IMG/VR virus record: IMGVR_UViG_3300032236_001065
Location: 1 to 64,000 of that record
Length of the DNA stretch: 64,000 bases
Source: a virus
Strand: one strand, 5' to 3'
Shown: piece by piece, positions 1 through 64,000 of the stretch
Layout of the letters: the number at the start of each line of letters is the position of its first letter
Position numbering within the stretch: position 1 is the first letter of the stretch
Position numbers and translations under genes: made by a program
Notes under the pieces: generated by a model
What the model was told of the DNA's origin: nothing
Database searches by the model: none
Seen by the model: the letters and a program-made list of their open reading frames with translations, nothing else

Positions 1-1
1 A

Positions 2-2476
2 CAAGGCTTGCAAGGGCCTCAAGGAACACAGGGTCTGCAGGGAGTACAAGGTCCCCAAGGTACACAAGGTTTGCAAGGTGTGCAAGGCCCACAAGGAACA
101 CAGGGTCTGCAGGGAGTACAAGGACTACAGGGAATGCAGGGTGTGCAGGGCACACAAGGAACCCAGGGAACCCAGGGAATTCAAGGTCTTGTCGGACCAA
201 TTAATACACAAAATGCTCACCAATCAGTAGAAGCAGTTTCAGTAGGACTTCTTCCAAATTCTCCAGCATATACAGCGGGATCTGCAGATGCAGAAAATGG
301 AACTGGTGTAGGTGCATATCTTCAAGCTACAACAAATGGAACTTTATCTGTTGATGGATATACTTCGCCATATATTGCAATTGGTGATCGTATTCTTGTT
401 ACAGGACAAACCAATCAATCTCAAAATGGTATTTATGTTGTATCAGCAACAGGTGGTGCTTCAGCTAAATGGAAATTAACTCGTGCAACAGACTATAACA
501 ATAATGTGGCGGGACAAGTTGAAGAAGGAGACTATGTATTTGTAACTGATGGAACATCATACTCAAAGACAGTATGGATTCAGGTTGGAAATGGATCAAA
601 TCCTGACGGCACAATTATTATTGGTACAGATAATATTCAATTTGCTCAAACATCTGGACTTGGAGCACAGGGAATAACTGGTGCACAAGGAGCGGGTGGA
701 ACAAGAGCATACTGGGGTTCATTCTGGGATAATACAAATCAAACAGCTTCAAGCACAACAACTGCATATACAGTAGGAATTAATAGCACAGACTCAAATT
801 CCCTAGGTGTAAGCATTGTTAATGGAAATCAGATTACATTTGCTCATGCGGGCGTATATAATGTTCAATTCTCTATGCAATTAGTAAACACTGCATCTGC
901 AATTCATAATGTTAATATCTGGCTTCGCAAAAATGGTACAGATATTGCAGATTCAAATGGACAAGCCACAATTCCTGCAAAATCAGGAAGTTTAGCTGGT
1001 CAAAGTATTGCTTCATGGAACTATGTTTTGCAAGTTGCAGATAATGATTATTTGCAGCTTATGTGGCAAACAGAAAACACTGCAGTATCTATTGAAACTA
1101 TTCCAAGTGGAACTACTCCAAATACCCCAGAATCACCAGGAATTATTGTTACTGCAACACAAGTTGCATATGCAATTCAAGGAATACAGGGTCTTTCAGT
1201 TCAAGGAATTCAAGGCGTACAAGGCGTACAGGGTCCGCAAGGAACGCAGGGTCTTCAAGGTGTACAAGGTGCACAAGGAAATCAAGGAACACAGGGTTCT
1301 CAAGGAATTGGAATTCAAGGTCTATCTGGAACACAAGGAACGCAGGGATTACAAGGGGCAACTGGAGGATTACTCACTCCAACAAGCTATATTTCACAAG
1401 GTAGGCTGGCATCTGATTTTACAGTAACAGCAAATACTGATACATTGCTTCCATTTGTTGTTGATTTTGATCCACAAGGTTGGTGGAATCCAACAACAAA
1501 GAGACTTACACCAACTATTGCTGGTTATTACTTAGTTGATTACCAAGTTTGGTGGGCAGCGGGAGCTTCTGGAATCACTGGTCAAAATAATATTCAAGCT
1601 CGTAGAAATGGTAATACATTTATAGTTGACCAATTAACAATCAATTCAAATAACGGATATACGTTGGATGGAAATAAAGCCATATACATGAATGGTTCAA
1701 CAGACTATCTTGACTTTACTGCTTATACATCAAATACAACATCTCAAGTTATTCAGTATGGTGGTAATACATTGGGGCAAGGTACATTTTTTACCGCCAC
1801 ACTTATTACAAGTGGTACAGTTCAAGGAACTACAGGTTCACAAGGAACTGCAGGCTTTGTAGGTTCAAATGGATCTCAAGGTGTGCAAGGATATACTGGT
1901 TCACAAGGAACTGCTGGATTTGTTGGCTCAAACGGTTCACAAGGTGTACAAGGTTTACAAGGAGCAACTGGGGCGGGAGTTCAAGGAATACAAGGTCCTC
2001 AAGGTACATTAACATTAACTCCTGCAAGAACAGTAACAGAATTTCCAACACCAACATCTGGACAAACTACATTTTCAGTGTCATATACACCAGGATACAT
2101 TGATGTATTCCTAAATGGTGTAAGACTTGCATCTGCTGACTATACCGCCACAAATGGCACATCTGTTGTGCTGGCTACTGGCGTAAATTCAGGCGATGTT
2201 GTTAACGTTGTTACATACTCACTTGGCTTGGGTGCACAGGGAATTCAGGGAAGTGCTGGAACAATAGGAACCAATGGTGTTCAAGGAATTCAGGGTATTT
2301 CTGGAAATGCTACAGCATCTTATCAATATATAGCAAACAATGGTGTTCAGGCAACACAAAGATTAAAGTTAAACTTCGTGGGAGTTACAATTGCTGATGA
2401 TTCTGCTAATAATCAGACAACTGTTACAATTAGTGGAGGAAACACAGAAATTAATGCTATTATGGGAGTTTACTGA
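2..2476 (+). CDS. Collagen-like (Gly-X-Gln) virion fibre with several globular domains (two C1q/BclA-CTD-like, one 'VFLNGV..DYTA' domain); 5' end outside window
   Basis: Frame is open from base 2 (caa ggc ttg...). Several QGxQGx runs separated by beta-rich domains ([15 protein letters not shown]; ILVTGQT..QNGIYVV...W..TRA.D). Confidence 0.8.
20..123 (+). repeat. Coding tandem repeat ([12 protein letters not shown], 36-nt unit)
   Basis: caaggaacacagggtctgcagggagtacaagg is identical at 20-51 and 92-123. Confidence 0.9.
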
Positions 2477-2781
2477 TGGCTACAAGCACAGCAACATTAT
2501 TTTATAGAGGAGCAGCAGCTACTAGCTCTACTACTCTCTATACCGTCCCAGCCAATACAACTTCTGTCCTAACAGATATAGTCATTTCAAGCACAGACTC
2601 AGCACAGCAGTCTGTAACAATCACCGTTGACGGTGTTGTATTAATTCCAGCAGTTCCTGTCCCCTCTAATAGCGTGGTGAATTTTCAGTTTAAGTCTGTA
2701 ATTGCAGCAGGTAAAATCGTTGCTGGTTATGCAGGATCAACAAACGTCAACTTCCACATATCAGGGGTACAGATTGCATGA
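2476..2781 (+). CDS. Small beta-rich virion/fibre-associated protein
   Basis: ORF coupled to neighbours (TGATG, ATGA); 'TLYTVP' motif common in phage fibre adaptors. Confidence 0.6.
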   Translation: MATSTATLFYRGAAATSSTTLYTVPANTTSVLTDIVISSTDSAQQSVTITVDGVVLIPAVPVPSNSVVNFQFKSVIAAGKIVAGYAGSTNVNFHISGVQIA

Positions 2782-4025
2782 CAATAGAACAGTACCCTAC
2801 ATCCAATAACGTAATCAACACACTTACATGGCGTTACAATGCCACAGGTGGAGAAACAACACTTTCAGGAACAGATTCGTTTGGTCAAGCTTTATCATAT
2901 ACGGCGGGAACTGAACAAGTATTCGTCAACGGCGTTCTAATCATTAGAAATGTTGACTATACAGCATCAAATGGATCTTCAGTTACATTAACACAAGCAT
3001 TAAATGCTGGCGATATATTCCAGGTATATGCAATATCTCCATACAATGTTTCTCAAATGCCAGCAGCATCTATTACTGGAACATTAACTTCAAATCAATT
3101 ATTTGTAAGCGGAACAACAACACAAAGAACTGCAACATCCCCATCAGCTGGGACATTATATTTTGACACAACATTGCAGCAGCTATTTATTTATACTGCA
3201 TATGGATGGGCAACTGCAAGTGCATCTCCATTCGCTACAGTATCTGGAGGAGTTTTAACTTCGGATACAACATACTATTATCGTACATTTACCTCTACTG
3301 GATCTTTATCGGTATCTAATGCTACATTAACAGCAGATATGCTTGTTATTTCAGGTGGCGGCGCTGGAAACATTGGTAAGTCGGGAGTTTATTATGGTGA
3401 AGGTGGTGGAGCAGGACAAGTAACATTAACTCTTGCTCAAAGTCTACCAATTTCTACATATTCAATTACTGTAGGTGCAGGTGGAGCTTCAATGTCAAAC
3501 GGAAACTTAGGGGCAGACGGATACTCTGGAACAGCATCACAAGTTCAAACTTTTACTGCTGGAACTCCAGGTGGAGGAGGACTTTATAACACTGGTTATG
3601 GAGGAACTTCTGGCAATGGATTTATTGGAGGAGCACCAAATGCAACAGCTGGCGGTGGCGGCGGCGGAGCGTCTGTAGTTGGAGGATCAGCACCAAACTC
3701 AACAACACCTGGAAATGGTGGAAATGGATTGGGTGGAACTGGTTACACAAGCTATGCAGTATTAGATGGTATTGGAGCTGCAACTTCAACTGGTCAGTTG
3801 TCATCTTCACATTATTACTATGGCGGTGGCGGCGGAGGTACTCAAGGCAATACTATTGGATCTGGCGGCCTAGGCGGTGGCGGAGGCACAAGTACTTCTA
3901 CTGTAAATGCAACAGCAAACACTGGCGGCGGCGGAGCAGCAGGATCTTATCAAGCTTTTGTCCCAGGAACTGGCGGTTCAGGTTTAGTGGTTATTCGTTA
4001 TACAAGAGCATCGGTGGGTGGTTAA
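2778..4025 (+). CDS. Glycine-rich fibre/adhesin paralog 1
   Basis: N-terminal VFVNGV..DYTA domain, YFDTTL motif, GG.LTSD.TYYYRTF, polyGly blocks, ends GGSGLVVIRYTRASVGG. Confidence 0.8.
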   Translation: MTIEQYPTSNNVINTLTWRYNATGGETTLSGTDSFGQALSYTAGTEQVFVNGVLIIRNVDYTASNGSSVTLTQALNAGDIFQVYAISPYNVSQMPAASITGTLTSNQLFVSGTTTQRTATSPSAGTLYFDTTLQQLFIYTAYGWATASASPFATVSGGVLTSDTTYYYRTFTSTGSLSVSNATLTADMLVISGGGAGNIGKSGVYYGEGGGAGQVTLTLAQSLPISTYSITVGAGGASMSNGNLGADGYSGTASQVQTFTAGTPGGGGLYNTGYGGTSGNGFIGGAPNATAGGGGGGASVVGGSAPNSTTPGNGGNGLGGTGYTSYAVLDGIGAATSTGQLSSSHYYYGGGGGGTQGNTIGSGGLGGGGGTSTSTVNATANTGGGGAAGSYQAFVPGTGGSGLVVIRYTRASVGG

Positions 4026-4028
4026 TAA

Positions 4029-5339
4029 ATGACAACAAGTATGTATCCAACTCCAAAATCTTCAATTACATCTGCTATATGGCGTTATAATGCGACGGGA
4101 GGAGAGACAAGTCTCTCTGGTAATGATATAACAGGAGCACCATTAAATTATCAACCTAACCAAGAAGAATTATATCTAAATGGTGTCCTATTAGTAAGAG
4201 GTACAGATTATACTGCTACAGATGGTATAACAATTTCAGGTTTAGCTGCATTATCTGCAGGTGATTATGTTCAAATTCATTCATATAATAATTCAACAAC
4301 TGCAAATGCACTTACATTGGGTTCTACAATTGTTAATTTAGGGCAAACAACTTCTACAGTATCTGGATTAAGTTTAAATAATGCTACAGTTACTATTTCT
4401 TCAGGATCTACAAGTTCCCGCCCAGCAACCCCAAATGTTGGACAATTATATTATGATACAACTCTAAGTTCTTTAATTATTTGGAATGGATCTTCATGGG
4501 GCAATGTTTATTCAGCTTACCCAATAGTAACTGGAGGAACTTTAACTTCAGATGCAACTTATTATTACCGTACATTTACATCAAGTTCAAACCTAGTTAT
4601 TTCTACCAATGCATTAACTGCAGATATACTTATGGTTTCAGGCGGTGGCGGTGGATCTAATAGCGGTGCTATTGGTTCGGGCGGTGGCGGTGGAGCACTT
4701 TATTATTCACCAGGATTAATTTTTAATACGGGAACAACTGCAATAGTAGTTGGTGCTGGCGGTGCAGCAGATTCAACAAGTTCTGGGCCTGGAGCAGCTG
4801 GATCATCATCTAGTTTTGGTTCAACATCAATTTCATATAGCAATGGTGCAACAGGTAGTGGTGGTTCTACAGGAGGAAATGGTGGTAATTCCGAAAGCAT
4901 TATAAGCGGAACTACTACTACATACACTGGAGGAACAGGTGCTGGACCTGCGGGTTCTCGCCGTGGAGGTTCTGGTGCTGGAGCTGGAGCAAATGGCTCA
5001 AGCTCTTATCCTGCAGTTGGCGGTGCTGGAGTTAACACATATTCTTCTTGGGCAACAGCTACTTCTACAGGTGCAAACAGCGGATATTATGCTGGTGGTG
5101 GTGCTGGAGGATATGAATATAATGGCAGCTATTCACAGACCGCTGGAGGTTTAGGCGGAGGCGGCGTTGGCGGAGCTGGAACTTCTAATCCAAACTATAA
5201 TGCTGGAAATGGTACAGCAAATACTGGCGGCGGTGGTGGTGGTTGCGGAGGTCAAGCAAGTGTAGTTGGAGGAGCTTCAGGTGCTGGCGGTTCAGGAATT
5301 GTTATTGTTCGTTATACAAGATCTCAGGTAGGTGGATAA
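4029..5339 (+). CDS. Glycine-rich fibre/adhesin paralog 2
   Basis: Same architecture as paralog 1; ends RYTRSQVGG. Confidence 0.8.
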   Translation: MTTSMYPTPKSSITSAIWRYNATGGETSLSGNDITGAPLNYQPNQEELYLNGVLLVRGTDYTATDGITISGLAALSAGDYVQIHSYNNSTTANALTLGSTIVNLGQTTSTVSGLSLNNATVTISSGSTSSRPATPNVGQLYYDTTLSSLIIWNGSSWGNVYSAYPIVTGGTLTSDATYYYRTFTSSSNLVISTNALTADILMVSGGGGGSNSGAIGSGGGGGALYYSPGLIFNTGTTAIVVGAGGAADSTSSGPGAAGSSSSFGSTSISYSNGATGSGGSTGGNGGNSESIISGTTTTYTGGTGAGPAGSRRGGSGAGAGANGSSSYPAVGGAGVNTYSSWATATSTGANSGYYAGGGAGGYEYNGSYSQTAGGLGGGGVGGAGTSNPNYNAGNGTANTGGGGGGCGGQASVVGGASGAGGSGIVIVRYTRSQVGG

Positions 5340-6529
5340 TGTCCAAAGCTAGAGATATTGCAAGTGCTAAATCATTAAAGGCGGGGACTACAAGTAACCG
5401 CCCCTCTTCTCCTAATATAGGAGATTTATATTTTGATACAACAATTGATGATATGTTTGAGTATACTCAGGCGGGATGGATACAAATTGGATCAGAAGTT
5501 CCAAGACCCCCAACTATTGGAACAATTGTTACATATGGCAGTGGAGCAGCAACAGTTCCATTCACTCCATCTACTCAAGGAGCGGCAGCTGGTACATATA
5601 CTGTAATTTCTAATACAGGAGGATTTACTGCTACAGGTACTACTAGCCCCATAGTTGTATCTGGATCATTTAATGCTGGATCTTCTTATACATTTACTGT
5701 TACAGCAACAAATGGAAATGGAACCTCTACTTCATCTTCTGCAAGCAACTCTGTTATACCTTATTCACTACCAACAGTAACTGGTGGAACCTTGACTTCT
5801 GACGCAACATACTATTATAGAACTTTTACAGCCAGTTCAACATTAGTTATTTCAAATGCTCCTCTTACAGCAGATGTATTTATTGCAGGAGGCGGAGGCG
5901 GTGGTGGTGGTGCTGGTGTATGGACAGATACTCGTGGCGGCGGCGGCGGCGGATATACATCATTAAATAGTGGAGTATCACTTAGTTCTTCAATAGCCGT
6001 AGTTGTTGGTGCAGGCGGTGCAGGAGGTTCAAGTAGTGGTCAAAATGGAAGTAATGGTGCTGCATCTAGCCTAGGATCGTATACTGCAAATGCAGGTTAT
6101 GGAGCTGTAGGTGCAAGTGGAGGGGCGGGAGGCTCTGGCGGAGCAGGTTCGGCTGGTGGAACTCCAAGTACAACTCCTGGAGGAACTGGAGGAACAAATG
6201 GTTCCAATGGAGGCAATGGAGCTGCAGGTTCAGGAGGAGCTGGGCAAGGAACAACTACCTATAATACTTGGAACGGAAACATATATTATGGCGGCGGCGG
6301 TGGCGGTGGTTCATGCTCATATGGAACTGGAGGCGGAGCAGGAGGAGCTACGGGTGGTGGACAAGCAGGCGGAAATGGCGGATCTGGTAGCGATGGAACA
6401 GCAAACTCTGGCGGCGGCGGCGGTGGTGGCGGTGGAGACTACGGTGGAGCTGGAGCTCATGGATACGGTGGAGCAGGCGGATCAGGTAAAGTAATTGTTA
6501 GATACACAAGAGCACAAGTTGGTGGATAA
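5339..6529 (+). CDS. Glycine-rich paralog 3 with FN3-like domain (start corrected to ATG 5339, MSKARDIA)
   Basis: TAATG overlap with upstream stop; PRPPTIG...YTFTVTATNGNG.S..S..SNSV FN3 signature; ends RYTRAQVGG. Confidence 0.8.
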   Translation: MSKARDIASAKSLKAGTTSNRPSSPNIGDLYFDTTIDDMFEYTQAGWIQIGSEVPRPPTIGTIVTYGSGAATVPFTPSTQGAAAGTYTVISNTGGFTATGTTSPIVVSGSFNAGSSYTFTVTATNGNGTSTSSSASNSVIPYSLPTVTGGTLTSDATYYYRTFTASSTLVISNAPLTADVFIAGGGGGGGGAGVWTDTRGGGGGGYTSLNSGVSLSSSIAVVVGAGGAGGSSSGQNGSNGAASSLGSYTANAGYGAVGASGGAGGSGGAGSAGGTPSTTPGGTGGTNGSNGGNGAAGSGGAGQGTTTYNTWNGNIYYGGGGGGGSCSYGTGGGAGGATGGGQAGGNGGSGSDGTANSGGGGGGGGGDYGGAGAHGYGGAGGSGKVIVRYTRAQVGG

Positions 6530-7704
6530 TGTCAAAAGCAAGGGATATTGCAAATAAGAAACCAGTAAAATTTGGATCTACTGCAAATAGACCAGCATCT
6601 CCAGCTGTAGGTCAAATTTACTATGATACTACCTTAGATGATTTAATTGAATATACTTCGGCGGGATGGGTACAGATTTCTTCTCAAATTCCCCGCACTC
6701 CAACTATAGGAACAGCTACAGTAATATCAACAACACAAGTATCATTAAGCTTTAGTCAAAATACACAAGGCGCAGTTGCTACATCATTTGTTGCTACATC
6801 AAATACTGGAAATTTTACAGGAACTGGAAATAGCAGCCCTATAATTATAAATGGTTCATTTGCAGCAGGAACTTCATATACATTTACTATAATTGCTAAA
6901 AATGGAAATGGTTCATCATCTTCAAGTGGTGCAAGTAATTCAGTTGCCCCAGCTCCAGTATTAATAACTGGAGGAACATTAACTTCTGATGCTACTTACT
7001 ACTATAGAACATTTACTTCAACGGGAAATCTTACGGTGCTTGGAAATCTAACGGCAGATGTTTTGGTTATTGCAGGTGGCGGAGCAGGAGCCTATGGATA
7101 TGCTGGCGGAGGTGGTGCTGGAGGACTTCTTTATTTTCCTGCAACAGCATTAACAACAGGTTCTTATACAGCTACAATTGGAGCAGGAGGTACTATTAGC
7201 ACTTCAGGCTACAATACTGGAGGAAATGGAAATAATTCTCAATTTGGTTCATTGACACCAGTTTGTTATGGTGGCGGTGGCGGTGCCATTTACGGAAATA
7301 CTGGAAATTCTGGTGGTTCGGGCGGTGGCGGTGGTTGGTCTGGCGGATCGGGCGGTTCAGGAACATCAGGTCAAGGTCACAATGGAAGTAGCAGATACCC
7401 AGGTGGTGGCGGTGGTGGCGGAGCAGGTGGAGATGCTAGTGGTAATGACGGTGGTCCAGGAACTTCAGACTATTCATCGTGGGCTTTAGCAACATCTACA
7501 GGAGTTTTATATAGTGGTTCTTATTACTATGCAGGTGGCGGTGGTGGAGAATATAGTAGTAATTCAACAAACGGAAGAGTTCCTGGTTATACAGCTGGTC
7601 CAGCAAATTCAGGAAGTGGTGCGGGTGGAAACAACAGTTCTAACCCTTCAGGCGGCTCGGGAATAGTTATTGTTAGATATACAAGAAGTCAGGTAGGCGG
7701 GTAA
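6529..7704 (+). CDS. Glycine-rich paralog 4 with FN3-like domain
   Basis: MSKARDIA start, FN3 signature, ends RYTRSQVGG. Confidence 0.8.
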   Translation: MSKARDIANKKPVKFGSTANRPASPAVGQIYYDTTLDDLIEYTSAGWVQISSQIPRTPTIGTATVISTTQVSLSFSQNTQGAVATSFVATSNTGNFTGTGNSSPIIINGSFAAGTSYTFTIIAKNGNGSSSSSGASNSVAPAPVLITGGTLTSDATYYYRTFTSTGNLTVLGNLTADVLVIAGGGAGAYGYAGGGGAGGLLYFPATALTTGSYTATIGAGGTISTSGYNTGGNGNNSQFGSLTPVCYGGGGGAIYGNTGNSGGSGGGGGWSGGSGGSGTSGQGHNGSSRYPGGGGGGGAGGDASGNDGGPGTSDYSSWALATSTGVLYSGSYYYAGGGGGEYSSNSTNGRVPGYTAGPANSGSGAGGNNSSNPSGGSGIVIVRYTRSQVGG

Positions 7705-8819
7705 TGTCAAAAAATAGAGATAGATCTACATCATCAGGAAAAATTGGACCTACATCAGCTATACCAAGTAACCCATATATTGGGCAAAAATATTTTGACA
7801 CAACTTTACAACAATTTTTTAATTATACAACTGCAGGATGGTTAGCAGTTCATCAACTCCCGCCACTTGTTGTAACTGGCGGAACATTAACATCTGATAC
7901 AACATACTATTATAGAACTTTTACAACTACTGGAAATTTAGTTGTTACTGGTGGAACTGGATTATCATTTGATTATTTAGTTATTGCAGGCGGTGGCGGT
8001 GGCGGTGGCGAATGGTATACACCTGGAGGCAATATTGGTGGTGCAGGCGGCGGTGCTGGAGGTCTTCGTTCTACTGTAACTGCAACAGGTGGTGGTGGTA
8101 CTTTAGAGTCAACTTTATTTGCATCAACAGGTATAATCTATGCGATAACAGTTGGTGCGGGAGGAGCAGGCGGTAATGGTTCATCTCAAACTAAATCTCA
8201 AATTGGTTCTAATTCAAGCATTATAGGTGGTTCAGTTTCCATATCTTCAACAGGTGGTGGTCGTGGAGGAGATTCCGCTTACCCTTCAGATGCCACATAT
8301 GGTTCTGGCGGAACAGGTGGTTCTGGTGGTGGAAGTGTTGCTCAATACGGAACAGAAACAATAGGAAGCGGAACTAGCAATCAAGGATATTCAGGAGGAG
8401 CGGGTAATGGCGTATCTCCAGCCTATGGCGCAGGCGGCGGTGGCGGAGCAGGTGCTGTAGGAAGTAATGGAAGCTCTAGTGCGGCAGGTACTGGTGGAAA
8501 TGGCGTTTTAATTTCAGCTTTGGCTACACCAACTTCAACTGGTGCATCAGGTTATTATGCAGGTGGTGGCGGCGGAGGTTATTATGGCTCAGGCTCTACA
8601 ACCCCCGCTGCTGGAGGTTCTGGCGGCGGAGGATCTGGAAATTATCGTTATGCTGCAAGCGGAAATGGAAACGCAAGCGGTTATGCTGGAACTGCAAACA
8701 CTGGCGGAGGCGGTGGTGGTTCAGGTGGTTCACAAGGTGGAACAGCTTGGCAAAATGGCGGTAATGGTGGAAGTGGTTTAGTTATTATTAGATATACTCG
8801 TACTCAAGTAGGCGGGTAA
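7704..8819 (+). CDS. Glycine-rich paralog 5
   Basis: PYIGQKYFDTTLQQ, polyGly domain, ends RYTRTQVGG. Confidence 0.8.
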   Translation: MSKNRDRSTSSGKIGPTSAIPSNPYIGQKYFDTTLQQFFNYTTAGWLAVHQLPPLVVTGGTLTSDTTYYYRTFTTTGNLVVTGGTGLSFDYLVIAGGGGGGGEWYTPGGNIGGAGGGAGGLRSTVTATGGGGTLESTLFASTGIIYAITVGAGGAGGNGSSQTKSQIGSNSSIIGGSVSISSTGGGRGGDSAYPSDATYGSGGTGGSGGGSVAQYGTETIGSGTSNQGYSGGAGNGVSPAYGAGGGGGAGAVGSNGSSSAAGTGGNGVLISALATPTSTGASGYYAGGGGGGYYGSGSTTPAAGGSGGGGSGNYRYAASGNGNASGYAGTANTGGGGGGSGGSQGGTAWQNGGNGGSGLVIIRYTRTQVGG

Positions 8820-8840
8820 CTAAAAGAATGATAAAATATA
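8811..8840 (+). repeat. 30-bp gene-end/promoter cassette, copy 1 (contains TGATAAAAT extended -10)
   Basis: ggcgggtaactaaaagaatgataaaatata is identical to 10971-11000. Confidence 0.9.
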
Positions 8841-8855
8841 TTAATTGGAGATTAA

Positions 8856-9926
8856 ATGTCAAGAGCTAGAGATGTTTCAAATACAGGATATTCAATAGGG
8901 CCCACAACATCCCGCCCATCTTCTCCATATATCGGACAAGAATATTTTGACACTACATTGCAAGAATTAATTACGTATTCATCCGTTGGTTGGGTAGCAG
9001 CTGGAATATCTGCAATACCAGTAGTATCAGGCGGAACACTTTTTTCAGATACAACATATTATTATAGATTGTTTACATCTTCTTCAAATTTGGTAGTTTC
9101 TGGACAATCTTTAACTGCAGATATTTTGCAAGTTGCAGGCGGCGGGTCTGGCGGAAGATATGGCGGAGGCGGAGGTGCAGGAGGAGTTGTTTATATAAAT
9201 TCTCAATCACTTACCCCACAATCATATTCGGTAACCGTTGGTGCAGGAGCAGCGGGATATGCAGGAGATGCTCAAAATGGAGGACAAGCAAGCAATGGAA
9301 ACAATAGTGCATTTGGAGCCTTAGTTCAAGCGGTAGGCGGTGGCGGTGGTGGACTTTATCAAAATAACAAAAATGTAAGCTCAGCAGGAGCAGCAGGTGG
9401 GTCAGGTGGTGGCGGAGCAATGTACAATATTAGTGCAAGCACAGCCGCAGGAGGATCTTCAAACCAAACAACTGGTAGCGGATATACTGTTTATGGCAAT
9501 TCTGGAGGAAATGGTGGTTTGTATAACAGTATTGATGCTGGAGGTGGTGGAGGAGCAGGAGCATCTGGAAACAATGGTACTTCAAGTGGTGCAGGAACAG
9601 GAGGAAATGGAACTTCAGCATATTCTTCGTGGGGACTAGCAACTTCAACTGGTCAAAACGTTGCTGGAACAGTTTATTTTGCTGGCGGTGGCGGTGGCGG
9701 ATCTGTTAAATCAAATACCCGTGCCTCTGGAGGCTATGGCGGAGGAGGTTCGGGAGAGTATTCAAACAATACATCAACAACTTCTTCAATTGTAGATGCA
9801 TTAACAAACACAGGTGGTGGCGGTGGAGGAAACCCAGATGTCTATGTTAGCGGAGTTTGGAGAGCAGGAAATGGTGGTTCAGGAGTAGTCATTGTTCGCT
9901 ATACTAAAGCATCAGTAGGCGGGTAA
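8856..9926 (+). CDS. Glycine-rich paralog 6
   Basis: MSRARDV, YFDTTLQ, polyGly, ends RYTKASVGG; GGAG SD. Confidence 0.8.
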   Translation: MSRARDVSNTGYSIGPTTSRPSSPYIGQEYFDTTLQELITYSSVGWVAAGISAIPVVSGGTLFSDTTYYYRLFTSSSNLVVSGQSLTADILQVAGGGSGGRYGGGGGAGGVVYINSQSLTPQSYSVTVGAGAAGYAGDAQNGGQASNGNNSAFGALVQAVGGGGGGLYQNNKNVSSAGAAGGSGGGGAMYNISASTAAGGSSNQTTGSGYTVYGNSGGNGGLYNSIDAGGGGGAGASGNNGTSSGAGTGGNGTSAYSSWGLATSTGQNVAGTVYFAGGGGGGSVKSNTRASGGYGGGGSGEYSNNTSTTSSIVDALTNTGGGGGGNPDVYVSGVWRAGNGGSGVVIVRYTKASVGG

Positions 9927-9932
9927 TAAATA

Positions 9933-10979
9933 ATGGGTCGCATTAGAGATATGGCACAATCAGCAAGATCTATTAATACTACTTCTAATCGCCCCGCAAA
10001 TCCTTATATAGGTCAAAAATATTTTGATACAACATTACAACAGTTATTAAATTATACAAGTGCTGGCTGGTATCCAGTAAATACATATCCAGTTGCAACA
10101 GTAACTGGTGGTACATTATATTCAGACACAACATACTATTATAGAGCATTTACTGCTACTGGAAATTTAACTGTTTCAACATTACCATTAACTGCAGATA
10201 TTCTTATTGTAGCAGGCGGTGGCGGTGGCGGTGGACTTGCAGGTGCTGGTGGAGGTGCTGGCGGATTGCTATATTTATCAAGTCAAAGCTTATCAACAGG
10301 AACACATACTTCAACTATAGGTGCAGGTGCAGCAGGCATAGGTGCTTGGTCAGCAACAATAAATGGTTCAAATTCTCAATTTGACTCAAACATTGCTTTA
10401 GGTGGTGGTGGCGGCGGCGGTGCTAACCAGACAGGTGCTTCTGGTGGTTCTGGCGGCGGTGGCGGTGGTGGATATGAATCAGCTGCTGGCGGAGCTGGGG
10501 GAACAGGAACTTCTCCTCAAGGAAACAATGGCGGCTCAGGAGCAAATGGTAACGGTTCTTTAGGTCACTCAGGTTCTGGCGGTGGCGGTGGCGGTGCTTC
10601 TACCGCTGGAGGATCTGGAACAACAAATGCAAACGGAGGATCTGGAAGTTCAGCTTACTCAGCTTGGCTATTAGCAACAAGCTTAGGTCAAAATGTTTCT
10701 GGTACATATTACATTGCTGGCGGTGGCGGTGGTGGCGGAGGTTATAACACTTCTTCTATCGTGGGTACTGGTGGTAATGGTGGAGGAGCTAATGGTGGAG
10801 CAGCAGGTTCTGGAGTAGGCGGCAACGGTGGTGCAGGTGCAGGTTCATCCGCAAATAGTAATACAGGTGGCGGCGGCGGCGGTGGCGGTGGCGGTCAAGG
10901 TGGCGGCGGTCAAGGTGGCGGCAATGGCGGCTCTGGATTAATAATTATTCGCTACACTCGCACACAAGTGGGCGGGTAA
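9933..10979 (+). CDS. Glycine-rich paralog 7
   Basis: Same motifs; ends RYTRTQVGG. Confidence 0.8.
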   Translation: MGRIRDMAQSARSINTTSNRPANPYIGQKYFDTTLQQLLNYTSAGWYPVNTYPVATVTGGTLYSDTTYYYRAFTATGNLTVSTLPLTADILIVAGGGGGGGLAGAGGGAGGLLYLSSQSLSTGTHTSTIGAGAAGIGAWSATINGSNSQFDSNIALGGGGGGGANQTGASGGSGGGGGGGYESAAGGAGGTGTSPQGNNGGSGANGNGSLGHSGSGGGGGGASTAGGSGTTNANGGSGSSAYSAWLLATSLGQNVSGTYYIAGGGGGGGGYNTSSIVGTGGNGGGANGGAAGSGVGGNGGAGAGSSANSNTGGGGGGGGGGQGGGGQGGGNGGSGLIIIRYTRTQVGG

Positions 10980-11000
10980 CTAAAAGAATGATAAAATATA
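10971..11000 (+). repeat. 30-bp gene-end/promoter cassette, copy 2
   Basis: Identical to 8811-8840. Confidence 0.9.
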
Positions 11001-11013
11001 CACAGGAGATTAA

Positions 11014-11997
11014 ATGACACGTGCAAAAGATTTAGCAAGCTCAGCATATTCAATAGGAAATACAAGTTCCCGCCCATCATCACCATATGTTGGACAAGAG
11101 TATTTTGATACAACCCTTCAACAGCTAATAGTCTATAGCTCTGGCGGTTGGATTGCAGCTGGAAGCCCAGGTCCAGTTACAGCTAGCTATCTTGTTGTGG
11201 CAGGTGGCGGAGGATCTAAGGCAGCAACAGGTTGCTGCACAGGATCTGGTGGTAATGGAGCGGGTGGTCTTTTAACTGGATCACAACAATTTTCTTCAGG
11301 TGTCACATACACAATTTCTGTAGGTGCAGGAGGTAGTGGAAGTAATGGCTCAAACTCTTCTATTTCTGGAACTGGATTAACTACTATCTTAGCTTATGGT
11401 GGAGGATACGGAAGTACTTATACTGCAGGAGATCCTGCAACCTCTGGAGGTTCAGGCGGAGGAGGTTGTTATCCAACAGCTTCTGGAGGAGCTGGAACAA
11501 GCGGTCAAGGTTATGCTGGAGGAAATGATGCAGGTGCACTATCTCCAAACGCTGGCGGAGGCGGCGGAGGCGGAGCTGGCGGGGTAGGTTCAGATGGAGA
11601 AATTCCAGATGGAAGACATACTGGCTCTGGAGGAAATGGTATTCAATCATCAATAACTGGAACAGCAACATACTATGCTGGCGGCGGCGGAGCAGCTGTA
11701 CGTGGAAACTGGGGAAGCAATGGAACATATTACAAAGGAACAGGCGGTTTAGGTGGTGGTGGCGTTGGAGCAGATCCAACAACAAACAATGCAACTAATG
11801 GATCTGCAAATACAGGAGGCGGAGCGGGCGGAGCTTATGGAAATAATACAGGCGCAACAAATACTATTGGCGGCTCAGGGGTTATTATAATTTCTGCACC
11901 AAGAGCAGCTGCATCAACAACAGGCTCTCCAACCATAACAACAAATGGCTCAAATACGGTATATACATTTACAGGCATAGGATCAATAACCTTTTAG
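11014..11997 (+). CDS. Glycine-rich paralog 8 (variant C-terminus)
   Basis: MTRAKDLA, YFDTTLQQ, polyGly; ends GSGVIII...VYTFTGIGSITF instead of VGG. Confidence 0.8.
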   Translation: MTRAKDLASSAYSIGNTSSRPSSPYVGQEYFDTTLQQLIVYSSGGWIAAGSPGPVTASYLVVAGGGGSKAATGCCTGSGGNGAGGLLTGSQQFSSGVTYTISVGAGGSGSNGSNSSISGTGLTTILAYGGGYGSTYTAGDPATSGGSGGGGCYPTASGGAGTSGQGYAGGNDAGALSPNAGGGGGGGAGGVGSDGEIPDGRHTGSGGNGIQSSITGTATYYAGGGGAAVRGNWGSNGTYYKGTGGLGGGGVGADPTTNNATNGSANTGGGAGGAYGNNTGATNTIGGSGVIIISAPRAAASTTGSPTITTNGSNTVYTFTGIGSITF

Positions 11998-12006
11998 GAG
12001 AAAAAT

Positions 12007-12372
12007 ATGGCACATTATGCAAAGCTTGACTCAAATAACATAGTAACAGAAGTTGTTGTTGTTAATAATGAGGTTATAACAGTTGATGGTGTTGAATCAG
12101 AGCAAAAGGGATTAGACTTTCTTTATGAACTAACTGGTCATAAAAACTGGGTAAAATGCTCATATAATGGAAATATAAGATTAAACTTTCCAGGTATAGG
12201 AATGTCTTATGATAAAGACAGGGATGCTTTTATTACTCACAAGCCATATCCAGATTGGGTTCTTGATGAAGAAACCTGCAGATGGAAACCTCCAATTGAA
12301 ATGCCAAATGATGGAAAAGAATATAAGTGGTTTACGGAAGAACATAGATGGATTCAGATAAACGAAGTCTAA
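12007..12372 (+). CDS. MAHY/MAHF-type small protein, putative fibre assembly chaperone
   Basis: MAHYAKLD..., SYN, GIGMSYD, P.P.W.L..W.PP motifs; AGGAG SD; paralog of 12577. Confidence 0.65.
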   Translation: MAHYAKLDSNNIVTEVVVVNNEVITVDGVESEQKGLDFLYELTGHKNWVKCSYNGNIRLNFPGIGMSYDKDRDAFITHKPYPDWVLDEETCRWKPPIEMPNDGKEYKWFTEEHRWIQINEV

Positions 12373-12527
12373 TAATAGCTGAAGATAGCAAAATAGAGGC
12401 ACGACAAGATATTTGTAGGGGCTGTGATAGCTTATTTAAAGCTACATGGACATGTATTGAATGTGGGTGCTTTATGAAAATTAAAACACGCCTAAATGCA
12501 TCAACCTGCCCCCTTCAAAAATGGTGA
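12348..12527 (+). CDS. 59-aa six-cysteine protein (DUF6171-like); not in ORF track
   Basis: Hand translation MDSDKRSLIIAEDSKIEARQDICRGCDSLFKATWTCIECGCFMKIKTRLNASTCPLQKW; same pattern as 41159-41446. Confidence 0.8.
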   Translation: MDSDKRSLIIAEDSKIEARQDICRGCDSLFKATWTCIECGCFMKIKTRLNASTCPLQKW

Positions 12528-12576
12528 TTTATAAAAACTATGCTATACTTTAATAAGATTTACAAAGGAGATCTAA

Positions 12577-12984
12577 ATGGCACATTTTGCAGAAATTGAT
12601 TCAAACAACAAGGTAGTTCGTGTACTAGTAGTAGCTGATGAAAATGCAGCAGATGGTCATAACTTCCTTGCTAACACCCTCGGCCTTGGTGGCACTTGGG
12701 TTCAAACTTCATACAACACTCGTGGTGGAGTACACTACGGTGCTGATGGAAAGCCTGATGGAAAAGAGCAAATTGGTTTTAACTATGCTGGTATCGGATA
12801 TAGCTATGATGCAACCGACAAGGCATTTTATGCACCACAACCATTTCCTTCATGGACATTGAATAAGACATCTTATACATGGGAAGCACCAGTTGCATAC
12901 CCTTCAGATCAAAAGCCTTATGCATGGAATGAAGAGACAAAGGCTTGGGATCCAATTGAGATGCCAACACCTCCAACAGCATAA
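12577..12984 (+). CDS. MAHF-type small protein, putative fibre assembly chaperone
   Basis: MAHFAEID, QTSYN, NYAGIGYSYD, PFPSW; upstream TGCTATACT (12541-12549) and AAGGAG. Confidence 0.65.
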   Translation: MAHFAEIDSNNKVVRVLVVADENAADGHNFLANTLGLGGTWVQTSYNTRGGVHYGADGKPDGKEQIGFNYAGIGYSYDATDKAFYAPQPFPSWTLNKTSYTWEAPVAYPSDQKPYAWNEETKAWDPIEMPTPPTA

Positions 12985-13000
12985 TAAAAATATAAACATT

Positions 13001-13040
13001 AAAGAGCCAGGAAATTCTTATTTCCTGGCATCTTTGTTTT
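13001..13040 (+). terminator. Intrinsic terminator ending the fibre cluster
   Basis: GCCAGGAAAT-TCTT-ATTTCCTGGC hairpin followed by ATCTTTGTTTT. Confidence 0.8.
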
Positions 13041-13057
13041 AAGATATAATAGGATAT

Positions 13058-15073
13058 ATGTCATATAAACAAGCAGTATTAAGAGATAATCCACTTGGAT
13101 TTTGGTTACTTGATGGTCCTTCAACACTCAGGACATATGGCACATTATTGCTTGAATATGCAACATATCAAGACTACCTAGATAATGAACAATCATATTT
13201 GCAAGAACTTAACTCTATGTATTTACAAGATGTATCTGCATATCAAAATAACTATAATTCATCTACTGGATTTGGTGGTAATTCAGCAGCATACACTTTG
13301 GGTTCCCCGAATTTTCAAGATGTAATGACTCTTATTACACACGCCAATTATGATACACAAAATAATGGTTGCAGAATTACAGATAACATTGGCGTAGATA
13401 TTCTTAATATTTATAAAGGGTTTGAGGCGGGATATGAAAAGAAAAACTTTGGTATTGAATTTTGGGCATTAATACAATCCCCGCCAACTGTTGATTTCCC
13501 ACTAGTATCATTAAAATCAGGTTCAAATAATAGAATGAGAATCTATATAAATGGAGACTCAATTTACTTTCAAGTATACTTTTCAAATGGCACAAGTTCT
13601 ACTACAAAGAAGCAGATATTGTCATGGGATCAACCATTCCATGTATTTGCAATTGCCAAAGATGACAGCATTAAGATATACGTAAATGCTAAGTCTGATG
13701 AAACAATATCATTTGCTTCAAGCTTGAGCTACTATACAGATCCAGGCAATCCAACAAATAATCAAAGCTTAACTTATTATGATGCTATTGATCATAGTAG
13801 ATTTTGTGTTGGTCCCGCCGCTTCTGGGCAGCATTTCACAATAAACGGACTGGCACTGTATGACTATGAACTTTCTATAAATCAAATGCAGGCACATATG
13901 TTCTGGGCACATAGAGATTCTGATCCGATTAATTATTCAAAGCAAACAAATGTATCTAACTTTAAATTTGATAATACTGTTGGTCAATTAATTTTGTCAA
14001 AGCAACTTTCTTCTGCCCCAGCCTATAATCTAGGAACATTTTCAAATGTTATTGCCGATAAGTCAGGCATCACTTTGACACAGACTACATCCTCGCAGGC
14101 GGGCGTGGGAATATGGGAGTATGCATTTACAGCAACTTCTTACACAAACTTTGCAAATATTAATTTAGCATGGGATTCAGGTTCTACCCAGGATTCAACA
14201 GTTTCAACCAAATATGTAAAGGTAGAAGTATCTTATGACGAAGGTGCTACATTTTATCAAGTAACAAATGGAAAGAACTTTCCATACTTTATGTCAATGT
14301 ATTCTTCTGCAATTGGCGTAAGAGTTTTGGTAAGAGTTACACTGTTTTCTCAAGACACATCTTTGAGTAACCAGCCTAGACTAGACAACTTGTCAATCAA
14401 ACTTTATGCAGATATTTCTGAAGTATCAGATTCTGGCTTGTTCAAGATTGCACCTACAACAAACTCAACATACATTATCAAAACAGATAATACCAACCTT
14501 CTTTCAAGAAGTAGCAATCTAGGAATTAGATTTTCAGCACAAGATCCAGGTGGAACCCCAGGTTCAGCAATTATATCTGCAATCTCAGGCTCATCATTTG
14601 AATCAATAGAATTTTGGTTCCAATACAACGGTGTGGGCGGGGCAGTGTTAGATATTGGTGGCACAAACCCAGATTTATATGTAGATTCAAACAATGTATT
14701 AAATAAAGGATATCCTACAGGTTACCTATATATAAATGGAGTGGATAGATCTTCATCTCCAATAACATTGGTAAATGGTGAAATGTATCATGTCGTGGTT
14801 GTATATTCAGCTTCACAAACACATGACATTCTTATCAATGGTTCGTATAACGGGTCTTATAGCCCTTCAGATGCCAGCTACGGCTATATAACCATATATC
14901 CTGGACAACTTAGCCTTTCTCAAGTACAAGCTAGGTATTTGTCATTTATATCTGTGGCTACAGGAATTGCCAGGGATTCAATTACCTCTTTGGGCTCAAT
15001 TTTGGAATACTCTGGTGCAGCAAACAATATAAACGATGGTCAGCCTATCGGTTTCCATCGCCATATTAACTAA
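13058..15073 (+). CDS. Virion protein with concanavalin A/LamG-like domains
   Basis: MSY...VL.DNPLGFW.LD start; IEFW, HVFA, IYVN, LALYD..LS and a second SIEFWF/YHVVVVY repeat; TATAAT 7 nt upstream (leaderless). Confidence 0.7.
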   Translation: MSYKQAVLRDNPLGFWLLDGPSTLRTYGTLLLEYATYQDYLDNEQSYLQELNSMYLQDVSAYQNNYNSSTGFGGNSAAYTLGSPNFQDVMTLITHANYDTQNNGCRITDNIGVDILNIYKGFEAGYEKKNFGIEFWALIQSPPTVDFPLVSLKSGSNNRMRIYINGDSIYFQVYFSNGTSSTTKKQILSWDQPFHVFAIAKDDSIKIYVNAKSDETISFASSLSYYTDPGNPTNNQSLTYYDAIDHSRFCVGPAASGQHFTINGLALYDYELSINQMQAHMFWAHRDSDPINYSKQTNVSNFKFDNTVGQLILSKQLSSAPAYNLGTFSNVIADKSGITLTQTTSSQAGVGIWEYAFTATSYTNFANINLAWDSGSTQDSTVSTKYVKVEVSYDEGATFYQVTNGKNFPYFMSMYSSAIGVRVLVRVTLFSQDTSLSNQPRLDNLSIKLYADISEVSDSGLFKIAPTTNSTYIIKTDNTNLLSRSSNLGIRFSAQDPGGTPGSAIISAISGSSFESIEFWFQYNGVGGAVLDIGGTNPDLYVDSNNVLNKGYPTGYLYINGVDRSSSPITLVNGEMYHVVVVYSASQTHDILINGSYNGSYSPSDASYGYITIYPGQLSLSQVQARYLSFISVATGIARDSITSLGSILEYSGAANNINDGQPIGFHRHIN

Positions 15074-15133
15074 AAATAGCATCCAAATGTTCAGTTTTTA
15101 CGCCTTTCCATTAGAAAGTGGTATTATTCCTAT

Positions 15134-15472
15134 ATGGCTAAAATGAAAGTAACACCAATTGATGAGGTAAACTGGGGCATGTATTGCTGGGTTATGCCTG
15201 ACGACACTATTGTAATGGATGAAGAGGGAGCTTATTTGAGCATCCCGTCCATGAAAGGCGACATTCGCCAGATTAAAAAGCTTAAAGAAGTAGCAAAGCA
15301 TTATGGCTTGGAAGATGGCAAGCCTCTATTTTTTGCAGGTCACAGAGTAGTAACAGATGAAGAATTAGAAGAACAACGCAGGCGGGGAGACATGGGGCTA
15401 GTACCAGACCCACATGACCTTCCAGCCATGATGGAATATATTGAAGAAATGAGGGAGATGGATCTTGGCTAA
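15134..15472 (+). CDS. Hypothetical protein upstream of portal
   Basis: Clean ORF; TGGTATTAT 6 nt upstream. Confidence 0.65.
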   Translation: MAKMKVTPIDEVNWGMYCWVMPDDTIVMDEEGAYLSIPSMKGDIRQIKKLKEVAKHYGLEDGKPLFFAGHRVVTDEELEEQRRRGDMGLVPDPHDLPAMMEYIEEMREMDLG

Positions 15473-17042
15473 TTTAACAGTAGCAGATGATTTTGATGAC
15501 GACGATAATGGAGTCACAATTAAGATGGGAACACAGCATACAACAGAATCTGATTTTGATGACCCATTTAATCTAACATGGGATGAAATTAGAAAAGCCG
15601 AAGGCCTAGGTGCAAACTTCCGCCGTAAGGTTGATAGAATGCAAAAGTCATTTACAGGGCAGGGGGATGCAAAGTCTAAGAAGCTTGATCCACTTGATCT
15701 TACAGGATATTCACTTTTTCAGATTGTTCAGCCTCCATATAACGTTCTTTATCTAGCACAGCTTTATGATGTATCTCCATATCATCACTCTGCAGTAAAT
15801 GCTAAAGCAGCAAACGTAATTGGTCTTGGATATCAATTTGATAATACATGGGCAACTACAATGAAAATTGAAGATTCAATGGATAACACAAAGAAGCTTG
15901 ACAAACTTCGCTCAAAGATTGAGCAGGCTAAAGTTGAACTTCGTGGCTACCTAGAATCTCTTAATTCAGATGATTCATTTACAGAAACAATGAAGAAGCT
16001 TTATATTGACTTAGAGTCAACAGGAAATGCCTATCTTGAAGTTGGTCGTACATCAAATGGAAAGATTGGTTACATTGGACATATTCCTACAACAACTATG
16101 AGAATCCGCCGTCACCGTGATGGCTTTGTTCAGGTTGTTTATAACCGCTACACATTCTTTAGAAACTTTGGTGATACCGAGACCCCAGATCAGATTGGAA
16201 CTGACCCCCAGCCAAACGAAGTTATTCACTTCAAAGTCTTTACTCCTTCCAATACATATTATGGAGTACCAGACATTCTTTCAGCAAAGAATGCAGTAGC
16301 GGGCGATGAGTTCGCACAGCGTTTTAATCTGGATTATTTTGAGAACAAAGCAGTACCTCGTTACATTATTGTTGTAAAGGGTGCAAAACTAACTGCTGAT
16401 TCAGAGCGTAAGTTGCTTGAGTTCTTCCAAACTGGACTTAAAGGCAGAAACCATAGAACCCTTTATATTCCCCTTCCATCAGACGGAGAACAGGGTCGTG
16501 TTGAGTTTGAAATGAAGCCAGTTGAAGCGGGAGTTCAAGATTCATCATTCAAGAACTATGCAGTAGAAAATAGAGATCGTATTCTTATTGCACACAGAGT
16601 TCCTATTTCTAAGATCGGTATGCCACAAGGTGTATCGTTGGCAAATGCTAAAGATGCAGATAAGACATTTAAAGAGCAGGTATGTCGTCCTCGTCAAGAA
16701 GAACTTGAGTTTAAAGTTAACTTGATTATCAGAGAATTTACCGATGCTTTCGTATTGCGATTTAATGAACTTGCACTTACAGATGAAGAGACACAATCAA
16801 GAATTGATGATCGCTATCTTAAGGATCAAGTTATTACTCCTAACGAAGTTCGTGCACGTCGTGGGATGGCTCCACTTGAAGGTGGTGATGCAGTATTGGT
16901 TATCAATCCTAAAGCAATGCAAGATGCAGCATCAGACGCAAGCGGAAACAAAACTCGTGACCAAAATAGAACTTTAAATGCACCAGACAAAATGGGAACA
17001 GCTCGTAACGCTAAAGGCGAAGGGCGACAAGAAGGCAACTAA
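15465..17042 (+). CDS. Portal protein
   Basis: GNAYLE, EVIHF, YYGVP, YFENKAVP, AHRVP...G, TPNEVR..G..P..GGD portal motifs. Confidence 0.92.
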   Translation: MANLTVADDFDDDDNGVTIKMGTQHTTESDFDDPFNLTWDEIRKAEGLGANFRRKVDRMQKSFTGQGDAKSKKLDPLDLTGYSLFQIVQPPYNVLYLAQLYDVSPYHHSAVNAKAANVIGLGYQFDNTWATTMKIEDSMDNTKKLDKLRSKIEQAKVELRGYLESLNSDDSFTETMKKLYIDLESTGNAYLEVGRTSNGKIGYIGHIPTTTMRIRRHRDGFVQVVYNRYTFFRNFGDTETPDQIGTDPQPNEVIHFKVFTPSNTYYGVPDILSAKNAVAGDEFAQRFNLDYFENKAVPRYIIVVKGAKLTADSERKLLEFFQTGLKGRNHRTLYIPLPSDGEQGRVEFEMKPVEAGVQDSSFKNYAVENRDRILIAHRVPISKIGMPQGVSLANAKDADKTFKEQVCRPRQEELEFKVNLIIREFTDAFVLRFNELALTDEETQSRIDDRYLKDQVITPNEVRARRGMAPLEGGDAVLVINPKAMQDAASDASGNKTRDQNRTLNAPDKMGTARNAKGEGRQEGN

Positions 17043-17045
17043 AAA

Positions 17046-17903
17046 ATGGCAACAGCCCTAGATGTTTTAAACGTTGCTAGAAGCCAAATAGGATTTGTTG
17101 AAGGTCCTATGAATGAAAACCCATATGGAATTTGGTATGGTGTTCCTAATGCAAGTTATTGTGCTATGGGAATTTCATGGTGCTTTGCACAAGTTGGTTT
17201 ATCACATTTAGTAGCTGCACAAACTTCAAAAGGCTTTGCTTATTGCCCAGCAGGTTTGAATTGGTTTCAACGCCAAGGTTTAGTTGTAAATAAATATCAA
17301 GCACAACCTGGTGATCTTGTTTTCTTTTCTTGGGGAACTGGAGTTGCAGAACACATTGAAATTGTTGAAGCAGCATCGGCAGATGGATTAACAACAATTG
17401 GTTTTAATACCACTGATAAAAATACAAAAGAAGCAGCAAATGGCGGCGGGTGTTATAGGGAGCATCGCCCATATCTCTATGTTATGGCTATTGTAAGACC
17501 TAAATATCCAGTTCCAGTAAAGCCAACAACTGGCGTTGCAACAAGCAAGAAGGCTACTGCAGGAGTAGCAGCAACAGGAGCAGCGGTGGCGGGAACAACT
17601 GGAATGATGCATACAGGAACTACAACAACTACTGCAACTACAACAAAGCCAACTACAGTATTTATAGCCCCTCCATTTCCAACATCTCAAAATTCATTTA
17701 AATTGGGTCAAACAAATGATGCAGTATTAACAATTCAGAAGGCATTAGTTAAGAAAACATTACTTGCTTCAAAATATGCCACTGGAACAATGAATACTCA
17801 AACACAGGCAGCATTGGCTAAATTTGATCAAAAGCTGGGAATTATTGTAAAAGGTGGAGCAGTTCCACAAATAGTTTATGATAATTTGAAGGGATCGCTA
17901 TGA
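17046..17903 (+). CDS. Endolysin: CHAP domain + Thr-rich linker + peptidoglycan-binding domain
   Basis: ARSQIG..E..N.YG.WYG...YCA..SW, PGDLVFF.W, H...V; C-terminal 'V..IQ.AL...G.....T..A...F'. Confidence 0.8.
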   Translation: MATALDVLNVARSQIGFVEGPMNENPYGIWYGVPNASYCAMGISWCFAQVGLSHLVAAQTSKGFAYCPAGLNWFQRQGLVVNKYQAQPGDLVFFSWGTGVAEHIEIVEAASADGLTTIGFNTTDKNTKEAANGGGCYREHRPYLYVMAIVRPKYPVPVKPTTGVATSKKATAGVAATGAAVAGTTGMMHTGTTTTTATTTKPTTVFIAPPFPTSQNSFKLGQTNDAVLTIQKALVKKTLLASKYATGTMNTQTQAALAKFDQKLGIIVKGGAVPQIVYDNLKGSL

Positions 17904-18271
17904 GCTTAAAACACCACTTTAAATTTAATGTAGGAGAGGCAAAACAGCTCGGAATAGCCCTTATTAGTTCATATGGAATGTGGGCAGCTACAGGATTTCA
18001 GAAAAGTATAACAGGTTTAATTTATCCTATTATGGGCTTTATAACAGGAGGATTGGCATCTCATAACTCAACAGCATCACCCAATGTTATGCCACAATCC
18101 CACATAGAAACCCCGTATGTTAATAACATAAATGATAAGAGTTCTGATGTTCCACCGCCCCTACCGCCTACATCTATCCCTACGGCGGGGGTTACAGAGC
18201 AGCCACAACAGCAATTTCAGAATGTAAAAGTAATACCAAAATCAACAGAAGGAGGAAATAGCAGTTCATAA
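17900..18271 (+). CDS. Putative holin/membrane protein
   Basis: Two hydrophobic segments, hydrophilic tail, overlaps lysin stop (ATGA). Confidence 0.5.
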   Translation: MSLKHHFKFNVGEAKQLGIALISSYGMWAATGFQKSITGLIYPIMGFITGGLASHNSTASPNVMPQSHIETPYVNNINDKSSDVPPPLPPTSIPTAGVTEQPQQQFQNVKVIPKSTEGGNSSS

Positions 18272-18335
18272 AATAAGTAAAAATTTCACCTAAAATTATG
18301 ACTTATTTATAAAGCTTGCTATTATTTATTTACAT

Positions 18336-19730
18336 ATGGAACTACAAAAAACTTATTGGAATAACAGTGGCTCTTCTCTAGCCCTCTCATTCCCAATCGC
18401 CAAGGTTGATAGAGAAAAAAGAACCGTATCGGGATTTGCTTCCCTTGATAATGTTGACAAGCATGGAGACATTGTAACTGCTGAAGCAAGCAAAGCAGCT
18501 TTTGATAATTTCAGAGGAAACATCCGTGAGATGCACGGACCTTCTGCAGTTGGCAAGATGCTTAACTTTAAGGAAGACTCTTTCTTTGATAAAGAGACTG
18601 GCAAGAAATATAGCGGAATTTATGTAACAGCATATGTCTCCAAGGGTGCACAAGATGCATGGGAGAAGTGCTTAGATGGTACATATACAGGTTTCTCAAT
18701 TGGTGGAAACATTGTAGATGCAAAAATGGAAAAGTCTGATGATGGATCAGAATCAAGGAGAGTTATTCACAAATATGAACTACACGAACTTAGTCTTGTG
18801 GATTCTCCAGCAAACCCACTTGCAAATATTTTTTCAATTCAAAAGATGGCAGAAGGCATTATAACAGAGAACGTATTCTGGTGCAGCACTGATGAAGTAG
18901 CATCAACCGCAACAGCAACAACAAAGAGTTGTGTTGTTTGCGATGGAGAGATGACAAACATTGGATGGGTTGAGCAAGCAGATGTTGAGAAGTTTGAAGC
19001 AATTGAAAAGGTAATTGATTCTTATTTCAAGAAAGATGATGCTCCAACATCAGCACATGAAGCAACGGAGACAGCAGCTCCAGGTTTGGCGGGAAATGTA
19101 ATTGATAGCACAACAGCTATTAATCTCTATCCTGATCAAAACACAAAACAAAAAGTCACGTTTAACGACGGACTTAAGAAGAGTGAAGAAAATTCACTCA
19201 ACGAAGGAGGTAACAAAATGGCAGAAGACACAGATGTAACAATTGAGAAGTCAATTGATGCAGAGACTCCAGCCGAAGAAGTTTCATCTGTAGATGAGAC
19301 ATCAGAAGTTACAGCAACAATTGAAAAGGCTGTAGAAATCTCTGAAGTTGAAGATACACTTGATTTTACAAAGATGGTCACTGACCTCAAGACCTTCTTT
19401 GGTGAGTCTATTGAAAAGAATTATGCCCTACAATCAGCTACTATTGCAGATCTCCAGAAGGTTATTGATGTAACCACTGCTGAGCTTGCAAAGGTGAACA
19501 ATTCATTTGAGGAAATGAAGAAGTCACACACAGAGCTTGTAGAAAAGCATGAAGCCCTACAAAAGTCAGTTACGGATATGTATGGAAAGATTGACTATGT
19601 TGATCACCAACTTAAGGGCTTTGAGTCCGCAACTGCAGTTAAGAAGTCCGTTGGGGTTTCCGAACAACCAATGGCTACAATCCAAAAAAGTATATGGCAA
19701 GGACACTTCCTCGGTGTTAATAACCTATAA
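18336..19730 (+). CDS. Prohead protease (HK97 type) fused to scaffolding domain
   Basis: V.GFAS...D..GD, REMH...AVGK, GFSIGG, ELSLVD.PAN; acidic coiled-coil C-terminal half. Confidence 0.88.
   Translation: MELQKTYWNNSGSSLALSFPIAKVDREKRTVSGFASLDNVDKHGDIVTAEASKAAFDNFRGNIREMHGPSAVGKMLNFKEDSFFDKETGKKYSGIYVTAYVSKGAQDAWEKCLDGTYTGFSIGGNIVDAKMEKSDDGSESRRVIHKYELHELSLVDSPANPLANIFSIQKMAEGIITENVFWCSTDEVASTATATTKSCVVCDGEMTNIGWVEQADVEKFEAIEKVIDSYFKKDDAPTSAHEATETAAPGLAGNVIDSTTAINLYPDQNTKQKVTFNDGLKKSEENSLNEGGNKMAEDTDVTIEKSIDAETPAEEVSSVDETSEVTATIEKAVEISEVEDTLDFTKMVTDLKTFFGESIEKNYALQSATIADLQKVIDVTTAELAKVNNSFEEMKKSHTELVEKHEALQKSVTDMYGKIDYVDHQLKGFESATAVKKSVGVSEQPMATIQKSIWQGHFLGVNNL
19218..19730 (+). CDS. Nested in-frame scaffolding protein (internal start)
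   Basis: AAGGAGG at 19204-19210, 7 nt before in-frame ATG 19218. Confidence 0.65.
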   Translation: MAEDTDVTIEKSIDAETPAEEVSSVDETSEVTATIEKAVEISEVEDTLDFTKMVTDLKTFFGESIEKNYALQSATIADLQKVIDVTTAELAKVNNSFEEMKKSHTELVEKHEALQKSVTDMYGKIDYVDHQLKGFESATAVKKSVGVSEQPMATIQKSIWQGHFLGVNNL

Positions 19731-19742
19731 AAATCTAACAAA

Positions 19743-19761
19743 AAAATAAGGTGGTGAAATA
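19743..19761 (+). promoter_or_regulatory. Shared 19-nt leader/RBS of major capsid gene
   Basis: aaaataaggtggtgaaata is identical to 24129-24147. Confidence 0.7.
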
Positions 19762-19766
19762 AATAA

Positions 19767-20927
19767 ATGAGTAATGAACTTCTACAAAAAGTAATTGATA
19801 CTACGAACCTCGGTTCTTCAGCAGTCAATGCATCAGGCGACGCATCTAACCTTTCAGGTAATGGTCTCCTATATCCAGATCAGGCTAACCGCTTCCTGGA
19901 TTACATGTGGGACGCTACGATTCTTGCTAAGGCAGCTCGTACAATCCGCATGCGTTCAAATACAACTGAAATTGATCGTGTTGCAGTTGGACAACGTATT
20001 ATGACCGTTGCACAGGAAGAGAATCCACGTAACTATGTTGCGTCTAACGATTCCTGGACTAACGCTAATTCTACTTCGTTCTCAAATGCAGCAGCACAAT
20101 TCAACAAGGTATCCCTTACAACACGTAAGCTACGTCTTGACTGGGAACTTTCAGCAGAATCTCTAGAAGATAACGTTGAGGGTCCAGATCTAGAAGATCA
20201 CATTGCACGTTTGATGGCTACCCAGGCAGGTAACGATATTGAGGATGTTCTCATCAATGGTCTCGGAACTGGCTCAGGTTTGCTTTCAGCGTTCCAAGGT
20301 TTCCGTGCTCTCGCACTTAACAACGCACACGTTGTTGATGCAAACGGTAACGGTCTAGACAAGACAATTTTCAACGCAGCAATCAAGGCATTGCCTCGTA
20401 AGTACAAGCAACGTCGTAACCAACTTCGCTTCTTCACAGGATCTAACTTGGTACAAGACTACTTGTTCAACCTAACCGCAGAAACTAGCTCTGGCTTTAC
20501 CCCATTTGATATCGCTTCAGGTATCATTCGTGGTGATGTTGCAGCTAACGATGGTGGTCCAGGTACTGTAACTCCATTTGCTTTCGGTATCCCAGTTATC
20601 AACGTTCCGTTGATGGATGAGACCCGTTCAGGCGACTACTCAGGTGCAGCTGGCCTTCATGGCGAGATTCACTTGACATTCCCTCAAAACTTCATTATTG
20701 GTATTAAGCGTGATGTAACAGTCTATCGCTTGTTCCAACCAAAGAAGGACACAATTGAGTACACACTCTTCATTCGTGTCGGTTGCGTAATGGAAAACTA
20801 CGATGCACATGTTATCGTTAAGAACGTCAAGGTTGCAGGTTCTGTTGGTGGAGCTCTCGGTTCCTTTACTAACGGTTCTGGTATTACTGGTGGCTCAAAC
20901 GTCGCTGGCTTTACAACTTCATTCTAA
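19767..20927 (+). CDS. Major capsid protein (HK97 fold)
   Basis: G.L.P.QA..F, ELS.E.LEDN.EG, D.E...ING, FGIPV..VP; follows protease; codon usage of a highly expressed gene. Confidence 0.92.
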   Translation: MSNELLQKVIDTTNLGSSAVNASGDASNLSGNGLLYPDQANRFLDYMWDATILAKAARTIRMRSNTTEIDRVAVGQRIMTVAQEENPRNYVASNDSWTNANSTSFSNAAAQFNKVSLTTRKLRLDWELSAESLEDNVEGPDLEDHIARLMATQAGNDIEDVLINGLGTGSGLLSAFQGFRALALNNAHVVDANGNGLDKTIFNAAIKALPRKYKQRRNQLRFFTGSNLVQDYLFNLTAETSSGFTPFDIASGIIRGDVAANDGGPGTVTPFAFGIPVINVPLMDETRSGDYSGAAGLHGEIHLTFPQNFIIGIKRDVTVYRLFQPKKDTIEYTLFIRVGCVMENYDAHVIVKNVKVAGSVGGALGSFTNGSGITGGSNVAGFTTSF

Positions 20928-20946
20928 TTTAAATAATTAGATGCAA

Positions 20947-20985
20947 GATTGGGGGGATTACTTAGGTAGTCCCCTTAATCATTTT
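20947..20985 (+). terminator. Intrinsic terminator after capsid gene
   Basis: GATTGGGGGGATTAC-TTAG-GTAGTCCCCTTAATC then ATTTT. Confidence 0.75.
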
Positions 20986-21000
20986 CTGCTATAATAAACA

Positions 21001-21417
21001 ATGACGAAAGGAAATTTAATGTCATTTACAGAATTAAAAGTTACAGAATTAAGAAAAGTTGCAGATTCATTTGGTGTAGATACCAGTGAATTAAAGACAA
21101 AACAAGAAATCATTGCTGCCATTGAAGAAGAAGGCATTACATATCAGATGTATGCTAAGTTTGACGGGGCAGAAAAGCAAGAAGTCAAAATCTCAGAAAT
21201 GGAAAAGGTCCAAAGAGAAAAGAAGATTTTGAAGCCTACAAATTCAGTTTTAGTTAAGATGGAAAGAATGAATCACTCCTACCAGACTGGTGGATATACA
21301 TTCTCTGAAGAACATCCTTTTGTTGCTATGTCAGAAGCAGACGCACAACGTATTTTTGACACACAAGATGGATTCCGCCTTGCGACTCCCCGAGAGGCTC
21401 AAGAGTACTACTCATAA
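21001..21417 (+). CDS. Rho-N/HeH-like domain protein (start 21001 or 21019)
   Basis: ELKVTELRKVA..FGV.....TKQEII motif; TGCTATAAT at 20987-20995. Confidence 0.6.
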   Translation: MTKGNLMSFTELKVTELRKVADSFGVDTSELKTKQEIIAAIEEEGITYQMYAKFDGAEKQEVKISEMEKVQREKKILKPTNSVLVKMERMNHSYQTGGYTFSEEHPFVAMSEADAQRIFDTQDGFRLATPREAQEYYS

Positions 21418-21434
21418 ATAAGGAGGCGATTTGA

Positions 21435-22385
21435 TTGCAGACAATAGCAAACAACAGCCAAGTAAAAATAAAGTTAGAAATCTTCAGCGATGGAGTTCTA
21501 ACTCAAGCAGATAGCGATCCTAAAGTATCATTCTATGATGCTGATAATGATGCAAGCGTGATAACTGGCTTTTCAAATTTGTCTGTAATAGATGAGCAAC
21601 CTAATGGTATATACTCATTTTTATTGACCCCCGCAATTACTAGTGTTAACCGAGTCCTAGAGGTCAGATGGACCTACACTCTTGGTGGAGTAACTGCTAC
21701 ACAGACAGACTTCTATCGCGTAGAGTCTCCATATGCAACAGTTTCAGAAGTTATTGACTTCCTAGGATTTGGTTCAACACCAGCAGATTCAAATTATGTT
21801 GATCCAAAGCAGATTGCAAATGCTGAAAAAATGGCAAGAACAATCATTGAAGGTTATACGGGAGTAAAATTTTATACATACTACGGTTCACAAGAAGTCC
21901 GTGGAATAGGTGCAGACATTGTAGAACTAACAGAAAGAATTTTAACTATTGATAAAGTTCTTGAAAATGATTATGTAGTTATTGATACTACAATTCAACC
22001 ATATTTAAATACATTTGGGTTTTCTGTTGAGATAACGCCAACAGCTAAAGGAGTTCGCATCATGAACCCTGGCTGGGATGTTCAATATGACAATCAAGTA
22101 GATCCAACCGTAATGTACTATGGTAAGTTTAAAGATGGTGCAAGATATACTTTTGTTGGGCAAATGGGATATAAGTATGTTCCAGAAGATATCAAACAAG
22201 CATCAATGCTTTTAATTCAAGATCTTCTTGCAAATGATTATAATTGGAGAAACAAATACCTTCAAAAGGTTGACCTAAGTGAAATCTCTTTTGAGATGGC
22301 AAAGGGTGCATTTAACGGTACAGGCAATGTAACCGTAGATAACATCCTAGACCAATATCGCAACGTCAATATAGTGATTATCTAA
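21435..22385 (+). CDS. Head-to-tail adaptor with N-terminal Ig-like domain
   Basis: YAT..EV, A...IE.YTG..F, GY..VP.DI..A..L; AGGAGG SD, TTG start. Confidence 0.75.
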   Translation: MQTIANNSQVKIKLEIFSDGVLTQADSDPKVSFYDADNDASVITGFSNLSVIDEQPNGIYSFLLTPAITSVNRVLEVRWTYTLGGVTATQTDFYRVESPYATVSEVIDFLGFGSTPADSNYVDPKQIANAEKMARTIIEGYTGVKFYTYYGSQEVRGIGADIVELTERILTIDKVLENDYVVIDTTIQPYLNTFGFSVEITPTAKGVRIMNPGWDVQYDNQVDPTVMYYGKFKDGARYTFVGQMGYKYVPEDIKQASMLLIQDLLANDYNWRNKYLQKVDLSEISFEMAKGAFNGTGNVTVDNILDQYRNVNIVII

Positions 22386-22837
22386 TGTTTAACGCATCCG
22401 TTATAGCCTCTATTATGAATATGAAGGCTGATATCTACAAGCAACAAAATGCACAAGATCCAAATACGGGAGCAGTTACTCGTCAATGGGTATATCAAAA
22501 AACAATTCAGTGCAAAGTAGAGCCAATTAAAGTAGGCGGGGCATCAACTAGGGGCGACAATAAAGTTTATGCAACAAATGTTGAAGGTGCTTATACAGAG
22601 AAGATGCAGTTAAAGCTAAAAGGTCTTGAGCTTATGTCCAAGCGTTGGAGAATAGAAAACATTCGTTCAAGTGATGGTAAGCAAGTATATGTTGAAATTG
22701 ATAAGATTGATTCTCCAGATACTAAGTTTGAAGTAACTTCTTCACACGCCGTGTTAGACCCCTTTGGTAAAATTTCTTATTATGAATCTGTAGTCACAAG
22801 AGTCCAGGTGCAGGACGATGATCCAACTTCAAATTGA
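22385..22837 (+). CDS. Head closure/stopper protein
   Basis: Position, size, Q......G....W motif. Confidence 0.6.
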   Translation: MFNASVIASIMNMKADIYKQQNAQDPNTGAVTRQWVYQKTIQCKVEPIKVGGASTRGDNKVYATNVEGAYTEKMQLKLKGLELMSKRWRIENIRSSDGKQVYVEIDKIDSPDTKFEVTSSHAVLDPFGKISYYESVVTRVQVQDDDPTSN

Positions 22838-23537
22838 TACAGGGGCTATGATTGCCGAACTTGACAATAAGATAGCGGGAATAAAAGAATTAACATCTCC
22901 TTCTGTATTAACAGAAATTGCAAAAGCTACATTTACAATTACAGGAAATAGATTTGTTACAGATCTTGACAATTATGCAAGACGTAATCCAAAGAAAATG
23001 CACCATGTTTATGAATGGGGTGGAATTGGAAAGCCACAGTCAAGACTTTTTGTTTTAGAAAGAGCTGCTGTGCTATATGGCGATTTAAATGTAAATACTA
23101 GATTCCTACCCTCAAAACTTCCAGTTCCGATTAGCCCAGCTCTATTAACACCAGGACCAACTGGTAAAGTAGTTTCAAAAAGAAGTATTTTTGCTGATAA
23201 GGCAACTGTTATGGAAAAAGGAACAAAAGTAAGTTTTTCTGCAAAAAAAGTTTTGGCTTTTGCAGATGGACAAGGAATTGCTTTTATTGCAAAGGGCACA
23301 ACAATCAATATTAATAACCCTGGGGGCATACAAACAAAAAATGCTTTTGCCACCTATATGCTAGATTGGTATACTAAGAACGGCAATGTAGTCATGGATG
23401 GATCAGGATTTTATGAAAAGATTCAGGCAGAAACTGAAGCAGTTCTAAATGCTAACGGTACTGGGGCTACACAGGTCAAACAAGCGGTTATGAGGGCAGC
23501 AGAAGCTGTTTCAGCAGGAAAGGTAGAGATTATATGA
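22818..23537 (+). CDS. Neck protein (HK97 gp10-like position)
   Basis: Synteny; HHVYEW motif. Confidence 0.5.
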   Translation: MIQLQIDTGAMIAELDNKIAGIKELTSPSVLTEIAKATFTITGNRFVTDLDNYARRNPKKMHHVYEWGGIGKPQSRLFVLERAAVLYGDLNVNTRFLPSKLPVPISPALLTPGPTGKVVSKRSIFADKATVMEKGTKVSFSAKKVLAFADGQGIAFIAKGTTININNPGGIQTKNAFATYMLDWYTKNGNVVMDGSGFYEKIQAETEAVLNANGTGATQVKQAVMRAAEAVSAGKVEII

Positions 23538-24052
23538 CAACTGATTATACACACGTAGCAGCCTACGATATTCGCAATTTTATATGGGCGGAATTGCAAA
23601 GTTCAGGGCTTCTTAAGCCTAGTGATTATATAGCTGATGGTTTTTCAGAACCACTAATTCCTATTATTCCATCACAACAAGTTCCAGAATTTAACAATCT
23701 TTTGCCAGGTAAAACATATATTACTTATAATGTATCTCAAAAGAACTATGGTGTTCAGTGGTGGGTCTCAGAAGAAAATTTCATCATGGAAGTAGTTTCC
23801 AGAAATAATGCTCAAATTCAGACAATAATTAACTTCCTGATAGACCTTTTCAGAAGATACGACCTTTCGGCTGGCGATCTTAATGTTTCGCTAGTAGCTG
23901 GAAGCCCATTCAAATTTCTCTGGTTTAGACTTGATACTTCAGATCCAGTTCAGCCATTTGTTGATGAAGGCGGGTTCATGAGTGGAGACCTCTCCATAGT
24001 ATATGGATATACCCGTGAGGTTGATGTATCTGGCAATGGCCGAATGCTTTAA
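23534..24052 (+). CDS. Tail terminator/completion protein
   Basis: Directly before tail tube gene; size and composition. Confidence 0.55.
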   Translation: MTTDYTHVAAYDIRNFIWAELQSSGLLKPSDYIADGFSEPLIPIIPSQQVPEFNNLLPGKTYITYNVSQKNYGVQWWVSEENFIMEVVSRNNAQIQTIINFLIDLFRRYDLSAGDLNVSLVAGSPFKFLWFRLDTSDPVQPFVDEGGFMSGDLSIVYGYTREVDVSGNGRML

Positions 24053-24128
24053 AATTTGAATTATTTCCCTTCAATGCTATAGTTTTACTTGAGGAAGTAA
24101 GTTGTCATCTTTTTTGTTTATTCTAAAT

Positions 24129-24147
24129 AAAATAAGGTGGTGAAATA
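24129..24147 (+). promoter_or_regulatory. Shared 19-nt leader/RBS of major tail gene
   Basis: Identical to 19743-19761; TGCTATAGT at 24075-24083 upstream. Confidence 0.7.
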
Positions 24148-24153
24148 TAAAAT

Positions 24154-24939
24154 ATGGCTACAAGTACAAAAAATATTCTCGTTGGTGCAGCATCTATTTT
24201 CGTAAGCGTTGGAAACAGCTCTAACGATGCAGGTCGCCCAAACACAAAAGCATCAGATTTAGCAACACTCATGCCTTCACAGACATCAGCTCGTTCAGCT
24301 CTTCTTGGATCTTCAACATTCCGTGAGGTTGGTTACACAACTTCTGGACTAGAAGTTTCATACGAGCCAAACTATGGTGAAGTGATGGTTGATCAGCTTC
24401 TTGATGCAGCTCGTCTATTCAAGCAATCACTTAAGGTTATGCTTAAGACAGAACTCACAGAAGCAACTCTTGAAAACCTTCAGCTTTCATGGGGTCAACT
24501 TGATTATGTCTATGGAACAAACTCATCTGGTACAGCTACTCAATCAATTCCATTGTTGATTCCTAATGACTCAACAGTTACAACTGTTTCAGATAATCCA
24601 GCAGCAACCCTTAAGATGGCTGCAGGTGCACTTGGTGATGCTCCAGTAGAGCGTACACTTATTGCAGTTGGTAATGCACCAGCACAAATTGGTTCTTCTG
24701 TTGCAACAACAGACGCAGGAACTGCAATCGGTTCTGGAGTAACAACAGCTATTGCTCGTAACAAGGAGCGTGTATATGTTGCACGTCGTGTAGTATCAAT
24801 TGATACAACCGCACATGCATTGAAGCGTGACACAGCAACTGTGTTCCCAGTTTCATTCCGTTGCCTACCAGATAGCGATCCAAGCTACTCAGGTATGGAA
24901 TACGGCGTAGTTATTGACCGTGTATTCGGTACATACTAA
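24154..24939 (+). CDS. Major tail tube protein
   Basis: NI.VGA, VGYT..GLE..Y.P....V.VDQ, E.TLENL motifs; precedes chaperone and tape measure genes. Confidence 0.85.
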   Translation: MATSTKNILVGAASIFVSVGNSSNDAGRPNTKASDLATLMPSQTSARSALLGSSTFREVGYTTSGLEVSYEPNYGEVMVDQLLDAARLFKQSLKVMLKTELTEATLENLQLSWGQLDYVYGTNSSGTATQSIPLLIPNDSTVTTVSDNPAATLKMAAGALGDAPVERTLIAVGNAPAQIGSSVATTDAGTAIGSGVTTAIARNKERVYVARRVVSIDTTAHALKRDTATVFPVSFRCLPDSDPSYSGMEYGVVIDRVFGTY

Positions 24940-24964
24940 TCTGTAAACAAAACTTAATATAGAT

Positions 24965-25003
24965 TTCAGGCCCCCGTCAATAAAAGGCGGGGGTTCTGAA
25001 TTT
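24965..25003 (+). terminator. Intrinsic terminator after tail tube gene
   Basis: TTCAGGCCCCCGTC-AATAAAA-GGCGGGGGTTCTGAA then TTT. Confidence 0.75.
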
Positions 25004-25051
25004 GTCTAAGCACAAAGTATTGGTATAATTTAACTAACAAAAGGAGCTATA

Positions 25052-25387
25052 ATGGCAACAACAGTATATGATGTAGTAGAAATTGAATTAAGTAACGGGG
25101 AGACTGTTACTCTAAAACCCCTGCCTATTAAGCAGTTGAAGAAGTTTATGGATATTGTCAAGGAAATGGAACTGCCAGAGAATGAATCTGAAGATGCAGC
25201 AATGGACGTATTCATTAAAGCAGCTATGGTGTGCTTGGAAGCATCAAAGTCCCCACTAGCAACAAATAAAGATTTGTTTGAGGAAACAGTTGAAGTTCCT
25301 ACAATGATGAAGATTCTTGAAGTTTGCGGAGGTTTGAAACTTAACGACCCAAACCTACTGGGAGCAGCTCTAGTTGGGACGAACTAG
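25052..25387 (+). CDS. Tail assembly chaperone (G)
   Basis: Between tail tube and TMP; TGGTATAAT 25021-25029 and AAGGAG SD. Confidence 0.8.
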   Translation: MATTVYDVVEIELSNGETVTLKPLPIKQLKKFMDIVKEMELPENESEDAAMDVFIKAAMVCLEASKSPLATNKDLFEETVEVPTMMKILEVCGGLKLNDPNLLGAALVGTN

Positions 25388-25665
25388 ATCTAGCCTCCCT
25401 TGAGTCCGAAGTTTTCTTGCTCGGTCATTGGAAAAATTATGATGAGCTTGAAAGCAACCTGTCGCTAGATGAGTTGATGGCAACATTGAACGCAGCTAGA
25501 GATAGAGAACATCGTGAAAGGAAGTTCCTGGCAGCAATGCAGGGTATTGATCTGGAAGAAGATAAAGAACCAGAAGATATTACAGCGTTGGTAGATGTAA
25601 GAACTGCAAGAGACGAAGGCTTTGGTATAAACGAAGGACTTGGTTTCATGAGTCAGGAAGGGTGA
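25052..25665 (+). CDS. Tail assembly chaperone G-T frameshift fusion
   Basis: -1 frame reads PTGSSSSWDELDLASLESEVFLLGHWKNYDELE... and joins track ORF 25417-25665, which has no SD. Confidence 0.75.
25348..25354 (+). other. -1 programmed ribosomal frameshift site (C CCA AAC)
   Basis: XXXYYYZ heptamer in correct phase; -1 frame open to TGA 25665; hairpin TCTAGTT/AACTAGA at 25369-25388. Confidence 0.8.
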
Positions 25666-25668
25666 TAA

Positions 25669-28600
25669 GTGGCTAATATTCAATTAAAGATTACCGCATT
25701 AGGTGATTTTTCAAGCGTTAACAATCAACTTAAAGCCCTTCAAACACAGGTACAACTTCTTCAAAAAAGTATTGCTGGTGTCGGATTAGATGCCAGCTTA
25801 ACAACACAACTTAAAAATGTTCAAAATGAGTTTAGTAATGCTTTAGTATCTAGCGGTAATTTTACAAAGCAAACAGTACAATTAACTTCTGAAACAGAAA
25901 AATTTGGAGCAGCACTTCAAGCTGGAAAGTTAAAGCTTGGAGATTATTTTAGTATTATTACTGGTCGCTCGGGTGCTGCTCAAAAATCCGTACAAGCACT
26001 TGCAGTAGAACAAGTTAAGCTTAATAACTCTATTGTCCAACAAGATATTACTAAGCAGGGTGTATATAGTGTATACACACCTACAACCATTAATGCTACT
26101 GCAAAAGCAGTTGAACTAGCAGCCGCCAAACAAAATATATTTAATATTGCTGTTCAGCAAGGATCTCAAAAGCTTATTGATTTTGGTAAGAATACTCAGT
26201 GGGCAGGTCGTCAGCTTACTGTTGGTCTTTCTATGCCAGCCCTGCTTTTTGGTAGCCAAGCTGTTGCAGCTTTTAAGGCAGTAAATACAGAATTAACAAG
26301 ATTGCAAAGACTTTATGGTGAAGGTCTTACACCCCCATCACAAGCACAATTAACACAGATCTCTGATCAAGTTATTAAATTGGGCGCACAAGTTGCAACT
26401 CAAATGGGTATTGCACAGTCAGAAACTGTTAAAGTAGCAGCAAACTTTGCAGCTATGGGTAAAGAAGGTCAGAATCTTCTTGATGTAACATATCAAGCAC
26501 AAAGACTTTCTAAGCTCGGTGCTATTGATGCAACACAAGCAACAAACACTATTGTTTCGCTACAAAACGTTTACAAGGTAAGCACTATGGATCTTGCCAA
26601 CGCAGTTAACTTTATGTCATCTATGCAGAAGCAAACCACCATGTCGCTTCAAGATATGACTGATGCAATTCCTCGTGTTGGACCTATCATGGCACAACTT
26701 GGTGGTTCATACAAAGACACAGCAGTTATGCTTCTTGCAATGCGTGAAGCTGGTGTACCAGCAGCCCAAGCCGCTAACGCACTTAAATCAGCATTTGCAT
26801 CTATCATTGCACCAACTTCAGCCGCAACAAAAGAGTTTGCATCGTTCGGTATTAACCTAGATAAAATTAAATCATCTGGAACACCAGTACAAATGCTTAT
26901 GGCTCTGCAGTCAGCTCTTGTAGGAATAGCTCCACTTGCAAGAGAGCAGTTAATTGAAAAGTTATTTGGTAAGTTCCAGTTTGCTCGTGTGTCAGCACTT
27001 CTTGATAACTTTGGAAAAGTAGGATCTCAAACACAAAACGCTTTGAAGGTAGCTGGTGCAACAAATGCACAGCTTGCAACTTTGGCGGGACAAGAAATGG
27101 CTCAAGCTACAGCTTCTACTACAGCTAAATGGCAAAGAGCAATAGAAGGACTTAAAGCTTCACTATATCCAATTGGTCAAAAGATTCTTGAAGTAGGAAC
27201 AAAGATTATGGACTTTGGCCAAAAGATTGCAGATTTCTTTAATAAGTTACCTGGCCCAATTAAATCAGGTTTAGGAATTTTGCTTACACTTGGAGTTATA
27301 GCTGGTCCAGTAATTATGATTACTGGTTTGTTTGCTAACTTATTTGGACAAGTAGTAAAGGTTGGATACTCACTACTTGGTGTTATTGATGGAAGTAAAA
27401 AGTGGAGAGAATTAATGACTCCCGCTGGAATTGCTGCAAAGACAGCAACAGATGCATTTCAAACAGGGTTGCTTGAAAATGTTACTGCAGTAGATACCCT
27501 TAACGCCGCACTTCAAAGATTGATTACAAGTCTTGAAGCAATCAATACTGCAATGAATATATCAACTGGTTCTGCAATAGTTAGTACTGTAGAGGCAGGA
27601 TTAGCTGGCGGAAAGATACCATTCAAAGCACCAGGAATGGCTACAGGAGGAGTTGTTCCAGGAACAGGAAACTCAGATAGTTATCCTGCAATGCTCACTC
27701 CAGGCGAAGCGGTAATTCCAAAGAGTGCAGTAGCAGAACATGGACCACTAATCAATGCAATTATATCTGGAAGTTTGCCAGGATATAATGGCGGACTTAG
27801 AGCTAATGTAAGACAGCAATATGGTGGAAACTTTAATTATTTGTCTGAAAGCGGAAATATAAGAAGTTATGCAGATAGAGAAGTAGCACACCTTGATGCT
27901 CCAATAGATTTGCCAACAGGTGCAAGTGAAGAAAATGCAAAAGTTGCGATGTACCATAGAGAAATAAATCAAGGTACAAACAGTGGCATGTCAGCACAGG
28001 ACTACTTAGATTATTTAAATGGACAAACAATGTCTGTAGGCAATGGTGGCAGATTAATGCCAAAGCTAAGAGTCGTTGATGCTGCTGGCAATCCAGCTTC
28101 AAGATCAATTACTCATAGTCAAGAATTGGCATATGGACCAATGGCAACAACTGCAGGTATCACTGATCCAAAACAAAGACAAGCTTTTTATGATGAAATT
28201 GATAAAAGAATAAAGGCTTGGTTAGAGCCTTTGGCTAAAGCTAACAAGCAGATTAAAGATGTCGCAGGACCAGGACAAGAAAGTGCAACACAAGTTGGTC
28301 AAATTGTTAATGAAGTATTAAAACAACAAAGCTTTGGACAAACTCAAGATGCAATTAGTACTTTGGAAGCACCTCTTGAAACAAGAACTACGGGTAAGGG
28401 AAGATCGGGAAGAACTAGAAGATTTGTAGGTGGCGATACTAGAATATCTGGTATAGTGTCAAAGATACTAGCTGGAAAAACAGTAACTAAATCTCAAGAA
28501 GATACCTTGATGGCATCAGGACTTATTGATTCAGGAAACTTTTCTAAGCTTGATTCAGAAGCAAGAAAACAACTTGAGATAGAATCTCCTTCCAAAAAGG

Positions 28601-31224
28601 GAGAAGCTACAGGAAAATCATATGTTTCTGGAGTACAAAAAGGTGTCAAAGAACAAGCACCTGAGTTATGGACTGAAGGCAAAAAAGTTGTTTCATCAAT
28701 GCATGACGGAATTGAAGAAGGACTTAATGGATCTGCAGGTCAATCAAAGATACAGTCAATATTTAGTAGAGCATTCGGTGCTAATTCTCGTCTAGGCGGA
28801 ATGATGTCTAAATTCTCTGGTATGGGAATGATGGGCCGTATGGGTGTTGGTATGGGCATAACAACAGTTTCACAGATGGCTTCACCGCTACTCAGCAAAC
28901 TTCCTGGTGGTAATTTAATTACAGATGCAATGTCTGGTGCTGGAATGGGTGCAGGATTTGGACCTTGGGGTATGGCGGCGGGAGCCGCAATAAGCCTTGT
29001 AACAGGTGGCATAAAGTCATTAATGGCTATGGAAAAACAACATGCTGCAGAATCTAAAGCAGACTTTACATCAAGTGCAGATGCAGTTCAATTCCTAGGT
29101 GGTAAAGTTGTTGATACAACATCTCATCTAAAAGACCTAAATATTGTACTTAATAATCCATCAAGCGGAACTTCAAATGCTGCTAAAGCTTTGGGTGCAA
29201 ATATAGCATATACAAGCCAGCAGTTAGACAGCTTTGCTTCAATGGTAAAGAGTTTACCAAAAGATAACTCTCTAGCATTAGTAATTAAACAAGTAAAAGA
29301 TGCAGGAGATTCAGGATCTGCAGCAAAAATAGCAGCTGAATTTGCAACACTTAATCAGGCTATTAATAATACAAGTCCTACACAAGCAAAGCAGCTTGAA
29401 CAATTAATATTAACAGTTGGCGGTAAAGATGCAAGTGCGGCAAAGCCTCCAGTTGCAAACCAGCTAGATGCAATGAGAGCATCACTAAGTGCCGCATTGC
29501 CAAATGGAAAACAATTCTCACAAGTAATTGGACAAATTACAAGTGCAGCATTAAATGCTAACTCCCTAGATAGCATAAATCTAGCTATAAAAGCAATCGG
29601 TTCTTCATCGGCAACTGCCGAACAACAAGTAGCGGGACTATTAGGGTACTTCACCCAGCTAGGAAATTCTGGAGCCATAAAGCTTATAACTGCAATGCAA
29701 GGACAGGGCGGGTTTAACGGAGGAGACATACTTAAAACCCTTGCAGCATATCAAGGCGGAGCTAATATTACTTTTGCAACATTGTCAAAAGACCTTAAGT
29801 CTGGAGCAATAGATAAAACACTTACAGCACAAGAGGATAAAAGAAAGAAAAATGCTAAAGAAATTGCAGGTTTGCAAGATCAACTTAATAAACTGCAAAA
29901 TGCAAATACATCTGGGCAAATAGCAAATACAGCTGCAACAAATGCAGGGCTTCCAGCATTAAATCAAAGACAAAAGCTTCTTGATGCAAATCTTAAAAAG
30001 CTTCAAGATTTGCAAAAAGCACAAACTCAAAATACAAATTATGCTACAACAAAAGAAGATCTTAAGAATCAAATTCTTATGGCTCAAGCCACAGGCGATA
30101 ATCTTAAAGCCCAGTTATTACAGCAACAACTCATGGGTGCTACAAAAGACTTTAATTTACAAAACAGTGTAGATAAAGCACAACAAGCAGCAGATGCTAA
30201 TAGATTAGCAATAGATCAAGCAAATGCTCAAGCAACTACTTTGCAGACTACTGCACAAAATAATAATACTGCGGCAATAGATGCATTGACTAAAAAAATT
30301 GCTGCTTTACAAAATGGTCCGAACCCAGGATCAATTAACATGGACTCAACGGCTGGACAAAAAGGCCCAGGTTTGTCAGCATCTGGTTTTGGATCATTAA
30401 GTGATTTAAATAAGTTTAAAATTTCTCCAAGCGTAGGTGCTACATTTACTGGGCAAGATGGAAAGCAATATAAGATTGCTGGTATAAATAAAAATCCAGG
30501 AAAAGGCCTTTTGCCAACATTCCAAGCATATCCAGTTTCAAAAGCAGATGGTGGACACATAACTGGACCAGGATCTTCAACATCTGATTCAATACCAGCA
30601 ATGCTTTCAAACGGTGAATATGTAATCAATGCAGGTGCAGTATCACATTATGGTAAGGGAACATTTGATGCTCTTAATGCCCGCCATCTTGCTAAAGGCG
30701 GGGTAGCAAGAACTAACTCTTCTATTACTTATCACCGTCAACACATGAATAGAATTTCTCGTCACTTTGCTAACGGCGGTATTGTTGATATGTTAATGGG
30801 TAATGCCATTGGTAATGCAGAACACCAAATGGGCAGTGCATTAAGTTTCTTGAGTAAAGAAGCCCTTGAAACAGTTGGAATTAGTCCAGCATTAAGATTG
30901 TTACAAGGTAAAAAACAAAGTAATTGGGATTATTTAGGAGTTGCTTCAATGTTGGCTGGGCCAGCAAAAGGCTTGGGATTAATTCCAAAAGCACTCGGAC
31001 CTTTGGCAGCTTTGTTAGAAGGCGCAGATCTTACTCAAAATACATTTGAAGCGGCGGGTAATTTGAAACAAAGTGCAGCTGGGTCAAATCACATATATAA
31101 TGTAAATGTGAATGTAGCAAAGGTTGACTCAACAGTGGATATGGAAAAGGCAATTCATGATGCAATGTCCAAGATTGATGCAAAAGCAAAGATGAGTGGT
31201 AGAGTAAGCGTGGTGGGTGGATAA
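25669..31224 (+). CDS. Tape measure protein
   Basis: 1851 aa, Ala/Gln-rich helical; TP901-type core (AANALKS); two GG..PG.G.SDS.PAML..GE.V motifs. Confidence 0.92.
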   Translation: MANIQLKITALGDFSSVNNQLKALQTQVQLLQKSIAGVGLDASLTTQLKNVQNEFSNALVSSGNFTKQTVQLTSETEKFGAALQAGKLKLGDYFSIITGRSGAAQKSVQALAVEQVKLNNSIVQQDITKQGVYSVYTPTTINATAKAVELAAAKQNIFNIAVQQGSQKLIDFGKNTQWAGRQLTVGLSMPALLFGSQAVAAFKAVNTELTRLQRLYGEGLTPPSQAQLTQISDQVIKLGAQVATQMGIAQSETVKVAANFAAMGKEGQNLLDVTYQAQRLSKLGAIDATQATNTIVSLQNVYKVSTMDLANAVNFMSSMQKQTTMSLQDMTDAIPRVGPIMAQLGGSYKDTAVMLLAMREAGVPAAQAANALKSAFASIIAPTSAATKEFASFGINLDKIKSSGTPVQMLMALQSALVGIAPLAREQLIEKLFGKFQFARVSALLDNFGKVGSQTQNALKVAGATNAQLATLAGQEMAQATASTTAKWQRAIEGLKASLYPIGQKILEVGTKIMDFGQKIADFFNKLPGPIKSGLGILLTLGVIAGPVIMITGLFANLFGQVVKVGYSLLGVIDGSKKWRELMTPAGIAAKTATDAFQTGLLENVTAVDTLNAALQRLITSLEAINTAMNISTGSAIVSTVEAGLAGGKIPFKAPGMATGGVVPGTGNSDSYPAMLTPGEAVIPKSAVAEHGPLINAIISGSLPGYNGGLRANVRQQYGGNFNYLSESGNIRSYADREVAHLDAPIDLPTGASEENAKVAMYHREINQGTNSGMSAQDYLDYLNGQTMSVGNGGRLMPKLRVVDAAGNPASRSITHSQELAYGPMATTAGITDPKQRQAFYDEIDKRIKAWLEPLAKANKQIKDVAGPGQESATQVGQIVNEVLKQQSFGQTQDAISTLEAPLETRTTGKGRSGRTRRFVGGDTRISGIVSKILAGKTVTKSQEDTLMASGLIDSGNFSKLDSEARKQLEIESPSKKGEATGKSYVSGVQKGVKEQAPELWTEGKKVVSSMHDGIEEGLNGSAGQSKIQSIFSRAFGANSRLGGMMSKFSGMGMMGRMGVGMGITTVSQMASPLLSKLPGGNLITDAMSGAGMGAGFGPWGMAAGAAISLVTGGIKSLMAMEKQHAAESKADFTSSADAVQFLGGKVVDTTSHLKDLNIVLNNPSSGTSNAAKALGANIAYTSQQLDSFASMVKSLPKDNSLALVIKQVKDAGDSGSAAKIAAEFATLNQAINNTSPTQAKQLEQLILTVGGKDASAAKPPVANQLDAMRASLSAALPNGKQFSQVIGQITSAALNANSLDSINLAIKAIGSSSATAEQQVAGLLGYFTQLGNSGAIKLITAMQGQGGFNGGDILKTLAAYQGGANITFATLSKDLKSGAIDKTLTAQEDKRKKNAKEIAGLQDQLNKLQNANTSGQIANTAATNAGLPALNQRQKLLDANLKKLQDLQKAQTQNTNYATTKEDLKNQILMAQATGDNLKAQLLQQQLMGATKDFNLQNSVDKAQQAADANRLAIDQANAQATTLQTTAQNNNTAAIDALTKKIAALQNGPNPGSINMDSTAGQKGPGLSASGFGSLSDLNKFKISPSVGATFTGQDGKQYKIAGINKNPGKGLLPTFQAYPVSKADGGHITGPGSSTSDSIPAMLSNGEYVINAGAVSHYGKGTFDALNARHLAKGGVARTNSSITYHRQHMNRISRHFANGGIVDMLMGNAIGNAEHQMGSALSFLSKEALETVGISPALRLLQGKKQSNWDYLGVASMLAGPAKGLGLIPKALGPLAALLEGADLTQNTFEAAGNLKQSAAGSNHIYNVNVNVAKVDSTVDMEKAIHDAMSKIDAKAKMSGRVSVVGG

Positions 31225-31754
31225 TGTCATATATGCTGAATGCTGGAATTGAAATATCAATAGATAACTCTACTTGGTATAAATTAACTGATGATAATCG
31301 TCAACCCATTAAAGTTGCATATGAAGTTATTGAAAAGACTAACCGCATGGCAGACGGAACACTCCGCCGATATGTTATTGCAAGAAAACATAAAATAACT
31401 GCATCTTGGCAAAATGTCTGGAGCAAAACATCTTTATCTACAGATAAAAATTATGCGGGAGCATGGATGAAATCATTCTATGAAGCCAATGTCTTTATCC
31501 CAATTTATGTAAGATTAACAATAGCTTCTGCAAATACTCAGAATATAAATACTACAAACGGATTTATTCCTACAGAAACAATTGCAACAGCAGATGTATA
31601 TACAAATGGAGATACATATGTGCCATCATATGTTGCAAATAGTTCTGGCAACATGACATACAACGTCTTTATAACATCATTTGATTATGAAGTTTTAAAG
31701 CGTAATAAAGATTTTGACTTGGTAAACATTAATATAGAGTTTACGGAGATCTAA
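31224..31754 (+). CDS. Distal tail (Dit-like) minor tail protein
   Basis: Follows TMP; RMADGTLRRY motif; ends F.E. Confidence 0.65.
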   Translation: MSYMLNAGIEISIDNSTWYKLTDDNRQPIKVAYEVIEKTNRMADGTLRRYVIARKHKITASWQNVWSKTSLSTDKNYAGAWMKSFYEANVFIPIYVRLTIASANTQNINTTNGFIPTETIATADVYTNGDTYVPSYVANSSGNMTYNVFITSFDYEVLKRNKDFDLVNINIEFTEI

Positions 31755-34700
31755 TGCTAGGTACATCAACAATTCAACAATACTTCGCATCTGGAGATTC
31801 ACATTATGTGCTCCCGCAAGTTTCACTTGAGTGGAACTATAATCTTTTCTATGCTCCATATGTCACAACAAACGGGGCGGGAACAACAATAGTTCCTACT
31901 GGAACATGGTCAAATGGACCATCAACATCTAATGCAGGTAGAATAACAACAGTATTTCAAGCAGATACATCACAGACTACCAGATCATGCTATCTGTTTA
32001 GTACAACATCAGGATCAAATTCATCTACACTAACTATATCTAATTTAACAAACACAACCAATACATACAAGATTACTTTCTATGCAAAGGTTGATAGAGA
32101 TGCAACTGTAAAGCTTTCAGCGTTAGCAATGATTGATTATCATAGAGCACACTCAGTATCACAAGATATTGATAGTGTTACATGGACTAAGTTTGAGGTT
32201 TACTTAAGTTCCCGCCCAACACAAACACCATATTCAAGCCCGACACTTTCTCTGCATCATTCAGCAACTGATGGTACATCTACTTATGGAATTTTGATTG
32301 ATCAACTTGAAATGCATCAAACAACAGACTTTGAATATCAGTATGGAAACCTATGGACTACATACTCTCCTTTTCATGCGTTTAGACCAGGAGAAAGCTT
32401 TGTTCCTTCGGGTAATGCTCTTGTTCAGCATCCATCAAACTTCAGACAAATAAAATATGATTTCCAGACCAGCTACTATGATTTTAATAATCAAACAATG
32501 CCAGTAAGTCCAGTTGTATATCACCCAACTCTGCTGGCAACAGATACTTCAAATCCAGTATATAAAAACGGTTTCTTATCAGAATGGTCTCAGTATAAAT
32601 ATTTTGTAGCAGATTCAACAACCCCATCTTTGACTGGAATATATGATAAAACTCTTAATACAAATAAAATTGTAATAAAGTTTAATCTTTCATATGCAAA
32701 CCCATCAAGCTTTACTGTAAATTTATCAAATAATACAAATTCAAGCGGAACATATACTAATAGCTATACAACAAGTGTTAACCTAACTAATGCAGATATT
32801 GATAGTTCAGGCACTTGCATTTTGTACCTTCAGGTTGACGGATCTTGGAAATCAGCCGCTGCTGGTGGATCATGGTCAGTTACACCACAGTTTGATTTTA
32901 ATGGTGTAGTTAGATTTGGTGGTAATAACGGAGCTTCAGCTGTAAAACAAATTAATCAAATTACAGTGACGCAAAATTCAGCAAACTTAAATGCATACTA
33001 TTCTTCAAAGTCGTCTTCAACAAACGCTACCATTATAACTAACAATCCAGATAAAACAACAACCACAAACCCTGGAACAACGTTTGATGAAACTGCTCAA
33101 ATGAAAAGAATGCAAGTCATTGAAGTATCTCCTAGACTAGAGATTGATGTTACATACTTCACCATGTCAGTTGATACGAATGCTCAGCTTGATAATAAAA
33201 TGAACCCACTTCCAATTTCCGCTATATCTTCAAATATGGCAACTATCACACTTTCAAATGTGCCTCTAACAGTAAGTAGCCAAGTTCTAACATTGTTTTC
33301 AAATAACTCATCAAGTTCAATATTGAAAGGCTTGTTTAGAAATTATGTTAAATGCTATGTGAACTATGTTATTAAGGATACAGTTGCAGGAGCAACATCT
33401 TCAGATAAATTTATACCAGGCGGAGTATTCTATGTTGATACCTGGGATGGTAAAGATATTGAAAAAACTGTAATAACTGCATATGACAGCACAAAGTATT
33501 TGCAGCTTGCACAGCCTACAGACTATGTTTCACAATCAGAAGATGCTTTTAGACTTATAAGTAACATACTAGATTTTGCAGGATTCACAGACTATAACTA
33601 TGACGAGCTTAGAAGAGTGTGTAGATCAACCGTAAAGCTATCAGATGGAACTATAAAAAATAGTACAGCACCATTAAAGATGAGATATTTTTATGTTGAT
33701 GGAACTCAGCAAAAGGTTTTTGATGTGCTTAGAGAAATTTTTGAAGTCTATCAAATAGCCGCATATATAGATTCATATGGTGTAATGAGATTTATTAACG
33801 TTGATGGAATTTTTGATCCATCAAATAAGATTAATATGCTTCTACATGATAATAAAACTTCACAATCAATCAGCACCGCAAATGGATATGCAAATAACCT
33901 TACTGTTGATAGCAATATTGTACAAGATACATATACTGAAACAGTTAAAACTAAAGTAGGAAAAGCAACACTTACCTATAAAACACCTCAAGTTGTTAAG
34001 ACTTTAAAAGCAGATCAGTCACTTCTCAATGATAATCTTTATGTAAATGTTCCACCAACATATCAGACTTCAGCAAATGTTATTTGGGATTCAACTATTG
34101 ATGAATCAACTACCTATAATCACCTAGCAGAGACAATGGATCTAACTGCTACTAAATTTAGAGTGCCAGATAATGAAGCAACGGCAGCAACAGGTGCAGT
34201 GAATTTTAATTCATATGGAATAGATCACGACGGATTTGGAATTATTGAAGGTGAGATTGTAAGCTTTAAATACAAAGAATTTTTGTTCTCTACACCAGCA
34301 GGAAATCAAATAAGATCAATTGCAAACTCTTCAGACTTTGCCGCCCAATTTGCAGAAGTAGTTGAGCAGACGGGAACTAATAGTGATATTACAGTTACAA
34401 GAACTGGGTACATCACAAACGTAGATAGAGGACTATTTAATACTCCCGTAAGAAATCACGTTAAGATGTCAACGCTAAACGATATACAGCAAAAATTTGA
34501 TACTTCTGCTGCAACAGCTATCTCTATTCGCAACGGAGATTTGATGCTGACATCAAACTCTGGAGAAATATCAAAGATAACATGCTTAGACCCATATTCA
34601 ACAAATGGATCACTTAATGATTATAAAACTTTTTCAACTAAAATTTTGATGGGTGCTAATGCAGGATCTTCTGGGGTATATCCGACGGGAACTAAGATGG

Positions 34701-35887
34701 GTCTTGTCATGCACAATACTTCCAACCAGCCTAGTATGTATGTATCAATAACACAGCAAAAAGATTCAAAAGGAAATGATCAATATTTACTTTCAGCAAC
34801 ATCTGATGGAACTACAAACTTACTTATTCCAACAATGCCACATGTAGATGTAACTAATATTATAAAAGCTCAAGGAACGCTTTATGATATCAATTCTCCA
34901 TTCTCAGAATATAGTAAGTATATTAATCTTAAAGTAGTTATAAAAGACCCTACACAATCTTCATCAAATCCTAATGCACTTTCACCAAATGCTTTTGAAA
35001 TATTTATTAATAGATCAAGAGTGCCAATTCATACATCTATAACTACTCCGCCAAACACCAGTGGAAAATTTGGTGTATTTGTATCTGGAACTTCTGCAGC
35101 AGTAAAATTTGCTGAGGTTTATGCAACCCAAAGTTGCATAGATGATCAAAATATATTTTATCATTATCAATTGCCTTGGTTTGCTGAAAAGATTGCAAGT
35201 AATAAAAAGATTCTTGAAATTAGTTACATAGTACAGCCAAGCCCAGTAATTATTGGAATAAACTACTATGACATTAAAGATGCCCAAGCACCTTCCCTAG
35301 ATGCATTCCCATTAAAACTTATGTACGATTGGTACTATATTGTTGATCCATCAGCTCCGCTTGTTGTAAATACAAATACAACAACACCTAATCTTCCTTC
35401 AATACAGGTTGATGAATATGCACTTAATTATTCACCAGTCTACCATTCTGGGTTCAGAAGTAGATTTGCAATTGTTAACTGCTCCCCGTCCCAAGTCTGG
35501 ATTAAAAAAGCAGCAGATACAATTAATAAAATCAATGTTGATTTTAGCTTAGTTACCGATACTCTCATCACCTTGGGCCCAGATGTCACTATTGAAAAAG
35601 TTTTTGATGAGGCAAATATAAATGAAGTGGTTGATATAACCTCAAGCTGGGTACAAGATAAAAATACTGCAACTTCAATTTTAAGAACTATATACCGTGC
35701 TTTGGACGGGTTTTCAAGAGACACTACAATATCAATCTATGGAAACCCATTATTTGAAATTGGCGATATTGTAACCATTAATTATGGCCTAAAGAACATA
35801 ACTGGGCAAAAATATTTTGTACAAGGCGTAGAGCAAATTTTTGATACAGGCTTAACAACATTGCTTACTTTAAATCAGATTGGCTGA
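31754..35887 (+). CDS. Large tail tip/hub protein
   Basis: 1377 aa; D.YG..RF, C-terminal GNP..E.GDIV.I hub signature; carbohydrate-binding-like insert. Confidence 0.7.
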   Translation: MLGTSTIQQYFASGDSHYVLPQVSLEWNYNLFYAPYVTTNGAGTTIVPTGTWSNGPSTSNAGRITTVFQADTSQTTRSCYLFSTTSGSNSSTLTISNLTNTTNTYKITFYAKVDRDATVKLSALAMIDYHRAHSVSQDIDSVTWTKFEVYLSSRPTQTPYSSPTLSLHHSATDGTSTYGILIDQLEMHQTTDFEYQYGNLWTTYSPFHAFRPGESFVPSGNALVQHPSNFRQIKYDFQTSYYDFNNQTMPVSPVVYHPTLLATDTSNPVYKNGFLSEWSQYKYFVADSTTPSLTGIYDKTLNTNKIVIKFNLSYANPSSFTVNLSNNTNSSGTYTNSYTTSVNLTNADIDSSGTCILYLQVDGSWKSAAAGGSWSVTPQFDFNGVVRFGGNNGASAVKQINQITVTQNSANLNAYYSSKSSSTNATIITNNPDKTTTTNPGTTFDETAQMKRMQVIEVSPRLEIDVTYFTMSVDTNAQLDNKMNPLPISAISSNMATITLSNVPLTVSSQVLTLFSNNSSSSILKGLFRNYVKCYVNYVIKDTVAGATSSDKFIPGGVFYVDTWDGKDIEKTVITAYDSTKYLQLAQPTDYVSQSEDAFRLISNILDFAGFTDYNYDELRRVCRSTVKLSDGTIKNSTAPLKMRYFYVDGTQQKVFDVLREIFEVYQIAAYIDSYGVMRFINVDGIFDPSNKINMLLHDNKTSQSISTANGYANNLTVDSNIVQDTYTETVKTKVGKATLTYKTPQVVKTLKADQSLLNDNLYVNVPPTYQTSANVIWDSTIDESTTYNHLAETMDLTATKFRVPDNEATAATGAVNFNSYGIDHDGFGIIEGEIVSFKYKEFLFSTPAGNQIRSIANSSDFAAQFAEVVEQTGTNSDITVTRTGYITNVDRGLFNTPVRNHVKMSTLNDIQQKFDTSAATAISIRNGDLMLTSNSGEISKITCLDPYSTNGSLNDYKTFSTKILMGANAGSSGVYPTGTKMGLVMHNTSNQPSMYVSITQQKDSKGNDQYLLSATSDGTTNLLIPTMPHVDVTNIIKAQGTLYDINSPFSEYSKYINLKVVIKDPTQSSSNPNALSPNAFEIFINRSRVPIHTSITTPPNTSGKFGVFVSGTSAAVKFAEVYATQSCIDDQNIFYHYQLPWFAEKIASNKKILEISYIVQPSPVIIGINYYDIKDAQAPSLDAFPLKLMYDWYYIVDPSAPLVVNTNTTTPNLPSIQVDEYALNYSPVYHSGFRSRFAIVNCSPSQVWIKKAADTINKINVDFSLVTDTLITLGPDVTIEKVFDEANINEVVDITSSWVQDKNTATSILRTIYRALDGFSRDTTISIYGNPLFEIGDIVTINYGLKNITGQKYFVQGVEQIFDTGLTTLLTLNQIG

Positions 35888-35925
35888 TTTATAGCTAAAA
35901 TGCTATAATTTAAGTTAGGAGAAAT

Positions 35926-37053
35926 ATGGCGGGTTCAGTACAGAAAAGAACTACAGGTAAACCAGTCACTGGTACAGTTGCCGCTGCCATAAAGAAAAAG
36001 CCTGAAATTTGGATTGGTCCTAATGACCCAAGAAATGATCCAGACTATATAAGAAACTATCCTGGGACTATTCATCAGCTTACAGCAGCTCAGTTCGCCG
36101 TATGGCTCAAAACACAATATTCTGAGGCGGGAGTGGCAGGAGTTGTTTCTTCAGCAGACCTATATGCAGGAGATATACCAGACTCCAGTCAAGTTAATGG
36201 ACAACTTGACAACACCCTTTTACCTCCATCAAATATAAAGTGGGATGGAACTTTTACAACAGTAAATACAGATATTGGAATTTTGCAGGATATAGAGATT
36301 ACATTTGATCCAGCTCCAGAAGATCCATTTGATGGAAGTTTTGTATATCATGTTTATTATGAAGCAGAGGGTTCTGTTGCAACACCTCCAACAGCTGCCA
36401 CAGCTCCAGCCGCAAGTGCATCGGTAATTCAAACAGTTGCCAATAAAGCTATTGTTACGTCAACAACAACTCCTGTAAACGGAGTAGTTACCGCTGCTAC
36501 TGGAAATGGAACTACAATTACTTATACATGTGCAAATAATTTCTCAGCTGGTCAATCAGTAACAGTCACAGGCCTTGGAGTAAAATCTGGAGTATCATTA
36601 AATATTTCAGGATTAACTATTTTGACTGCAACAAGTACATATTTTACAGTAAGCAGCAACAAGGTCGGTGTGTCTTCAGGAAAGGGGTCTGCAACATCTA
36701 CAGTAAAGAAGATTACAACTCCAGTTAAAACATCCAGCACACTTCAATTTAAATTTCCTGCAAAGACAAACGCATCTTCATATACCATTACAGTTACTGG
36801 ATCAAATTTGCCAAACAGCTCTGGACAAACACAGATGACATATACAGGCATACCAGCTACAGGTGGATCAAAGGCTTACACATCTGGAACAGTACATGGT
36901 AGCTACGCTTTGGTAAAATCAGGCAGCAATATAACATTTACATTAACTCAAACAAACGGCAGATCGTACAGTGGTTCATATTCTGCTAAAATACAAGTAC
37001 ACTATGCAAAATCATCTTCCGTGGAGGTAATCAGTGAATCAGTCACAATTTAA
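35926..37053 (+). CDS. Minor tail protein
   Basis: TGCTATAAT 35901-35909 + AGGAG; Thr/Ser-rich beta domains. Confidence 0.55.
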   Translation: MAGSVQKRTTGKPVTGTVAAAIKKKPEIWIGPNDPRNDPDYIRNYPGTIHQLTAAQFAVWLKTQYSEAGVAGVVSSADLYAGDIPDSSQVNGQLDNTLLPPSNIKWDGTFTTVNTDIGILQDIEITFDPAPEDPFDGSFVYHVYYEAEGSVATPPTAATAPAASASVIQTVANKAIVTSTTTPVNGVVTAATGNGTTITYTCANNFSAGQSVTVTGLGVKSGVSLNISGLTILTATSTYFTVSSNKVGVSSGKGSATSTVKKITTPVKTSSTLQFKFPAKTNASSYTITVTGSNLPNSSGQTQMTYTGIPATGGSKAYTSGTVHGSYALVKSGSNITFTLTQTNGRSYSGSYSAKIQVHYAKSSSVEVISESVTI

Positions 37054-37969
37054 AGGTACATATGTTTTTAAGCAAAACGGTATTGAGATTGGAAGATCTT
37101 CAAATCTTATAACCAACAATGGAAGAAAGATGCTGATGCAATATTTGGCGGCTTCAAGAGTGGACTGGTCTGCAGATATAGCCATAGGTGCATTACCAAC
37201 AACTCCTACAGCTACAGATACACAACTTAACTTTGAAACAGGTAGATATCCAGTTATTTTAAAAAGCTATATAGCAGCTAATGCAACCACTGGAGATCCT
37301 GATCTTATTGTGATTAGAGGAACAATTCCAGAAAATACATATGCCAACATATATGAAATTGGCACATATGCTACAACCAACAGAAATTCCCCGTCCTCAA
37401 ATAAAAATAACTTGATTCTTACTGATATGTCAGATGTAGCCAATTGGACAACACCAGCGGGATCTATATCTACAAATGTCTTTACACCACAAGGTGCTGC
37501 ATCTCCAAGAATTGGTCAATATTCAGTTACTATATCAAATAGCACTTTGTATCAGAATACAGGACTTGCTATACCATTCAGTAACTATAGCTCTATAGAC
37601 TCTTTGCAGATACTTGTATACAACACAGTAGCGGGTAATGTTTCAGTTACATTAACCGACGTAGCTGGATATACACAAACAATTAACTTTACACTAACCA
37701 ATAACACAGGATATTCTGTTTTATCAACTAATTTTGATACAAGTGTAGGCACGGGAACAGATAAAACAATATCTAACTTTAATTACATTTCATCAATAGC
37801 AATAAGAACTGATTCAACTGCAGCACTTACACTTGATGCAATTAAAACTTCAAGTGCAGCAGAAATATCTATGGAAGAATCAATAGTTAGTAAATCAGTG
37901 TTAACTACACCAATAGCAAAGCTTTATAACGTACCATTGGATATAGAATATTACGTTGAACTACTATAA
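37034..37969 (+). CDS. Minor tail/baseplate protein
   Basis: N.IT..G, IAIG......TD..L..E..R, EIG motifs typical of tail-fibre attachment proteins; GGAGG SD. Confidence 0.6.
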   Translation: MNQSQFKGTYVFKQNGIEIGRSSNLITNNGRKMLMQYLAASRVDWSADIAIGALPTTPTATDTQLNFETGRYPVILKSYIAANATTGDPDLIVIRGTIPENTYANIYEIGTYATTNRNSPSSNKNNLILTDMSDVANWTTPAGSISTNVFTPQGAASPRIGQYSVTISNSTLYQNTGLAIPFSNYSSIDSLQILVYNTVAGNVSVTLTDVAGYTQTINFTLTNNTGYSVLSTNFDTSVGTGTDKTISNFNYISSIAIRTDSTAALTLDAIKTSSAAEISMEESIVSKSVLTTPIAKLYNVPLDIEYYVELL

Positions 37970-37986
37970 GATAGGAGGTTGAATAA

Positions 37987-39159
37987 ATGGCGGGTTCTCA
38001 GTCATTAATAGTAAAAGGCTTACAGCCAAACACTATTTATAAATTACAAGTCTATGCAGTTAAAACTGTTAATGGAACTGTAACACATTCACCTTCTACT
38101 ACAACAACAATTACAACTGGTGCAAATAGCACAGGTGGAAATAATTTTAAAGTTACAAATGGTGGAACCGATATGCAGCTTGCAGGCGGAACCATCTACG
38201 CTGGAACTTTTGATGATGGCCTAGGACAGCTAGACCCGTTGACTGGATCTTCAGATGGAGTTACTCCATCCGCATTAACGGCATCAAACTATGGAGTAGC
38301 ATTAAATCAGTTTGGAATAATGGCTTATAATGGTGGAACTCCAGAGTTTTATATTGACTCAAGAACTGGCAATGCATTTTTTGCAGGCACACTTACAATT
38401 GGATCTATTACTGATGCAGGCGGGGCTACACAAAGCTCTGTAGATAGTTTAAGTGGCTCTATAAGCAGTATATCTAGTTCATTGTCAAACTATATATTAC
38501 AAAGTGGATATACTCCACAAACATTTACATCCATAGGTCATGGAACAGTAAATACTGGAACTTTATATTCAAATAACCTTACAGTTCCATTGACTGGAAC
38601 ATATGTATATTCCACAACTGGATCATATATTGATTTATCAACAGGTGCAATTATTACTCCAAGTCTTGCCATATGGCCACCCGCAGTAGATTCTACAACT
38701 CCGACTGGACCAAATCACGATACAAATAACTGGTCCGCATATTTTGCAGGAACACTGATGAACTCTTTAGATGGACAAAATGGAATTGTTATACAAAGCT
38801 ACACTAATCCTCCATCTAATATAAGTGGTGGAACACCTATCGGTGGTACGGATGCGGCATATTCTATTAACTTTAATAAAGCTGGAACAACATATGCAAG
38901 TATGGGTTTATTCGGAACTAATAATTTTTCAATTTCTTTGGCAAATTCCAGCGGAGCTGTTGCGGGTTATTTAGATCTTGGTGTTTACGCCACAGCAATT
39001 GGAGGATACAATAGTATTCAGCTAAACGGATCAGATAATAGAATATGGCTACAAAGTTCTACTCCATATAATCAAAGCGGCTTAAGAAATATAATTGCTG
39101 TATCATCAACAGCAAGTGCACCTTCAGGCAATAATGGTGATATTTATGTTACATACTAG
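37987..39159 (+). CDS. Tail fibre-like protein with N-terminal FN3 strand
   Basis: GLQPNTIY..QV.AV; F.ID..TGNA.F.G; ends G.NGDIY. Confidence 0.6.
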   Translation: MAGSQSLIVKGLQPNTIYKLQVYAVKTVNGTVTHSPSTTTTITTGANSTGGNNFKVTNGGTDMQLAGGTIYAGTFDDGLGQLDPLTGSSDGVTPSALTASNYGVALNQFGIMAYNGGTPEFYIDSRTGNAFFAGTLTIGSITDAGGATQSSVDSLSGSISSISSSLSNYILQSGYTPQTFTSIGHGTVNTGTLYSNNLTVPLTGTYVYSTTGSYIDLSTGAIITPSLAIWPPAVDSTTPTGPNHDTNNWSAYFAGTLMNSLDGQNGIVIQSYTNPPSNISGGTPIGGTDAAYSINFNKAGTTYASMGLFGTNNFSISLANSSGAVAGYLDLGVYATAIGGYNSIQLNGSDNRIWLQSSTPYNQSGLRNIIAVSSTASAPSGNNGDIYVTY

Positions 39160-39167
39160 GAAATAAA

Positions 39168-40871
39168 ATGGCAATAAAAATAAAAGTTGGAAGTACATGG
39201 ACTTCATTAAAAGGCATGTTTATAAAAAAATCAGATAATTTGTGGTATCCAATAAAAAAGGGCTATATATACTTTAATAGTGGATGGAATTTGTTTTTTT
39301 CTTCATATAGTGGACCAACTCAGCTCACCTCTCCAACCTTGTCTGGAACAGGTGCTGCTTTGACAAATTTAACTGGCACTTCAGGAACCTATCAATCTGG
39401 CACTTATATTTCAAAGATATCTTATGTTGGAGCAATACTACAACAGTATATACCATCTGGCGGAGTTGTTAACGGATTAACAACTTCAAGCCTTGGAGAT
39501 GCTGGTAATTCTCCATATACAATTACACAGTCTGATGCCACAAATCCATCATATTATTTTTATTATGTTGATGCCGTAACTGGAAATGATTCTCAAGTTT
39601 ATTATTATTATAGTGCTTCTATAAAAGCATATATACCTACTGTAACTGACAATTTTAATAGATCCGTATCAAGCGGCCTAGGAACAATGTCAAGTGGATT
39701 CACATATGGATTAAACAACCTAGACTCACACTGGAAGACACAACAAATAAGTGGTAGTAATTATGGAGCAATTGTTTCAGCATTGCCAGCATCTAATGCT
39801 ACTCCTTCAAATTATCCGCTTGAAGCAATTGAACTTACAGGTAAAACTGATATTACGGCACAAATTGATATACCGTATCAAGGAACAGGTCCAGGTATTG
39901 CTTTTTGGGCCGCAAGCGGTTCACAATGGTGGGCAGCATCAACAAGTCAAAGTTCGTCCAGTGGTACGGCTTATACGTGTAGTCCAGGGACATATACATA
40001 TTATAATTGTGGAACTTCAGGCACAACTACAGTAACAGATTGTTTTGGAACAACTTTGCTTTGGAATGGAACTACTCAAACTCAAGCACACAATATTGCA
40101 TATTCAAATTGTGGAAGCGGGTCATGTACCATTACAGATTTAGGTTGTTCACCTGTCACAAACTATGTATGTGATATTTCTAACTCGTATGGATATACGG
40201 GATCACAAACTACATATTCTGCAACTGCAGCAAACGTAGGCAAGCCATGTGCACTAGATTATTCAGCATATCCAACATTTTATTATTATCGTGTAGCTGC
40301 TCAAACAACTACAAATTGTCAATCATCTTGTACATATGAAACTTATTCTGCATCAACTTGTAGTGGTAGTGCAAGTTATTCTAATAACACAACTACAGGA
40401 ACATGTGGATGTAGTTCTGCACAAACTGGTTCAAATTGTAGTGGATCAACAATAAATACAGATTCTGGCGGGACAGGTTGTGGTTCTTGTGCGGTTGCCA
40501 CTGGAACGGTAACTACATACTATACTGATATAGTTATATATTCTGCAAGCGGATCTGCAGTCACATTAATGTGTAGTTCACCTTCAGCAAATGGTACTAG
40601 CTGCATCTCATCTTCAGGTTCAACACACATGTCTTCAAGTAATAATTCATATGCCACAATTGCTCCAGGCAGGATTAAGGTTGTAACATCGGGGAATAGT
40701 GTTGTAGTATCTGCATATGATAGTACTTTGACTAATTCACTAGGCACATTAACATACAATGCAACGTCTCCAACAAAAGCAGATGCTAATGGTTCAAGCT
40801 ATGCGGGAATCATAATGACACCGAGTACGACAAACTATGACCTTTGGGCAGATAATCTTTCTATACAGTAG
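39168..40871 (+). CDS. Cysteine-rich putative receptor-binding protein
   Basis: N-terminal K....W....K....W...K.Y....GW motif typical of fibre-tip adhesins; DNFNR domain; 18 Cys in central insert. Confidence 0.6.
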   Translation: MAIKIKVGSTWTSLKGMFIKKSDNLWYPIKKGYIYFNSGWNLFFSSYSGPTQLTSPTLSGTGAALTNLTGTSGTYQSGTYISKISYVGAILQQYIPSGGVVNGLTTSSLGDAGNSPYTITQSDATNPSYYFYYVDAVTGNDSQVYYYYSASIKAYIPTVTDNFNRSVSSGLGTMSSGFTYGLNNLDSHWKTQQISGSNYGAIVSALPASNATPSNYPLEAIELTGKTDITAQIDIPYQGTGPGIAFWAASGSQWWAASTSQSSSSGTAYTCSPGTYTYYNCGTSGTTTVTDCFGTTLLWNGTTQTQAHNIAYSNCGSGSCTITDLGCSPVTNYVCDISNSYGYTGSQTTYSATAANVGKPCALDYSAYPTFYYYRVAAQTTTNCQSSCTYETYSASTCSGSASYSNNTTTGTCGCSSAQTGSNCSGSTINTDSGGTGCGSCAVATGTVTTYYTDIVIYSASGSAVTLMCSSPSANGTSCISSSGSTHMSSSNNSYATIAPGRIKVVTSGNSVVVSAYDSTLTNSLGTLTYNATSPTKADANGSSYAGIIMTPSTTNYDLWADNLSIQ

Positions 40872-40897
40872 ACAGAAAAAGCCATATGGTGTATAAT
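40869..40897 (+). promoter_or_regulatory. Sigma70/SigA-type promoter
   Basis: TAGACA-N17-TATAAT, then AAGGAG SD of 40916. Confidence 0.65.
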
Positions 40898-40915
40898 AAA
40901 TAAAAAGGAGAATAA

Positions 40916-41155
40916 ATGACCGATAATGCTTCACAAAATAATTTAACACCTATCAAGGTTGCTTATATTCTTGATGGAGAAGTTGTTGAACTTTTACATA
41001 CAGATGAAAGACTTTCTGCAATTTTTTTAAGTAATCCAATTGTTCTTGATGTTACTAAGCAGTTTAATGACGATCCTTCATCAGTAAGAATTGGCATGTC
41101 TTATGACGCAGCCACTGGCACTTTTTCAGAGCCAGCAACAATTGTGGGAGCTTAA
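40916..41155 (+). CDS. Small IGMSYD-motif protein
   Basis: Shares IGMSYD....F with 12007 protein. Confidence 0.65.
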   Translation: MTDNASQNNLTPIKVAYILDGEVVELLHTDERLSAIFLSNPIVLDVTKQFNDDPSSVRIGMSYDAATGTFSEPATIVGA

Positions 41156-41158
41156 TAA

Positions 41159-41446
41159 ATGTCAGAAAAATCACCGTGGCAAATATGGAAAGAAAAAAAT
41201 GAAGGTGATTCTGTAAGACCTTGGGATTTAATTAATCCAAATATTAATAATGTTCCAGAAGACACATTTAATCATAGATTTGAAATATGCAAAAATTGTC
41301 CATCTTTAATTAAACTAACAAATCAGTGTAAAAAGTGTGGTTGTTTTATGAATGCAAAAGCTAAGCTTCCACATGCTACATGCCCAATTGGAAAGTGGGG
41401 AGCTTACCATGAAGTTCCAGATCTCGTGGAAGAACAGGGGGAATAA
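41159..41446 (+). CDS. Six-cysteine protein (DUF6171-like)
   Basis: R..IC..C........QC..CGCFM..K......CP..KW. Confidence 0.75.
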   Translation: MSEKSPWQIWKEKNEGDSVRPWDLINPNINNVPEDTFNHRFEICKNCPSLIKLTNQCKKCGCFMNAKAKLPHATCPIGKWGAYHEVPDLVEEQGE

Positions 41447-41659
41447 ATGGAATTGACTAAAGAGGAAAAGATAGATATAATTAATCAACATTATAAGGCT
41501 TCTGTTGAAAATGCTTTTGATATTCAATTAAATTTGATTCAGGAAAAAGCTATAGCAAATCCAAATCAAGATGTAATAGATGCTTTAAATAACAATCTTG
41601 AAATAGAAAAAGCTAAACAACAAGCATTAAATGCACAAATAGATTTGCTTAATCAATAA
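41447..41659 (+). CDS. Small coiled-coil protein
   Basis: ORF in operon; heptad pattern. Confidence 0.6.
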   Translation: MELTKEEKIDIINQHYKASVENAFDIQLNLIQEKAIANPNQDVIDALNNNLEIEKAKQQALNAQIDLLNQ

Positions 41660-41673
41660 AAAAGGATGTAAAA

Positions 41674-41862
41674 ATGGATAAGGCAGAATTAATCATTACT
41701 GCTCTAAAACAACGTATTGGTCAAATGGCAGCAGATCATGCTATTGAGGTTGCACTTTTGAGATCAGAATTGACGGAGCTAACAGATGCTATTACTGAAT
41801 ATAAGGAAAAAGAAAAGGCTCGTGATGAATATTCTAAAGGTATTTCAGAAATCGCCAAGTAA
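41674..41862 (+). CDS. Small coiled-coil protein
   Basis: AAGGA SD; heptad pattern. Confidence 0.6.
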   Translation: MDKAELIITALKQRIGQMAADHAIEVALLRSELTELTDAITEYKEKEKARDEYSKGISEIAK

Positions 41863-42214
41863 AAATTACAGCCCTTCGGTTCCAAGCGGTCTAATTGCCC
41901 AAACTGAAAAAGGTTATTTTTATATAAAAGGGTCAAAGAAATTTAAATTTGTATCTGATAGAGCTATGTTGTCATGGACATTGCCAGTTATAAAAACAAC
42001 AGATGACAAGATTTCAGGTATCCCTACAAGCGGCTTGCTGGGCTTTAGAGACGGTACTTTGGTCAAGAACATAGCAGATGGTAAAATATATCTTATAAGC
42101 GATTCAAAACGCCGTCACATAACTGATCCAGATGTGCTAGAATGGCTTGATACAGAGATTGTACGGGCGGGAGAGAAAGAAATTTCTATCCATCCAGAAG
42201 GAGATAAACTATGA
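41825..42214 (+). CDS. Hypothetical protein with two internal repeats (start set to ATG 41825)
   Basis: GYFYIKGSKKFKF / GKIYLISDSKRRHI repeats. Confidence 0.55.
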   Translation: MNILKVFQKSPSKNYSPSVPSGLIAQTEKGYFYIKGSKKFKFVSDRAMLSWTLPVIKTTDDKISGIPTSGLLGFRDGTLVKNIADGKIYLISDSKRRHITDPDVLEWLDTEIVRAGEKEISIHPEGDKL

Positions 42215-42627
42215 CAAGCTTAGTATTACCTACAGATAATGCGGTTATTGACTATAGCCTTATTTCTCAAATGATGACTGCAATCAATAATCTTCAAACA
42301 CAGGTTAACAAGCTTACGCCTCCACAGACTGTTGATACAAATTCTAAGACCCCTGTCACCCCGAGACTTGCATACAAGGTTATTACAATTGGAGATGCAG
42401 GTTTTCCTGCAGGATCTAATATCACTGTTAATGCAACTGACCTAGGCCTTACAACAATTCTTTCAATCACTGGAACTCCATATACAGCGGGCGGTACACA
42501 GAGATACTGTTGGCTATCATCATTTAATGGATCAAAAGCAGTATTTACTTTGAATGCAGCAACAACTGCAGCAAGTGGTAGCAATTCAATTAAATTTCAA
42601 CTATATGTAATAGCAGTAGGGTATTAA
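42211..42627 (+). CDS. Putative virion protein
   Basis: Short coil + beta domain ending IAVG; GGAG SD. Confidence 0.5.
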   Translation: MTSLVLPTDNAVIDYSLISQMMTAINNLQTQVNKLTPPQTVDTNSKTPVTPRLAYKVITIGDAGFPAGSNITVNATDLGLTTILSITGTPYTAGGTQRYCWLSSFNGSKAVFTLNAATTAASGSNSIKFQLYVIAVGY

Positions 42628-42887
42628 TGTACAACCCTATCCAAGCTTGGCATAGGAGAGAAAAAAAGATTAGTAAAGAAGGGTATGTTTTGGTAAAAGT
42701 GCCAGAGCATCCAAAAAACTTCAAAGGCTGGTATTATGAGCATAGACTCATAATAGAAAAACAATTAAATAGACTTATTAATGATTGGGAAACCATTCAT
42801 CATATAAATGAAGATAAAACTGATAATAGATTAGTTAATCTTTTTTTATGTTCAAGATTAGAGCATAATAAAGCTCATGTAGCTTGA
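42627..42887 (+). CDS. HNH endonuclease (short)
   Basis: GY, EHR, HHINE.K.DNR..NL, H motifs. Confidence 0.85.
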   Translation: MYNPIQAWHRREKKISKEGYVLVKVPEHPKNFKGWYYEHRLIIEKQLNRLINDWETIHHINEDKTDNRLVNLFLCSRLEHNKAHVA

Positions 42888-42913
42888 CAAAAAACAATAT
42901 CTAACGGTACAAT
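42884..42913 (+). promoter_or_regulatory. Sigma70/SigA-type promoter opening the non-structural module
   Basis: TTGACA-N18-TACAAT. Confidence 0.75.
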
Positions 42914-42938
42914 TAACTAAACCTAGACAAAGGATTAT

Positions 42939-43694
42939 ATGGCTAACGACTTAAAATGGATGATGGTGTCAGATGTACACTTTCCCCGCCACGATGAACG
43001 CAAGGTAGAATTATTTTTAAAAGTTATGAAATGGTGGAAGCCAGATGCAGTTGATCTGCTTGGTGACATTGATGATGCTGATTCAACAAGCCGCTGGGCT
43101 GATGGATTACCCGATGAGGGCGTTTCAATTATGGACGGCGGAGTTACAGGAACCCGTCAGTTCCTAGCAGACATTAGAGCAATTGTTCCAGATGCAGAAT
43201 GTCATTTCCATGATGGTAATCATGGCTGGACAAGACATGGAGACTATATTGCAAAGAAAGCTCCAACACTACTAGATTTCGTTACACCAGATTCACTCTA
43301 TGAATATAATAAGCATGGCTTTAACTGGCATCATTATAATGAACCGCCAGTCAAGCGTTTTGGTGATATGTATGGTCATCATGGCGAGTCCATTTCCAAG
43401 CACTCTGGAGAATCTGTTCGTAACGATGTCAACAACTGGGGTATCTCTCTAGTTCGTGGACATTCTCACCGCATGGGTGCTTATTATCAGACATACAATC
43501 TAAGTGGTCAAGAACTACGAGGATATGAAATCGGACACCTATGTGATGAAGAAAAAATGGATTATTCAATCCAAAAGAATTGGCAGGCAGGATTTGCAGT
43601 GGCACATGTTGTCAATGATTATCCACATATGCAGCTAATACAAATTACACGAGATTATACTTGTGTAGTAGACGGTAAAATTTTTACCGCTTAA
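42939..43694 (+). CDS. Calcineurin-like metallophosphoesterase
   Basis: DVH, GD..D, GNH, HG, GHSH motifs. Confidence 0.9.
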   Translation: MANDLKWMMVSDVHFPRHDERKVELFLKVMKWWKPDAVDLLGDIDDADSTSRWADGLPDEGVSIMDGGVTGTRQFLADIRAIVPDAECHFHDGNHGWTRHGDYIAKKAPTLLDFVTPDSLYEYNKHGFNWHHYNEPPVKRFGDMYGHHGESISKHSGESVRNDVNNWGISLVRGHSHRMGAYYQTYNLSGQELRGYEIGHLCDEEKMDYSIQKNWQAGFAVAHVVNDYPHMQLIQITRDYTCVVDGKIFTA

Positions 43695-43710
43695 CCTATA
43701 AGGAGAAATA

Positions 43711-43890
43711 ATGAACGCAAAGCGTAAGGCTCTTGTTGAGCACTATGTATATGCAACTGCTGCAGCAGCAGTGGCAATTTGGCAGGGTGGAAACCACGAT
43801 GTCAAGAAGGTAGCATGGGCAGCACTTGTTGGTGTACTTGGTCCAGTTCTAAAGGCTACTATTGATCACTTCAACGCACCAGCAAAGTAA
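43711..43890 (+). CDS. 59-aa two-TM holin-like protein; not in ORF track
   Basis: AAGGAG SD; MNAKRKALVEHYVYATAAAAVAIWQGGNHDVKKVAWAALVGVLGPVLKATIDHFNAPAK. Confidence 0.7.
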   Translation: MNAKRKALVEHYVYATAAAAVAIWQGGNHDVKKVAWAALVGVLGPVLKATIDHFNAPAK

Positions 43891-43912
43891 GTTAGTATAA
43901 GAAAACTTAATA

Positions 43913-44098
43913 ATGTTGAATTGTAAAAAGTGTGCAGGACGAGTATTCGTTGATAGGGTTTATTCCCAGAACCTAAGAGTTGAATTGTTCTGCATACTCT
44001 GTGGGAAAAGATGGATGGTCAAAAGGGAAAATAGGTTCGCTTCATGGGTAGCAAAAAAAGAGGAAGCTCTGCAGCACGGTTACGGTATTTCTATCTAA
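43913..44098 (+). CDS. Zn-ribbon protein
   Basis: CKKC...CILCG. Confidence 0.7.
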   Translation: MLNCKKCAGRVFVDRVYSQNLRVELFCILCGKRWMVKRENRFASWVAKKEEALQHGYGISI

Positions 44099-44559
44099 AC
44101 GGTAAGTTGCATAAAGTTCTTCGTCGTTCACGAGGTGAAGACCTATTGGTTGCTTGGGACTACCAGTTGGGTAAGCGTGTTGCTTACAGCTTGACGGATG
44201 TCAATAAAAATAAGCAACATGCCTATCCTATATCTGAAGTGGTCAAAATTATAGGCAAGCATGAAGACACAATAAAACTACATATTTATAGGGGAAGCCT
44301 TAAAGCCCCACAACAAGCTTACTCTCTTAATGGAAATAAAACTCCAGGCAAGTATTATTGGAGTGAAGATGATATTAGAGAGATGCATGATTTCTTTAAG
44401 ACAGTTCACAGGGGCAGGCCAAGAGGCGATGGTAAGATCACTATTGGAGATATGCCAAGTAGAGCAGAGATAGAAGCTATGATGAAACAAGAAAACATTT
44501 TATATGTCAAGAATAACGATGGGGAGTTTGTCCCAGTTTGGAAAGCACCAGAATGGTAA
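44044..44559 (+). CDS. Putative HTH DNA-binding protein
   Basis: Y.ISEV..IIG.H..TI..., W...DI, GRPR; MerR/excisionase-like pattern. Confidence 0.55.
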   Translation: MGSKKRGSSAARLRYFYLNGKLHKVLRRSRGEDLLVAWDYQLGKRVAYSLTDVNKNKQHAYPISEVVKIIGKHEDTIKLHIYRGSLKAPQQAYSLNGNKTPGKYYWSEDDIREMHDFFKTVHRGRPRGDGKITIGDMPSRAEIEAMMKQENILYVKNNDGEFVPVWKAPEW

Positions 44560-44786
44560 ATAAGTCTGACAAAGATGCCAAGCATGTCTTGCATCAAGCA
44601 CTTCGTGTGTTAGAATTCACAATGGAATTAGCACAAGAGAAGGGCGATATTGATGCTATGATAGGTATCTCAGATCGCTTGATGATGTTATATCAACATT
44701 TATCAGAAGGTAGTGTTAAAAAGTTTAAGCCAGGATTTGCATTTGCAGCAGATAAGGAAGAAAAGGTAGAACATGAATCAGACTAA
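44538..44786 (+). CDS. Hypothetical protein
   Basis: ORF in operon. Confidence 0.55.
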   Translation: MESTRMVNKSDKDAKHVLHQALRVLEFTMELAQEKGDIDAMIGISDRLMMLYQHLSEGSVKKFKPGFAFAADKEEKVEHESD

Positions 44787-44988
44787 CGTTAAGGTTGAAC
44801 TTCAGTTTACCCGTAACTTGGGTAATTATGAAAGCCTAAAGATCGGTATTGGTATTGAAGATTTTCAGAGAGATGGCGAGAATATTGACGAAGCCACCAA
44901 TAGGGTGTATACTTTCGTTGAGAAGAAGTTGATGGAGAAAGTCAACGAAGTTGAACAAGAGCTGAATTCTAACAAAGGTAAAAAATGA
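44773..44988 (+). CDS. Hypothetical protein
   Basis: T.NLGNYES motif seen in phage replication modules. Confidence 0.6.
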   Translation: MNQTNVKVELQFTRNLGNYESLKIGIGIEDFQRDGENIDEATNRVYTFVEKKLMEKVNEVEQELNSNKGKK

Positions 44989-45317
44989 CAAAAGATGAAG
45001 CAAAGCTGGCATACGGCTTAGTTTCACTTTACTGTGCTTTATACAAAGAGCATTACAAGAAGCCCGCCGTTGTAAACAAGTACAGAGAAAAGTGGGCTAT
45101 GCAAGATGTTATTGATAGCGTTGGATACGAGAGAGCCAGAATACTCCTAGAGTATTATTTTAAGATTACAAAGAGTGGACACCCGCTTACTTGGTTCTTT
45201 TATAACTTTGAAAAGCTTGACCTTACATTACAACAAATTGAAGAAGATAAAACTCGTCGTGAGCTAATAAGAGCTAAGACAAAATATATGGTTGAAGAAA
45301 GAGATAATGAACACTGA
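44985..45317 (+). CDS. Hypothetical protein upstream of helicase (possible loader)
   Basis: Coupled to helicase; role inferred from position only. Confidence 0.55.
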   Translation: MTKDEAKLAYGLVSLYCALYKEHYKKPAVVNKYREKWAMQDVIDSVGYERARILLEYYFKITKSGHPLTWFFYNFEKLDLTLQQIEEDKTRRELIRAKTKYMVEERDNEH

Positions 45318-46533
45318 ATCAGCAGTTATAACAGCGGTTTGTCACAATAAAGATATTGCTACAGTCCTTGCTGAGAACATTGATGAAGTATTTACTTCGC
45401 ACAGAGATGTATGGGAAGGTCTTAAGTCTTACTATTTAAAGTTTAAAGCAGTACCAGATGTATCAGTGCTTACAGATAAGTTTAAAGATTTTGAGCCAGT
45501 AAAGGTCAAGGGCGAGACAGCCTACTATCTTGACCAATTGAAGAATGAATACTTGGCGGGAAGAGTAAGAAATCTTCTGCTATCTTCTGGGGCAAGTTTA
45601 AAGACAGAGGCATCATCAAGAGTTATCTTAGAGATGCAAAAAGAATTAAATACACTTGGAAAGCTTACTGCAAATGTCCGAGATGTTGACCTTACAGATT
45701 TTAAATTGGCAGAGCAGCACTTTGAGTCTGTGAAAAACCGTTCTGATGCAATGGGCGGTAGTCCAGGAATCATGACTGGCTTTAAGGCTATTGACTATGC
45801 ATATCCCACAGGAATGGCTCCAGGACACCTTATCGTCATGATTGGTTGGCCAGGTAGGGGTAAGACTTGGTTCTCCTCTTATTTGGCTTGTAAGGCTTGG
45901 GAACAGGGCTTTAAGCCCATGATTATATCCCTTGAGATGACACCAGAGAATATGCGTGACCGTATCTATACTATGATGGGGTCGGGACTGTTCAAGGCTT
46001 CAGACTTCTCTAGAGGTAATATTGATATAGATCAATTTGATGAATGGGGTACAAAGAAATTTGCCAATAAGAACCAATTCATTCTTGTATCAAATGAAGG
46101 TACAGGTCAAGTTACACCGAATACGGTGCAAGCTAAAATTGACCAGCATAAGCCCGATATTGTAATTCTTGATTATCACCAATTGTTTAATGATTCATCT
46201 GGAGCAAAGTCAGAAGTTGAAAGAAATAGAAATATTTCTCGTGACTTTAAATTGTTGGCAGTTCGCAATAATATTCCTATCATTGATATTACTGCTGCAA
46301 CTATGGATGATGTTTCAGACCAAGATGCCCCGCCACTACTTTCACAAGTAGCTTGGTCAAAGGCTATTGAATATGATGCTGATATGGCTATCGCCGTACA
46401 CAAGCAACCTGATTCAAATGTTATGGAAATTGTAAGCCGTAAGAATCGCCACGGTACTGAGTTCGGATTCTATTTGGACTGGGACTTGAACCGAGGAATC
46501 ATTACGGAGTTGTACGATAAGGGTATAGCATAA
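45307..46533 (+). CDS. dnaB: DnaB-like replicative helicase
   Basis: Walker A GWPGRGKT, SLEM, ILDY, IEYDAD, KNRHG. Confidence 0.92.
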   Translation: MNTESAVITAVCHNKDIATVLAENIDEVFTSHRDVWEGLKSYYLKFKAVPDVSVLTDKFKDFEPVKVKGETAYYLDQLKNEYLAGRVRNLLLSSGASLKTEASSRVILEMQKELNTLGKLTANVRDVDLTDFKLAEQHFESVKNRSDAMGGSPGIMTGFKAIDYAYPTGMAPGHLIVMIGWPGRGKTWFSSYLACKAWEQGFKPMIISLEMTPENMRDRIYTMMGSGLFKASDFSRGNIDIDQFDEWGTKKFANKNQFILVSNEGTGQVTPNTVQAKIDQHKPDIVILDYHQLFNDSSGAKSEVERNRNISRDFKLLAVRNNIPIIDITAATMDDVSDQDAPPLLSQVAWSKAIEYDADMAIAVHKQPDSNVMEIVSRKNRHGTEFGFYLDWDLNRGIITELYDKGIA

Positions 46534-46576
46534 TTTATGTAATCAAAGTCTAACTTGATATAATTATCAAGAAAGA

Positions 46577-46870
46577 TTGGTGATCATGTACCCAAGAAAA
46601 ATACATGACTTCTGGATGAATGGAATTATCAAAGATGATTCTATCTTTCAGAGCTCAAGGGAGAACTATGAAAGACTTTTGGTCCAGCAGATGCGAGACA
46701 AAGGTTACGTTCCTGTCCTTGACATGCAACCCCAGTTTAATGTAAAATATAACGAGAGCAAGGATCACTACTCTTTCAATCTTGTAATGTACGGCATTTA
46801 CATTGGTAAAGCTAAGGCATTAAAGTATGAAGGGTTCTCTGGTCAGAGTTTAATACCTAAAGGAAAATAA
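46577..46870 (+). CDS. Hypothetical protein
   Basis: ORF with TGATATAAT at 46556-46564; exact start uncertain. Confidence 0.6.
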   Translation: MVIMYPRKIHDFWMNGIIKDDSIFQSSRENYERLLVQQMRDKGYVPVLDMQPQFNVKYNESKDHYSFNLVMYGIYIGKAKALKYEGFSGQSLIPKGK

Positions 46871-47830
46871 ATGTCAGATGCATATACTAAAGCGGACCTC
46901 CGCTCTATTTTGCAATCTTGTGGCATTGAAATAATTTCAGAGACAGGCACAGACTTTCTGTGCCTTTGTCCATTCCACCACAATACAGATTCTCCAGCGT
47001 TTGCGGTCAGCTACTCTAAAGGTTTGTACATTTGTTACAATCAGAACTGCAACTCGGCGGGAACTGTGCTGGAACTTGTTAAAATATTAACTAACCGCAA
47101 TGACTATGAAGCAATGAGATTCATATCGTCAAACAAACTTTCTGATGCTGAGATATTTGAAGAAAGCCTTAAAGAGGCATTAGATGATAAGCCAGATTTT
47201 GTGGAGTTCCCACAACCTACGCTAGATAAACTTTATGAAGATATTGTAAATACACCAAAGGCAATAGATTATTTTAGAACTCGCAAGATTTTAACAGAAG
47301 CAGTTGATTACTTTAAGCTTGGCTATTCAGAAAAGCAGAGCATGGTTACAGTTCCTTTGCACAGCCCAGAAGGTTTGCCAGTTGGCGTTATTGGAAGATC
47401 AATTGAAGGCAAAGCATTTAAGAACAGTCCAAACCTGCCACGCAATAAAACAATGTTTAACCTGCACAGAGCAAAGCGTGAGGGTGGAACAATTATAGTC
47501 GTAGAGTCTAGCTTTGATGCTATACGCTTATGGCAGGCGGGATATCCAAATGCAGTAGCCACTTTGGGTGGTAGTATTTCAGACACTAATATTCAACACT
47601 TAAATAAGTATGCATCTACAGTTATTATTATGACAGATAATGACAGTGCTGGGCGGGCATTAGGAAATACAATCGCTAATAAACTAAAGAATAAAAATGT
47701 ATTATGGGCTAAATATAACCATGATTGTGTATATCCCCACATGGCAAAAGATGTGGGCGATCTCACAGATGAAGAAATAAAACAGTGTGTAAAGAATGCA
47801 ATTCCGCATTTTGAATACGCTGTAATGTGA
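46871..47830 (+). CDS. dnaG: DNA primase
   Basis: CPFH..C...C Zn finger; TOPRIM VES.FD, DND.AG, KD. Confidence 0.92.
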   Translation: MSDAYTKADLRSILQSCGIEIISETGTDFLCLCPFHHNTDSPAFAVSYSKGLYICYNQNCNSAGTVLELVKILTNRNDYEAMRFISSNKLSDAEIFEESLKEALDDKPDFVEFPQPTLDKLYEDIVNTPKAIDYFRTRKILTEAVDYFKLGYSEKQSMVTVPLHSPEGLPVGVIGRSIEGKAFKNSPNLPRNKTMFNLHRAKREGGTIIVVESSFDAIRLWQAGYPNAVATLGGSISDTNIQHLNKYASTVIIMTDNDSAGRALGNTIANKLKNKNVLWAKYNHDCVYPHMAKDVGDLTDEEIKQCVKNAIPHFEYAVM

Positions 47831-47881
47831 TATACTAGAGGAACAGGGCATTAAACAGCCCTTATACTAAGGAGAAATAAT

Positions 47882-48559
47882 ATGGGTATCGTAACAGGTC
47901 TAAAGGCTATGAATGAACAAATGGAACAAAAGTCTCATTCTGGCGACACACAAAAAGGAAGATGGCTACAACTTAAAGATGGCCAATCACTAAAAATCCG
48001 CTTCATGCAAGAAATTGATCCAGACTCAAAGAATTATATTGAGAAGGCTGGTCTTGCTTTCATTGCAGTAGAGCACACTAACCCAAAGGATTACAAGCGT
48101 AAGGCTCTTTGTACAATTGAAGACCAAGGTCGCTGCTATGGTTGCGAAATGCACCGCCGTGATCCAAAGGCTGGTTGGAAGGGTCGTTCACGTTTCTATG
48201 CAAACGTGCTTGTTGATGATGGTTCAGAAGAGCCATATGTCGCAATCTTTTCACAAGGTGCAGGTCCAAAGTCTGCAACACCTGAAATCATTAACTATGC
48301 AGGAGAGACTGGAAGTATTTCCAATCTTACTTGGAAGCTAAAGCGTACAGGTACTGCTACTGACACAAACTATTCAATCATTCCTTTGCCTACAGCAGAT
48401 GTAGCAGCAATTGATTTTGATAAGTATGAATTGTTTGACCTTCAAAAGACTGCAGTTCGTGATGTTCAGTATGATGAGCAAGAAGCATTCTATCTCGGAA
48501 TTACTTCTGATTCATCAGAGGAATCATTGCAATCAACTTCATCCGCCGTTGAGTGGTAA
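47882..48559 (+). CDS. ssDNA-binding protein (gp32-like)
   Basis: H..C..C..C, KR.G...DT.Y, acidic tail ending W; TGATATACT 47828-47836 and AAGGAG. Confidence 0.7.
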   Translation: MGIVTGLKAMNEQMEQKSHSGDTQKGRWLQLKDGQSLKIRFMQEIDPDSKNYIEKAGLAFIAVEHTNPKDYKRKALCTIEDQGRCYGCEMHRRDPKAGWKGRSRFYANVLVDDGSEEPYVAIFSQGAGPKSATPEIINYAGETGSISNLTWKLKRTGTATDTNYSIIPLPTADVAAIDFDKYELFDLQKTAVRDVQYDEQEAFYLGITSDSSEESLQSTSSAVEW

Positions 48560-48583
48560 TTAATAACTAACAGAAAGCTAAAC

Positions 48584-51500
48584 ATGTCTGACTTTGTTCA
48601 TTTGCATGTCCATTCGCACTATTCGCTTATGGATGGTTTAAACACACCTCATGAATTACTTGAGGCTGCAAAAAATCAAGGTCAGGCATCTTTAGCCATT
48701 ACAGACCACGGCTCTCTCGCATCCCATAGAGATATGCAGATTGCTGCCAAAGAACTAGGCATGAAGCCAATCTTGGGTCTTGAGGCGTACATATCTTCAA
48801 CAGATAGATTTGACAAGAGAGCGGTTGCAAAGCGTGACGACAACACTTCTTTGTACAATCATATTATCCTGTTAGCAAAAGATGATTTAGGTCTAAAGAA
48901 CTTACAAAAGCTTTCACAAATTGCTTGGACTGAAGGATACTATCACAAGCCCCGTATTGATATTGATGCACTTTGGGAATTTGGTGACGGTATAATTGTA
49001 GTGTCTGGTTGTATGAATGGACTTATCTCTAAGGCAATTGAGCGTGGGGATAATGAAAAAGCAAGAGAATATGTCAAGATGTTTAAGAATCGTTTTGGCA
49101 AAGACTTTTATATTGAAGTTCAAGCACATAACCCAGGGAGTTTAAATACAGCTCTGCTTGCGTTAGCAGATGAATTTGGAGTAAAGCCAGTTGCTACGGG
49201 AGATTGTCATTTTGCAAAGAAAGAGGAGAGGGATCTGGAAGAACTCCTCCTTATCCTATCAACTAAGCCCACGCAAAACAAAGAAGCAGACTATGCAAGT
49301 GGTCGCTCTTACACTAATGTTATTGATAGATTTGACCACCTATATCCTGACCGCCCAATTAGTTTCTCTGAGATTAATGTATATATTCAATCCTACAAAG
49401 AAATCAAGGCGGACTTTGAGAAGGCGGGGATTACACGCAAGGATATCTACGAATCATCAGTAGAGATTGCAGACAAGGTTGAAGTCTATGACTTCCATGA
49501 GAATCTTGATTTGCTACCAGTACCAAAAAAGAATGCATTAAAAACAGTAAAAGAGTTGTGCGAAAAGTCTCTAGTAGAAAAGGGTTTAGACAATGAGACA
49601 TACAGAGAAAGACTCCAAGAAGAACTTCAAGTCATTGCTGACAAAAACTTTGCTAGTTACTTCCTTGTTGTTGGCGATATGGTGGGTTGGGCGAAAGAAA
49701 ACCAAATCATGGTTGGCCCAGGTAGAGGATCCGCTGCAGGAAGTTTAGTATGTTACTTAATGGGTATTACAGAAGTAGACCCAATTAAGTTTGACCTATT
49801 GTTCTTCCGATTTATTAATCCAGAGCGTAATGACTTCCCCGATATTGATACGGACTTTATGGACCGCCGTCGTGGTGAAGTAAAAGAGTATCTACGTAAA
49901 AAGTTTAAGCATGTAGCTTCTATTTCTACATACCAATACTTCAAGGATAAGGGTGTTGTGCGGGATGTGGCGAGAGCTTTCCTAGTACCACTTGGAGAAG
50001 TTAATAAAGCACTAAAGGGTGTTGAGACATTTGAAGAGTATGAATCAAGCCAAAGCACAGAAGAATTCAGAAAGAAATATCCAGAGGTAACTAAGTATGC
50101 CTCTATGTTGCGTGGCAAGATTCGTGGTAATGGAATGCATGCCGCTGGTGTAGTTGTAGCAAGAGATGATATTAGTAAGTATGTTCCAATTGAAACTCGC
50201 AAAGACCCAAATGATTCAGTATCTGGTCGTATTCCTGTAGTTGCATATGATATGGATCAAACTGCAGACCTAGGTCTTATTAAGCTTGATGTATTGGGAC
50301 TTAAAACATTATCTGTTATTGATGATACTTTGCGTACCATTGAACATATTAAGAAGAAGAAGATTGATCTTAAATCAATTAAGCTTAATGACCCCAAAGT
50401 ATTTGAAATGCTTTCAGGCGGTTTTACAAAGGGCGTATTCCAAGCTGAAGCAACACCTTATACAAACTTGTTGATGAAAATGGGTGTAAGCACATTTGAA
50501 GATCTTGCAGCATCAAACGCATTGGTACGTCCAGGTGCTATGAATACTGTGGGTGGCTCGTATATTCGCCGTAAAAAAGGTGAAGAGATGGTTACTTATG
50601 CTCATCCAATTATGCATGAGTTTACCGAAAGAACATATGGTGTTATTATATATCAAGAGCAGGTAATGCAAGCCTGCGTTTATCTTGGCGGTATGTCTTG
50701 GGCGGATGCTGATAAGGTCCGTAAGATTATCGGTAAGAAAAAGGATGCGAGTGAATTTGATGCTTACAAAGACCAGTTTGTTCAAGGTGCGAGTAAGCAT
50801 ATTACAAGCGAGGATGCAATCAAACTATGGCATGACTTTGAAGCTCATGCGGGCTATTCCTTTAACCGTTCTCACGCTATTGCTTACTCTATGCTGTCTT
50901 ATTACACTGCTTGGCTTAAATATTATTACCCTCTTGAGTTTATGTTTGCCGTTCTCAAAAATGAAAAAGACAAGGATGCCAGGACGGATTATCTACTTGA
51001 GGCTAAGCGGTTGGGCATTAAAGTACTACTCCCGCATATTAACGAATCTGAACTAGATTTCAGTATTCAAGGTAACTCAATTCGCTTTGGATTATCTAAT
51101 ATCAAGTATATTTCAGATAACATTGGTAGCAAGATTACTCAGCTTCGCCCATTTAAATCCTACAAGGACTTTACAGAGAAGGCGGGAGTTAAGGGTAGTG
51201 GTATCAACTCCAGAGCTATAGAATCCCTTAATATGATTGGTGCAGCAGCATTTGATGATAATAAGCGTAAGGGTACAGAGAATGAAAATCTATATGAATA
51301 CCTTGGAATTCCAAAGTTTGATACTGGCAAGTTAAGTCCTGCTATTAAAGCACAGGTTAATCCACTTGAAGAGTTTCTTGAAGAAGGTTGCTTTGTCCTA
51401 CTAGCAATGGTCAAGTCCATTAAGAAAGGTCTTACATGGGCTCGTGTGGAGCTTGTAGACGATACAGGTTCAGTGGGTATCTTCCATGAAGTAAATACAA

Positions 51501-51859
51501 AGATTGAGCCAGGCATGATGTACTTCTTCTTGGTAGGAGATAACCGCATTCACAAGTATGTGACAATTGATGATGTAGTCAATAAGGTTGATGACCCATT
51601 CGTACATTGGCTATACAAGGATAAGTTAAAGATTGATAATGGAAAGATGCTTGTTTTAGATTTTACACATTATAAGACTAAAGCAAACAAGATGATGGCA
51701 CATATTATTTTGTCTGATGCAGATAAAAAGCTTGAGAGAGTAATTGCTTTCCCGAAGCTTTATGCAAAGGCACTTGGAAAGATGCAGGCGGGAATGATTT
51801 GTGACCCCGCAATTGCACAGATGGATGATGGAACTTTGTTTGTTAAGGAGGTGAACTAA
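48584..51859 (+). CDS. dnaE: DNA polymerase III alpha subunit (family C)
   Basis: PHP HLHVHSHYS..DG, TDHG, GRGSAAGS, PDIDTD, HAAG, K.D.LGL, YQEQ, FNRSH. Confidence 0.97.
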   Translation: MSDFVHLHVHSHYSLMDGLNTPHELLEAAKNQGQASLAITDHGSLASHRDMQIAAKELGMKPILGLEAYISSTDRFDKRAVAKRDDNTSLYNHIILLAKDDLGLKNLQKLSQIAWTEGYYHKPRIDIDALWEFGDGIIVVSGCMNGLISKAIERGDNEKAREYVKMFKNRFGKDFYIEVQAHNPGSLNTALLALADEFGVKPVATGDCHFAKKEERDLEELLLILSTKPTQNKEADYASGRSYTNVIDRFDHLYPDRPISFSEINVYIQSYKEIKADFEKAGITRKDIYESSVEIADKVEVYDFHENLDLLPVPKKNALKTVKELCEKSLVEKGLDNETYRERLQEELQVIADKNFASYFLVVGDMVGWAKENQIMVGPGRGSAAGSLVCYLMGITEVDPIKFDLLFFRFINPERNDFPDIDTDFMDRRRGEVKEYLRKKFKHVASISTYQYFKDKGVVRDVARAFLVPLGEVNKALKGVETFEEYESSQSTEEFRKKYPEVTKYASMLRGKIRGNGMHAAGVVVARDDISKYVPIETRKDPNDSVSGRIPVVAYDMDQTADLGLIKLDVLGLKTLSVIDDTLRTIEHIKKKKIDLKSIKLNDPKVFEMLSGGFTKGVFQAEATPYTNLLMKMGVSTFEDLAASNALVRPGAMNTVGGSYIRRKKGEEMVTYAHPIMHEFTERTYGVIIYQEQVMQACVYLGGMSWADADKVRKIIGKKKDASEFDAYKDQFVQGASKHITSEDAIKLWHDFEAHAGYSFNRSHAIAYSMLSYYTAWLKYYYPLEFMFAVLKNEKDKDARTDYLLEAKRLGIKVLLPHINESELDFSIQGNSIRFGLSNIKYISDNIGSKITQLRPFKSYKDFTEKAGVKGSGINSRAIESLNMIGAAAFDDNKRKGTENENLYEYLGIPKFDTGKLSPAIKAQVNPLEEFLEEGCFVLLAMVKSIKKGLTWARVELVDDTGSVGIFHEVNTKIEPGMMYFFLVGDNRIHKYVTIDDVVNKVDDPFVHWLYKDKLKIDNGKMLVLDFTHYKTKANKMMAHIILSDADKKLERVIAFPKLYAKALGKMQAGMICDPAIAQMDDGTLFVKEVN

Positions 51860-52059
51860 TGGAAAATCAAGATGTAGCTAACGCTAATATATCCCTAGAA
51901 CAAATTTTGGCAGCAATCATTAATAAGTTTGGTTCAATTGATATTGATATCAAGGACTTGCTAACAAATTATTCAGCTAAAAGTATTTCAGTAACTCAAG
52001 ATCCAGATAACAAAGTTGTTACTTTTGAGCTTGTTGAGAGTCCAACAGAAACCGAATAA
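51859..52059 (+). CDS. Hypothetical protein
   Basis: AAGGAGG SD, TAATG coupling. Confidence 0.65.
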   Translation: MENQDVANANISLEQILAAIINKFGSIDIDIKDLLTNYSAKSISVTQDPDNKVVTFELVESPTETE

Positions 52060-52079
52060 ATAGTGTATAATATAAGTAT

Positions 52080-52334
52080 ATGGCTCAGTCCTACATACTT
52101 AAAGGTACGGAGAACGAGTTCTTGCTAGTAATTAGAGCAGAGGACGAAAAAGCAATCTATAACATTATAGATTTTTTAGCGACTAGTCGTAATGAACAGA
52201 TTAAAGAGTTAGCAATAGAATTAGAAAAGAGTTTACATGATAACGGAAGAGATTCTAGCAAAACTAGATCCAAAAACAAGGTCAAGGCTTCAACTAGCAA
52301 CAACAGTAAGCGTAGAAAAACAAAAGACACCTAG
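52080..52334 (+). CDS. Hypothetical protein overlapping recA 5' end
   Basis: TATAAT 52066-52071, 8 nt before ATG. Confidence 0.55.
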   Translation: MAQSYILKGTENEFLLVIRAEDEKAIYNIIDFLATSRNEQIKELAIELEKSLHDNGRDSSKTRSKNKVKASTSNNSKRRKTKDT

Positions 52335-53235
52335 CATTGCTTTGACAATGGGTCTCAAAGGAGGCTTGGGCTTTGGTCGTCAAGTTCTTATTTGGGGAAA
52401 TAAATCTGCTGGTAAATCATCATTCTGTTTACAAATGATTGGTCAGGCACAGAAAGAAGGTAAGACTTGTGCTTGGATTGATGCAGAGGCATCATATGAC
52501 CCAGCATGGGCAGCCCGCTTGGGTGTTGATTCAGAATCTCTTATCTATTCACCAGCCAAATCTATCAATGACATGGTGGATGTTGCACAGCAACTTATGG
52601 AAGCGGGAGTAGATATTATTGTTGTAGATTCTATCTCAGCTTTACTTCCCGCCATTTATTTTGAGAAAGATAGTTCTGATCTCAAGAAACTTGAAGACAC
52701 CAAGCAGATTGGTGCAGAAGCAAAGGATATGACACATGCAGTCAAAATGCTTAACTATGCCAATAAGAATACATTACTCGTGCTTATTTCTCAACAGAGA
52801 AATCAATTCGGTAGCATGCATGCATCGCACATCCCTACAGGCGGAATGGCAGTTAAGTTTTTTAGCAGTACCGTCATTAAACTTTGGGCATCGGAAGCTG
52901 ATGCGAATGCTATTAAGGCTGGAATCCAAGTTGGTGACAAGATTATTGAACAAAAAGTTGGTAGACCAGTCAATTGGATTATTGACTACAACAAAACTGG
53001 GCCAATGGGTTTATCAGGCCAGTACGACTTTTATTTTCAAGGTGATAAAGTTGGAGTTGACGTTGTTGGCGAGATCCTAGATACTGCAGAAATGATGGGC
53101 ATTGTACAAAAAGGCGGTGCTTGGTACACTGTTAATGAAGAACGTTTTCAGGGTCGTGCAAAAGCCGTAGAATATTTGCGGGAAAATCCAGATGTAGCTG
53201 AAAAGATTAAGGGAGAAATATATGACAAGTCTTGA
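52237..53235 (+). CDS. recA: RecA-like recombinase
   Basis: Walker A GNKSAGKS, IDAE, VVDS, SQ.R, TGG.A..F, GAWY...QG. Confidence 0.93.
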   Translation: MITEEILAKLDPKTRSRLQLATTVSVEKQKTPSIALTMGLKGGLGFGRQVLIWGNKSAGKSSFCLQMIGQAQKEGKTCAWIDAEASYDPAWAARLGVDSESLIYSPAKSINDMVDVAQQLMEAGVDIIVVDSISALLPAIYFEKDSSDLKKLEDTKQIGAEAKDMTHAVKMLNYANKNTLLVLISQQRNQFGSMHASHIPTGGMAVKFFSSTVIKLWASEADANAIKAGIQVGDKIIEQKVGRPVNWIIDYNKTGPMGLSGQYDFYFQGDKVGVDVVGEILDTAEMMGIVQKGGAWYTVNEERFQGRAKAVEYLRENPDVAEKIKGEIYDKS

Positions 53236-53413
53236 GCAGTTTCTTAATAAAGATACAAAAACAAAGCACAAGAGAGTTGAACCAGCAAGCGGTTCATTTG
53301 CTTGTCAAAGTCAAGATTGCAAAGAAATTGTCTTTGAAGGTTTTGTTGATAAAGAAGAAAATCGTCTCTACTGGATATGCAGTCAGAACCATGAATCAAG
53401 TGTGGTATTTTAA
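53222..53413 (+). CDS. Small Zn-binding protein
   Basis: CQ..C...W.C...H. Confidence 0.6.
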   Translation: MTSLEQFLNKDTKTKHKRVEPASGSFACQSQDCKEIVFEGFVDKEENRLYWICSQNHESSVVF

Positions 53414-53721
53414 TGTCAGAGCGTGGAGAAATCAAGCGTGATGGAGCAAAAGGACAAAAAAATTCTGGTCGTGGCGATTACCAAAAGGGAGACGCTCAAT
53501 GGCATAATTTTGTGGTTGATTATAAAGAGTATGAGAAGTCAATCTCTATATCAAAAGCTATTTGGGCTAAAATTTGTACGGACACCTTTAAGGTGGATAG
53601 GAATAAGAGTCCAGTTCTCAAGCTTATCCTTGGTGGAGAAGGCTCTAAAACTAGACTTGCAGTAATTGAATGGGCTTTGTTGGAACAACTAATTGAGTGT
53701 TGGGAGACACATAATGATTGA
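53413..53721 (+). CDS. PD-(D/E)XK Holliday junction resolvase-like protein
   Basis: E......SG....KGD......D.K motif. Confidence 0.65.
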   Translation: MSERGEIKRDGAKGQKNSGRGDYQKGDAQWHNFVVDYKEYEKSISISKAIWAKICTDTFKVDRNKSPVLKLILGGEGSKTRLAVIEWALLEQLIECWETHND

Positions 53722-53896
53722 TGATACTAACCTAGATGAGTTTCAAATCTGGTTTCAAAATGGTGTAGAGCGTGGATGGATTTCAGATGTTTTCTGTGCA
53801 ACCCACGATGGAGTACCATCTATTTCTGAGGAAGAAGAAAAGGAATGGGAAGAAGGCGGAGACCCATGCCAGTTCTGCGTTAGGATTCTTGAATGA
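53714..53896 (+). CDS. Hypothetical protein (start ATG 53714)
   Basis: W...G...GWI...C.THDG.P...E..W..G.DPC. Confidence 0.65.
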   Translation: MIDDTNLDEFQIWFQNGVERGWISDVFCATHDGVPSISEEEEKEWEEGGDPCQFCVRILE

Positions 53897-54219
53897 CAGA
53901 AAAGCCAGTTATTGAATTAATCAGCGAACTTACAGAGTTCAATGATATGAAGCAATTCATGAGTGACCCAGATCTTGACTATGCTCTTGATTTGATTATT
54001 AAGCTTATTGCAAAGCCAGATGTTCCATCATCAAAGGCTCCCGATCTTATTGTAAAGATGCAGGCTTTGTCTGCTAAGTTTGCTATGATGTCACGCTATT
54101 ACACCACCTTTGAAAAAGGCGGGGAGAACAGCAAGAAGAAGAACGTGTATTACACAGCTGAAGAAGCAATCAATAGATTAGTAGATGCTCTAAAGTATTC
54201 TGCAAAGTATGGAGCATAA
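53893..54219 (+). CDS. Hypothetical helical protein
   Basis: Coupled ORF. Confidence 0.6.
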   Translation: MTEKPVIELISELTEFNDMKQFMSDPDLDYALDLIIKLIAKPDVPSSKAPDLIVKMQALSAKFAMMSRYYTTFEKGGENSKKKNVYYTAEEAINRLVDALKYSAKYGA

Positions 54220-54335
54220 TGAATTTTTTAAGAAGACTTTTCCATAAGCATGTTTCAACAGATATAGCATGCCCTTTTACTGGAAAGACATACATAATGT
54301 GCTCTGAATGTGGTAAAAGGATTGGTGTCAGATAA
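54219..54335 (+). CDS. 38-aa Zn-finger-like peptide; not in ORF track
   Basis: MNFLRRLFHKHVSTDIACPFTGKTYIMCSECGKRIGVR; TAATG-coupled at both ends. Confidence 0.65.
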   Translation: MNFLRRLFHKHVSTDIACPFTGKTYIMCSECGKRIGVR

Positions 54336-55120
54336 TGGGAAGAGATTTAATAGCTAATTTAAAGTTTCAAAAGGTATCAGACCCAGAAGGCTTTGATCCA
54401 ATTAAATTTGCAGAAATGTATGAGGAGGCAGTATTAAGTGGAAAAAGACCAAACGAATTCACGCAGAAGAAAACTTTTAGCCCTAGCACTGTTGGTTATG
54501 GTAATGGTAACTGCCCTAGATATTGGTTCATTGCTTTTACTGGTGCTGAGTTTGAAAATGAAACTGATGCTATGGGTGTCGTTAACATGGATAATGGTAC
54601 GTATGTTCATGATCGCATTCAGAAAGTCATGGCTAAAACTCCAGTATTCAAGGCAAATGAAACAGAAGTTACCCATGATGATCCTCCAATTAGAGGATTT
54701 GCAGACACTTTTATTGAATGGAACGGAAAAGAAGTAGTAGGCGAAATCAAGTCTGCCAAAGAAGAAATATTTGCAATCAGACAAGCTGAGATGCAAGGGC
54801 TTCCATACCATAAAGTTCAGCTATTAACTTATATGAAAATACGTGGAGCAAAGCAAGGTTTCTTTTTCTATGAAAATAAAAATGATAATTCATTTTTAAT
54901 TATTCCAATTAACATGGATGAAAAGAATGCCAAGCTTGTTGACGGTGTATGGGACTGGATGCGTAAAGTATACGGTGCATATGAGGATGGAACTTTGCCA
55001 GAAAGAACATTTACCAAATCAACATGGGCATGTAAGGGTTGTCCAGTTAAGAAGGTATGTTGGGCTGAGAAGAAAGATCTCGGTGAGGTTTACATAGAAC
55101 CGTTGGTGCTTGAAAAATGA
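54335..55120 (+). CDS. Cas4-like PD-(D/E)XK exonuclease
   Basis: CPR, G...H, G.AD, EIKS, Q...Y, C..CP....C. Confidence 0.85.
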   Translation: MGRDLIANLKFQKVSDPEGFDPIKFAEMYEEAVLSGKRPNEFTQKKTFSPSTVGYGNGNCPRYWFIAFTGAEFENETDAMGVVNMDNGTYVHDRIQKVMAKTPVFKANETEVTHDDPPIRGFADTFIEWNGKEVVGEIKSAKEEIFAIRQAEMQGLPYHKVQLLTYMKIRGAKQGFFFYENKNDNSFLIIPINMDEKNAKLVDGVWDWMRKVYGAYEDGTLPERTFTKSTWACKGCPVKKVCWAEKKDLGEVYIEPLVLEK

Positions 55121-55404
55121 AATGTGCCTATGATGAATGTAAAAAAGAATTTACTCCTAAAACACACAATCAGAAATATTGCTCTGATGAATGTTGCCGA
55201 ATAGCAACTAATCAAAAATTAAAAGAAGCTTACTATGAGAAGAAGGCAAGACTTGCGGGCAAGCAAAGGATTTGTAAAACTAAAGGCTGCAATGTAATTT
55301 TGAGTAGATATAATGAATCAAGCATATGTGATAAGTGTGTCAGCTCTTCTAAAGAAAATGATAGAAAAGCCCTAATAGAAATGATAGAAAATGTCATTGG
55401 CTAA
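55117..55404 (+). CDS. Zn-finger protein
   Basis: C....C...F.......YCS..C and a second C....C...C..C. Confidence 0.7.
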   Translation: MKCAYDECKKEFTPKTHNQKYCSDECCRIATNQKLKEAYYEKKARLAGKQRICKTKGCNVILSRYNESSICDKCVSSSKENDRKALIEMIENVIG

Positions 55405-55948
55405 GCTTGTAAAGCCCAGAGGTACTAAAGTGCTAGGCATAGATGCCAGCACTAATAGCCTTGCATTTTGCTTGATGAATGGAAAAGAGGCGGTTAAATG
55501 GGGAGAGATCACATTTGACGGGGCAGATGTATACGAAAGAATACTTGATGCCAAAAGAAAGATTAAATCATTTAAGAATCAGCTAGATACTGATTTTGTT
55601 GTTATAGAGGCTGCTATATCAGTTAAGTCAGTGCACACGGGAATGAAAATGGCATACGTATTTGGTGCTATAATGGGAGAGTTGCTTAGTAATAATGTTG
55701 AGGTAGTGGAGGTTCACCCCATAACCTGGCAGTCATACCTTGGAAACAAGAATTATACTAAGGCAGAGAAAGAGGCGATTAAACTTGAATTCCCAGGAAA
55801 ATCAGATAACTGGATTAAAGCAAAAATCAGAGAAAGAAGAAAACAAAGGACGATTGACTTTGTTAGAAATATGGGCGTTAAAACTGAGTCCGATAATGTC
55901 GCTGATGCGGCGGGAATAGCGTGGTATGCAGTAAATGAAATTATATGA
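55391..55948 (+). CDS. ruvC: RuvC-like resolvase
   Basis: LGIDAS, VIE, P..W...G, K, DN.ADA. Confidence 0.85.
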   Translation: MSLAKLVKPRGTKVLGIDASTNSLAFCLMNGKEAVKWGEITFDGADVYERILDAKRKIKSFKNQLDTDFVVIEAAISVKSVHTGMKMAYVFGAIMGELLSNNVEVVEVHPITWQSYLGNKNYTKAEKEAIKLEFPGKSDNWIKAKIRERRKQRTIDFVRNMGVKTESDNVADAAGIAWYAVNEII

Positions 55949-56096
55949 CTCTAAAGAGTGGTGCTATAAAAGATATGTAGTAGAAAAGAAAAAAATTGTT
56001 GATATGGCTATGGAAGCTAAATGCTCACATATGACAATTCAGCGATCACTAGAAAGATTTGGATTTATCAAGAAACCTAGAAAGTGGACTAAATAA
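55935..56096 (+). CDS. 53-aa HTH protein; not in ORF track
   Basis: MKLYDSKEWCYKRYVVEKKKIVDMAMEAKCSHMTIQRSLERFGFIKKPRKWTK; TAATG-coupled to 56096. Confidence 0.7.
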   Translation: MKLYDSKEWCYKRYVVEKKKIVDMAMEAKCSHMTIQRSLERFGFIKKPRKWTK

Positions 56097-56410
56097 TGGC
56101 AAAAAACTATGACGACCTATATTTGCATGCAGTAAATGCTCCATCTGGACATAGAATCCTTGACAAGTGTATGAATATAGCACAAATGCTTATTGATAAA
56201 AATATATCCTATGGCGACTCCGCCCTGTCTCCAAAAAGAATATTTTCAACTTCAGATAATGTAGAGCAGCTTAAAGTAAGAATTGATGATAAGTTAAATC
56301 GTATTGCAAATGCTCAAGGATACCCAGGCGATAATGATATTGATGATATGATTGGTTATTTAATCTTACTTAAAATTGCTATTGACAAGAACCGACAAGA
56401 TGGAGTATAA
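56096..56410 (+). CDS. DUF1599/Nmad1-like all-alpha (MazG-related) protein
   Basis: KN..YGDS, RIDDKL.R, D..GY..L. Confidence 0.65.
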   Translation: MAKNYDDLYLHAVNAPSGHRILDKCMNIAQMLIDKNISYGDSALSPKRIFSTSDNVEQLKVRIDDKLNRIANAQGYPGDNDIDDMIGYLILLKIAIDKNRQDGV

Positions 56411-56411
56411 T
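56382..56411 (+). promoter_or_regulatory. Consensus promoter giving a leaderless transcript
   Basis: TTGACA-N18-TATAAT, ATG 5 nt downstream. Confidence 0.8.
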
Positions 56412-56416
56412 TAAGT

Positions 56417-56596
56417 ATGCCAACATATCCATATGCTTGTGTAAATTGCGATACAAGTGAAGAAGTGACTAGAAAATTTAATGACCCAGAAGTAATTCCG
56501 CCATGCCCAACTTGTGGGTATAAAATGGCAAGAGTATATACCCCCGCAGGAATCCAATTTAAGGGTTCTGGTTTTTACAAAACAGATAATGGATAA
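56417..56596 (+). CDS. FmdB-family Zn-ribbon protein; not in ORF track
   Basis: MPTYPYACVNC...CPTCG...RVY....I.FKGSGFYKTD. Confidence 0.88.
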   Translation: MPTYPYACVNCDTSEEVTRKFNDPEVIPPCPTCGYKMARVYTPAGIQFKGSGFYKTDNG

Positions 56597-56597
56597 A

Positions 56598-57332
56598 ATG
56601 GAAAATCAAGAAGATTTTGAAAAACATGAAAGAATATTTTATTTAAAAAAACAATTAGAAATTTTTGAAGCAGCTGATGTAGAATATTCCAGGTTCGGCA
56701 GCACAAATGATGGTGGATACATTCTTGTAAATGATCTGGTTAATGATGATTATTTGCTTTCAATGGGTGTTGAAGGAAACGTAGACTTTGAAAAAGATTT
56801 ATCTAAAATAATTTCAGGTATGGACTTGTACGATTTTTCTGTTTCAGATTTACCTGAACCAATAAATAATTCAATTTTTTTTCAAGAAAAAATTGGTTTA
56901 AAGGAAAATGGCGATACAGACTTGTCAGCCTGCCTAGAAAGAATTAGTTTGACTACAGACTTAATTTGGAAGATGGATATAGAGGGCGGGGAGTTAGATA
57001 TTTTGCCTTATGTTACAGAAGATCAACTAAATAGGTTTAGACAAATAGTCATTGAATTCCATGATATGGATAGACTTGAATCAGACATGGAATATTATAA
57101 TAAGGTTTTATCTTCGCTTATTAGTATAAGGAGAACACATACGCCAGTTCTTGTTCATCCTAATAACAATATACATTTAATAGTAATAGGAAATTCTCCA
57201 GTACCGCCAGTTTTTGAAGTATTGTATTTAAGAAATTCAAGCTATTCTTTTAAAAACAAAATAGATCCGTTTAAAAATTTGATTGCTAGAAATAATTTAA
57301 TTAAGCCAGAGATAGGATTGACATTTCCATGA
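56598..57332 (+). CDS. FkbM-like SAM-dependent methyltransferase (start corrected to ATG 56598)
   Basis: R.G...DGGY, S.GV....FE, KMDIEG.E, QIVIEFH, H.NN. Confidence 0.8.
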   Translation: MENQEDFEKHERIFYLKKQLEIFEAADVEYSRFGSTNDGGYILVNDLVNDDYLLSMGVEGNVDFEKDLSKIISGMDLYDFSVSDLPEPINNSIFFQEKIGLKENGDTDLSACLERISLTTDLIWKMDIEGGELDILPYVTEDQLNRFRQIVIEFHDMDRLESDMEYYNKVLSSLISIRRTHTPVLVHPNNNIHLIVIGNSPVPPVFEVLYLRNSSYSFKNKIDPFKNLIARNNLIKPEIGLTFP

Positions 57333-58090
57333 AAAAGAAAATACTCATTTATTGTCTTTTCAGAGACTCGTCATATTATATAAAATTTCATTATAAAATG
57401 ATGAAGCAAATTGTTGAAACTTTTCCAGAAATAGAATTTTATTATTCAGCATATGAAAATGATTCAATTGATAGTACGCCAGAGTTACTTCAGAATTTGA
57501 ACTGGTCATTTTTTAAAGATTATTCAATAGTTACTGAAAAACTAGATACAAAAAAGTATGGTCCAGTAATGGCAGAAGACAGGGTAAAAAATCTTTCCAT
57601 AGCAAGAAACAAAGCTGTTGAAGCAAAAGATTTTTATAAAGATGTTGATTATATAATGATGTTTGAATCAGACATTGTTTTTGATATTTCAACTGTAAAA
57701 AAGATTATTAATTTTGATATAGTTGAGCCAGAGTTTGATATAGTTTCTGGCTTTACTTCTTTCATGAGAGATCCAATATTAATATATGATACTTGGGCTA
57801 CCCGAACGACCAATAGATACGACAATGATTTGCATCCAATTGATTTAAAACCAGATTGGCAGAATACCTATTACGACACTTACTATACAACATCAAATGG
57901 AATTTGTTTGATGAAGGCCGAGCCATTTAAAAAAGGTGTGCGATACGATTATATAAATAAAAGTTATGGAAAATTTGACTGTGAAACAGCAGTACTATGC
58001 AAAAACTTTAGGGATCATAATTACAACAATATTTATATAATTCATAAAGCTCTTATATATCATGGAGTGGCACTAAATGATTCCGATTAA
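57329..58090 (+). CDS. GT-A fold glycosyltransferase (Anp1/CAP59-like motifs)
   Basis: YENDS.D.T, R...L..ARN, ESD (DxD equivalent), YDTWATR, CE. Confidence 0.75.
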   Translation: MKKKILIYCLFRDSSYYIKFHYKMMKQIVETFPEIEFYYSAYENDSIDSTPELLQNLNWSFFKDYSIVTEKLDTKKYGPVMAEDRVKNLSIARNKAVEAKDFYKDVDYIMMFESDIVFDISTVKKIINFDIVEPEFDIVSGFTSFMRDPILIYDTWATRTTNRYDNDLHPIDLKPDWQNTYYDTYYTTSNGICLMKAEPFKKGVRYDYINKSYGKFDCETAVLCKNFRDHNYNNIYIIHKALIYHGVALNDSD

Positions 58091-58418
58091 AGAAAACAGA
58101 CCGTGGGGATTTTACAGATCCCTGGAAGAGTCAGAGAACTATAAGGTTAAATATATTTGGGTAGACTCTGGTCATAAACTATCTTATCAAACCCACAAAT
58201 ATAGAAGTGAACATTGGTTCATTGTCTCTGGTGTAGCATTGGTTACTATAAATGATGAGCAAAATGTAATGTATGGCGGGGACAGTGTGGATATTCCAGT
58301 TGGCACACCACATAGAATAGAAGCTTTAAATACACCAGTAGAGTTTATAGAGGTCCAGTCTGGCACATATTTTGGTGAAGATGACATAGTTAGAATAGAG
58401 GATGCATATGGCAGATAA
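58077..58418 (+). CDS. Cupin, mannose-6-phosphate isomerase type II C-terminal domain
   Basis: RPWG, S.Q.H..RSEHW.V, H.I, EVQ.G.Y.GEDDI.R.ED.YGR. Confidence 0.9.
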   Translation: MIPIKENRPWGFYRSLEESENYKVKYIWVDSGHKLSYQTHKYRSEHWFIVSGVALVTINDEQNVMYGGDSVDIPVGTPHRIEALNTPVEFIEVQSGTYFGEDDIVRIEDAYGR

Positions 58419-58938
58419 TGAGATTGAATTAGCTGGTCAATTTGATCAAATGAATAAGGTTATTGAAGAGTTGCTAAAAGGTAATTCTCCAGCACAGATA
58501 GCCCGCTCTTTAGACCTTACCCGTGTTCAAGTAGAAAACTATATTGATGCATGGAAGGGCTTTGTCCATGACAATAAAGCTATACGTGAACGTGCAAAAG
58601 AAGCTTTAGCGGGAGCGGATGAGCATTACAATATGCTTATCAAAGAAGCTTGGGTTACATTAAACCAAGCAGATGCACAGGATGCACCTAATATTAAAGC
58701 ACAAGTAATTAAGCTTATTGCTGACATTGAAGCAAAGCGTATTGATATGTTAAACAAGGCGGGAGTTCTAGAAGATACTTCTATGGCTGACCAGATCCTA
58801 GAATCAGAAAGAAAACAAGATATTCTTGTTGGTATTCTTAGAGATGTAACTTCATCTTGTGAACATTGCAAGTGGGAAGTATCAAGAAGATTGTCAGAAG
58901 TAACTGGACAAGTAGAGGCAGTTGTTATAAGTGACTGA
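58408..58938 (+). CDS. Putative terminase small subunit
   Basis: N-terminal HTH (QIARSL.L.R.QV); overlaps terL start. Confidence 0.6.
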   Translation: MADNEIELAGQFDQMNKVIEELLKGNSPAQIARSLDLTRVQVENYIDAWKGFVHDNKAIRERAKEALAGADEHYNMLIKEAWVTLNQADAQDAPNIKAQVIKLIADIEAKRIDMLNKAGVLEDTSMADQILESERKQDILVGILRDVTSSCEHCKWEVSRRLSEVTGQVEAVVISD

Positions 58939-60772
58939 TTTTAATGTATTCCTTGATGCACTTGAGGGAGATGAGTTTTCTGAAAAACCTGCATCTCTTG
59001 AGGAGTTTGTAACAAGCAAGGATTACCTTGGTTTGCCACCATTGTCGCAATACCAGTATCAAATGATTAGGGCTTCAACACAAATTTATAAGCGTGAAAC
59101 TTTGCGTAAACTTTATGGCGAAGAAGAAGGCGAAAAGATTTGGAAGCAAACTTGTTCTGAAGTTATTTTACAGCTAGGTAAAGGTTCTGGAAAAGACTAT
59201 ACATCTACTATTGCTTGTGCCTACATGGTACATTTGCTTTTATGCCTAACTGATCCAGCAAGATATTATGGAAAGCCACCAGGCGATGCTATTGATATTA
59301 TCAATATTGCTATTAACGCTATTCAAGCCAACCGAGTATTCTTTAAAGGATTTACACAGCGTATTGAAAAGTCACCCTGGTTTCAAGGAAAGTATATTGC
59401 TAAAGCAAATATGGTTGAATTTGATAAAGCTGTAACAGTTCACTCAGGCCACTCTGAACGTGAAGCATGGGAAGGTTATAACGTTCTTGTAGTTATCCTT
59501 GATGAAATTTCAGGCTTTGAATTGGAATCAACTTCTGGCCATGAACAAGCGAAGACTGCATCATCAATTTATAAGATGTACCGTGCATCTGTAAACTCTC
59601 GTTTTCCAGATTTTGGTAAAGTAATTCTACTTTCATTTCCACGTTTTAAGAACGATTATATCCAACAAAAGTATAACGAGGCGGTGGCTGAGAAGGAAGT
59701 AGTTCTTAGACATCATAAGTTTAAGGTAGACCCAGATCTTCCAGATGGCACAGAAGGTAATGAATTTGAAATGGAATGGGAAGAAGATCACATTATTTCA
59801 TACAAAGTGCCTAGAATGTATGCTTTAAAAAGACCAACATGGGAAATTAATCCTACCAGAACTATTGATGATTTTACTATTGACTTTTATACAGACCCTA
59901 CAGATGCTCTTTCTCGCTTTGCATGTATGCCTCCAGATGCCACAGATGCGTTCTTTAAAAACCGTGCGGTTATTGAAAAAGCATTTAGTAATCCAAATTT
60001 AAATGTAGATTCTTATGGAAGATTTGATGATTCATTCAAGCCTAAAGATAACATTAAATATTTTATGCATGTTGACTTAGCCCAAAAGCATGACCACTGT
60101 GCCGTAGCTTTAGCACATGTTGACGGCTGGGTGACAATGAAAATTGGTGACAAATATAAAGAAGCAGCACCCAGAGTTGTAGTGGATGCCGTAAGATATT
60201 GGACTCCAACAGCATCAAAGTCAGTTGATTTTACAGAAGTTAAAGATTATATTACAAGCGTCAGAGATCGTGGTTTTAATCTTAAAATGGTTACATTTGA
60301 CCGATGGAACTCTCACGACATGATGCAACAATTAAATGTTCACGGGATTAAAACTGAAGTCTTATCAGTTGCAAAGAAACATTATGAGGATATGTCTCTA
60401 ACTTTAACTGAAGAAAGATTGCATGGACCAAAAATCCAATTGCTTATAGATGAATTGCTACAACTTCGTATTGTTAAAGATAAAGTTGATCACCCTAGAA
60501 AAGGTTCTAAAGACCTTTCAGATGCTGTTTGTGGTTCAATATATAATGCTATTGCAATGACCCCACCAGATTCAGATAAAGAAGTTGAAATCTATTCTTA
60601 TTCTGGTGTATTTGCAGATGAATTAGCAAAACTTAAAGAAGAGTCAGATGCCAGATTAAAGACTGTTATTAAAATGCCTGAAAAACCTGATATGCCATCA
60701 AATTTGCGGGATTTCATGGGGCTTGATGAAGATGAAGACAATATCCCTATTGACAGCTTTAGAATACTATAG
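58931..60772 (+). CDS. terL: Terminase large subunit
   Basis: GKGSGKD, LDE, HVDLA, FDRWN, DHP..GSKD.SDA. Confidence 0.92.
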   Translation: MTDFNVFLDALEGDEFSEKPASLEEFVTSKDYLGLPPLSQYQYQMIRASTQIYKRETLRKLYGEEEGEKIWKQTCSEVILQLGKGSGKDYTSTIACAYMVHLLLCLTDPARYYGKPPGDAIDIINIAINAIQANRVFFKGFTQRIEKSPWFQGKYIAKANMVEFDKAVTVHSGHSEREAWEGYNVLVVILDEISGFELESTSGHEQAKTASSIYKMYRASVNSRFPDFGKVILLSFPRFKNDYIQQKYNEAVAEKEVVLRHHKFKVDPDLPDGTEGNEFEMEWEEDHIISYKVPRMYALKRPTWEINPTRTIDDFTIDFYTDPTDALSRFACMPPDATDAFFKNRAVIEKAFSNPNLNVDSYGRFDDSFKPKDNIKYFMHVDLAQKHDHCAVALAHVDGWVTMKIGDKYKEAAPRVVVDAVRYWTPTASKSVDFTEVKDYITSVRDRGFNLKMVTFDRWNSHDMMQQLNVHGIKTEVLSVAKKHYEDMSLTLTEERLHGPKIQLLIDELLQLRIVKDKVDHPRKGSKDLSDAVCGSIYNAIAMTPPDSDKEVEIYSYSGVFADELAKLKEESDARLKTVIKMPEKPDMPSNLRDFMGLDEDEDNIPIDSFRIL

Positions 60773-60778
60773 TAGAAT
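60750..60778 (+). promoter_or_regulatory. Promoter upstream of tRNA region
   Basis: TTGACA-N17-TAGAAT. Confidence 0.7.
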
Positions 60779-60808
60779 ACACCTACAACAACAAACAAAG
60801 GATAATAA

Positions 60809-61084
60809 ATGTTAGCGAATGGAACGATTAAAACAATTGAAGACGATGAAGATATCTATATTAGTTTAACTTCACTTTGTGAATATTTTACACAATCATC
60901 AGTAAATATGAAGAAAGAAATTGAAGGTGTAGAAACACGTAATAAGAGATATGCATTGGGATTATATGATATGATGCATACTATTGCACAAGAAATTGTA
61001 GAGTTGGGCAAGTTTGAAGCACAGCGTAGAATGATTGATACTCCTCAAGATATTCTTGATATCGCTGAAAAGTTTAAGAAGTAA
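60809..61084 (+). CDS. Hypothetical protein
   Basis: AAGGA SD. Confidence 0.6.
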   Translation: MLANGTIKTIEDDEDIYISLTSLCEYFTQSSVNMKKEIEGVETRNKRYALGLYDMMHTIAQEIVELGKFEAQRRMIDTPQDILDIAEKFKK

Positions 61085-61094
61085 ATTTTAAAAT

Positions 61095-61168
61095 TGGTCT
61101 GTAGCTCAATTGGCAGTAGCGTCCGACTGTTAATCGGAAGGTTGTAGGATCGTGCCCTACCAGACCAG
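61095..61168 (+). tRNA. tRNA-Asn(GTT)
   Basis: Acceptor TGGTCTG/CAGACCA, anticodon arm TCCGA-CTGTTAA-TCGGA, T arm GTAGG-ATCGTGC-CCTAC; no encoded CCA. Confidence 0.9.
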
Positions 61169-61203
61169 CAAATTATTAACCAACTAATAGAGAGAGTATA
61201 ATT

Positions 61204-61452
61204 ATGAATATGATGGCAGAAAAGACAGAGGAAGTAATTGATGATAAAGAGTTTGTACTTGGTCCTAGCAATCGCTGTGATTCTTGTTCTGCTGAGGCGT
61301 TAGTTTGGGTTAAAGGTGTTGCGGGAGAATTAATGTTTTGCGGACACCATTATTCAAAAAATGAAAATGCTCTGAAAGAATTTGCGTTTGAGATCATTGA
61401 TGAAAGAGAAAAGTTAATACAGAATAAATTAATTGGTGAAGCACACGCCTAA
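61204..61452 (+). CDS. Small Zn-binding protein (actinobacterial type)
   Basis: RCD.C.A.A......GEL.FCGHH; TATAAT 61197-61202 suggests a leaderless start at 61210. Confidence 0.7.
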   Translation: MNMMAEKTEEVIDDKEFVLGPSNRCDSCSAEALVWVKGVAGELMFCGHHYSKNENALKEFAFEIIDEREKLIQNKLIGEAHA

Positions 61453-61459
61453 TCAATAA

Positions 61460-61533
61460 GGAGCAATAGCTCAGTTGGTTAGAGCCCCCGACTCATAATC
61501 GGGTCGTCGTAGGTTCAAGTCCTACTTGCTCCA
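61460..61533 (+). tRNA. tRNA with CAT anticodon (Ile2-lysidine or elongator Met)
   Basis: GGAGCAA/TTGCTCC, GCTC/GAGC, CCCGA-CTCATAA-TCGGG, GTAGG-TTCAAGT-CCTAC; lacks initiator features; C29-G41 favours Ile2. Confidence 0.9.
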
Positions 61534-61537
61534 CTAA

Positions 61538-61609
61538 TTCCCGTTCGTCCAATTGGCAGGACAATGGCCTTTGAAGCCATGAATCGTGGTCCGAATCCAC
61601 GGCGGGAAG
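61538..61609 (+). tRNA. tRNA-Gln(TTG)
   Basis: TTCCCGT/GCGGGAA, GTCC/GGAC, ATGGC-CTTTGAA-GCCAT, CGTGG-TCCGAAT-CCACG. Confidence 0.9.
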
Positions 61610-61610
61610 C

Positions 61611-61730
61611 GAGGCTACAGATGGCACACCTTAGTATGGATATAGTTACACATAAACATGTACCCGAGTGTAAGAGTTCGGGGAGATAGGGCAGCGTCAT
61701 TCGGTGCTGGAATATCCATCTGTAGTCCTC
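61611..61730 (+). ncRNA. Candidate structured ncRNA, family unknown
   Basis: 14-bp closing stem GAGGCTACAGATGG/CCATCTGTAG(T)CCTC plus internal helices; abuts tRNA-Gln. Confidence 0.55.
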
Positions 61731-61758
61731 ATCTAAATGATGTTATAATTAAACTATC

Positions 61759-62301
61759 ATGACAGATGCCCACGATCAAAAAATGACTTTCACTGTTCTG
61801 GCTCATATACCAGAACATGACCCCAGGGAATCTGATCCAAATTACAAATATTTTAATGCAGCCAAAAAACGCATAAAAAAGGCGGGACTTTGGAAATGTG
61901 CCATAAATGATGATTTATGCGGTGGACAAATGGAATTACACCATACACACATAGAATTTAGCCAGATACCTAATGCTGATAAGGTTAAAGTAGAGGCATA
62001 TTTTGGGTTAAATTTCAAGGATGATCAAGAGTTTCAAGTGTGGCTAGAAAGTCCAGGAAATCTTGAGGTATTGTGTACTAATCACCATAGGACACATTAT
62101 GGGATTCACACCCTGCCCCACGCTCTTTGGGAAGCCCTGCGTTTTAGAAAAAATGGTACTTTGCCTTCTGCAGAAGTAATACCAAATGCTAAAAAGAAAA
62201 AGTTTGATATCAAAGAAGCTTTGGGTTCAAAACCAAATGCTGATATAATTAAGGCGGAGGAAACAAACAATGGCAATCAATCATCAAATAGTAACAGTTG
62301 A
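61759..62301 (+). CDS. HNH-family protein
   Basis: C.....C....ELHH, NL..LC..HH....GIH; TGTTATAAT 61741-61749. Confidence 0.7.
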   Translation: MTDAHDQKMTFTVLAHIPEHDPRESDPNYKYFNAAKKRIKKAGLWKCAINDDLCGGQMELHHTHIEFSQIPNADKVKVEAYFGLNFKDDQEFQVWLESPGNLEVLCTNHHRTHYGIHTLPHALWEALRFRKNGTLPSAEVIPNAKKKKFDIKEALGSKPNADIIKAEETNNGNQSSNSNS

Positions 62302-62563
62302 CAATAGCGGAACTTCCCTTGTCAGCATTCCACAAGCAAATGCAATTCCTTATGAGAATAAGGTTTCAATTTCAATTCAGAATTTAGATTCAAACAATAC
62401 TGTTTACTTGGGAGCAGCTGGAGTCAGTGGCTCAGTTTATGGCTACGCTCTTGCAGCAGGTACAACATTTGCAATTGACCTACTTCCTGGCGATAAGCTT
62501 TTTGGAACAACAGGAACAAATGGTTTAACAGCACAAATTGCAGTTCTAGCAGCAGAGGTTTAA
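62270..62563 (+). CDS. Small beta-rich putative virion protein
   Basis: IQN......VYLG...V....GY.L..G; TGATATAAT 62241-62249 + GGAGG. Confidence 0.6.
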   Translation: MAINHQIVTVDNSGTSLVSIPQANAIPYENKVSISIQNLDSNNTVYLGAAGVSGSVYGYALAAGTTFAIDLLPGDKLFGTTGTNGLTAQIAVLAAEV

Positions 62564-62564
62564 T

Positions 62565-64000
62565 ATGGCTATAAGACTAAACTTAGGATCTTTATCAAAC
62601 AAGATTACTTTGCCTGGTCTTTTTCGCAATTTTTCAATATTAAGTGGTGGAACAACAACTTCTGATTCAATTTATTATTATACAACTTTTAACAGCACTG
62701 GAACTTTTAGTATTTCTAATGCACCATTAAAAGCAGATATTCTTGTTGTCGCTGGTGGCGGTGGCGGAGGATATCAACAGTCAGGCGGTGGTGGAGCTGG
62801 AGGATATCAATCTTTATCTTATAAGCTGCCTGTAGGAACATATACTGTAACTATCGGCGGCGGTGGTTATGGTGGATATGAAAATGTAAAAGGTGGTCAA
62901 GGAGCAAGCTCTTCTTTTGGTAGTTTAATTACTTCAGTTGGCGGCGGTGGCGGAGGCTCTTGGGGCCGTGGTGCAACAGGTGGAGTAACAAATGTTGGTG
63001 GAGATGGAGGTTCTGGTGGTGGTAATGGAATCGGAACTGGAAACCCAACTGGTGGACACGGAATTGCTGGGCAAGGACATGATGGCGGAACAAGTGCTTT
63101 CAATGGCGGTGGCGGCGGAGCAGGACAAATTGGGCAACAAGGAGATGCAGTAAATGGATCTTATGGCGGTGCTGGCGGAAATGGTTTAACTTGGTTTAAT
63201 GGTCAAACATATGCAGGCGGCGGCGGCGGAGGAGCATTCCAACCAGCCAATACTGTAGGAGGTGCTGGCGGTGCTGGCGGAGGCGGAGCTGGAAAATCTG
63301 GAAATATAAACGGAGATCCTGGCTCAACAAATACTGGCGGCGGCGGCGGTGCTGGAGGGCAATATTCAAGTTCTTTCCCATTTGGAAGTGGCGGAACGGG
63401 CGGTTCTGGAATTGTTATTCTTCGTTATCCTAAATCTATAGTAGCTTCAAATGATTCATCCCTTACATATATTACAATTAATGGAACAAGATATTCAATA
63501 TCAGACCTAGCTGGAATTAGCAACACAATTAATTTACCATATGGAACAACATCTGCAACAGTATCAGCAACCCAGTCAAACAAGTATGCAAAAATTAATA
63601 TATCTAGTACTTCAGGTTTTTCAACAGGAGATAATACATGTACCATAACAGTAACAGCTCAAGATCAAACAACAACCGCTTATACATTAAATCTTCATGT
63701 TATTGCAGCATCAACAGATACTAGAATAGGTACAGTTACAATAAATGGAACAACATATTCTGCAGATGATTTATCTGCAATTTCAGGCATTATTTCATTG
63801 CCATATGGAACAACTTCAGTAACAGTATCTGCAACTGCCCTAGATCAATTTGCAAGAATTGGTACTATAACTGGTAGTACAGATTTGTCTGTAGGAGATA
63901 ATACACTTCATATAGCTGTAATATCACAATCTGGTTTAATAGGATTTTATAATATTAATCTTGCAGTTGCAGCACCCGCAACAGATTCATCTTTATCATC
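62565..64000 (+). CDS. Glycine-rich paralog 9 fused to cadherin-like beta-sandwich repeats; 3' end outside window; not in ORF track
   Basis: MAIRLNLG...SGGTTTSDSIYYYTTF...ADILVVAGGGGGG...GGSGIVILRYP, then two (L..ITING....LPYGTTS.TVSAT....GDNT..I.V) repeats. Confidence 0.8.
   Translation, partial: MAIRLNLGSLSNKITLPGLFRNFSILSGGTTTSDSIYYYTTFNSTGTFSISNAPLKADILVVAGGGGGGYQQSGGGGAGGYQSLSYKLPVGTYTVTIGGGGYGGYENVKGGQGASSSFGSLITSVGGGGGGSWGRGATGGVTNVGGDGGSGGGNGIGTGNPTGGHGIAGQGHDGGTSAFNGGGGGAGQIGQQGDAVNGSYGGAGGNGLTWFNGQTYAGGGGGGAFQPANTVGGAGGAGGGGAGKSGNINGDPGSTNTGGGGGAGGQYSSSFPFGSGGTGGSGIVILRYPKSIVASNDSSLTYITINGTRYSISDLAGISNTINLPYGTTSATVSATQSNKYAKINISSTSGFSTGDNTCTITVTAQDQTTTAYTLNLHVIAASTDTRIGTVTINGTTYSADDLSAISGIISLPYGTTSVTVSATALDQFARIGTITGSTDLSVGDNTLHIAVISQSGLIGFYNINLAVAAPATDSSLS

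Follow-up and report, generated by a model that had tools for sequence, protein, structure and literature searches.

The DNA uptake sequences of competent bacteria (Neisseria DUS and Haemophilus USS) are 9-12-mers read by an uptake receptor, and the very-short-patch (VSP) repair of E. coli leaves footprints in word usage, in CCWGG-related words. DnaG-type primases recognise about three bases, and the usual sequence contexts of polymerases or DNA damage are shorter than three bases on either side. Inside genes, codon-pair bias and the avoidance of Shine-Dalgarno (SD)-like sequences were reportedly described by Li, Oh and Weissman in 2012. Chi is a short word (GCTGGTGG in E. coli; the pentamer AGCGG in Bacillus subtilis, PMC3321194) that accumulates in some phages (PMC12315714, PMC3784561); the Chi-rich phages described in PMC12315714 have no recombination module of their own, carry Chi in orientation ratios of 20:3 or 32:0, and have it clustered at one end.

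Here we analyzed a window of 64,000 bases (the whole stretch presented above, part of an 81.5-kb record) for the word GCGGG and its reverse complement CCCGC. A sequence-only reading had estimated about 80 and 25 copies on the + strand, roughly one per 600 bp, in AT-rich, CpG-poor DNA with an expectation of a few tens at most. The exact recount agrees with it: 80 GCGGG and 26 CCCGC, from position 275 to 63975, or one per 604 bp combined, with a G+C content of 39.0%, a CpG observed/expected ratio of 0.51, and base-composition expectations of 23.5 and 13.1. The Markov and codon-preserving comparisons which that reading proposed also came out in its favour. Expectations were 21.9/5.9 under a first-order and 26.5/7.1 under a second-order Markov model; the third-order model predicts 74.1/22.4, so that the excess is already carried by the shorter words GCGG and CGGG. 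In 300 within-gene synonymous shuffles, preserving the protein and per-gene codon usage, we obtained 24.3 +/- 3.8 GCGGG (maximum 36) and 6.0 +/- 2.2 CCCGC (maximum 12), that is, enrichments of 3.3x and 4.4x. Shuffles additionally preserving every dinucleotide gave 41.5 (z 7.9) and 9.0 (z 6.4).

GGCGG, GCGGG, CCCGC and CCGCC are the top four of the 1024 pentamers relative to the codon shuffle, and GGCGGG (50 vs 6.9) and CCCGCC (12 vs 0.8) the top two hexamers. In a shuffle that preserves each third codon base together with the two bases after it, these hexamers are still in excess (50 vs 13.7 and 12 vs 4.0), which means that two separate synonymous choices are linked. Paralogy adds little to the count, as the 106 sites represent 101 distinct sequence contexts. 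The words are enriched in all three reading frames and in both orientations, bearing out the all-frame occurrence claimed earlier; GCGGG is probably enriched between genes too, in a noncoding set that contained truncated ORFs, tRNA arms and hairpins. In phage T5, a control with the same G+C, the all-G/C pentamers have an observed/expected ratio (O/E) of 0.97. Clustering of rare codons was considered as a cause and found no support; autocorrelation of third-position G/C was negligible (covariance 0.001-0.004). The GCGGG/CCCGC excess is thus genuine, beyond protein sequence and codon habits.

The excess of GGCGG is mostly a coding effect, namely the Gly-Gly codon pair GGC-GGN in glycine-rich tail genes. 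Among 238 GGCGG in the window, 196 lie in frame 0, and eight paralogous genes (Table 1) contribute 16, 12, 26, 14, 19, 15, 30 and 15 copies. Adding the gene at 62565-65951 to those eight makes nine Gly-rich genes in the whole record, in which 195 of 469 Gly-Gly pairs use GGC. GGC-GGN makes up 42% of Gly-Gly pairs, compared with 13-14% GGC in other contexts. GGAGG is roughly halved (99 observed vs 199 expected), and as these phages, whose tail proteins are very rich in glycine, shun the ribosome-binding-like GGAGG and G-runs, about 40% of their Gly-Gly pairs are spelled GGC-GGN. In these respects (halved GGAGG, preferred GGC-GGN, GGCGG mainly in frame 0) the phage resembles codon-pair bias and SD avoidance, which however cover GGCGG alone, whereas GCGGG/CCCGC is raised in three frames and in reverse complement. 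Per-gene counts reflect the same division: those of GGCGG fit synonymous opportunities better than gene length (log-likelihood gap 178), and those of GCGGG fit gene length better than synonymous opportunities (gap 26).

The GCGGG pentamer sits within a graded word of greater length, (G)GCGGG(A), whose best form is GGCGGGA. Across 864 GCGGG and 271 CCCGC sites of the phage family, the flanks match in both orientations, with G at -1 in 0.57/0.43 and A at +5 in 0.54/0.48, and context dependence extends three bases to each side of the variable position. At Ala-Gly sites of ordinary genes the otherwise rare GCG is used in 47 of 136 cases and GCT in 43, versus 20 and 295 of 919 in contexts starting with neither G nor CC. 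Family-wide, GCG use at Ala-Gly depends on the preceding base (218/368 after G, 154/1089 after T) and drops from 42% to 9% with rising Ala-Gly density (2469 sites); this drop could partly result from faster protein turnover in low-complexity genes.

The excess is shared by a large family of uncultured lake phages. In 938 kb of family sequence, phylogenetically non-independent and including two duplicated loci, we counted 796 GCGGG (243 expected under a first-order Markov model), 251 CCCGC (83), 452 GGCGGG (60) and 108 CCCGCC (13). A complete 108-kb relative has 56 GCGGG vs 16.1 expected and 17 CCCGC vs 6.1. The excess persists in the family while synonymous sites are otherwise scrambled. Among the closest cultured phages it is no more than weak, and 19 candidate-host loci show none (GCGGG 0.72 and GGCGGG 0.74 of expectation).

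The phage also purges many words, and this suggests a way in which the excess could arise without any reader: loss of CpG palindromes, other CpG words and SD-like words would leave G/C-ending codons few permitted contexts, so that permitted G/C-rich words, mainly GCGGG/GGCGGG, would look enriched under codon-usage nulls. The losses are extreme, as under restriction-site avoidance (TCGA 0 observed vs 82 expected, CCGG 0 vs 53, GCGC 6 vs 77, CGCG 1 vs 36, with GGAGG also depleted). Of the 15 words one mismatch away from GCGGG, three are banned; GGGGG and GAGGG are also rarer than expected, and the word is found in hairpin stems where alternative G/C stems would hold banned sites. GGGGG apart, all 16 permitted pentamers made up of G and C exceed expectation (O/E 1.16-4.7x), so that a tendency favouring permitted G/C words in general may play a part; those other than GCGGG are likewise mildly raised (1.2-3.1x). 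Enforcing 21 depleted words in the shuffle, with total CpG matched (1220 vs 1238), raised the expectation by about half for GCGGG (from 23-24 to 36; 35.7 GCGGG and 8.3 CCCGC) and from 114 to 174 for GGCGG. Residuals of 2.2x for GCGGG, 3.1x for CCCGC, 4.5x for GGCGGG and about 12x for CCCGCC were left nonetheless. The bans on CCGG, TCGA, GCGC, CGCG and SD-like words hence account for under half of the GCGGG excess, but a real share of it, to which bans beyond the 21 modelled words could add. Moreover, restriction-site avoidance predicts losses, not a residual 2-12-fold gain of one specific word that is flanked alike in its two orientations; bans leave the G at -1 and the A at +5 unaccounted for, as well as the choice of GCG over GCT before Gly, and three relatives that tolerate GCGC (L049, L050 and L066) retain a weaker excess. 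We therefore regard a by-product without a reader as possible but rather unlikely. The DNA-level selected signal proposed by the sequence-only reading stands insofar as the excess beats codon and dinucleotide shuffles family-wide and stays well away from an O/E of 1, and has to be reduced insofar as bans explain part of it and comparable pentamers are themselves mildly enriched.

A neighbour-dependent mutation or repair bias, either from the error spectrum of the phage DnaE or from a VSP-like mismatch correction driving near-cognate words to GCGGG, would not require the word to have a function. Consistent with a DNA-level drive, the enrichment is symmetric between strands and independent of frame; its density scales with length, the phage carries its own polymerase DnaE, and the signal is missing from candidate hosts. 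In addition, GCGGG ranks first among all-G/C pentamers in the distant relative BillNye, with a DnaE 57% identical, at only 44 vs 31.8. Dependence on three bases to either side is however wider than such contexts usually are, and a drive correcting T:G mismatches should deplete transition neighbours, which are mostly undepleted (GTGGG 1.02, CCCAC 1.22, CCTGC 1.12; only GCAGG 0.79). As in the VSP footprints of E. coli, a short word is in sequence-specific and strand-symmetric excess; unlike there, no Vsr-family gene was found in the record and no C5 methyltransferase in the record or five relatives, and T-containing neighbours are not depleted, so VSP-like repair found no support. Overall, a mutational origin appears decidedly unlikely.

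The roughly 3:1 strand bias had been read as the polarity of a Chi-like or primase signal. This did not hold: a ratio of 4:1 is what codon shuffles predict, given that the coding strand is rich in G, and since the enrichment factor is similar in both orientations, the bias reflects G-rich coding composition, which weakens both readings. Like Chi in E. coli, B. subtilis, lambdoid phage LLS and Pseudomonas phage MD8, GCGGG is a short, G-rich, asymmetric and over-abundant word, and as in Chi-rich phages it lies within coding sequence, in several frames, more often on the strand in the direction of transcription. It shares GCGG with the B. subtilis Chi, and the phage encodes RecA together with a Cas4/RecB-like nuclease (Pfam) and RuvC, the latter two being weak matches below cut-off. 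A recombination or anti-degradation signal in one orientation, read by host AdnAB/RecBCD or by the phage nuclease and RecA, would nevertheless not be expected to have its "wrong" orientation enriched equally or more, nor to give 6 sense and 8 antisense sites in the 18 oppositely oriented genes of the complete relative. Sites are spread evenly with no pile-up at one end (9-20 per 8-kb bin, at a steady orientation ratio, in the window), the phage has a recombination module unlike published Chi-rich phages, and the word is not over-represented in candidate hosts. We consider this reading very unlikely.

Less probable still is a role in priming, with the word kept frequent enough in AT-rich DNA for the phage's DnaG-like primase to serve lagging-strand synthesis. 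There is a primase gene with Zn-ribbon and Toprim domains at 46871-47830, the spacing of sites is comparable with the length of Okazaki fragments, and if replication and transcription run in the same direction, the lagging-strand template would be the strand with more sites. But a primase of this type, reading about three bases, makes enrichment of a 6-7-mer unnecessary, and polarity is no greater than composition predicts. The spacing of the 143 sites of the whole record is Poisson-like (CV 1.03) with a largest gap of 3.7 kb, indicating that a minimum density is not enforced.

CCCGC is a type IIS recognition site, of the FauI/SmuI type, and the family is visibly under restriction pressure (CCGG 0 observed vs 611 expected family-wide). 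The words could then be methylated as a self-label or act as decoys. Restriction targets are, however, usually lost rather than gained, and the best word has seven bases, not five. Searches of the record, which is 76% complete, and of five relatives, one of them 100% complete, detected no PF00145 or PF01555 methyltransferase. The methylation self-mark suggested earlier is thus unsupported as the product of a C5 or N4/N6 enzyme of the phage, and we hold a restriction-modification mark to be highly improbable.

Table 1. Location of GCGGG/CCCGC sites and related features in the window.
Feature	Coordinates	Strand	Details
GCGGG/CCCGC scatter	275..63980	both orientations	80 + 26; 50 + 12 are GGCGGG/CCCGCC; 24 + 7 are GGCGGGA/TCCCGCC
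Eight glycine-rich paralogous tail/adhesin-like genes	2778..11997	+	147 of 238 window GGCGG, as GGC-GGN Gly-Gly pairs
Repeated TCC CGC CCA (Ser-Arg-Pro) peptide motif	4417..32215	+	four antisense-orientation sites: 4417, 8911, 11069, 32211
Four paralog gene ends GGC GGG TAA	7697..10976	+	7697, 8812, 9919, 10972; three of four are one repeated context
Portal gene GCG-GGN (Ala-Gly) site	16527..16531	+	best conserved single site
Terminator-like hairpin CCCCCG-N11-CGGGGG	24970..24993	+	after gene 24154-24939; holds GCGGG at 24987
Two gene starts ATG GCG GGT	35926..37994	+	starts 35926, 37987; GCGGG at 35929, 37990
GCGGG and CCCGC 18 bases apart	51788..51810	both orientations	51788, 51806; near DnaE gene 3' end
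GCGGG in 3' part of tRNA-Gln (61538-61610)	61602..61606	+	GCGGG at 61602

At the level of single sites (Table 1), the gene starts, the gene ends and the tRNA-Gln site named by the sequence-only reading are all present, and the capsid gene (19767-20927) contains no GCGGG/CCCGC, as stated there. Conservation in relatives, which it had suggested examining, is uneven: the portal site is retained in 62 of 78 aligned relatives (71-83% nucleotide identity), and the adjoining site at 16299 in 6 of 78, so that individual sites turn over. The site placed at 24988 in a terminator does lie in a hairpin, one base upstream, followed by a promoter-like TTGTCT-16-TATAAT, and 10 of the 12 relatives aligned there retain its GCGGG; a consensus terminator scan called no terminator there, the loop being too long for the scan rule. 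Three of the four TCC CGC CCA sites cluster as a single repeated context. The pair near the DnaE gene end is one of few inverted pairs in the window; just outside it there are two GGGCGGG/CCCGCCC-type hairpins and one short TCCCGC..GCGGGA inverted repeat. The word resembles DUS/USS in its density of about one per kb, in its presence within genes in all frames and either orientation, and in the reuse of inverted pairs as hairpin or terminator stems; it differs in being a 5-7-mer and in belonging to a phage that looks lytic and has no context of DNA uptake.

We tentatively favour, at somewhat less than an even chance, an explanation in two layers, in which GGCGG is mainly a coding effect and GCGGG/GGCGGGA a selected word for a putative DNA reader. 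For the second layer, the pattern itself is plain: as double-stranded DNA, GCGGG is maintained at more than its expected frequency. As to its cause, selection would hold GGCGGGA as the recognition word of a putative sequence-specific DNA-binding or DNA-processing protein, probably phage-encoded, which may be used along the whole genome at about 1-2 irregularly spaced sites per kb. We take such a word neither for a Chi or primase signal with polarity nor for a methyl mark made by a phage enzyme. Because the excess survives codon and dinucleotide shuffles, in all frames, both orientations and family-wide, a DNA-level cause is much likelier than chance or plain codon usage. The GCGGG excess, found in this AT-rich freshwater actinophage as in its numerous relatives from lakes, suggests a signal at the level of DNA.

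An exact recount of the window returned 80 copies of GCGGG and 26 of its reverse complement CCCGC, in agreement with the sequence-only reading, which had taken the abundance of this word for a selected DNA-level signal. Markov models of orders 0 to 2 predicted 22-27 GCGGG and 6-13 CCCGC. A third-order model predicted 74 and 22, close to the observed counts, so the excess is already carried by shorter words; under that model the most over-represented pentamers of the window were GGAAC (156 vs 93.7), GGATC (74 vs 39.6) and GGTTC (97 vs 63.8). Synonymous shuffling within each gene, which keeps the protein and the per-gene codon usage (300 shuffles), gave expectations of 24.3 +/- 3.8 for GCGGG and 6.0 +/- 2.2 for CCCGC, and none of the 300 shuffles reached half of the observed counts; shuffles that also kept every dinucleotide gave 41.5 and 9.0. 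Ranked against the codon shuffle, the top four of the 1024 pentamers were GGCGG, GCGGG, CCCGC and CCGCC, and the top two hexamers were GGCGGG (50 vs 6.9) and CCCGCC (12 vs 0.8). We rejected inflation by paralogous repeats, through which only 5 of the 106 sites are redundant. In T5, used as a method control (50 kb, same G+C), the observed/expected ratio (O/E) across the 32 all-G/C pentamers was 0.97 and CCCGC occurred 9 times against 6.7 expected; in this comparison the whole record had 100 GCGGG against 27.1. From the shuffles and the T5 control it follows that O/E stays well away from 1 when codons or dinucleotides are preserved (80 vs 24.3-41.5; 26 vs 6.0-9.0).

The genome also nearly lacks CpG palindromes. 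TCGA and CCGG are absent from the window (82 and 53 expected from the codon shuffle), GCGC occurs 6 times (77 expected) and CGCG once (36 expected). Relatives (938 kb) gave, against first-order expectations, CCGG 0/611, TCGA 51/1374, GCGC 279/876 and CGCG 37/379; avoidance of GCGC is relaxed in some lineages (loci L049, L050 and L066). Since banned words make up three of the 15 sequences one mismatch away from GCGGG, the excess might be a by-product of these bans combined with coding rules. We modelled this with synonymous permutations capped at the observed counts of 21 depleted words, with the CpG total matched (1220 vs 1238). The expectation rose from 23 to 36 for GCGGG, from 114 to 174 for GGCGG (observed 238), from 5.9 to 8.3 for CCCGC (observed 26) and from 5 to 11 for GGCGGG, and stayed at about 1 for CCCGCC. 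Avoidance therefore accounts for a real share of the excess, below half in the case of the pentamer and small in that of the hexamer. The by-product explanation gains from the lifted GCGGG expectation, but it leaves 80 GCGGG against 36, 50 GGCGGG against 11 and 12 CCCGCC against about 1, and we consider it rather unlikely. Apart from GGGGG, the permitted all-G/C pentamers, 16 in number, each had an O/E above 1 (1.16-4.7x), so a general pull toward permitted G/C words may contribute as well. Two non-palindromic CpG words were depleted in both orientations and may be further restriction targets: GACGC/GCGTC (9 vs 29.7 and 5 vs 13.7), an HgaI-type site, and CGCAG/CTGCG (18 vs 46.4 and 5 vs 11.3).

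The excess consists of two layers with different behaviour, GGCGG on one side and GCGGG/CCCGC on the other. Of the 238 copies of GGCGG, 196 are GGC-GGN codon pairs read in frame 0. There are 2145 Gly codons and 472 Gly-Gly pairs, and eight glycine-rich paralogous genes hold most of these pairs and 147 of the GGCGG copies. Where a second Gly codon follows, GGA use drops from 47% to 19% and GGG use to 0, GGC rises from 14% to 42%, and GGAGG is halved relative to the codon shuffle (99 vs 199). Synonymous opportunities predict the per-gene GGCGG counts much better than gene length does (log-likelihood gap 178). This layer is a codon-pair effect at the coding level. It is compatible with the known tendency of genes to avoid internal Shine-Dalgarno-like words and G-runs. 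A 1128-aa glycine-rich protein with Pfam Gly_rich_2 and Cadherin-like domains is encoded across the end of the window; its gene has 126 Gly-Gly pairs and 54 GGCGG, and is the poorest in the word, with no GCGGG and one CCCGC over 3.4 kb.

The second layer occurs in all frames, as had been claimed: GCGGG 53, 18 and 5 times in frames 0, 1 and 2 and four times outside ORFs, and CCCGC 10, 9 and 7 times. The single-frame, sense-strand pattern of codon-pair bias is seen in GGCGG alone, and such a translational bias was rejected for GCGGG/CCCGC, which occupy all frames and both strands. Under the codon shuffle the two orientations are enriched alike (3.3x and 4.4x). The 3:1 strand bias had been read as polarity; it equals the 24:6 predicted by a G-rich, glycine-rich coding strand, and is therefore no polarity signal. 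In the complete relative (G001, 108,356 bases), O/E was 3.5 for GCGGG and 2.8 for CCCGC across 103 minus-strand genes, and the 18 oppositely oriented plus-strand genes had 6 sense sites (2.3 expected) and 8 antisense sites (2.2 expected). That the word marks primase sites, the window having a primase gene, is highly improbable in our view, as polarity beyond that predicted by composition was not found.

Synonymous choices around the word reveal a longer form. The rare Ala codon GCG was used at 47 of 136 Ala-Gly sites of ordinary genes, versus 20 of 919 sites in contexts starting with neither G nor CC; ACG, TCG and GTG showed only an about twofold rise ahead of Gly. Among 2469 Ala-Gly sites of the family, GCG use varied with the base three upstream (G 218/368, A 170/829, T 154/1089, C 8/183) and with the next Gly codon (31% for GGA, 12% for GGT). 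The flanks match between orientations (864 + 271 family sites; G at -1 0.57/0.43, A at +5 0.54/0.48), and together these contexts give GGCGGGA as the best form. A surplus was left even by a shuffle in which each third base stayed tied to the two that follow it (GGCGGG 50 vs 13.7, CCCGCC 12 vs 4.0), so two separate synonymous choices are linked. Per-gene GCGGG counts track gene length better than opportunities (gap 26), and GCG use at Ala-Gly drops from 42% to 9% with rising Ala-Gly density of the gene, also within GC3 and upstream-base classes. Clustering of rare codons was rejected because autocorrelation of third-position G/C is negligible (over about 70,000 codon pairs, covariance 0.0042 at lag 1, 0.0011 with codons touching GCGG/CCGC masked, and no higher than 0.003 at lags 2-12).

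We did not find a preferred position within genes: relative-position deciles were flat, the 30-nt neighbourhoods of starts and stops contained 3 and 4 sites (3.4 expected), and 1155 family ORFs had no sharp GGCGGG peak at -15 to -5 from the start codon that would link the word to ribosome binding. Nor was regular spacing found (CV 1.03, largest gap 3718 bp); the window has 9-20 sites per 8-kb bin, and end clustering is absent in the complete relative. Noncoding segments had 80 GCGGG against 15.9 in 70 kb raw and, after dereplication to 35 kb, 32 vs 8 and 19 vs 3-6; as these segments are contaminated with tRNA T-arms, hairpins and ORFs cut off at locus ends, this result, in the same direction as the coding ones, is supportive at most. 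Two intergenic hairpins of the record are built from the word and its complement and look like intrinsic terminators from the T tracts that follow them. A short inverted repeat of the word and a promoter-like element were also noted (table below).

Features of the record, with one block of the complete relative (record positions unless stated)
Feature	Coordinates	Strand	Remarks
Eight glycine-rich paralogous genes	2778-11997
Portal	15465-17042	+
Head protease/scaffold	18336-19730	+
Major head protein	19767-20927	+
Hairpin	24970-24993		word at 24987
Promoter-like element	25002-25029		TTGTCT-16-TATAAT, 10/12 matches, TG-extended; after the hairpin, ahead of gene 25052-25387
Tape measure	25669-31224	+
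DnaB-like helicase		+	replication gene of the window
DnaG-like primase		+	replication gene of the window
Block syntenic with BillNye	45292-60772
DnaE-type polymerase	48584-51859	+
RecA	52237-53235	+
Cas4/RecB-like nuclease	54335-55120	+	weak Pfam match, below family cut-off
RuvC-like protein	55391-55948	+	weak Pfam match, below family cut-off
Candidate glycosylation cassette	56514-58418		three genes, immediately upstream of the terminase genes
Large terminase	58931-60772	+
Glycine-rich protein, 1128 aa	62565-63998		continues to 65951
Terminator-like hairpin	67510-67528		CCCCGC..GCGGGG, then three T only; 5510-5528 in locus L081
Terminator-like hairpin	73996-74014		GGGCGGG..CCCGCCC, then a T-run; 11996-12014 in locus L081
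Short inverted repeat	79222		TCCCGC-AA-GCGGGA
tRNAs			three
Word-dense block of G001	52,401-66,200		loci L164-L165

The record is linear (81,523 bases, CheckV completeness 76%; the window is its first 64 kb), and its + strand carries every sizeable ORF. Genes were taken from our own, uncurated ORF calling, with 55 ORFs for the window and greedy calls elsewhere. Among cultured phages, the closest are Streptomyces phages of Stanwilliamsviridae (protein identity 57% for DnaE, 53-56% for the portal), in which replication, recombination and terminase genes come in the same order. In one of them, BillNye (L168), helicase, primase, DnaE, RecA, RecB/Cas4-like nuclease, RuvC, glycosyltransferase, terminase and tRNAs are syntenic with the window; from this common gene order, the lake phage family looks like a low-G+C sister group of Stanwilliamsviridae. 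A megablast search of 7.9 kb against the phage collection gave no match. Among public sequencing runs, 12 contained the phage, in each case as assembled contigs, and no RNA data set was listed with them. The three-gene cassette may have a role in virion or cell-surface glycosylation. It encodes a weakly matching FkbM-like methyltransferase, a CAP59-like mannosyltransferase and a cupin of the mannose-6-phosphate isomerase type. The best matches of the cupin (61%) are freshwater Actinomycetota MAGs, one labelled Nanopelagicales, followed by Planktophila MAGs, which is the sole, weak lead to a putative host.

A single probe gene (portal) retrieved 437 relatives from IMG/VR, of which 80 loci (938 kb) were retained. 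In aligned DNA they share 71-83% identity with the window, a divergence at which synonymous sites are mostly scrambled. Against first-order expectations these loci had 796 GCGGG (243 expected), 251 CCCGC (83), 452 GGCGGG (60) and 108 CCCGCC (13); the 938-kb totals contain two duplicates (L067 = L066, L068 = L038), which were removed from later family analyses, as was L079 once the whole of G001 was taken in. The complete relative reproduced the codon-shuffle result (56 vs 16.1, 17 vs 6.1, 24 vs 3.3). It also carries, over 14 kb missing from our incomplete record, a run of small genes of mostly opposite orientation, with about double the word density (26 sites in 13.8 kb). Individual sites turn over: the word was kept at 16527 in 62/78 relatives, at 16299 in 6/78, at 17589 in 24/44 relatives with identical amino acids, and at the hairpin site 24987 in 10/12. 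Composition shared with the host was rejected, with the caveat of a weak host assignment. In 19 candidate-host loci (279 kb, Nanopelagicales/Planktophila, chosen from the 61% cupin match alone) we found neither the excess (GCGGG 0.72 and GGCGGG 0.74 of first-order expectation) nor the bans (CCGG 1.11, TCGA 0.99). BillNye (53% G+C) had a mild excess at most (GCGGG 61 vs 54; 44 vs 31.8 by shuffle), and the bans were not found in it.

Several known classes of signal could be compared with the word. CCCGC is a FauI-type restriction-modification site, and a methylation self-mark had been suggested; however, neither the record nor five relatives, the 100% complete G001 included, had any match to the C5 or N4/N6 DNA methyltransferase families PF00145 and PF01555, and a methylation or restriction mark is highly improbable. 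We assign a low probability to a mutational or repair bias that depends on neighbouring bases, such as one of the phage DnaE. Its repair-drive form leaves T-containing neighbour words undepleted (transition neighbours O/E: GTGGG 1.02, CCCAC 1.22, CCTGC 1.12, GCAGG 0.79), and a VSP-like drive was rejected, the record having no match to the Vsr endonuclease (PF03852) either. DNA uptake sequences resemble the word in density (about 1 per kb) and in having both orientations, but they are 9-12 bases long rather than 5-7 and pair up inverted as terminators, whereas inverted pairs are few here, and an uptake system is inapplicable to a phage. A Chi-like signal should be enriched in one orientation, and here both are, G001 included. 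Chi-rich phages, as described in passages of PMC12315714, lack a recombination module of their own, carry Chi 20:3 or 32:0 by orientation and cluster it near one end. The present phage, in contrast, has RecA and weakly matched Cas4/RecB-like and RuvC-like proteins, and its sites are evenly scattered, so it departs from all three published traits and a Chi-like role is very unlikely.

The word excess does not behave as Chi, a methylation target, a codon-pair bias or a repair footprint does. Of the DNA-level signal originally proposed, polarity and a phage methyl mark found no support; what stood is a frame-independent, orientation-independent and family-wide excess, beyond the shuffles, of a graded seven-base word with linked synonymous positions. 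Selection for a sequence that a protein recognises would give rise to a pattern of this kind. We tentatively suggest, as a serious possibility falling just short of probable, that the word is kept by selection and read by a putative, probably phage-encoded, DNA-binding or DNA-processing protein. A bolder version, which we regard as unlikely, is that GGCGGGA would be a family-specific address across the phage chromosome, read by a phage-encoded protein, that, with the purge of four CpG palindromes, forms a barcode separating phage from host DNA without base modification; if so, it could be used for replication restart, nuclease protection, condensation or packaging.

Full-text literature searches, supplementary files aside, returned no description of this excess, and the freshwater actinophages described in passages of PMC10202952 belong to a different 39-kb phage family. 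Genome-wide selected short words are an already known kind of feature, and this one fits none of the known classes tested. Each of Chi, uptake sequences and KOPS pointed the way to a specific DNA-handling machine. Should the word have no reader, it would be a clean case of restriction-site purging and codon-pair rules making a strong false motif, which would matter for every motif-enrichment scan of phage genomes. The word persists in an abundant, uncultured lake actinophage family, in both orientations, despite strong AT and anti-CpG pressure, and a reader protein, if it exists, would offer a new handle on phage replication or DNA protection in a group that ranks among the most abundant freshwater bacteria.

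What the first reader, a model, noticed from the sequence alone, without database searches (positions are those of the whole stretch)
61095..61609. Non-canonical tRNA T-loops that remove TCGA, including an A54/U58 swap
Seen: the T-loops are ATCGTGC (Asn), TTCAAGT (CAT) and TCCGAAT (Gln). Known: the common loop TTCGANY contains TCGA and needs the U54-A58 reverse-Hoogsteen pair and U55. tRNA-Asn has the pair swapped (A54, U58) and tRNA-Gln has C55, while acceptor, anticodon and T stems stay fully paired, so this is not decay. Inference: restriction-site avoidance has reshaped near-invariant tRNA positions. An alternative is escape from host tRNA-targeting nucleases or modification enzymes.
Basis: partly seen in the sequence, partly recalled or inferred. 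Interest (0 to 1): 0.7.

Follow-up and report, generated by a model that had tools for sequence, protein, structure and literature searches.

The report
Odd T-loops in phage tRNA genes
Three working tRNA genes of an uncultured freshwater phage that has removed every TCGA from its DNA carry T-loops without TCGA, two of them unusual, but the same unusual loops are common in phages that keep TCGA, so the purge probably selected these variants and did not invent them.

Summary
Three tRNA genes, Asn-GTT, CAT and Gln-TTG, lie at the stated coordinates with T-loops ATCGTGC, TTCAAGT and TCCGAAT. The 81.5-kb record has 0 TCGA against 49 expected. TTCAAGT is canonical.

Among 80 terminase relatives, non-canonical loops without TCGA occur in 16 of 73 tRNAs where flanking DNA has no TCGA, and in 0 of 204 elsewhere. 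One 82-kb sibling keeps TCGA only inside tRNA genes, 7 of 7 sites. Sister tRNAs differ mainly at TCGA sites.

Three results limit this. A54 with A58 occurs in TCGA-bearing relatives. Only 2-3 independent contrasts exist. Both odd loops are widespread where TCGA is normal: 77 of 103 A54/U58 tRNA-Asn loci and 39 of 56 C55 tRNA-Gln loci.

A54/U58 tRNA-Asn keeps 963 of 969 stem pairs across 57 distinct sequences. It is rare in cellular genomes: 13 stretches in 185,579 species.

My best reading is that the purge filters a standing pool of viable phage T-loop variants. The scan noted a similar purge in another phage (e1-5674953).

The parts
61095..61169 (+). tRNA-Asn (anticodon GTT) with U1-A72 and a non-canonical T-loop
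   Evidence: ARAGORN; RF00005 at 55.5 bits.
61149..61155 (+). T-loop ATCGTGC of tRNA-Asn: A54, U55, C56, G57, U58. The 54-58 pair is flipped and the loop holds no TCGA.
   Evidence: The same loop class occurs in 57 distinct tRNA-Asn sequences with 963 of 969 stem pairs standard.
61460..61534 (+). tRNA with anticodon CAT (elongator Met or Ile2) and the canonical T-loop TTCAAGT at 61514-61520
   Evidence: ARAGORN; RF00005 at 71.4 bits. Its antisense strand matches Rfam Plastid-ycf2 at 52.6 bits, below that family's gathering score of 65.7.
61538..61610 (+). tRNA-Gln (anticodon TTG) with U1-A72 and a non-canonical T-loop
   Evidence: ARAGORN; RF00005 at 51.0 bits.
61590..61596 (+). T-loop TCCGAAT of tRNA-Gln: C55 replaces the near-universal U55, and the loop holds no TCGA
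   Evidence: An identical stretch 61502-61610 lies in a contig of run X3, which is from another study (record 30, 0 other letters).
1..64000 (.). Genome-wide purge of TCGA, CCGG, CGCG and GCGC, which sets the DNA-level constraint on the tRNA genes
   Evidence: for the window (TCGA 0 against 36.6, CCGG 0 against 86.1, CGCG 1 against 34.5, GCGC 6 against 84.7); for the whole record.

Best explanation
The stretch holds three functional phage tRNA genes in a freshwater phage whose terminase and tRNA-Asn resemble those of phages that infect Actinobacteria. This phage escapes restriction passively, by carrying no TCGA, no CCGG and almost no CGCG or GCGC. The usual T-loop TTCGANY contains TCGA, so the purge collides with the most conserved part of a tRNA. 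In this lineage most tRNAs resolve the conflict in the canonical way, by G57 to A57 (TTCAA..), as in the CAT and Arg(TCT) tRNAs here. tRNA-Asn and tRNA-Gln keep G57 and carry alternative loops instead: a flipped 54-58 pair (A54/U58) or C55, and in relatives U56. These alternatives were not created by the purge. They are viable T-loop variants that circulate widely among phage tRNA genes, including in phages that keep TCGA, and tRNA genes are exchanged between phages. The purge acts as a filter and fixes whichever TCGA-free variant is available or arises. The likely steps are A58 to U on an existing A54 background for Asn, and U55 to C for Gln. Shown here: the sequences, the depletion, the family-level association, the wide distribution of the variants and stem covariation. 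Inferred: that restriction enzymes are the selective agent, the order of substitutions, and that the tRNAs are expressed and charged.
For: (1) The purge is real: TCGA is 0 against 49 expected in 81.5 kb. Non-palindromic CG-containing 4-mers are only mildly low, for example TCGG 64 against 96. (2) The conflict is visible in sibling record G001 (terminase 86% identical): TCGA is 7 against 60 expected, all 7 inside tRNA genes and none outside. (3) Among G000 plus 80 terminase relatives, TCGA-free non-canonical loops (7 TCCGA, 7 ATCGT, 1 TTTGA, 1 TCCAA) are 16 of 73 tRNAs in loci with no TCGA outside their tRNAs, against 0 of 204 in loci with at least one. (4) Sister tRNAs differ mainly at TCGA sites. 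The L023 tRNA-Asn has three TCGA sites, two in the anticodon stem and one in the T-loop. The L005 tRNA-Asn on the same backbone has none: the stem sites went by a compensatory pair change and the loop site by U55C (nearest-neighbour score 59 of 65). The L006 and L012 tRNA-Gln (C55) are nearest to the L014 tRNA-Gln (U55). ATCGAGA in L027 and ATCGTGA in L117, L128 and L130 share the T stem and D loop (the D stem only with L128) and differ in the loop at position 58 only. (5) A second, unrelated lineage repeats the pattern. L123 (TCGA 0 against 11, CCGG normal) has TTCAA where its relative L163 has TTCGA in Gln, Pro, Val, Tyr, Phe and Leu (L142 and L158 likewise for Gln, Pro, Val and Tyr). Its His is ATCGTAA against TTCGACC in those relatives. 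(6) The variants pre-exist. Of 103 viral loci with an A54/U58 tRNA-Asn and TCGA expectation of at least 5, 77 have TCGA observed/expected of 0.5 or more (median 1.04). C55 tRNA-Gln lies in 39 loci with TCGA present against 17 with none. A54 with A58 is present in TCGA-bearing relatives. (7) The variants are functional. In 40 distinct A54/U58 tRNA-Asn, 99.6% of cells are paired, 18 of 21 pairs show changes on both sides, and the covariation score is 0.81 against 0.21 for shuffles. All 57 distinct sequences together have 963 of 969 stem pairs standard, with 37 different acceptor strands. U58 never occurs with U54: the 54/58 combinations are TA 397, AT 23, AA 7, CA 3, GG 2, CG 1. (8) tRNA genes are swapped between phages. 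L006 and L007 have near-identical terminases but tRNA-Asn loops TCCGAAT and ATCGTAG, and the loop class changes 11 times on the terminase tree.
Against: The family association is partly circular, because a locus free of TCGA cannot hold a TTCGA loop. It is also phylogenetically thin: the terminase tree gives only 2-3 independent contrasts and the sign test cannot reach significance. Many loci are short, and 12 of 81 had too little DNA to classify. Across phages, A54/U58 is only modestly enriched in TCGA-depleted loci: 18 of 103 against 5 of 108 for canonical TTCAA tRNA-Asn. About 13 of those 18 belong to this one CCGG-free family. The idea that G57 is constrained in tRNA-Asn and tRNA-Gln holds in this family: 0 of 22 Asn and 0 of 7 Gln use TTCAA in depleted loci, against 10 of 10 Arg(TCT) (partly ascertained by my own patterns). 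Other TCGA-depleted phages do use TTCAAGC in tRNA-Asn (L443, L444, L536). No restriction enzyme, host or expression data were obtained.
Confidence: 0.62

Rival explanations
1. One reading: TCGA avoidance itself created the A54/U58 swap and C55 by new substitutions at near-invariant positions in this lineage.
For: In this family ATCGT and TCCGA loops occur only in TCGA-free contexts. The tRNA-Asn of G000 shares its acceptor stem and an unusual D arm with the TTCGAGT tRNA-Asn of L008, L011, L013 and L048, which is compatible with change in place. The tRNA-Gln pairs differ at position 55 on near-identical backbones.
Against: A54 already exists with A58 in TCGA-bearing relatives. Identical loops, including ATCGTGC itself, occur on many unrelated backbones in phages with normal TCGA, and C55 tRNA-Gln does too. 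The 3' half of the G000 tRNA-Asn is identical to that of L151 and L175, so import or recombination is just as possible.
Confidence: 0.15
2. The odd loops are selected at the RNA level and their lack of TCGA is incidental. For example, they could keep phage tRNAs out of reach of host enzymes or defence nucleases that read the T-loop and elbow, or of modification at U54, U55 or A58.
For: The variants are widespread in TCGA-normal phages. The 54/58 covariation is strict. Other virus-typical loops such as TGCAA and AGCGT do not remove any TCGA that G57A would not also remove.
Against: Within this family the variants are absent from all 204 tRNAs of TCGA-bearing relatives. TCGA sites in anticodon stems were removed in the same tRNAs, which points to DNA-level selection. 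No nuclease or enzyme that targets the T-loop was identified here. The papers I found on phage tRNA escape concern anticodon loops (search listing).
Confidence: 0.18
3. The tRNA genes are decaying or non-functional copies and the loop changes are neutral damage.
For: Rfam scores are lower for the two variant tRNAs (55.5 and 51.0 bits) than for the canonical one (71.4 bits). The tRNA-Asn D stem has a mismatch.
Against: All three score far above the gathering score of 29. Stems are fully paired. Compensatory changes are pervasive across relatives. G18, G19 and the anticodon loop are invariant in the 40-sequence alignment. The same loops persist in contigs from other runs and years.
Confidence: 0.03

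Closest known systems
Restriction-site (short palindrome) avoidance in prokaryotic viruses (Rusinov et al. 2018, PMC6286503)
   Same: Specific 4-base palindromes are missing far beyond what composition predicts, and the set purged differs between close relatives.
   Different: Here the purge is followed into tRNA genes. A term search of that paper found 0 occurrences of 'tRNA'; I read only the passages that search returned. No cognate enzyme or host is known for this phage.
Earlier finding of this scan, e1-5674953: a restriction-site purge that rewrites phage tRNA genes, including U55
   Same: The phenomenon is the same: TCGA removed from T-loops, with changes at near-invariant positions.
   Different: It concerns another genome. 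The present work adds the caveat that the same loop variants are common where TCGA is not avoided.
A54-A58 T-loops of eukaryotic initiator tRNA and eukaryotic tRNA-Ala
   Same: A purine at position 54 is tolerated in functional tRNAs. The TCGA-bearing relatives here have ATCGAGA, with A54, A58 and A60. This resembles the initiator loop described in passages of PMC7912444 and the A54/A58 pair that PMC7566577 describes (its A54/A58 content recalled; seen only as a title and truncated abstract in the listing).
   Different: The window's loop has U58, so the pair is flipped, not purine-purine. These are bacterial-type elongator tRNAs of phages. None of my searches returned a description of A54/U58.
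Phage tRNAs that evade host tRNA-targeting defences by anticodon-loop mutations (PMC10264068)
   Same: Phage tRNAs deviate from host-like consensus under selection.
   Different: That work concerns anticodon loops, and its listing shows 0 occurrences of 'T-loop' (I saw only the listing and the start of the abstract). Here the deviation is in the T-loop and correlates with a DNA word.

Membership tests
tRNA (Rfam RF00005), bacterial type | Cloverleaf that scores above the curated gathering score | tested here: met
   55.5, 71.4 and 51.0 bits against 29. ARAGORN gives cloverleaves with paired stems.
tRNA (Rfam RF00005), bacterial type | U54-A58 reverse-Hoogsteen pair in the T-loop | tested here: not met
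   tRNA-Asn has A54 and U58. The feature is met in the CAT and Gln tRNAs.
tRNA (Rfam RF00005), bacterial type | U55 (pseudouridine 55) and C56 facing G18 and G19 | tested here: not met
   tRNA-Gln has C55, while G18, G19 and C56 are present. tRNA-Asn keeps U55, C56, G18 and G19.
tRNA (Rfam RF00005), bacterial type | Evolutionary conservation of the helices through compensatory changes | tested here: met
   I aligned 40 of the 57 distinct A54/U58 tRNA-Asn sequences. 99.6% of cells are paired and 18 of 21 pairs show changes on both sides. All 57 together have 963 of 969 stem pairs standard.
tRNA (Rfam RF00005), bacterial type | Expression, CCA addition and aminoacylation | not testable with these tools
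   No RNA run is listed as holding the stretch. This is uninformative.
Restriction-site avoidance | A short palindrome far below its Markov expectation while non-palindromic words of similar composition are not | tested here: met
   TCGA 0 against 49, CCGG 0 against 106, CGCG 1 against 45, GCGC 7 against 107. TCGG is 64 against 96 and GCGT 82 against 125.
Restriction-site avoidance | The purged set differs between close relatives, as expected from host-specific pressure | tested here: met
   G003 has TCGA 28 against 45. G001 has GCGC 72 against 138, where G000 has 7 against 107. One search gives the per-locus table.
Restriction-site avoidance | A host enzyme that cuts the avoided site | not testable with these tools
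   The host is unknown. TaqI-type enzymes cutting TCGA are recalled knowledge, not a result of any call.
Restriction-site avoidance | No self-methylation that would make avoidance unnecessary | tested here: inconclusive
   No match to PF07669, PF01555 or PF00145 in G000-G004. These records are only 25-77% complete and only three families were tried.
Eukaryotic-initiator-like A54 T-loop | A54 together with A58 and A60 | tested here: not met
   The window's loop is ATCGTGC, with U58 and C60. Relatives L017, L025, L027 and L038 do have ATCGAGA.

The most novel reading that the evidence does not exclude
A54/U58, together with the C55, U56 and G55 loops seen alongside it, may be a virus-specific class of tRNA elbow. 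It is conserved over very diverse phage tRNA backbones yet almost absent from cellular genomes. It could be maintained because it changes how host T-loop-reading enzymes or defence nucleases treat phage tRNAs. On this reading, TCGA-avoiding phages merely co-opt it. A narrower reading is that, in this lineage, G57 of tRNA-Asn and tRNA-Gln cannot change, which forces the purge through otherwise invariant positions. Both tRNAs have U1-A72, the pair I recall as the mark read by the GatCAB transamidation route.
Probability: 0.25. Interest if true: 0.75.

Novelty: new variant of a known kind. Interest (0 to 1): 0.55.

Why it matters
T-loop positions 54, 55, 56 and 58 are among the most conserved nucleotides known. 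This family offers a natural experiment: a DNA-level pressure (no TCGA allowed) is set against an RNA-level constraint, and one can read which solutions evolution accepts for each tRNA. It also shows that a flipped 54-58 pair and C55 are tolerated, conserved and common in phage tRNAs but rare in cells. That is useful for tRNA structure work, for designing orthogonal tRNAs, and for tRNA gene finders that penalise such loops. It also cautions against reading every odd feature of a purged genome as a product of the purge.

Tried and rejected
**Searches of cultured phages**
- A near-identity search of the 4-kb region against cultured phages found nothing.
- tRNA-Asn look-alikes in cultured phages all had canonical TTCGA loops: Gordonia phage Woes, Mycobacterium phage Bxz2, Caulobacter CcrBL9, Acinetobacter SH-Ab 15599, Burkholderia HN01, Halorubrum HRTV-5 and DSS3_VP1.
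- The 23 ARAGORN tRNAs of phage T5 include no A54/U58 or C55 loop. One is TTTAAAT. I therefore found no cultured example of the variants.

**Expression**
- No RNA holder is listed for the stretch.
- Laying DNA contigs only confirmed the sequence. X3 record 30 covers 61502-61610 with 0 other letters.
- The X12 contig over the tRNA-Asn T-loop differs at 61154 and 61155 only among the rows shown. 65 further rows were not shown.

**Methylase search**
- The three Pfam families tried gave no match in five incomplete records.

**Statistics**
- Independent-contrast statistics on the terminase tree cannot reach significance, with only 2-3 pairs.

**Rows dropped**
- 6 of 81 loci were left out of the tree because their terminase match was shorter than 560 residues.
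- 17 of the 57 distinct A54/U58 tRNA-Asn were left out of alignment A1 because of atypical D arms or lengths. All 57 were then checked positionally.

**Literature**
- Four searches and the listing returned no paper that describes TCGA avoidance acting on T-loops, or A54/U58 loops in phage tRNAs.
- Zagryadskaya et al. 2003 (NAR 31:3946) is not held. I saw only its entry in the reference list of PMC7912444.
- From memory only, its selected clones had U54-A58, G54-A58 or G54-G58 and not A54-U58.
- Supplementary files were not consulted.

**Considered and rejected**
- Decay of the genes is rejected on the covariation evidence.
- General CpG depletion as the cause of missing TCGA is rejected because non-palindromic CG words are only mildly low.

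Full report
**What is there.** The window is the first 64 kb of an 81,523-bp IMG/VR virus record. It is linear, about 76% complete and 39% G+C. ARAGORN finds three tRNA genes in the window: 61095-61169 Asn(GTT), 61460-61534 CAT and 61538-61610 Gln(TTG). A fourth, Arg(TCT), lies at 68474-68547 of the record. Rfam's tRNA model scores the three at 55.5, 71.4 and 51.0 bits, against a gathering score of 29.

Each lies between 5-bp T stems. So tRNA-Asn has A54 and U58, and tRNA-Gln has C55. TTCAAGT is a canonical TTCRANY loop.

The record contains no TCGA against 49 expected from a second-order Markov model. It also has no CCGG (106 expected), one CGCG (45 expected) and seven GCGC (107 expected). 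Non-palindromic CG-containing words are only mildly depleted.

**The family experiment.** The large terminase (58931-60772) is about 65% identical to terminases of Streptomyces phages. It has hundreds of relatives in IMG/VR, and I took the best 80 loci, at 67-91% identity. I ran ARAGORN on each and counted TCGA outside the tRNA genes.
- In the 63 loci with at least one TCGA outside tRNAs, the 204 tRNAs have loops TTCGA (134), TTCAA (62) or ATCGA (8). None has C55, U58 or U56.
- In the 18 loci with none (6 with at least 5 expected, 12 too short to classify), 16 of 73 tRNAs have TCGA-free non-canonical loops: 7 TCCGA, 7 ATCGT, 1 TTTGA and 1 TCCAA.
- tRNA-Asn and tRNA-Gln carry TCGA in the T-loop in 28 of 28 and 26 of 26 cases in the TCGA-bearing loci.

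The whole 82,185-bp sibling record G001 (terminase 86% identical) has 7 TCGA against 60 expected, and all 7 lie in its tRNA genes. The purge has reached everything there except the T-loops. Record G002 has 2 against 30 expected, none in tRNAs, and a tRNA-Asn loop ATCGTTA.

Sister tRNAs make the point at single-base level.
- The L023 tRNA-Asn has three TCGA sites, two in the anticodon stem and one in the T-loop.
- The L005 tRNA-Asn on the same backbone has none. The stem sites were changed as a compensated pair (TTCGA/TCGAA to TCCGA/TCGGA) and the loop by U55C.
- The C55 tRNA-Gln of L006 and L012 is closest to the U55 tRNA-Gln of L014.
- ATCGAGA (L027) and ATCGTGA (L117, L128, L130) share the T stem and D loop (the D stem only with L128) and differ in the loop only at position 58.

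An unrelated lineage repeats the experiment. L123 (TCGA 0 against 11 expected, CCGG normal) has TTCAA where its relative L163 has TTCGA in six tRNAs (four of these also in L142 and L158), and has ATCGTAA in tRNA-His where they have TTCGACC.

- A54 is not a product of the purge. ATCGAGA, ATCGAGG and ATCGATG tRNA-Asn occur in nine relatives whose T-loop keeps TCGA. These include L070 and L071, where TCGA is at expectation (22 against 25 and 20 against 23).
- The family association is thin once relatedness is counted. The terminase tree shows two TCGA-poor clades, each with members that keep TTCGA in tRNAs and members that do not. Only 2-3 independent contrasts exist.
- The decisive point is that the same loops are common elsewhere. 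Many lie beside canonical TTCGA tRNAs in loci with normal TCGA.
- With a stricter pattern, 120 viral loci were in hand. Of the 103 with at least 5 TCGA expected, 77 had observed/expected of 0.5 or more (median 1.04), 8 were intermediate and 18 were depleted.
- A control set with the canonical TTCAA loop gave 5 depleted of 108. The enrichment is therefore modest, and most of it comes from this one CCGG-free family.
- C55 tRNA-Gln behaves alike: 56 of 79 loci held one, 17 in loci without TCGA and 39 in loci with it.

**The variants are functional and virus-typical.**
- Forty distinct A54/U58 tRNA-Asn sequences align with 99.6% of helix cells paired. 18 of 21 pairs change on both sides, and the covariation score is 0.81 against 0.21 in shuffles and at most 0.15 in slid controls.
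- All 57 distinct sequences have 963 of 969 acceptor, anticodon and T-stem pairs standard, on 37 different acceptor strands.
- Among 433 non-ascertained tRNAs in TCGA-normal loci of the first scan, the 54/58 combinations are TA 397, AT 23, AA 7, CA 3, GG 2 and CG 1. U58 never occurs with U54, as expected if 54 and 58 still pair.
- In 185,579 species genomes the strict pattern matched only 13 stretches: 11 on MAG contigs and 2 in isolates. 12 of the 13 give an ARAGORN tRNA-Asn with ATCGT, and most sit in dense arrays of mixed tRNAs of the phage kind.
- I found no cultured phage with these loops among those I looked at.
- My literature searches returned no description of them.

**Best reading.** The purge of TCGA is a DNA-level pressure. 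By established knowledge of palindrome avoidance it most likely reflects restriction enzymes of the hosts (PMC6286503; only passages seen).

The pressure extends into the tRNA genes and determines which T-loop is kept. Most tRNAs take the canonical G57A route. In this family tRNA-Asn and tRNA-Gln do not: 0 of 22 and 0 of 7 distinct sequences use TTCAA in depleted loci, against 10 of 10 for Arg(TCT) (partly ascertained by my own patterns). They carry A54/U58, C55 or U56 instead.

These loops come from a standing pool of viable phage variants and move with exchanged tRNA genes. L006 and L007 have near-identical terminases but different tRNA-Asn genes, and the loop class changes 11 times on the tree. 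The G57 constraint is not general, because other TCGA-poor phages use TTCAAGC in tRNA-Asn.

I give this filter model about 0.62. The strict version, in which the purge made the swap, gets about 0.15. RNA-level selection with an incidental lack of TCGA gets about 0.18. Decay gets about 0.03.

**Limits.** Loci are often short. T-loop calls rest on ARAGORN and on positional parsing. The host, the restriction enzymes, expression and charging are all unknown. No DNA methylase of three Pfam families was found, but the records are incomplete.

The scan had already noted a TCGA purge rewriting tRNA genes in another phage (e1-5674953). I did not re-test that case. This report agrees with it on the phenomenon and adds the caveat about pre-existing variants.

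Noticed in passing
window 61460-61534 (minus strand for the match): The antisense strand of the CAT tRNA matches Rfam Plastid-ycf2 5'UTR RNA at 52.6 bits, below its gathering score of 65.7. From memory, plastid trnI-CAU lies next to ycf2. If so, this tRNA may be a lysidine-type tRNA-Ile2 and not tRNA-Met.
   Followed up: no
window 61095-61169 and 61538-61610: Both tRNA-Asn and tRNA-Gln start with U1 paired to A72, as do tRNA-Asn of Gordonia phage Woes and Mycobacterium phage Bxz2. From memory, U1-A72 is the mark read by the GatCAB transamidation route. That would fit an actinobacterial host.
   Followed up: partly
G001 (contig of L011) compared with G000: Close siblings purge different palindromes. 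GCGC is 72 against 138 expected in G001 but 7 against 107 in G000, and CGCG is 5 against 67 versus 1 against 45. CCGG is 0 in nearly all 80 relatives.
   Followed up: partly
L226 (Chloroflexaceae MAG contig, 66% G+C), also L114, L154 and L260: Phage-like arrays of up to 28 tRNAs in which most T-loops read TGCAA or TGCGA, with G55 in place of U55. AGCGT and AGCAT loops occur in several loci too. This is another recurrent non-canonical T-loop class that has nothing to do with TCGA.
   Followed up: no
window 61204-61452 (+): An 82-codon ORF sits between tRNA-Asn and the CAT tRNA. The DNA appears to read, by eye, as a Cys-x-x-Cys and Cys-Gly-His-His pattern. It was not translated or searched with any tool.
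   Followed up: no
In the contigs this stretch is covered along with the tRNAs.
   Followed up: no
L228 ('Nitrososphaera sp.' MAG contig) and L224 ('Rhodoluna sp.' MAG contig, 549 bases): These contigs, binned into cellular MAGs, carry tRNA arrays typical of these phages. L228 has Met TTCAAGT, Asn ATCGTAG, Gly TTTGAGT and Arg TTTGAAT, with TCGA 0 against 5.7 expected. They are probably phage DNA that was mis-binned.
   Followed up: no

What the first reader, a model, noticed from the sequence alone, without database searches (positions are those of the whole stretch)
61611..61730. Unexplained ~120-nt structured RNA directly after tRNA-Gln
Seen: it starts 2 nt after the Gln discriminator. The ends pair over 14 bp with one bulge (GAGGCTACAGATGG/CCATCTGTAG-T-CCTC). 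Inside are TTACAC/GTGTAA, CCCGA/TCGGG (which crosses the former, so a pseudoknot or alternative fold) and the hairpin CAGCGTC-ATTC-GGTGCTG. ATGGATAT (61636) can pair with ATATCCAT (61712) in competition with the closing stem. No credible ORF, and GC is higher than in the flanks. Inference: a co-transcribed small RNA such as a tRNA mimic/decoy, ribozyme or switch. I do not recognise the family.
Basis: partly seen in the sequence, partly recalled or inferred. Interest (0 to 1): 0.7.

Follow-up and report, generated by a model that had tools for sequence, protein, structure and literature searches.

The report
Phage tRNA-array RNA antisense to 23S
This is a real, uncatalogued small folded RNA that lake phages of actinobacteria make alongside their tRNAs, and its only near-unchanging stretch is the mirror-image complement of helix 69 of the host's large ribosomal RNA, so the phage probably grips host ribosomal RNA with an RNA, which nobody has tested.

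Summary
Window 61613-61727 (+) is one copy of a conserved 77-136-nt RNA family: 59 unique sequences in related phage contigs. A 12-bp terminal stem is paired in 27 of 27 aligned copies, and 10 of 12 pairs change on both sides. G.U pairs fix the strand (24 G.U, 0 A.C). Copies are cut out of tRNA arrays or have their own -10 box. Rfam has nothing.

It fits the Actinomycetota version better than the E. coli type (16.0 vs 8.7 bits; 59 of 59 by duplex energy). The phage encodes WhiB. The rest of the RNA resembles, in circularly permuted order, the antisense of the adjoining 23S stretch, but weakly. Other phages carry anti-H69 hairpins after capsid genes.

Best reading (about 0.55): a trans-acting antisense RNA against host 23S. 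Binding, expression and effect are untested. This scan noted similar anti-23S phage RNAs on other DNA. My four literature searches found no description.

The parts
61538..61610 (+). tRNA-Gln directly upstream. Its 3' processing would set the 5' end of the RNA.
   Evidence: ARAGORN 61538-61610; Rfam tRNA 61538-61609, 51 bits. In 45 of 68 copy-plus-flank combinations a tRNA ends 0-2 nt before the stem.
61613..61624 (+). P1, 5' strand of the 12-bp terminal stem. G61611-A61612 can add 2 more pairs in this copy.
   Evidence: 100% paired in 27 of 27 copies, 10 of 12 pairs changed on both sides. There are 36 distinct 12-nt strands among 59 unique copies.
61628..61649 (+). Module A: reverse complement of 23S rRNA helix 69 loop, its 3' strand and the linker to H70. 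This is the only near-invariant stretch of the family.
   Evidence: Local alignment to the antisense strand of 23S. Family HMM: 16.0 bits, E 0.035 per 4 Mb, on each of 4 Actinomycetota 23S fragments. Best duplex site is H69 in 59 of 59 copies.
61629..61633 (+). Pa 5' strand (CCUUA), pairs with 61687-61691 (UAGGG). It lies inside module A.
   Evidence: 99.2% of cells paired; one pair switches A-U to G-C (18 vs 9 copies).
61641..61654 (+). P2b hairpin: UAUA / (C)AUA around the loop GUUACA (61645-61650). In this copy the closing pair is A x C.
   Evidence: Pairs 2-4 are all standard in 54 of 59 unique copies. Double changes are seen in 4 copies: G-C in L059, L080 and L057, U-A in L077.
61646..61651 (+). 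Alternative or tertiary pairing S1: UUACAC with GUGUAA (61668-61673). It crosses P3.
   Evidence: Four pairs are invariant; pair 5 is kept in 15 of 27 copies and pair 6 in 22 of 27. Unproven.
61663..61682 (+). P3 hairpin CCCGA / UCGGG with the loop motif GUAAGAGU.
   Evidence: Compensating variants in relatives (CCGU/ACGG, CACC/GGUG, ACCCGA/UUUGGGU) read from the aligned rows. Not counted with the pair tool because the register shifts between subgroups.
61687..61691 (+). Pa 3' strand (UAGGG).
61692..61709 (+). P4: CAGC / GCUG. It overlaps block B (61695-61710), which resembles the antisense of the 23S stretch that follows the hairpin after helix 69.
   Evidence: P4 pairs are nearly invariant. 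The block B alignment is weak for this copy: score 15 against a shuffle mean of 14.3.
61709..61713 (+). GGAAU, invariant in the subgroup. It aligns with the antisense of the 23S linker when the RNA is circularly permuted.
   Evidence: Only 5 nt, so little information.
61716..61727 (+). P1, 3' strand. 61728-61730 can pair with 61611-61612 in this copy.
61741..61749 (+). TGnTATAAT box after the RNA, 9 nt before the ATG (61759) of an HNH-like ORF. It marks the start of the next transcription unit.
   Evidence: Sequence. The same arrangement is seen in relatives. The ORF has a weak PHROG HNH match, E 2e-4.

Best explanation
Window 61613-61727 encodes a stable non-coding RNA of about 115 nt on the + strand.

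What is shown:
- It belongs to a family of 77-136-nt RNAs in freshwater phages of Actinomycetota.
- A 12-bp stem formed by its two ends closes a core.
- The gene sits inside or at the head of the phage tRNA array. Its ends coincide with tRNA borders, with a -10 box, or with a T-run.
- Its only near-invariant segment is complementary to helix 69 of 23S rRNA (loop, 3' strand and the linker that follows), in the actinobacterial sequence version.

What is inferred:
- The RNA is released by the tRNA-processing nucleases or made from its own promoter.
- It acts in trans by base-pairing with host 23S rRNA, either on free 50S subunits, where helix 69 is exposed, or on nascent pre-50S RNA.
- Pairing starts from the loop GUUACA and the unpaired joint. 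It must then open two short helices of the RNA's own fold (Pa and P2b) that hold about half of the complementary bases.
- Because helix 69 forms the central bridge to the 30S subunit (established knowledge), binding should block or modulate subunit joining or 50S maturation. Whether the phage uses this to shut down, redirect or tether ribosomes is open.
For: Real RNA on the + strand:
- P1 is 100% paired in 27 of 27 copies, with 10 of 12 pairs changed on both sides, and 11 of 12 in 20 more diverse copies.
- The 59 unique copies have an uninterrupted P1 of 11-15 bp, with 24 G.U and 0 A.C oppositions.

Borders (68 copy-plus-flank combinations, one of which, L095, is a false positive):
- 45 start 0-2 nt after a tRNA.
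- 20 have no upstream tRNA; most of these show a TATAAT-like box about 6-8 nt before the stem, read from the printed flanks.
- 37 are followed by a tRNA within 2-10 nt.

Antisense to H69:
- A genome scan with the family's core pattern hit a 23S gene on its antisense strand.
- In 50 of 59 copies the best local match on the antisense strand of an rRNA-operon locus (L151) starts at H69. The antisense score beats the sense score in 45 of 59.
- The family HMM scores 16.0 bits (E 0.035 for 4 Mb) on each of 4 Actinomycetota 23S fragments, against 8.7-8.8 bits on the E. coli type and Bacteroidota.
- Predicted duplex of module A: H69 is the best site in 59 of 59 copies on a Streptomyces fragment and in 57 of 59 on a whole 23S. 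Median is -25.8 kcal/mol against a shuffle mean of -15.1. It is lower than all 40 shuffles in 58 of 59, and the actinobacterial target is better than the E. coli type in 59 of 59.

Host phylum fits: WhiB is in the phage record and, among 14 control genomes, only in Corynebacterium. DUF7455 is also present.

The family's variable bases fall opposite the H69 stem bases that differ between phyla; its invariant bases fall opposite bases that were identical in every 23S examined.

Beyond module A: with module A and P1 removed, 18 representatives score highest on the antisense windows from H69 to +160 in both actinobacterial fragments tested. These are the top of 62 windows, 2.4 and 2.9 sd above the mean. 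There is no such signal on a Bacteroidota 23S. The order is collinear after circular permutation.

Recurrence elsewhere: 58 of 59 viral hits to the E. coli-type anti-H69 pattern are not rRNA genes, and 44 of 59 lie 0-25 nt after a long ORF, which is a capsid protein in 2 of 2 tested.

Feasibility: a review states that a PNA oligomer against helix 69 inhibited E. coli growth (passages of PMC7038079).
Against: - The statistics are moderate. E is 0.035 per genome for the core.
- For this very copy the similarity outside module A is at noise level: score 15 against a shuffle mean of 14.3.
- Complementarity is never perfect. The perfect 20-mer against the canonical actinobacterial H69 occurs 0 times in viral contigs.
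- The window copy has two mismatches against the Streptomyces fragment, read from the duplex structure printed.
- The one perfectly matching 23S (L152) is probably an assembly error: its variant is in 0 metagenome contigs, against at least 113 for the canonical one.
- About half of module A is paired inside the RNA's own fold.
- The capsid-gene hairpins fit the E. coli-type H69 better, yet 2 of 5 of their records encode WhiB. That the variable bases track the host is therefore not shown.
- From established knowledge: H69 is buried in 70S ribosomes, rRNA vastly outnumbers most small RNAs, and a benefit to the phage is not obvious.
Confidence: 0.55

Rival explanations
1. A stable structured RNA whose likeness to antisense 23S is a fossil of its origin (a captured, duplicated and trimmed piece of rDNA) or a coincidence. 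It would work through its own fold, for example as a protein-binding scaffold or decoy. It would resemble the small stable RNAs of unknown function in the T4 tRNA cluster (recalled, from no call).
For: The RNA has a well-kept fold of its own: P1, Pa, P2, P3 and P4. Half of module A is paired within it. The core match has E of only 0.035 per genome. Similarity outside the core is weak.
Against: P1 and the 3' domain have diverged freely, with 36 distinct P1 strands and a 3' domain of widely varying length. Module A meanwhile stays within 0-2 changes of the antisense of H69 in phages whose terminases are only 67-70% identical. Substitutions in it often give G.U against 23S (UUAG to UUGG, GAUGG to GGUGG, UAUAG to UGUAG). 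Unrelated phage elements carry the same antisense motif.
Confidence: 0.25
2. A decoy rather than a binder. In the P2 hairpin, antisense-H69 bases pair with an H69-like strand. This would imitate a ribosomal RNA feature and soak up a host factor or defence nuclease that recognises helix 69 or its neighbourhood.
For: The 3' strand of P2 necessarily resembles the sense sequence of the H69 3' strand. Phage tRNA arrays are thought to counter tRNA-cutting defences (established knowledge), so a neighbouring decoy RNA would fit the theme.
Against: The loop shows the complement of the H69 loop, not its sequence. On the transcribed strand the best matches are antisense, not sense, in 45 of 59 copies. 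No candidate factor is known.
Confidence: 0.08
3. One reading: a self-cleaving ribozyme that helps process the tRNA transcript, a tRNA-like decoy, or a ligand-sensing switch.
For: It abuts tRNAs with 0-2 nt spacing. It has a possible pseudoknot and conserved joint sequences.
Against: No match on the element to any Rfam family, which include the catalogued ribozyme and riboswitch classes, at E up to 10. Hammerhead core strings are in 0 of 59 copies. No cloverleaf. Copies with their own promoter need no cleavage. There is no constant downstream gene. The 3' domain that would have to carry a catalytic or ligand pocket is the least conserved part.
Confidence: 0.05
4. A DNA-level element: a stretch of identity to host rDNA used for recombination or integration, or as a nuclease site.
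For: The DNA holds about 20 bp nearly identical to rDNA. An HNH-like gene follows in this window.
Against: Pairing-preserving changes and G.U pairs show selection on a single-stranded + strand molecule. The HNH gene is absent after most copies, which are followed by tRNAs. The match is interrupted by a bulge or mismatches in every copy.
Confidence: 0.03

Closest known systems
Loop-presenting antisense RNAs of plasmids (CopA/CopT of R1, RNA I/RNA II of ColE1); recalled, from no call
   Same: A small folded RNA shows part of its complementary sequence in a hairpin loop. The remaining complementarity runs into the stem, so pairing could start loop-to-loop (here GUUACA and neighbours against the H69 loop) and spread.
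   Different: The target would be ribosomal RNA in trans, not an overlapping transcript. The complementarity is short (about 21 nt with a bulge or mismatches) and is embedded in a multi-helix RNA closed by a terminal stem.
rRNA-pairing guide RNAs of eukaryotes and archaea (box C/D, H/ACA, U3-type snoRNAs), including plant tRNA-snoRNA dicistronic genes released by tRNA processing; recalled, from no call
   Same: A small stable RNA with a terminal stem and a 10-21-nt stretch complementary to a conserved rRNA site. It sits next to tRNAs and is probably freed by tRNA-processing enzymes.
   Different: Neither box C (RUGAUGA) nor box D (CUGA) is in place in any of 59 copies. No known bacterial or phage partner proteins. 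The topology differs, with the complementary halves flanking the terminal stem in permuted order.
   Same: Non-tRNA stable RNAs encoded among phage tRNA genes and processed from the same transcripts; function unknown.
   Different: No sequence or structure comparison was made here. No rRNA complementarity has been reported for them to my knowledge.
Synthetic antisense PNA against 23S helix 69 (Kulik et al. 2017, seen only as cited in the review PMC7038079)
   Same: The same target helix. The review reports growth inhibition of E. coli, so H69 is reachable by an antisense oligomer in cells.
   Different: Man-made, short and unstructured, and delivered from outside. The phage RNA is natural, folded and far larger.
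Large phage-associated ncRNAs found near tRNA arrays (GOLLD, ROOL); search listing and abstract of 10.1101/2024.12.08.627333 only
   Same: Structured non-coding RNAs of phages associated with tRNA genes; function unknown.
   Different: They are several hundred nucleotides long. The Rfam scans returned no match on this element.
Anti-23S phage RNAs noted earlier by this scan on other genomes (AI notes, unchecked)
   Same: Phage-borne small RNAs, absent from Rfam, whose invariant bases complement 23S helix 69-71. Several are from lake phages of actinobacteria, some are described as permuted, and one (e1-5958883) is a 118-nt RNA at the head of a tRNA operon.
   Different: Most of those are 60-90-nt elements with a free 5' seed and a terminator, or three hairpins. 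This family has a 12-bp terminal stem and lies inside tRNA arrays. I did not see their sequences, so homology is not established.

Membership tests
tRNA / tRNA-like (Rfam RF00005, ARAGORN) | Cloverleaf with acceptor, D, anticodon and T arms | tested here: not met
   ARAGORN finds only the three flanking tRNAs. The Rfam tRNA model does not match 61611-61730 even at E up to 10.
Any Rfam 15 family | Covariance-model match at or near the gathering score | tested here: not met
   No match contained in 61611-61730 at gathering or at E up to 10 on a 1-kb stretch. The only overlap is a SNORD127 match on the minus strand, 19.8 bits against a cut-off of 45.
Hammerhead ribozyme | Core strings CUGANGA and GAAA around three stems | tested here: not met
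   Both strings together in 0 of 59 unique copies; no Rfam match.
Box C/D guide RNA | Box C (RUGAUGA) after, and box D (CUGA) before, the terminal stem | tested here: not met
   Box C in 0 of 59, box D in 0 of 59.
Box C/D guide RNA | 10-21 nt complementary to rRNA | tested here: met
   Module A pairs with H69 over about 20 nt.
Riboswitch / cis-regulatory leader | Constant position upstream of one class of gene | tested here: not met
   37 of 68 copy-plus-flank combinations are followed by a tRNA within 2-10 nt. The others are followed by different ORFs.
Trans-acting antisense RNA | Conserved complementarity to a defined target, beyond chance | tested here: inconclusive
   E 0.035 per 4-Mb genome. 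H69 is the best site in 59 of 59 copies, and the duplex is better than all 40 shuffles in 58 of 59. Support from conservation pattern and host phylum is circumstantial.
Trans-acting antisense RNA | Complementary bases accessible in the free RNA | tested here: inconclusive
   The loop GUUACA and a 7-nt joint are unpaired. CCUUA (Pa) and UAU (P2b) are paired.
Trans-acting antisense RNA | Physical binding to the target and an effect on it | not testable with these tools
RNA libraries searched did not cover the element.
Stable RNAs of phage tRNA operons (T4 species 1/2 type) | Encoded within a phage tRNA array, with borders set by tRNA processing | tested here: met
   45 of 68 copies start 0-2 nt after a tRNA and 37 of 68 end 2-10 nt before one. 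The processing itself is inferred.
Stable RNAs of phage tRNA operons (T4 species 1/2 type) | Sequence or structure relatedness to the T4 RNAs | not tested
   No comparison was made.
Phage anti-23S (helix 69-71) RNAs noted by this scan | Phage-borne, uncatalogued, with invariant bases complementary to 23S H69 and neighbours | tested here: met
   The earlier notes themselves are unchecked.

The most novel reading that the evidence does not exclude
Phages carry natural antisense RNAs aimed at the large-subunit rRNA. This family, the capsid-gene 3' hairpins found here, and the other forms noted by the scan would all grip helix 69, the hub of the intersubunit bridge. They would act on free 50S or on nascent 23S to control host ribosome assembly or subunit joining. 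That would be an RNA-on-rRNA mode of host takeover with no described counterpart in bacteria or their viruses. The constant bulge or mismatch opposite the top of the H69 stem may itself be functional.
Probability: 0.5. Interest if true: 0.9.

Novelty: categorically new. Interest (0 to 1): 0.8.

Why it matters
Bacterial and phage small RNAs are known to act on mRNAs and proteins. I know of none that targets ribosomal RNA by base-pairing, and my four literature searches returned none.

If the reading is right, helix 69 is a natural point of attack or control that phages found long before antisense drug designers did. Helix 69 is essential for subunit joining, decoding, release and recycling.

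The finding would also give a function to a class of "orphan" RNAs in phage tRNA arrays, and a directly testable handle: one small RNA, one 21-nt target.

Even if the pairing idea fails, the family is a well-supported new structured RNA. It may have arisen by capture and circular permutation of antisense rDNA, though the similarity outside module A is weak.

Tried and rejected
Expression. The run search gave 4 RNA runs holding only 4% of the sampled words. Laid on 61095-61800, their contigs cover only tRNA-Met (61455-61550), with up to 8 differences, so most of them come from cellular tRNAs. Nothing covers the RNA. These are assembled contigs, so this says nothing about absence.

Cultured relatives.
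- blastn of 61450-61760 against 50,697 phage records matched only the tRNAs.
- An exact 20-mer of the window was absent from viral contigs.
- The capsid-hairpin motif in cultured phage records hit rDNA wherever the record was annotated or I read it (7 records annotated as 23S; Pd_22F read). The other exact 20-nt hits lie in short unannotated records of 2.3-24.7 kb that I did not read.
- Two cultured phages with related capsid genes lack the hairpin.

Structure.
- RNAalifold on MAFFT alignments recovered only P1 for the diverse set.
- An all-against-all column-pair scan was too noisy to use.
- Whole-RNA duplexfold against 23S was uninformative, because long looped "duplexes" form with shuffles too. 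It beat all 8 shuffles in only 29 of 59 copies. I replaced it with the module-only test.

Perfect-match target. The 23S fragment that first drew my attention (L149 = L152) matches the family consensus 21 of 21. Its 1-nt deletion is in 0 metagenome contigs, so I do not count it.

Sense-strand likeness. An 11-mer (61702-61712) equals the sense strand of 23S about 70 nt upstream of helix 69. At E 0.3 in a 15-kb database it is at chance level.

Host handle. Homologues of the phage DUF7455 and WhiB proteins were all from metagenomes or phages, with no named bacterium. I therefore could not sample freshwater actinobacterial 23S genes.

Other checks.
- No element antisense to the 16S 3' tail is in the window.
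- Weak Rfam hits of the capsid hairpins (BjrC68, sraA, about 20 bits) are generic hairpin-plus-terminator likeness.
- The 8,495 candidate RNAs from IMG/VR in PMC10690425 may include this family.
Full report
**Setting.** The window is part of an 81.5-kb IMG/VR virus record. A large terminase gene lies at 58931-60772 (PHROG terminase, E 1.5e-17). After it come tRNA-Asn (61095-61169), an 82-aa DUF7455 protein, tRNA-Met (61460-61534) and tRNA-Gln (61538-61610). The element follows at 61611-61730. Next is a weak HNH-like ORF starting at 61759. The record also encodes a WhiB-family protein. Among 14 control genomes that family is found only in Corynebacterium. WhiB is a hallmark of Actinomycetota and their phages (established knowledge), so this is an actinophage, and its relatives come from freshwater samples.

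**Observation.** GC is 47.5% against 39.0% for the window. No ORF over 44 aa overlaps the element. The single-sequence fold is only mildly better than shuffles: z -2.73, with 3 of 200 shuffles as good. The case therefore rests on relatives.

**Relatives.** I fetched 80 loci around relatives of the terminase. nhmmer found the element downstream of the terminase on the same strand. A core-pattern scan of viral contigs gave 68 more stretches, 59 of which hold a family member. In all, 42 of the 80 terminase loci hold a copy. There are 59 unique sequences of 77-136 nt.

**Terminal stem.**
- P1 is uninterrupted for 11-15 bp in all 59 copies (12 bp in 47), with 36 different 12-nt strands.
- It has 24 G.U and no A.C oppositions. 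The molecule is therefore read from the + strand, like the tRNAs.
- On a 27-sequence alignment of the window's subgroup, P1 is 100% paired and 10 of 12 pairs change on both sides. Sliding the partner by 1-3 columns drops pairing to 25-49%.
- On 20 more diverse copies, 11 of 12 pairs change on both sides.

**Borders** (68 distinct copy-plus-flank combinations, one of which, L095, is a false positive).
- 45 begin 0-2 nt after a tRNA.
- 20 have no upstream tRNA. Most of these show a TATAAT-like box about 6-8 nt before the stem, read from the printed flanks.
- 37 are followed by another tRNA within 2-10 nt.
- Most of the rest are followed by a short T-run and the -10 box of the next gene.

So this is a discrete RNA gene, not a leader of one gene.

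**Known families.** Rfam has no match on the element, either at gathering scores or at E up to 10. Hammerhead core strings occur in 0 of 59 copies and box C/D motifs in 0 of 59.

**Inner fold.** The subgroup alignment supports:
- Pa (CCUUA/UAGGG): 99% paired, with one pair switching A-U to G-C in 9 of 27 copies.
- P4 (CAGC/GCUG): nearly invariant.
- P2: a small A/U hairpin around the loop GUUACA. Pairs 2-4 are standard in 54 of 59 copies, with double changes in 4 copies (L059, L080, L057 and L077).
- P3 (CCCGA/UCGGG): has compensating variants in other subgroups.
It remains possible but unproven.

The 3' domain varies greatly between subgroups, and short 77-80-nt forms lack P3 and P4. What never varies is a stretch just after P1.

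**The core is antisense to 23S helix 69.**
- Scanning one genome per species with the core pattern gave three hits: a family member in a MAG contig, a chance hit, and a 23S gene fragment matched on its antisense strand.
- Against a full rRNA-operon locus (L151), the best antisense-strand match of 50 of 59 copies starts at helix 69. Antisense beats sense in 45 of 59.
- The fragment proved to be actinobacterial, 94.7% identical to Tsukamurella.
- Four of four Actinomycetota 23S genes share one H69 stem version. The E. coli-type locus and every Bacteroidota 23S locus that showed the helix share another.
- The family HMM scores 16.0 bits (E 0.035 for a 4-Mb search space) on each of the four actinobacterial genes, with 21 of 21 consensus positions identical and one extra rRNA base. 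It scores only 8.7-8.8 bits on the other type.
- Module A alone prefers H69 over every other site in 59 of 59 copies (727-nt Streptomyces fragment) and in 57 of 59 (whole 2,903-nt 23S). The median predicted duplex is -25.8 kcal/mol against -15.1 for shuffles. It is better than all 40 shuffles in 58 of 59, and better on the actinobacterial version than on the E. coli type in 59 of 59.
- The positions that vary within the family lie opposite the H69 stem bases that differ between phyla. The invariant ones lie opposite bases that were identical in every 23S examined.
- Helix numbering and its role as the central intersubunit bridge are from established knowledge, not from a call.

**Beyond the core.** If the RNA is circularly permuted (3' part first, then module A), several subgroups align collinearly with the antisense of the next 100 nt or so of 23S. 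The antisense of the next 23S hairpin is missing, and P1 sits as an insertion in the linker. With module A and P1 removed, the summed scores of 18 representatives are highest for the antisense windows from H69 to +160 in both actinobacterial fragments. These are the top of 62 windows, 2.4 and 2.9 sd above the mean. A Bacteroidota 23S shows no such signal. This is suggestive only. For the window copy alone it is at noise level.

**The same motif in other phages.** A scan for the E. coli-type antisense of H69 found 59 viral stretches, only one of which is an rRNA gene. Forty-four lie 0-25 nt after the stop of a long ORF. That ORF is a major capsid protein in the two I tested. There the motif forms the 5' strand and loop of a hairpin. 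An intrinsic-terminator-like hairpin follows in the copies I read; a script found a T-run within 110 nt in 26 of 59. Eight hits, one of them the rRNA gene itself, carry the exact 20-mer. All variants fit the E. coli-type H69 better than the actinobacterial one. Yet 2 of 5 of these records encode WhiB. Whether the variable bases follow the host's rRNA is therefore open.

**Earlier notes of this scan.** After I had reached this reading, the scan's notes showed many similar, independently flagged "phage RNA antisense to 23S helix 69-71" elements on other genomes. One is a 118-nt RNA at the head of a tRNA operon. Two first-reader notes concern look-alikes of this very RNA. These are unchecked AI notes, not independent evidence.

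**Weaknesses.**
- The core match is short and never perfect. The perfect 20-mer against canonical actinobacterial H69 is absent from viral contigs.
- The perfectly matching 23S fragment carries a deletion seen in 0 metagenome contigs, against at least 113 for the canonical form.
- Half of module A is paired within the RNA's own fold.
- No RNA library covered the element.
- No cultured phage carries it.
- The benefit to a phage of binding H69 is not obvious.

**Literature.**
- Four searches found no phage or bacterial RNA described as pairing with 23S helix 69.
- A review states that an anti-H69 PNA inhibited E. coli growth (passages of PMC7038079), so the site can be reached.
- A catalogue of 8,495 candidate viral RNAs from IMG/VR (PMC10690425, passages only) may contain this motif in supplements that I could not open.

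**Verdict.** The element is a real, new structured RNA family of actinophage tRNA arrays. The best-supported mechanism, at about 0.55, is trans-acting antisense pairing with host 23S rRNA at helix 69. The main rival is an rDNA-derived RNA that now works through its own fold.

Noticed in passing
L190, L196 and 42 further loci of L190-L248 (e.g. L196:1902-1930; L190:1866-1898): A second kind of phage element. A hairpin of about 30 nt has a 5' strand and loop that are antisense to the E. coli-type helix 69. It sits 0-25 nt after the stop codon of a long ORF in 44 of 59 hits; that ORF is a major capsid protein in the 2 tested. A terminator-like hairpin follows in the copies read. 2 of 5 tested records encode WhiB.
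   Followed up: partly
L172 and L183 (unnamed Bacteroidota genome G017): The 23S gene has foreign sequence directly 5' of the conserved linker after helix 69. This is an insertion (intron or intervening sequence) at that site.
   Followed up: no
L149 = L152 (619-nt contig of a MAG labelled Parasphingorhabdus): The contig is an actinobacterial 23S fragment (94.7% to Tsukamurella) in an alphaproteobacterial bin that also holds two other 23S fragments. Its 1-nt deletion in helix 69 is seen in 0 metagenome contigs, so it is likely contamination plus an assembly error.
   Followed up: yes
L057:4374-4425: A second, truncated copy of the anti-H69 module, with its hairpin but no terminal stem, just upstream of tRNA-Met in the same contig as a full 78-nt copy.
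   Followed up: no
window 61741-61759 and the matching places in relatives: The gene after the RNA starts 9 nt after a TGnTATAAT box (the gap varies in relatives), so the mRNA would be leaderless or nearly so.
   Followed up: no
window 61459-61537 (run X17, record 1): A 241-nt contig of a freshwater metatranscriptome carries this tRNA-Met with 4 differences. It is followed by the start of the tRNA that follows the RNA in related phages. A relative's tRNA array is therefore present in an RNA library; DNA carry-over is not excluded.
   Followed up: no
window 61204-61452: An 82-aa DUF7455 protein is encoded between tRNA genes. 322 homologues at E up to 1e-5 were found; all 120 listed come from metagenome or phage contigs and none from a named bacterium.
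   Followed up: partly
L251 (Paenibacillus phage Pd_22F record, about 83.0-83.4 kb): The deposited phage genome contains a piece of 23S rDNA, probably host sequence in the record.
   Followed up: no
L148:4788-4915 (23.8-kb contig of a MAG labelled Bacteroidia): A full family member between two tRNAs sits in a bacterial bin. The contig is probably a phage fragment binned with the MAG, and the Bacteroidia label conflicts with the actinobacterial signals.
   Followed up: no
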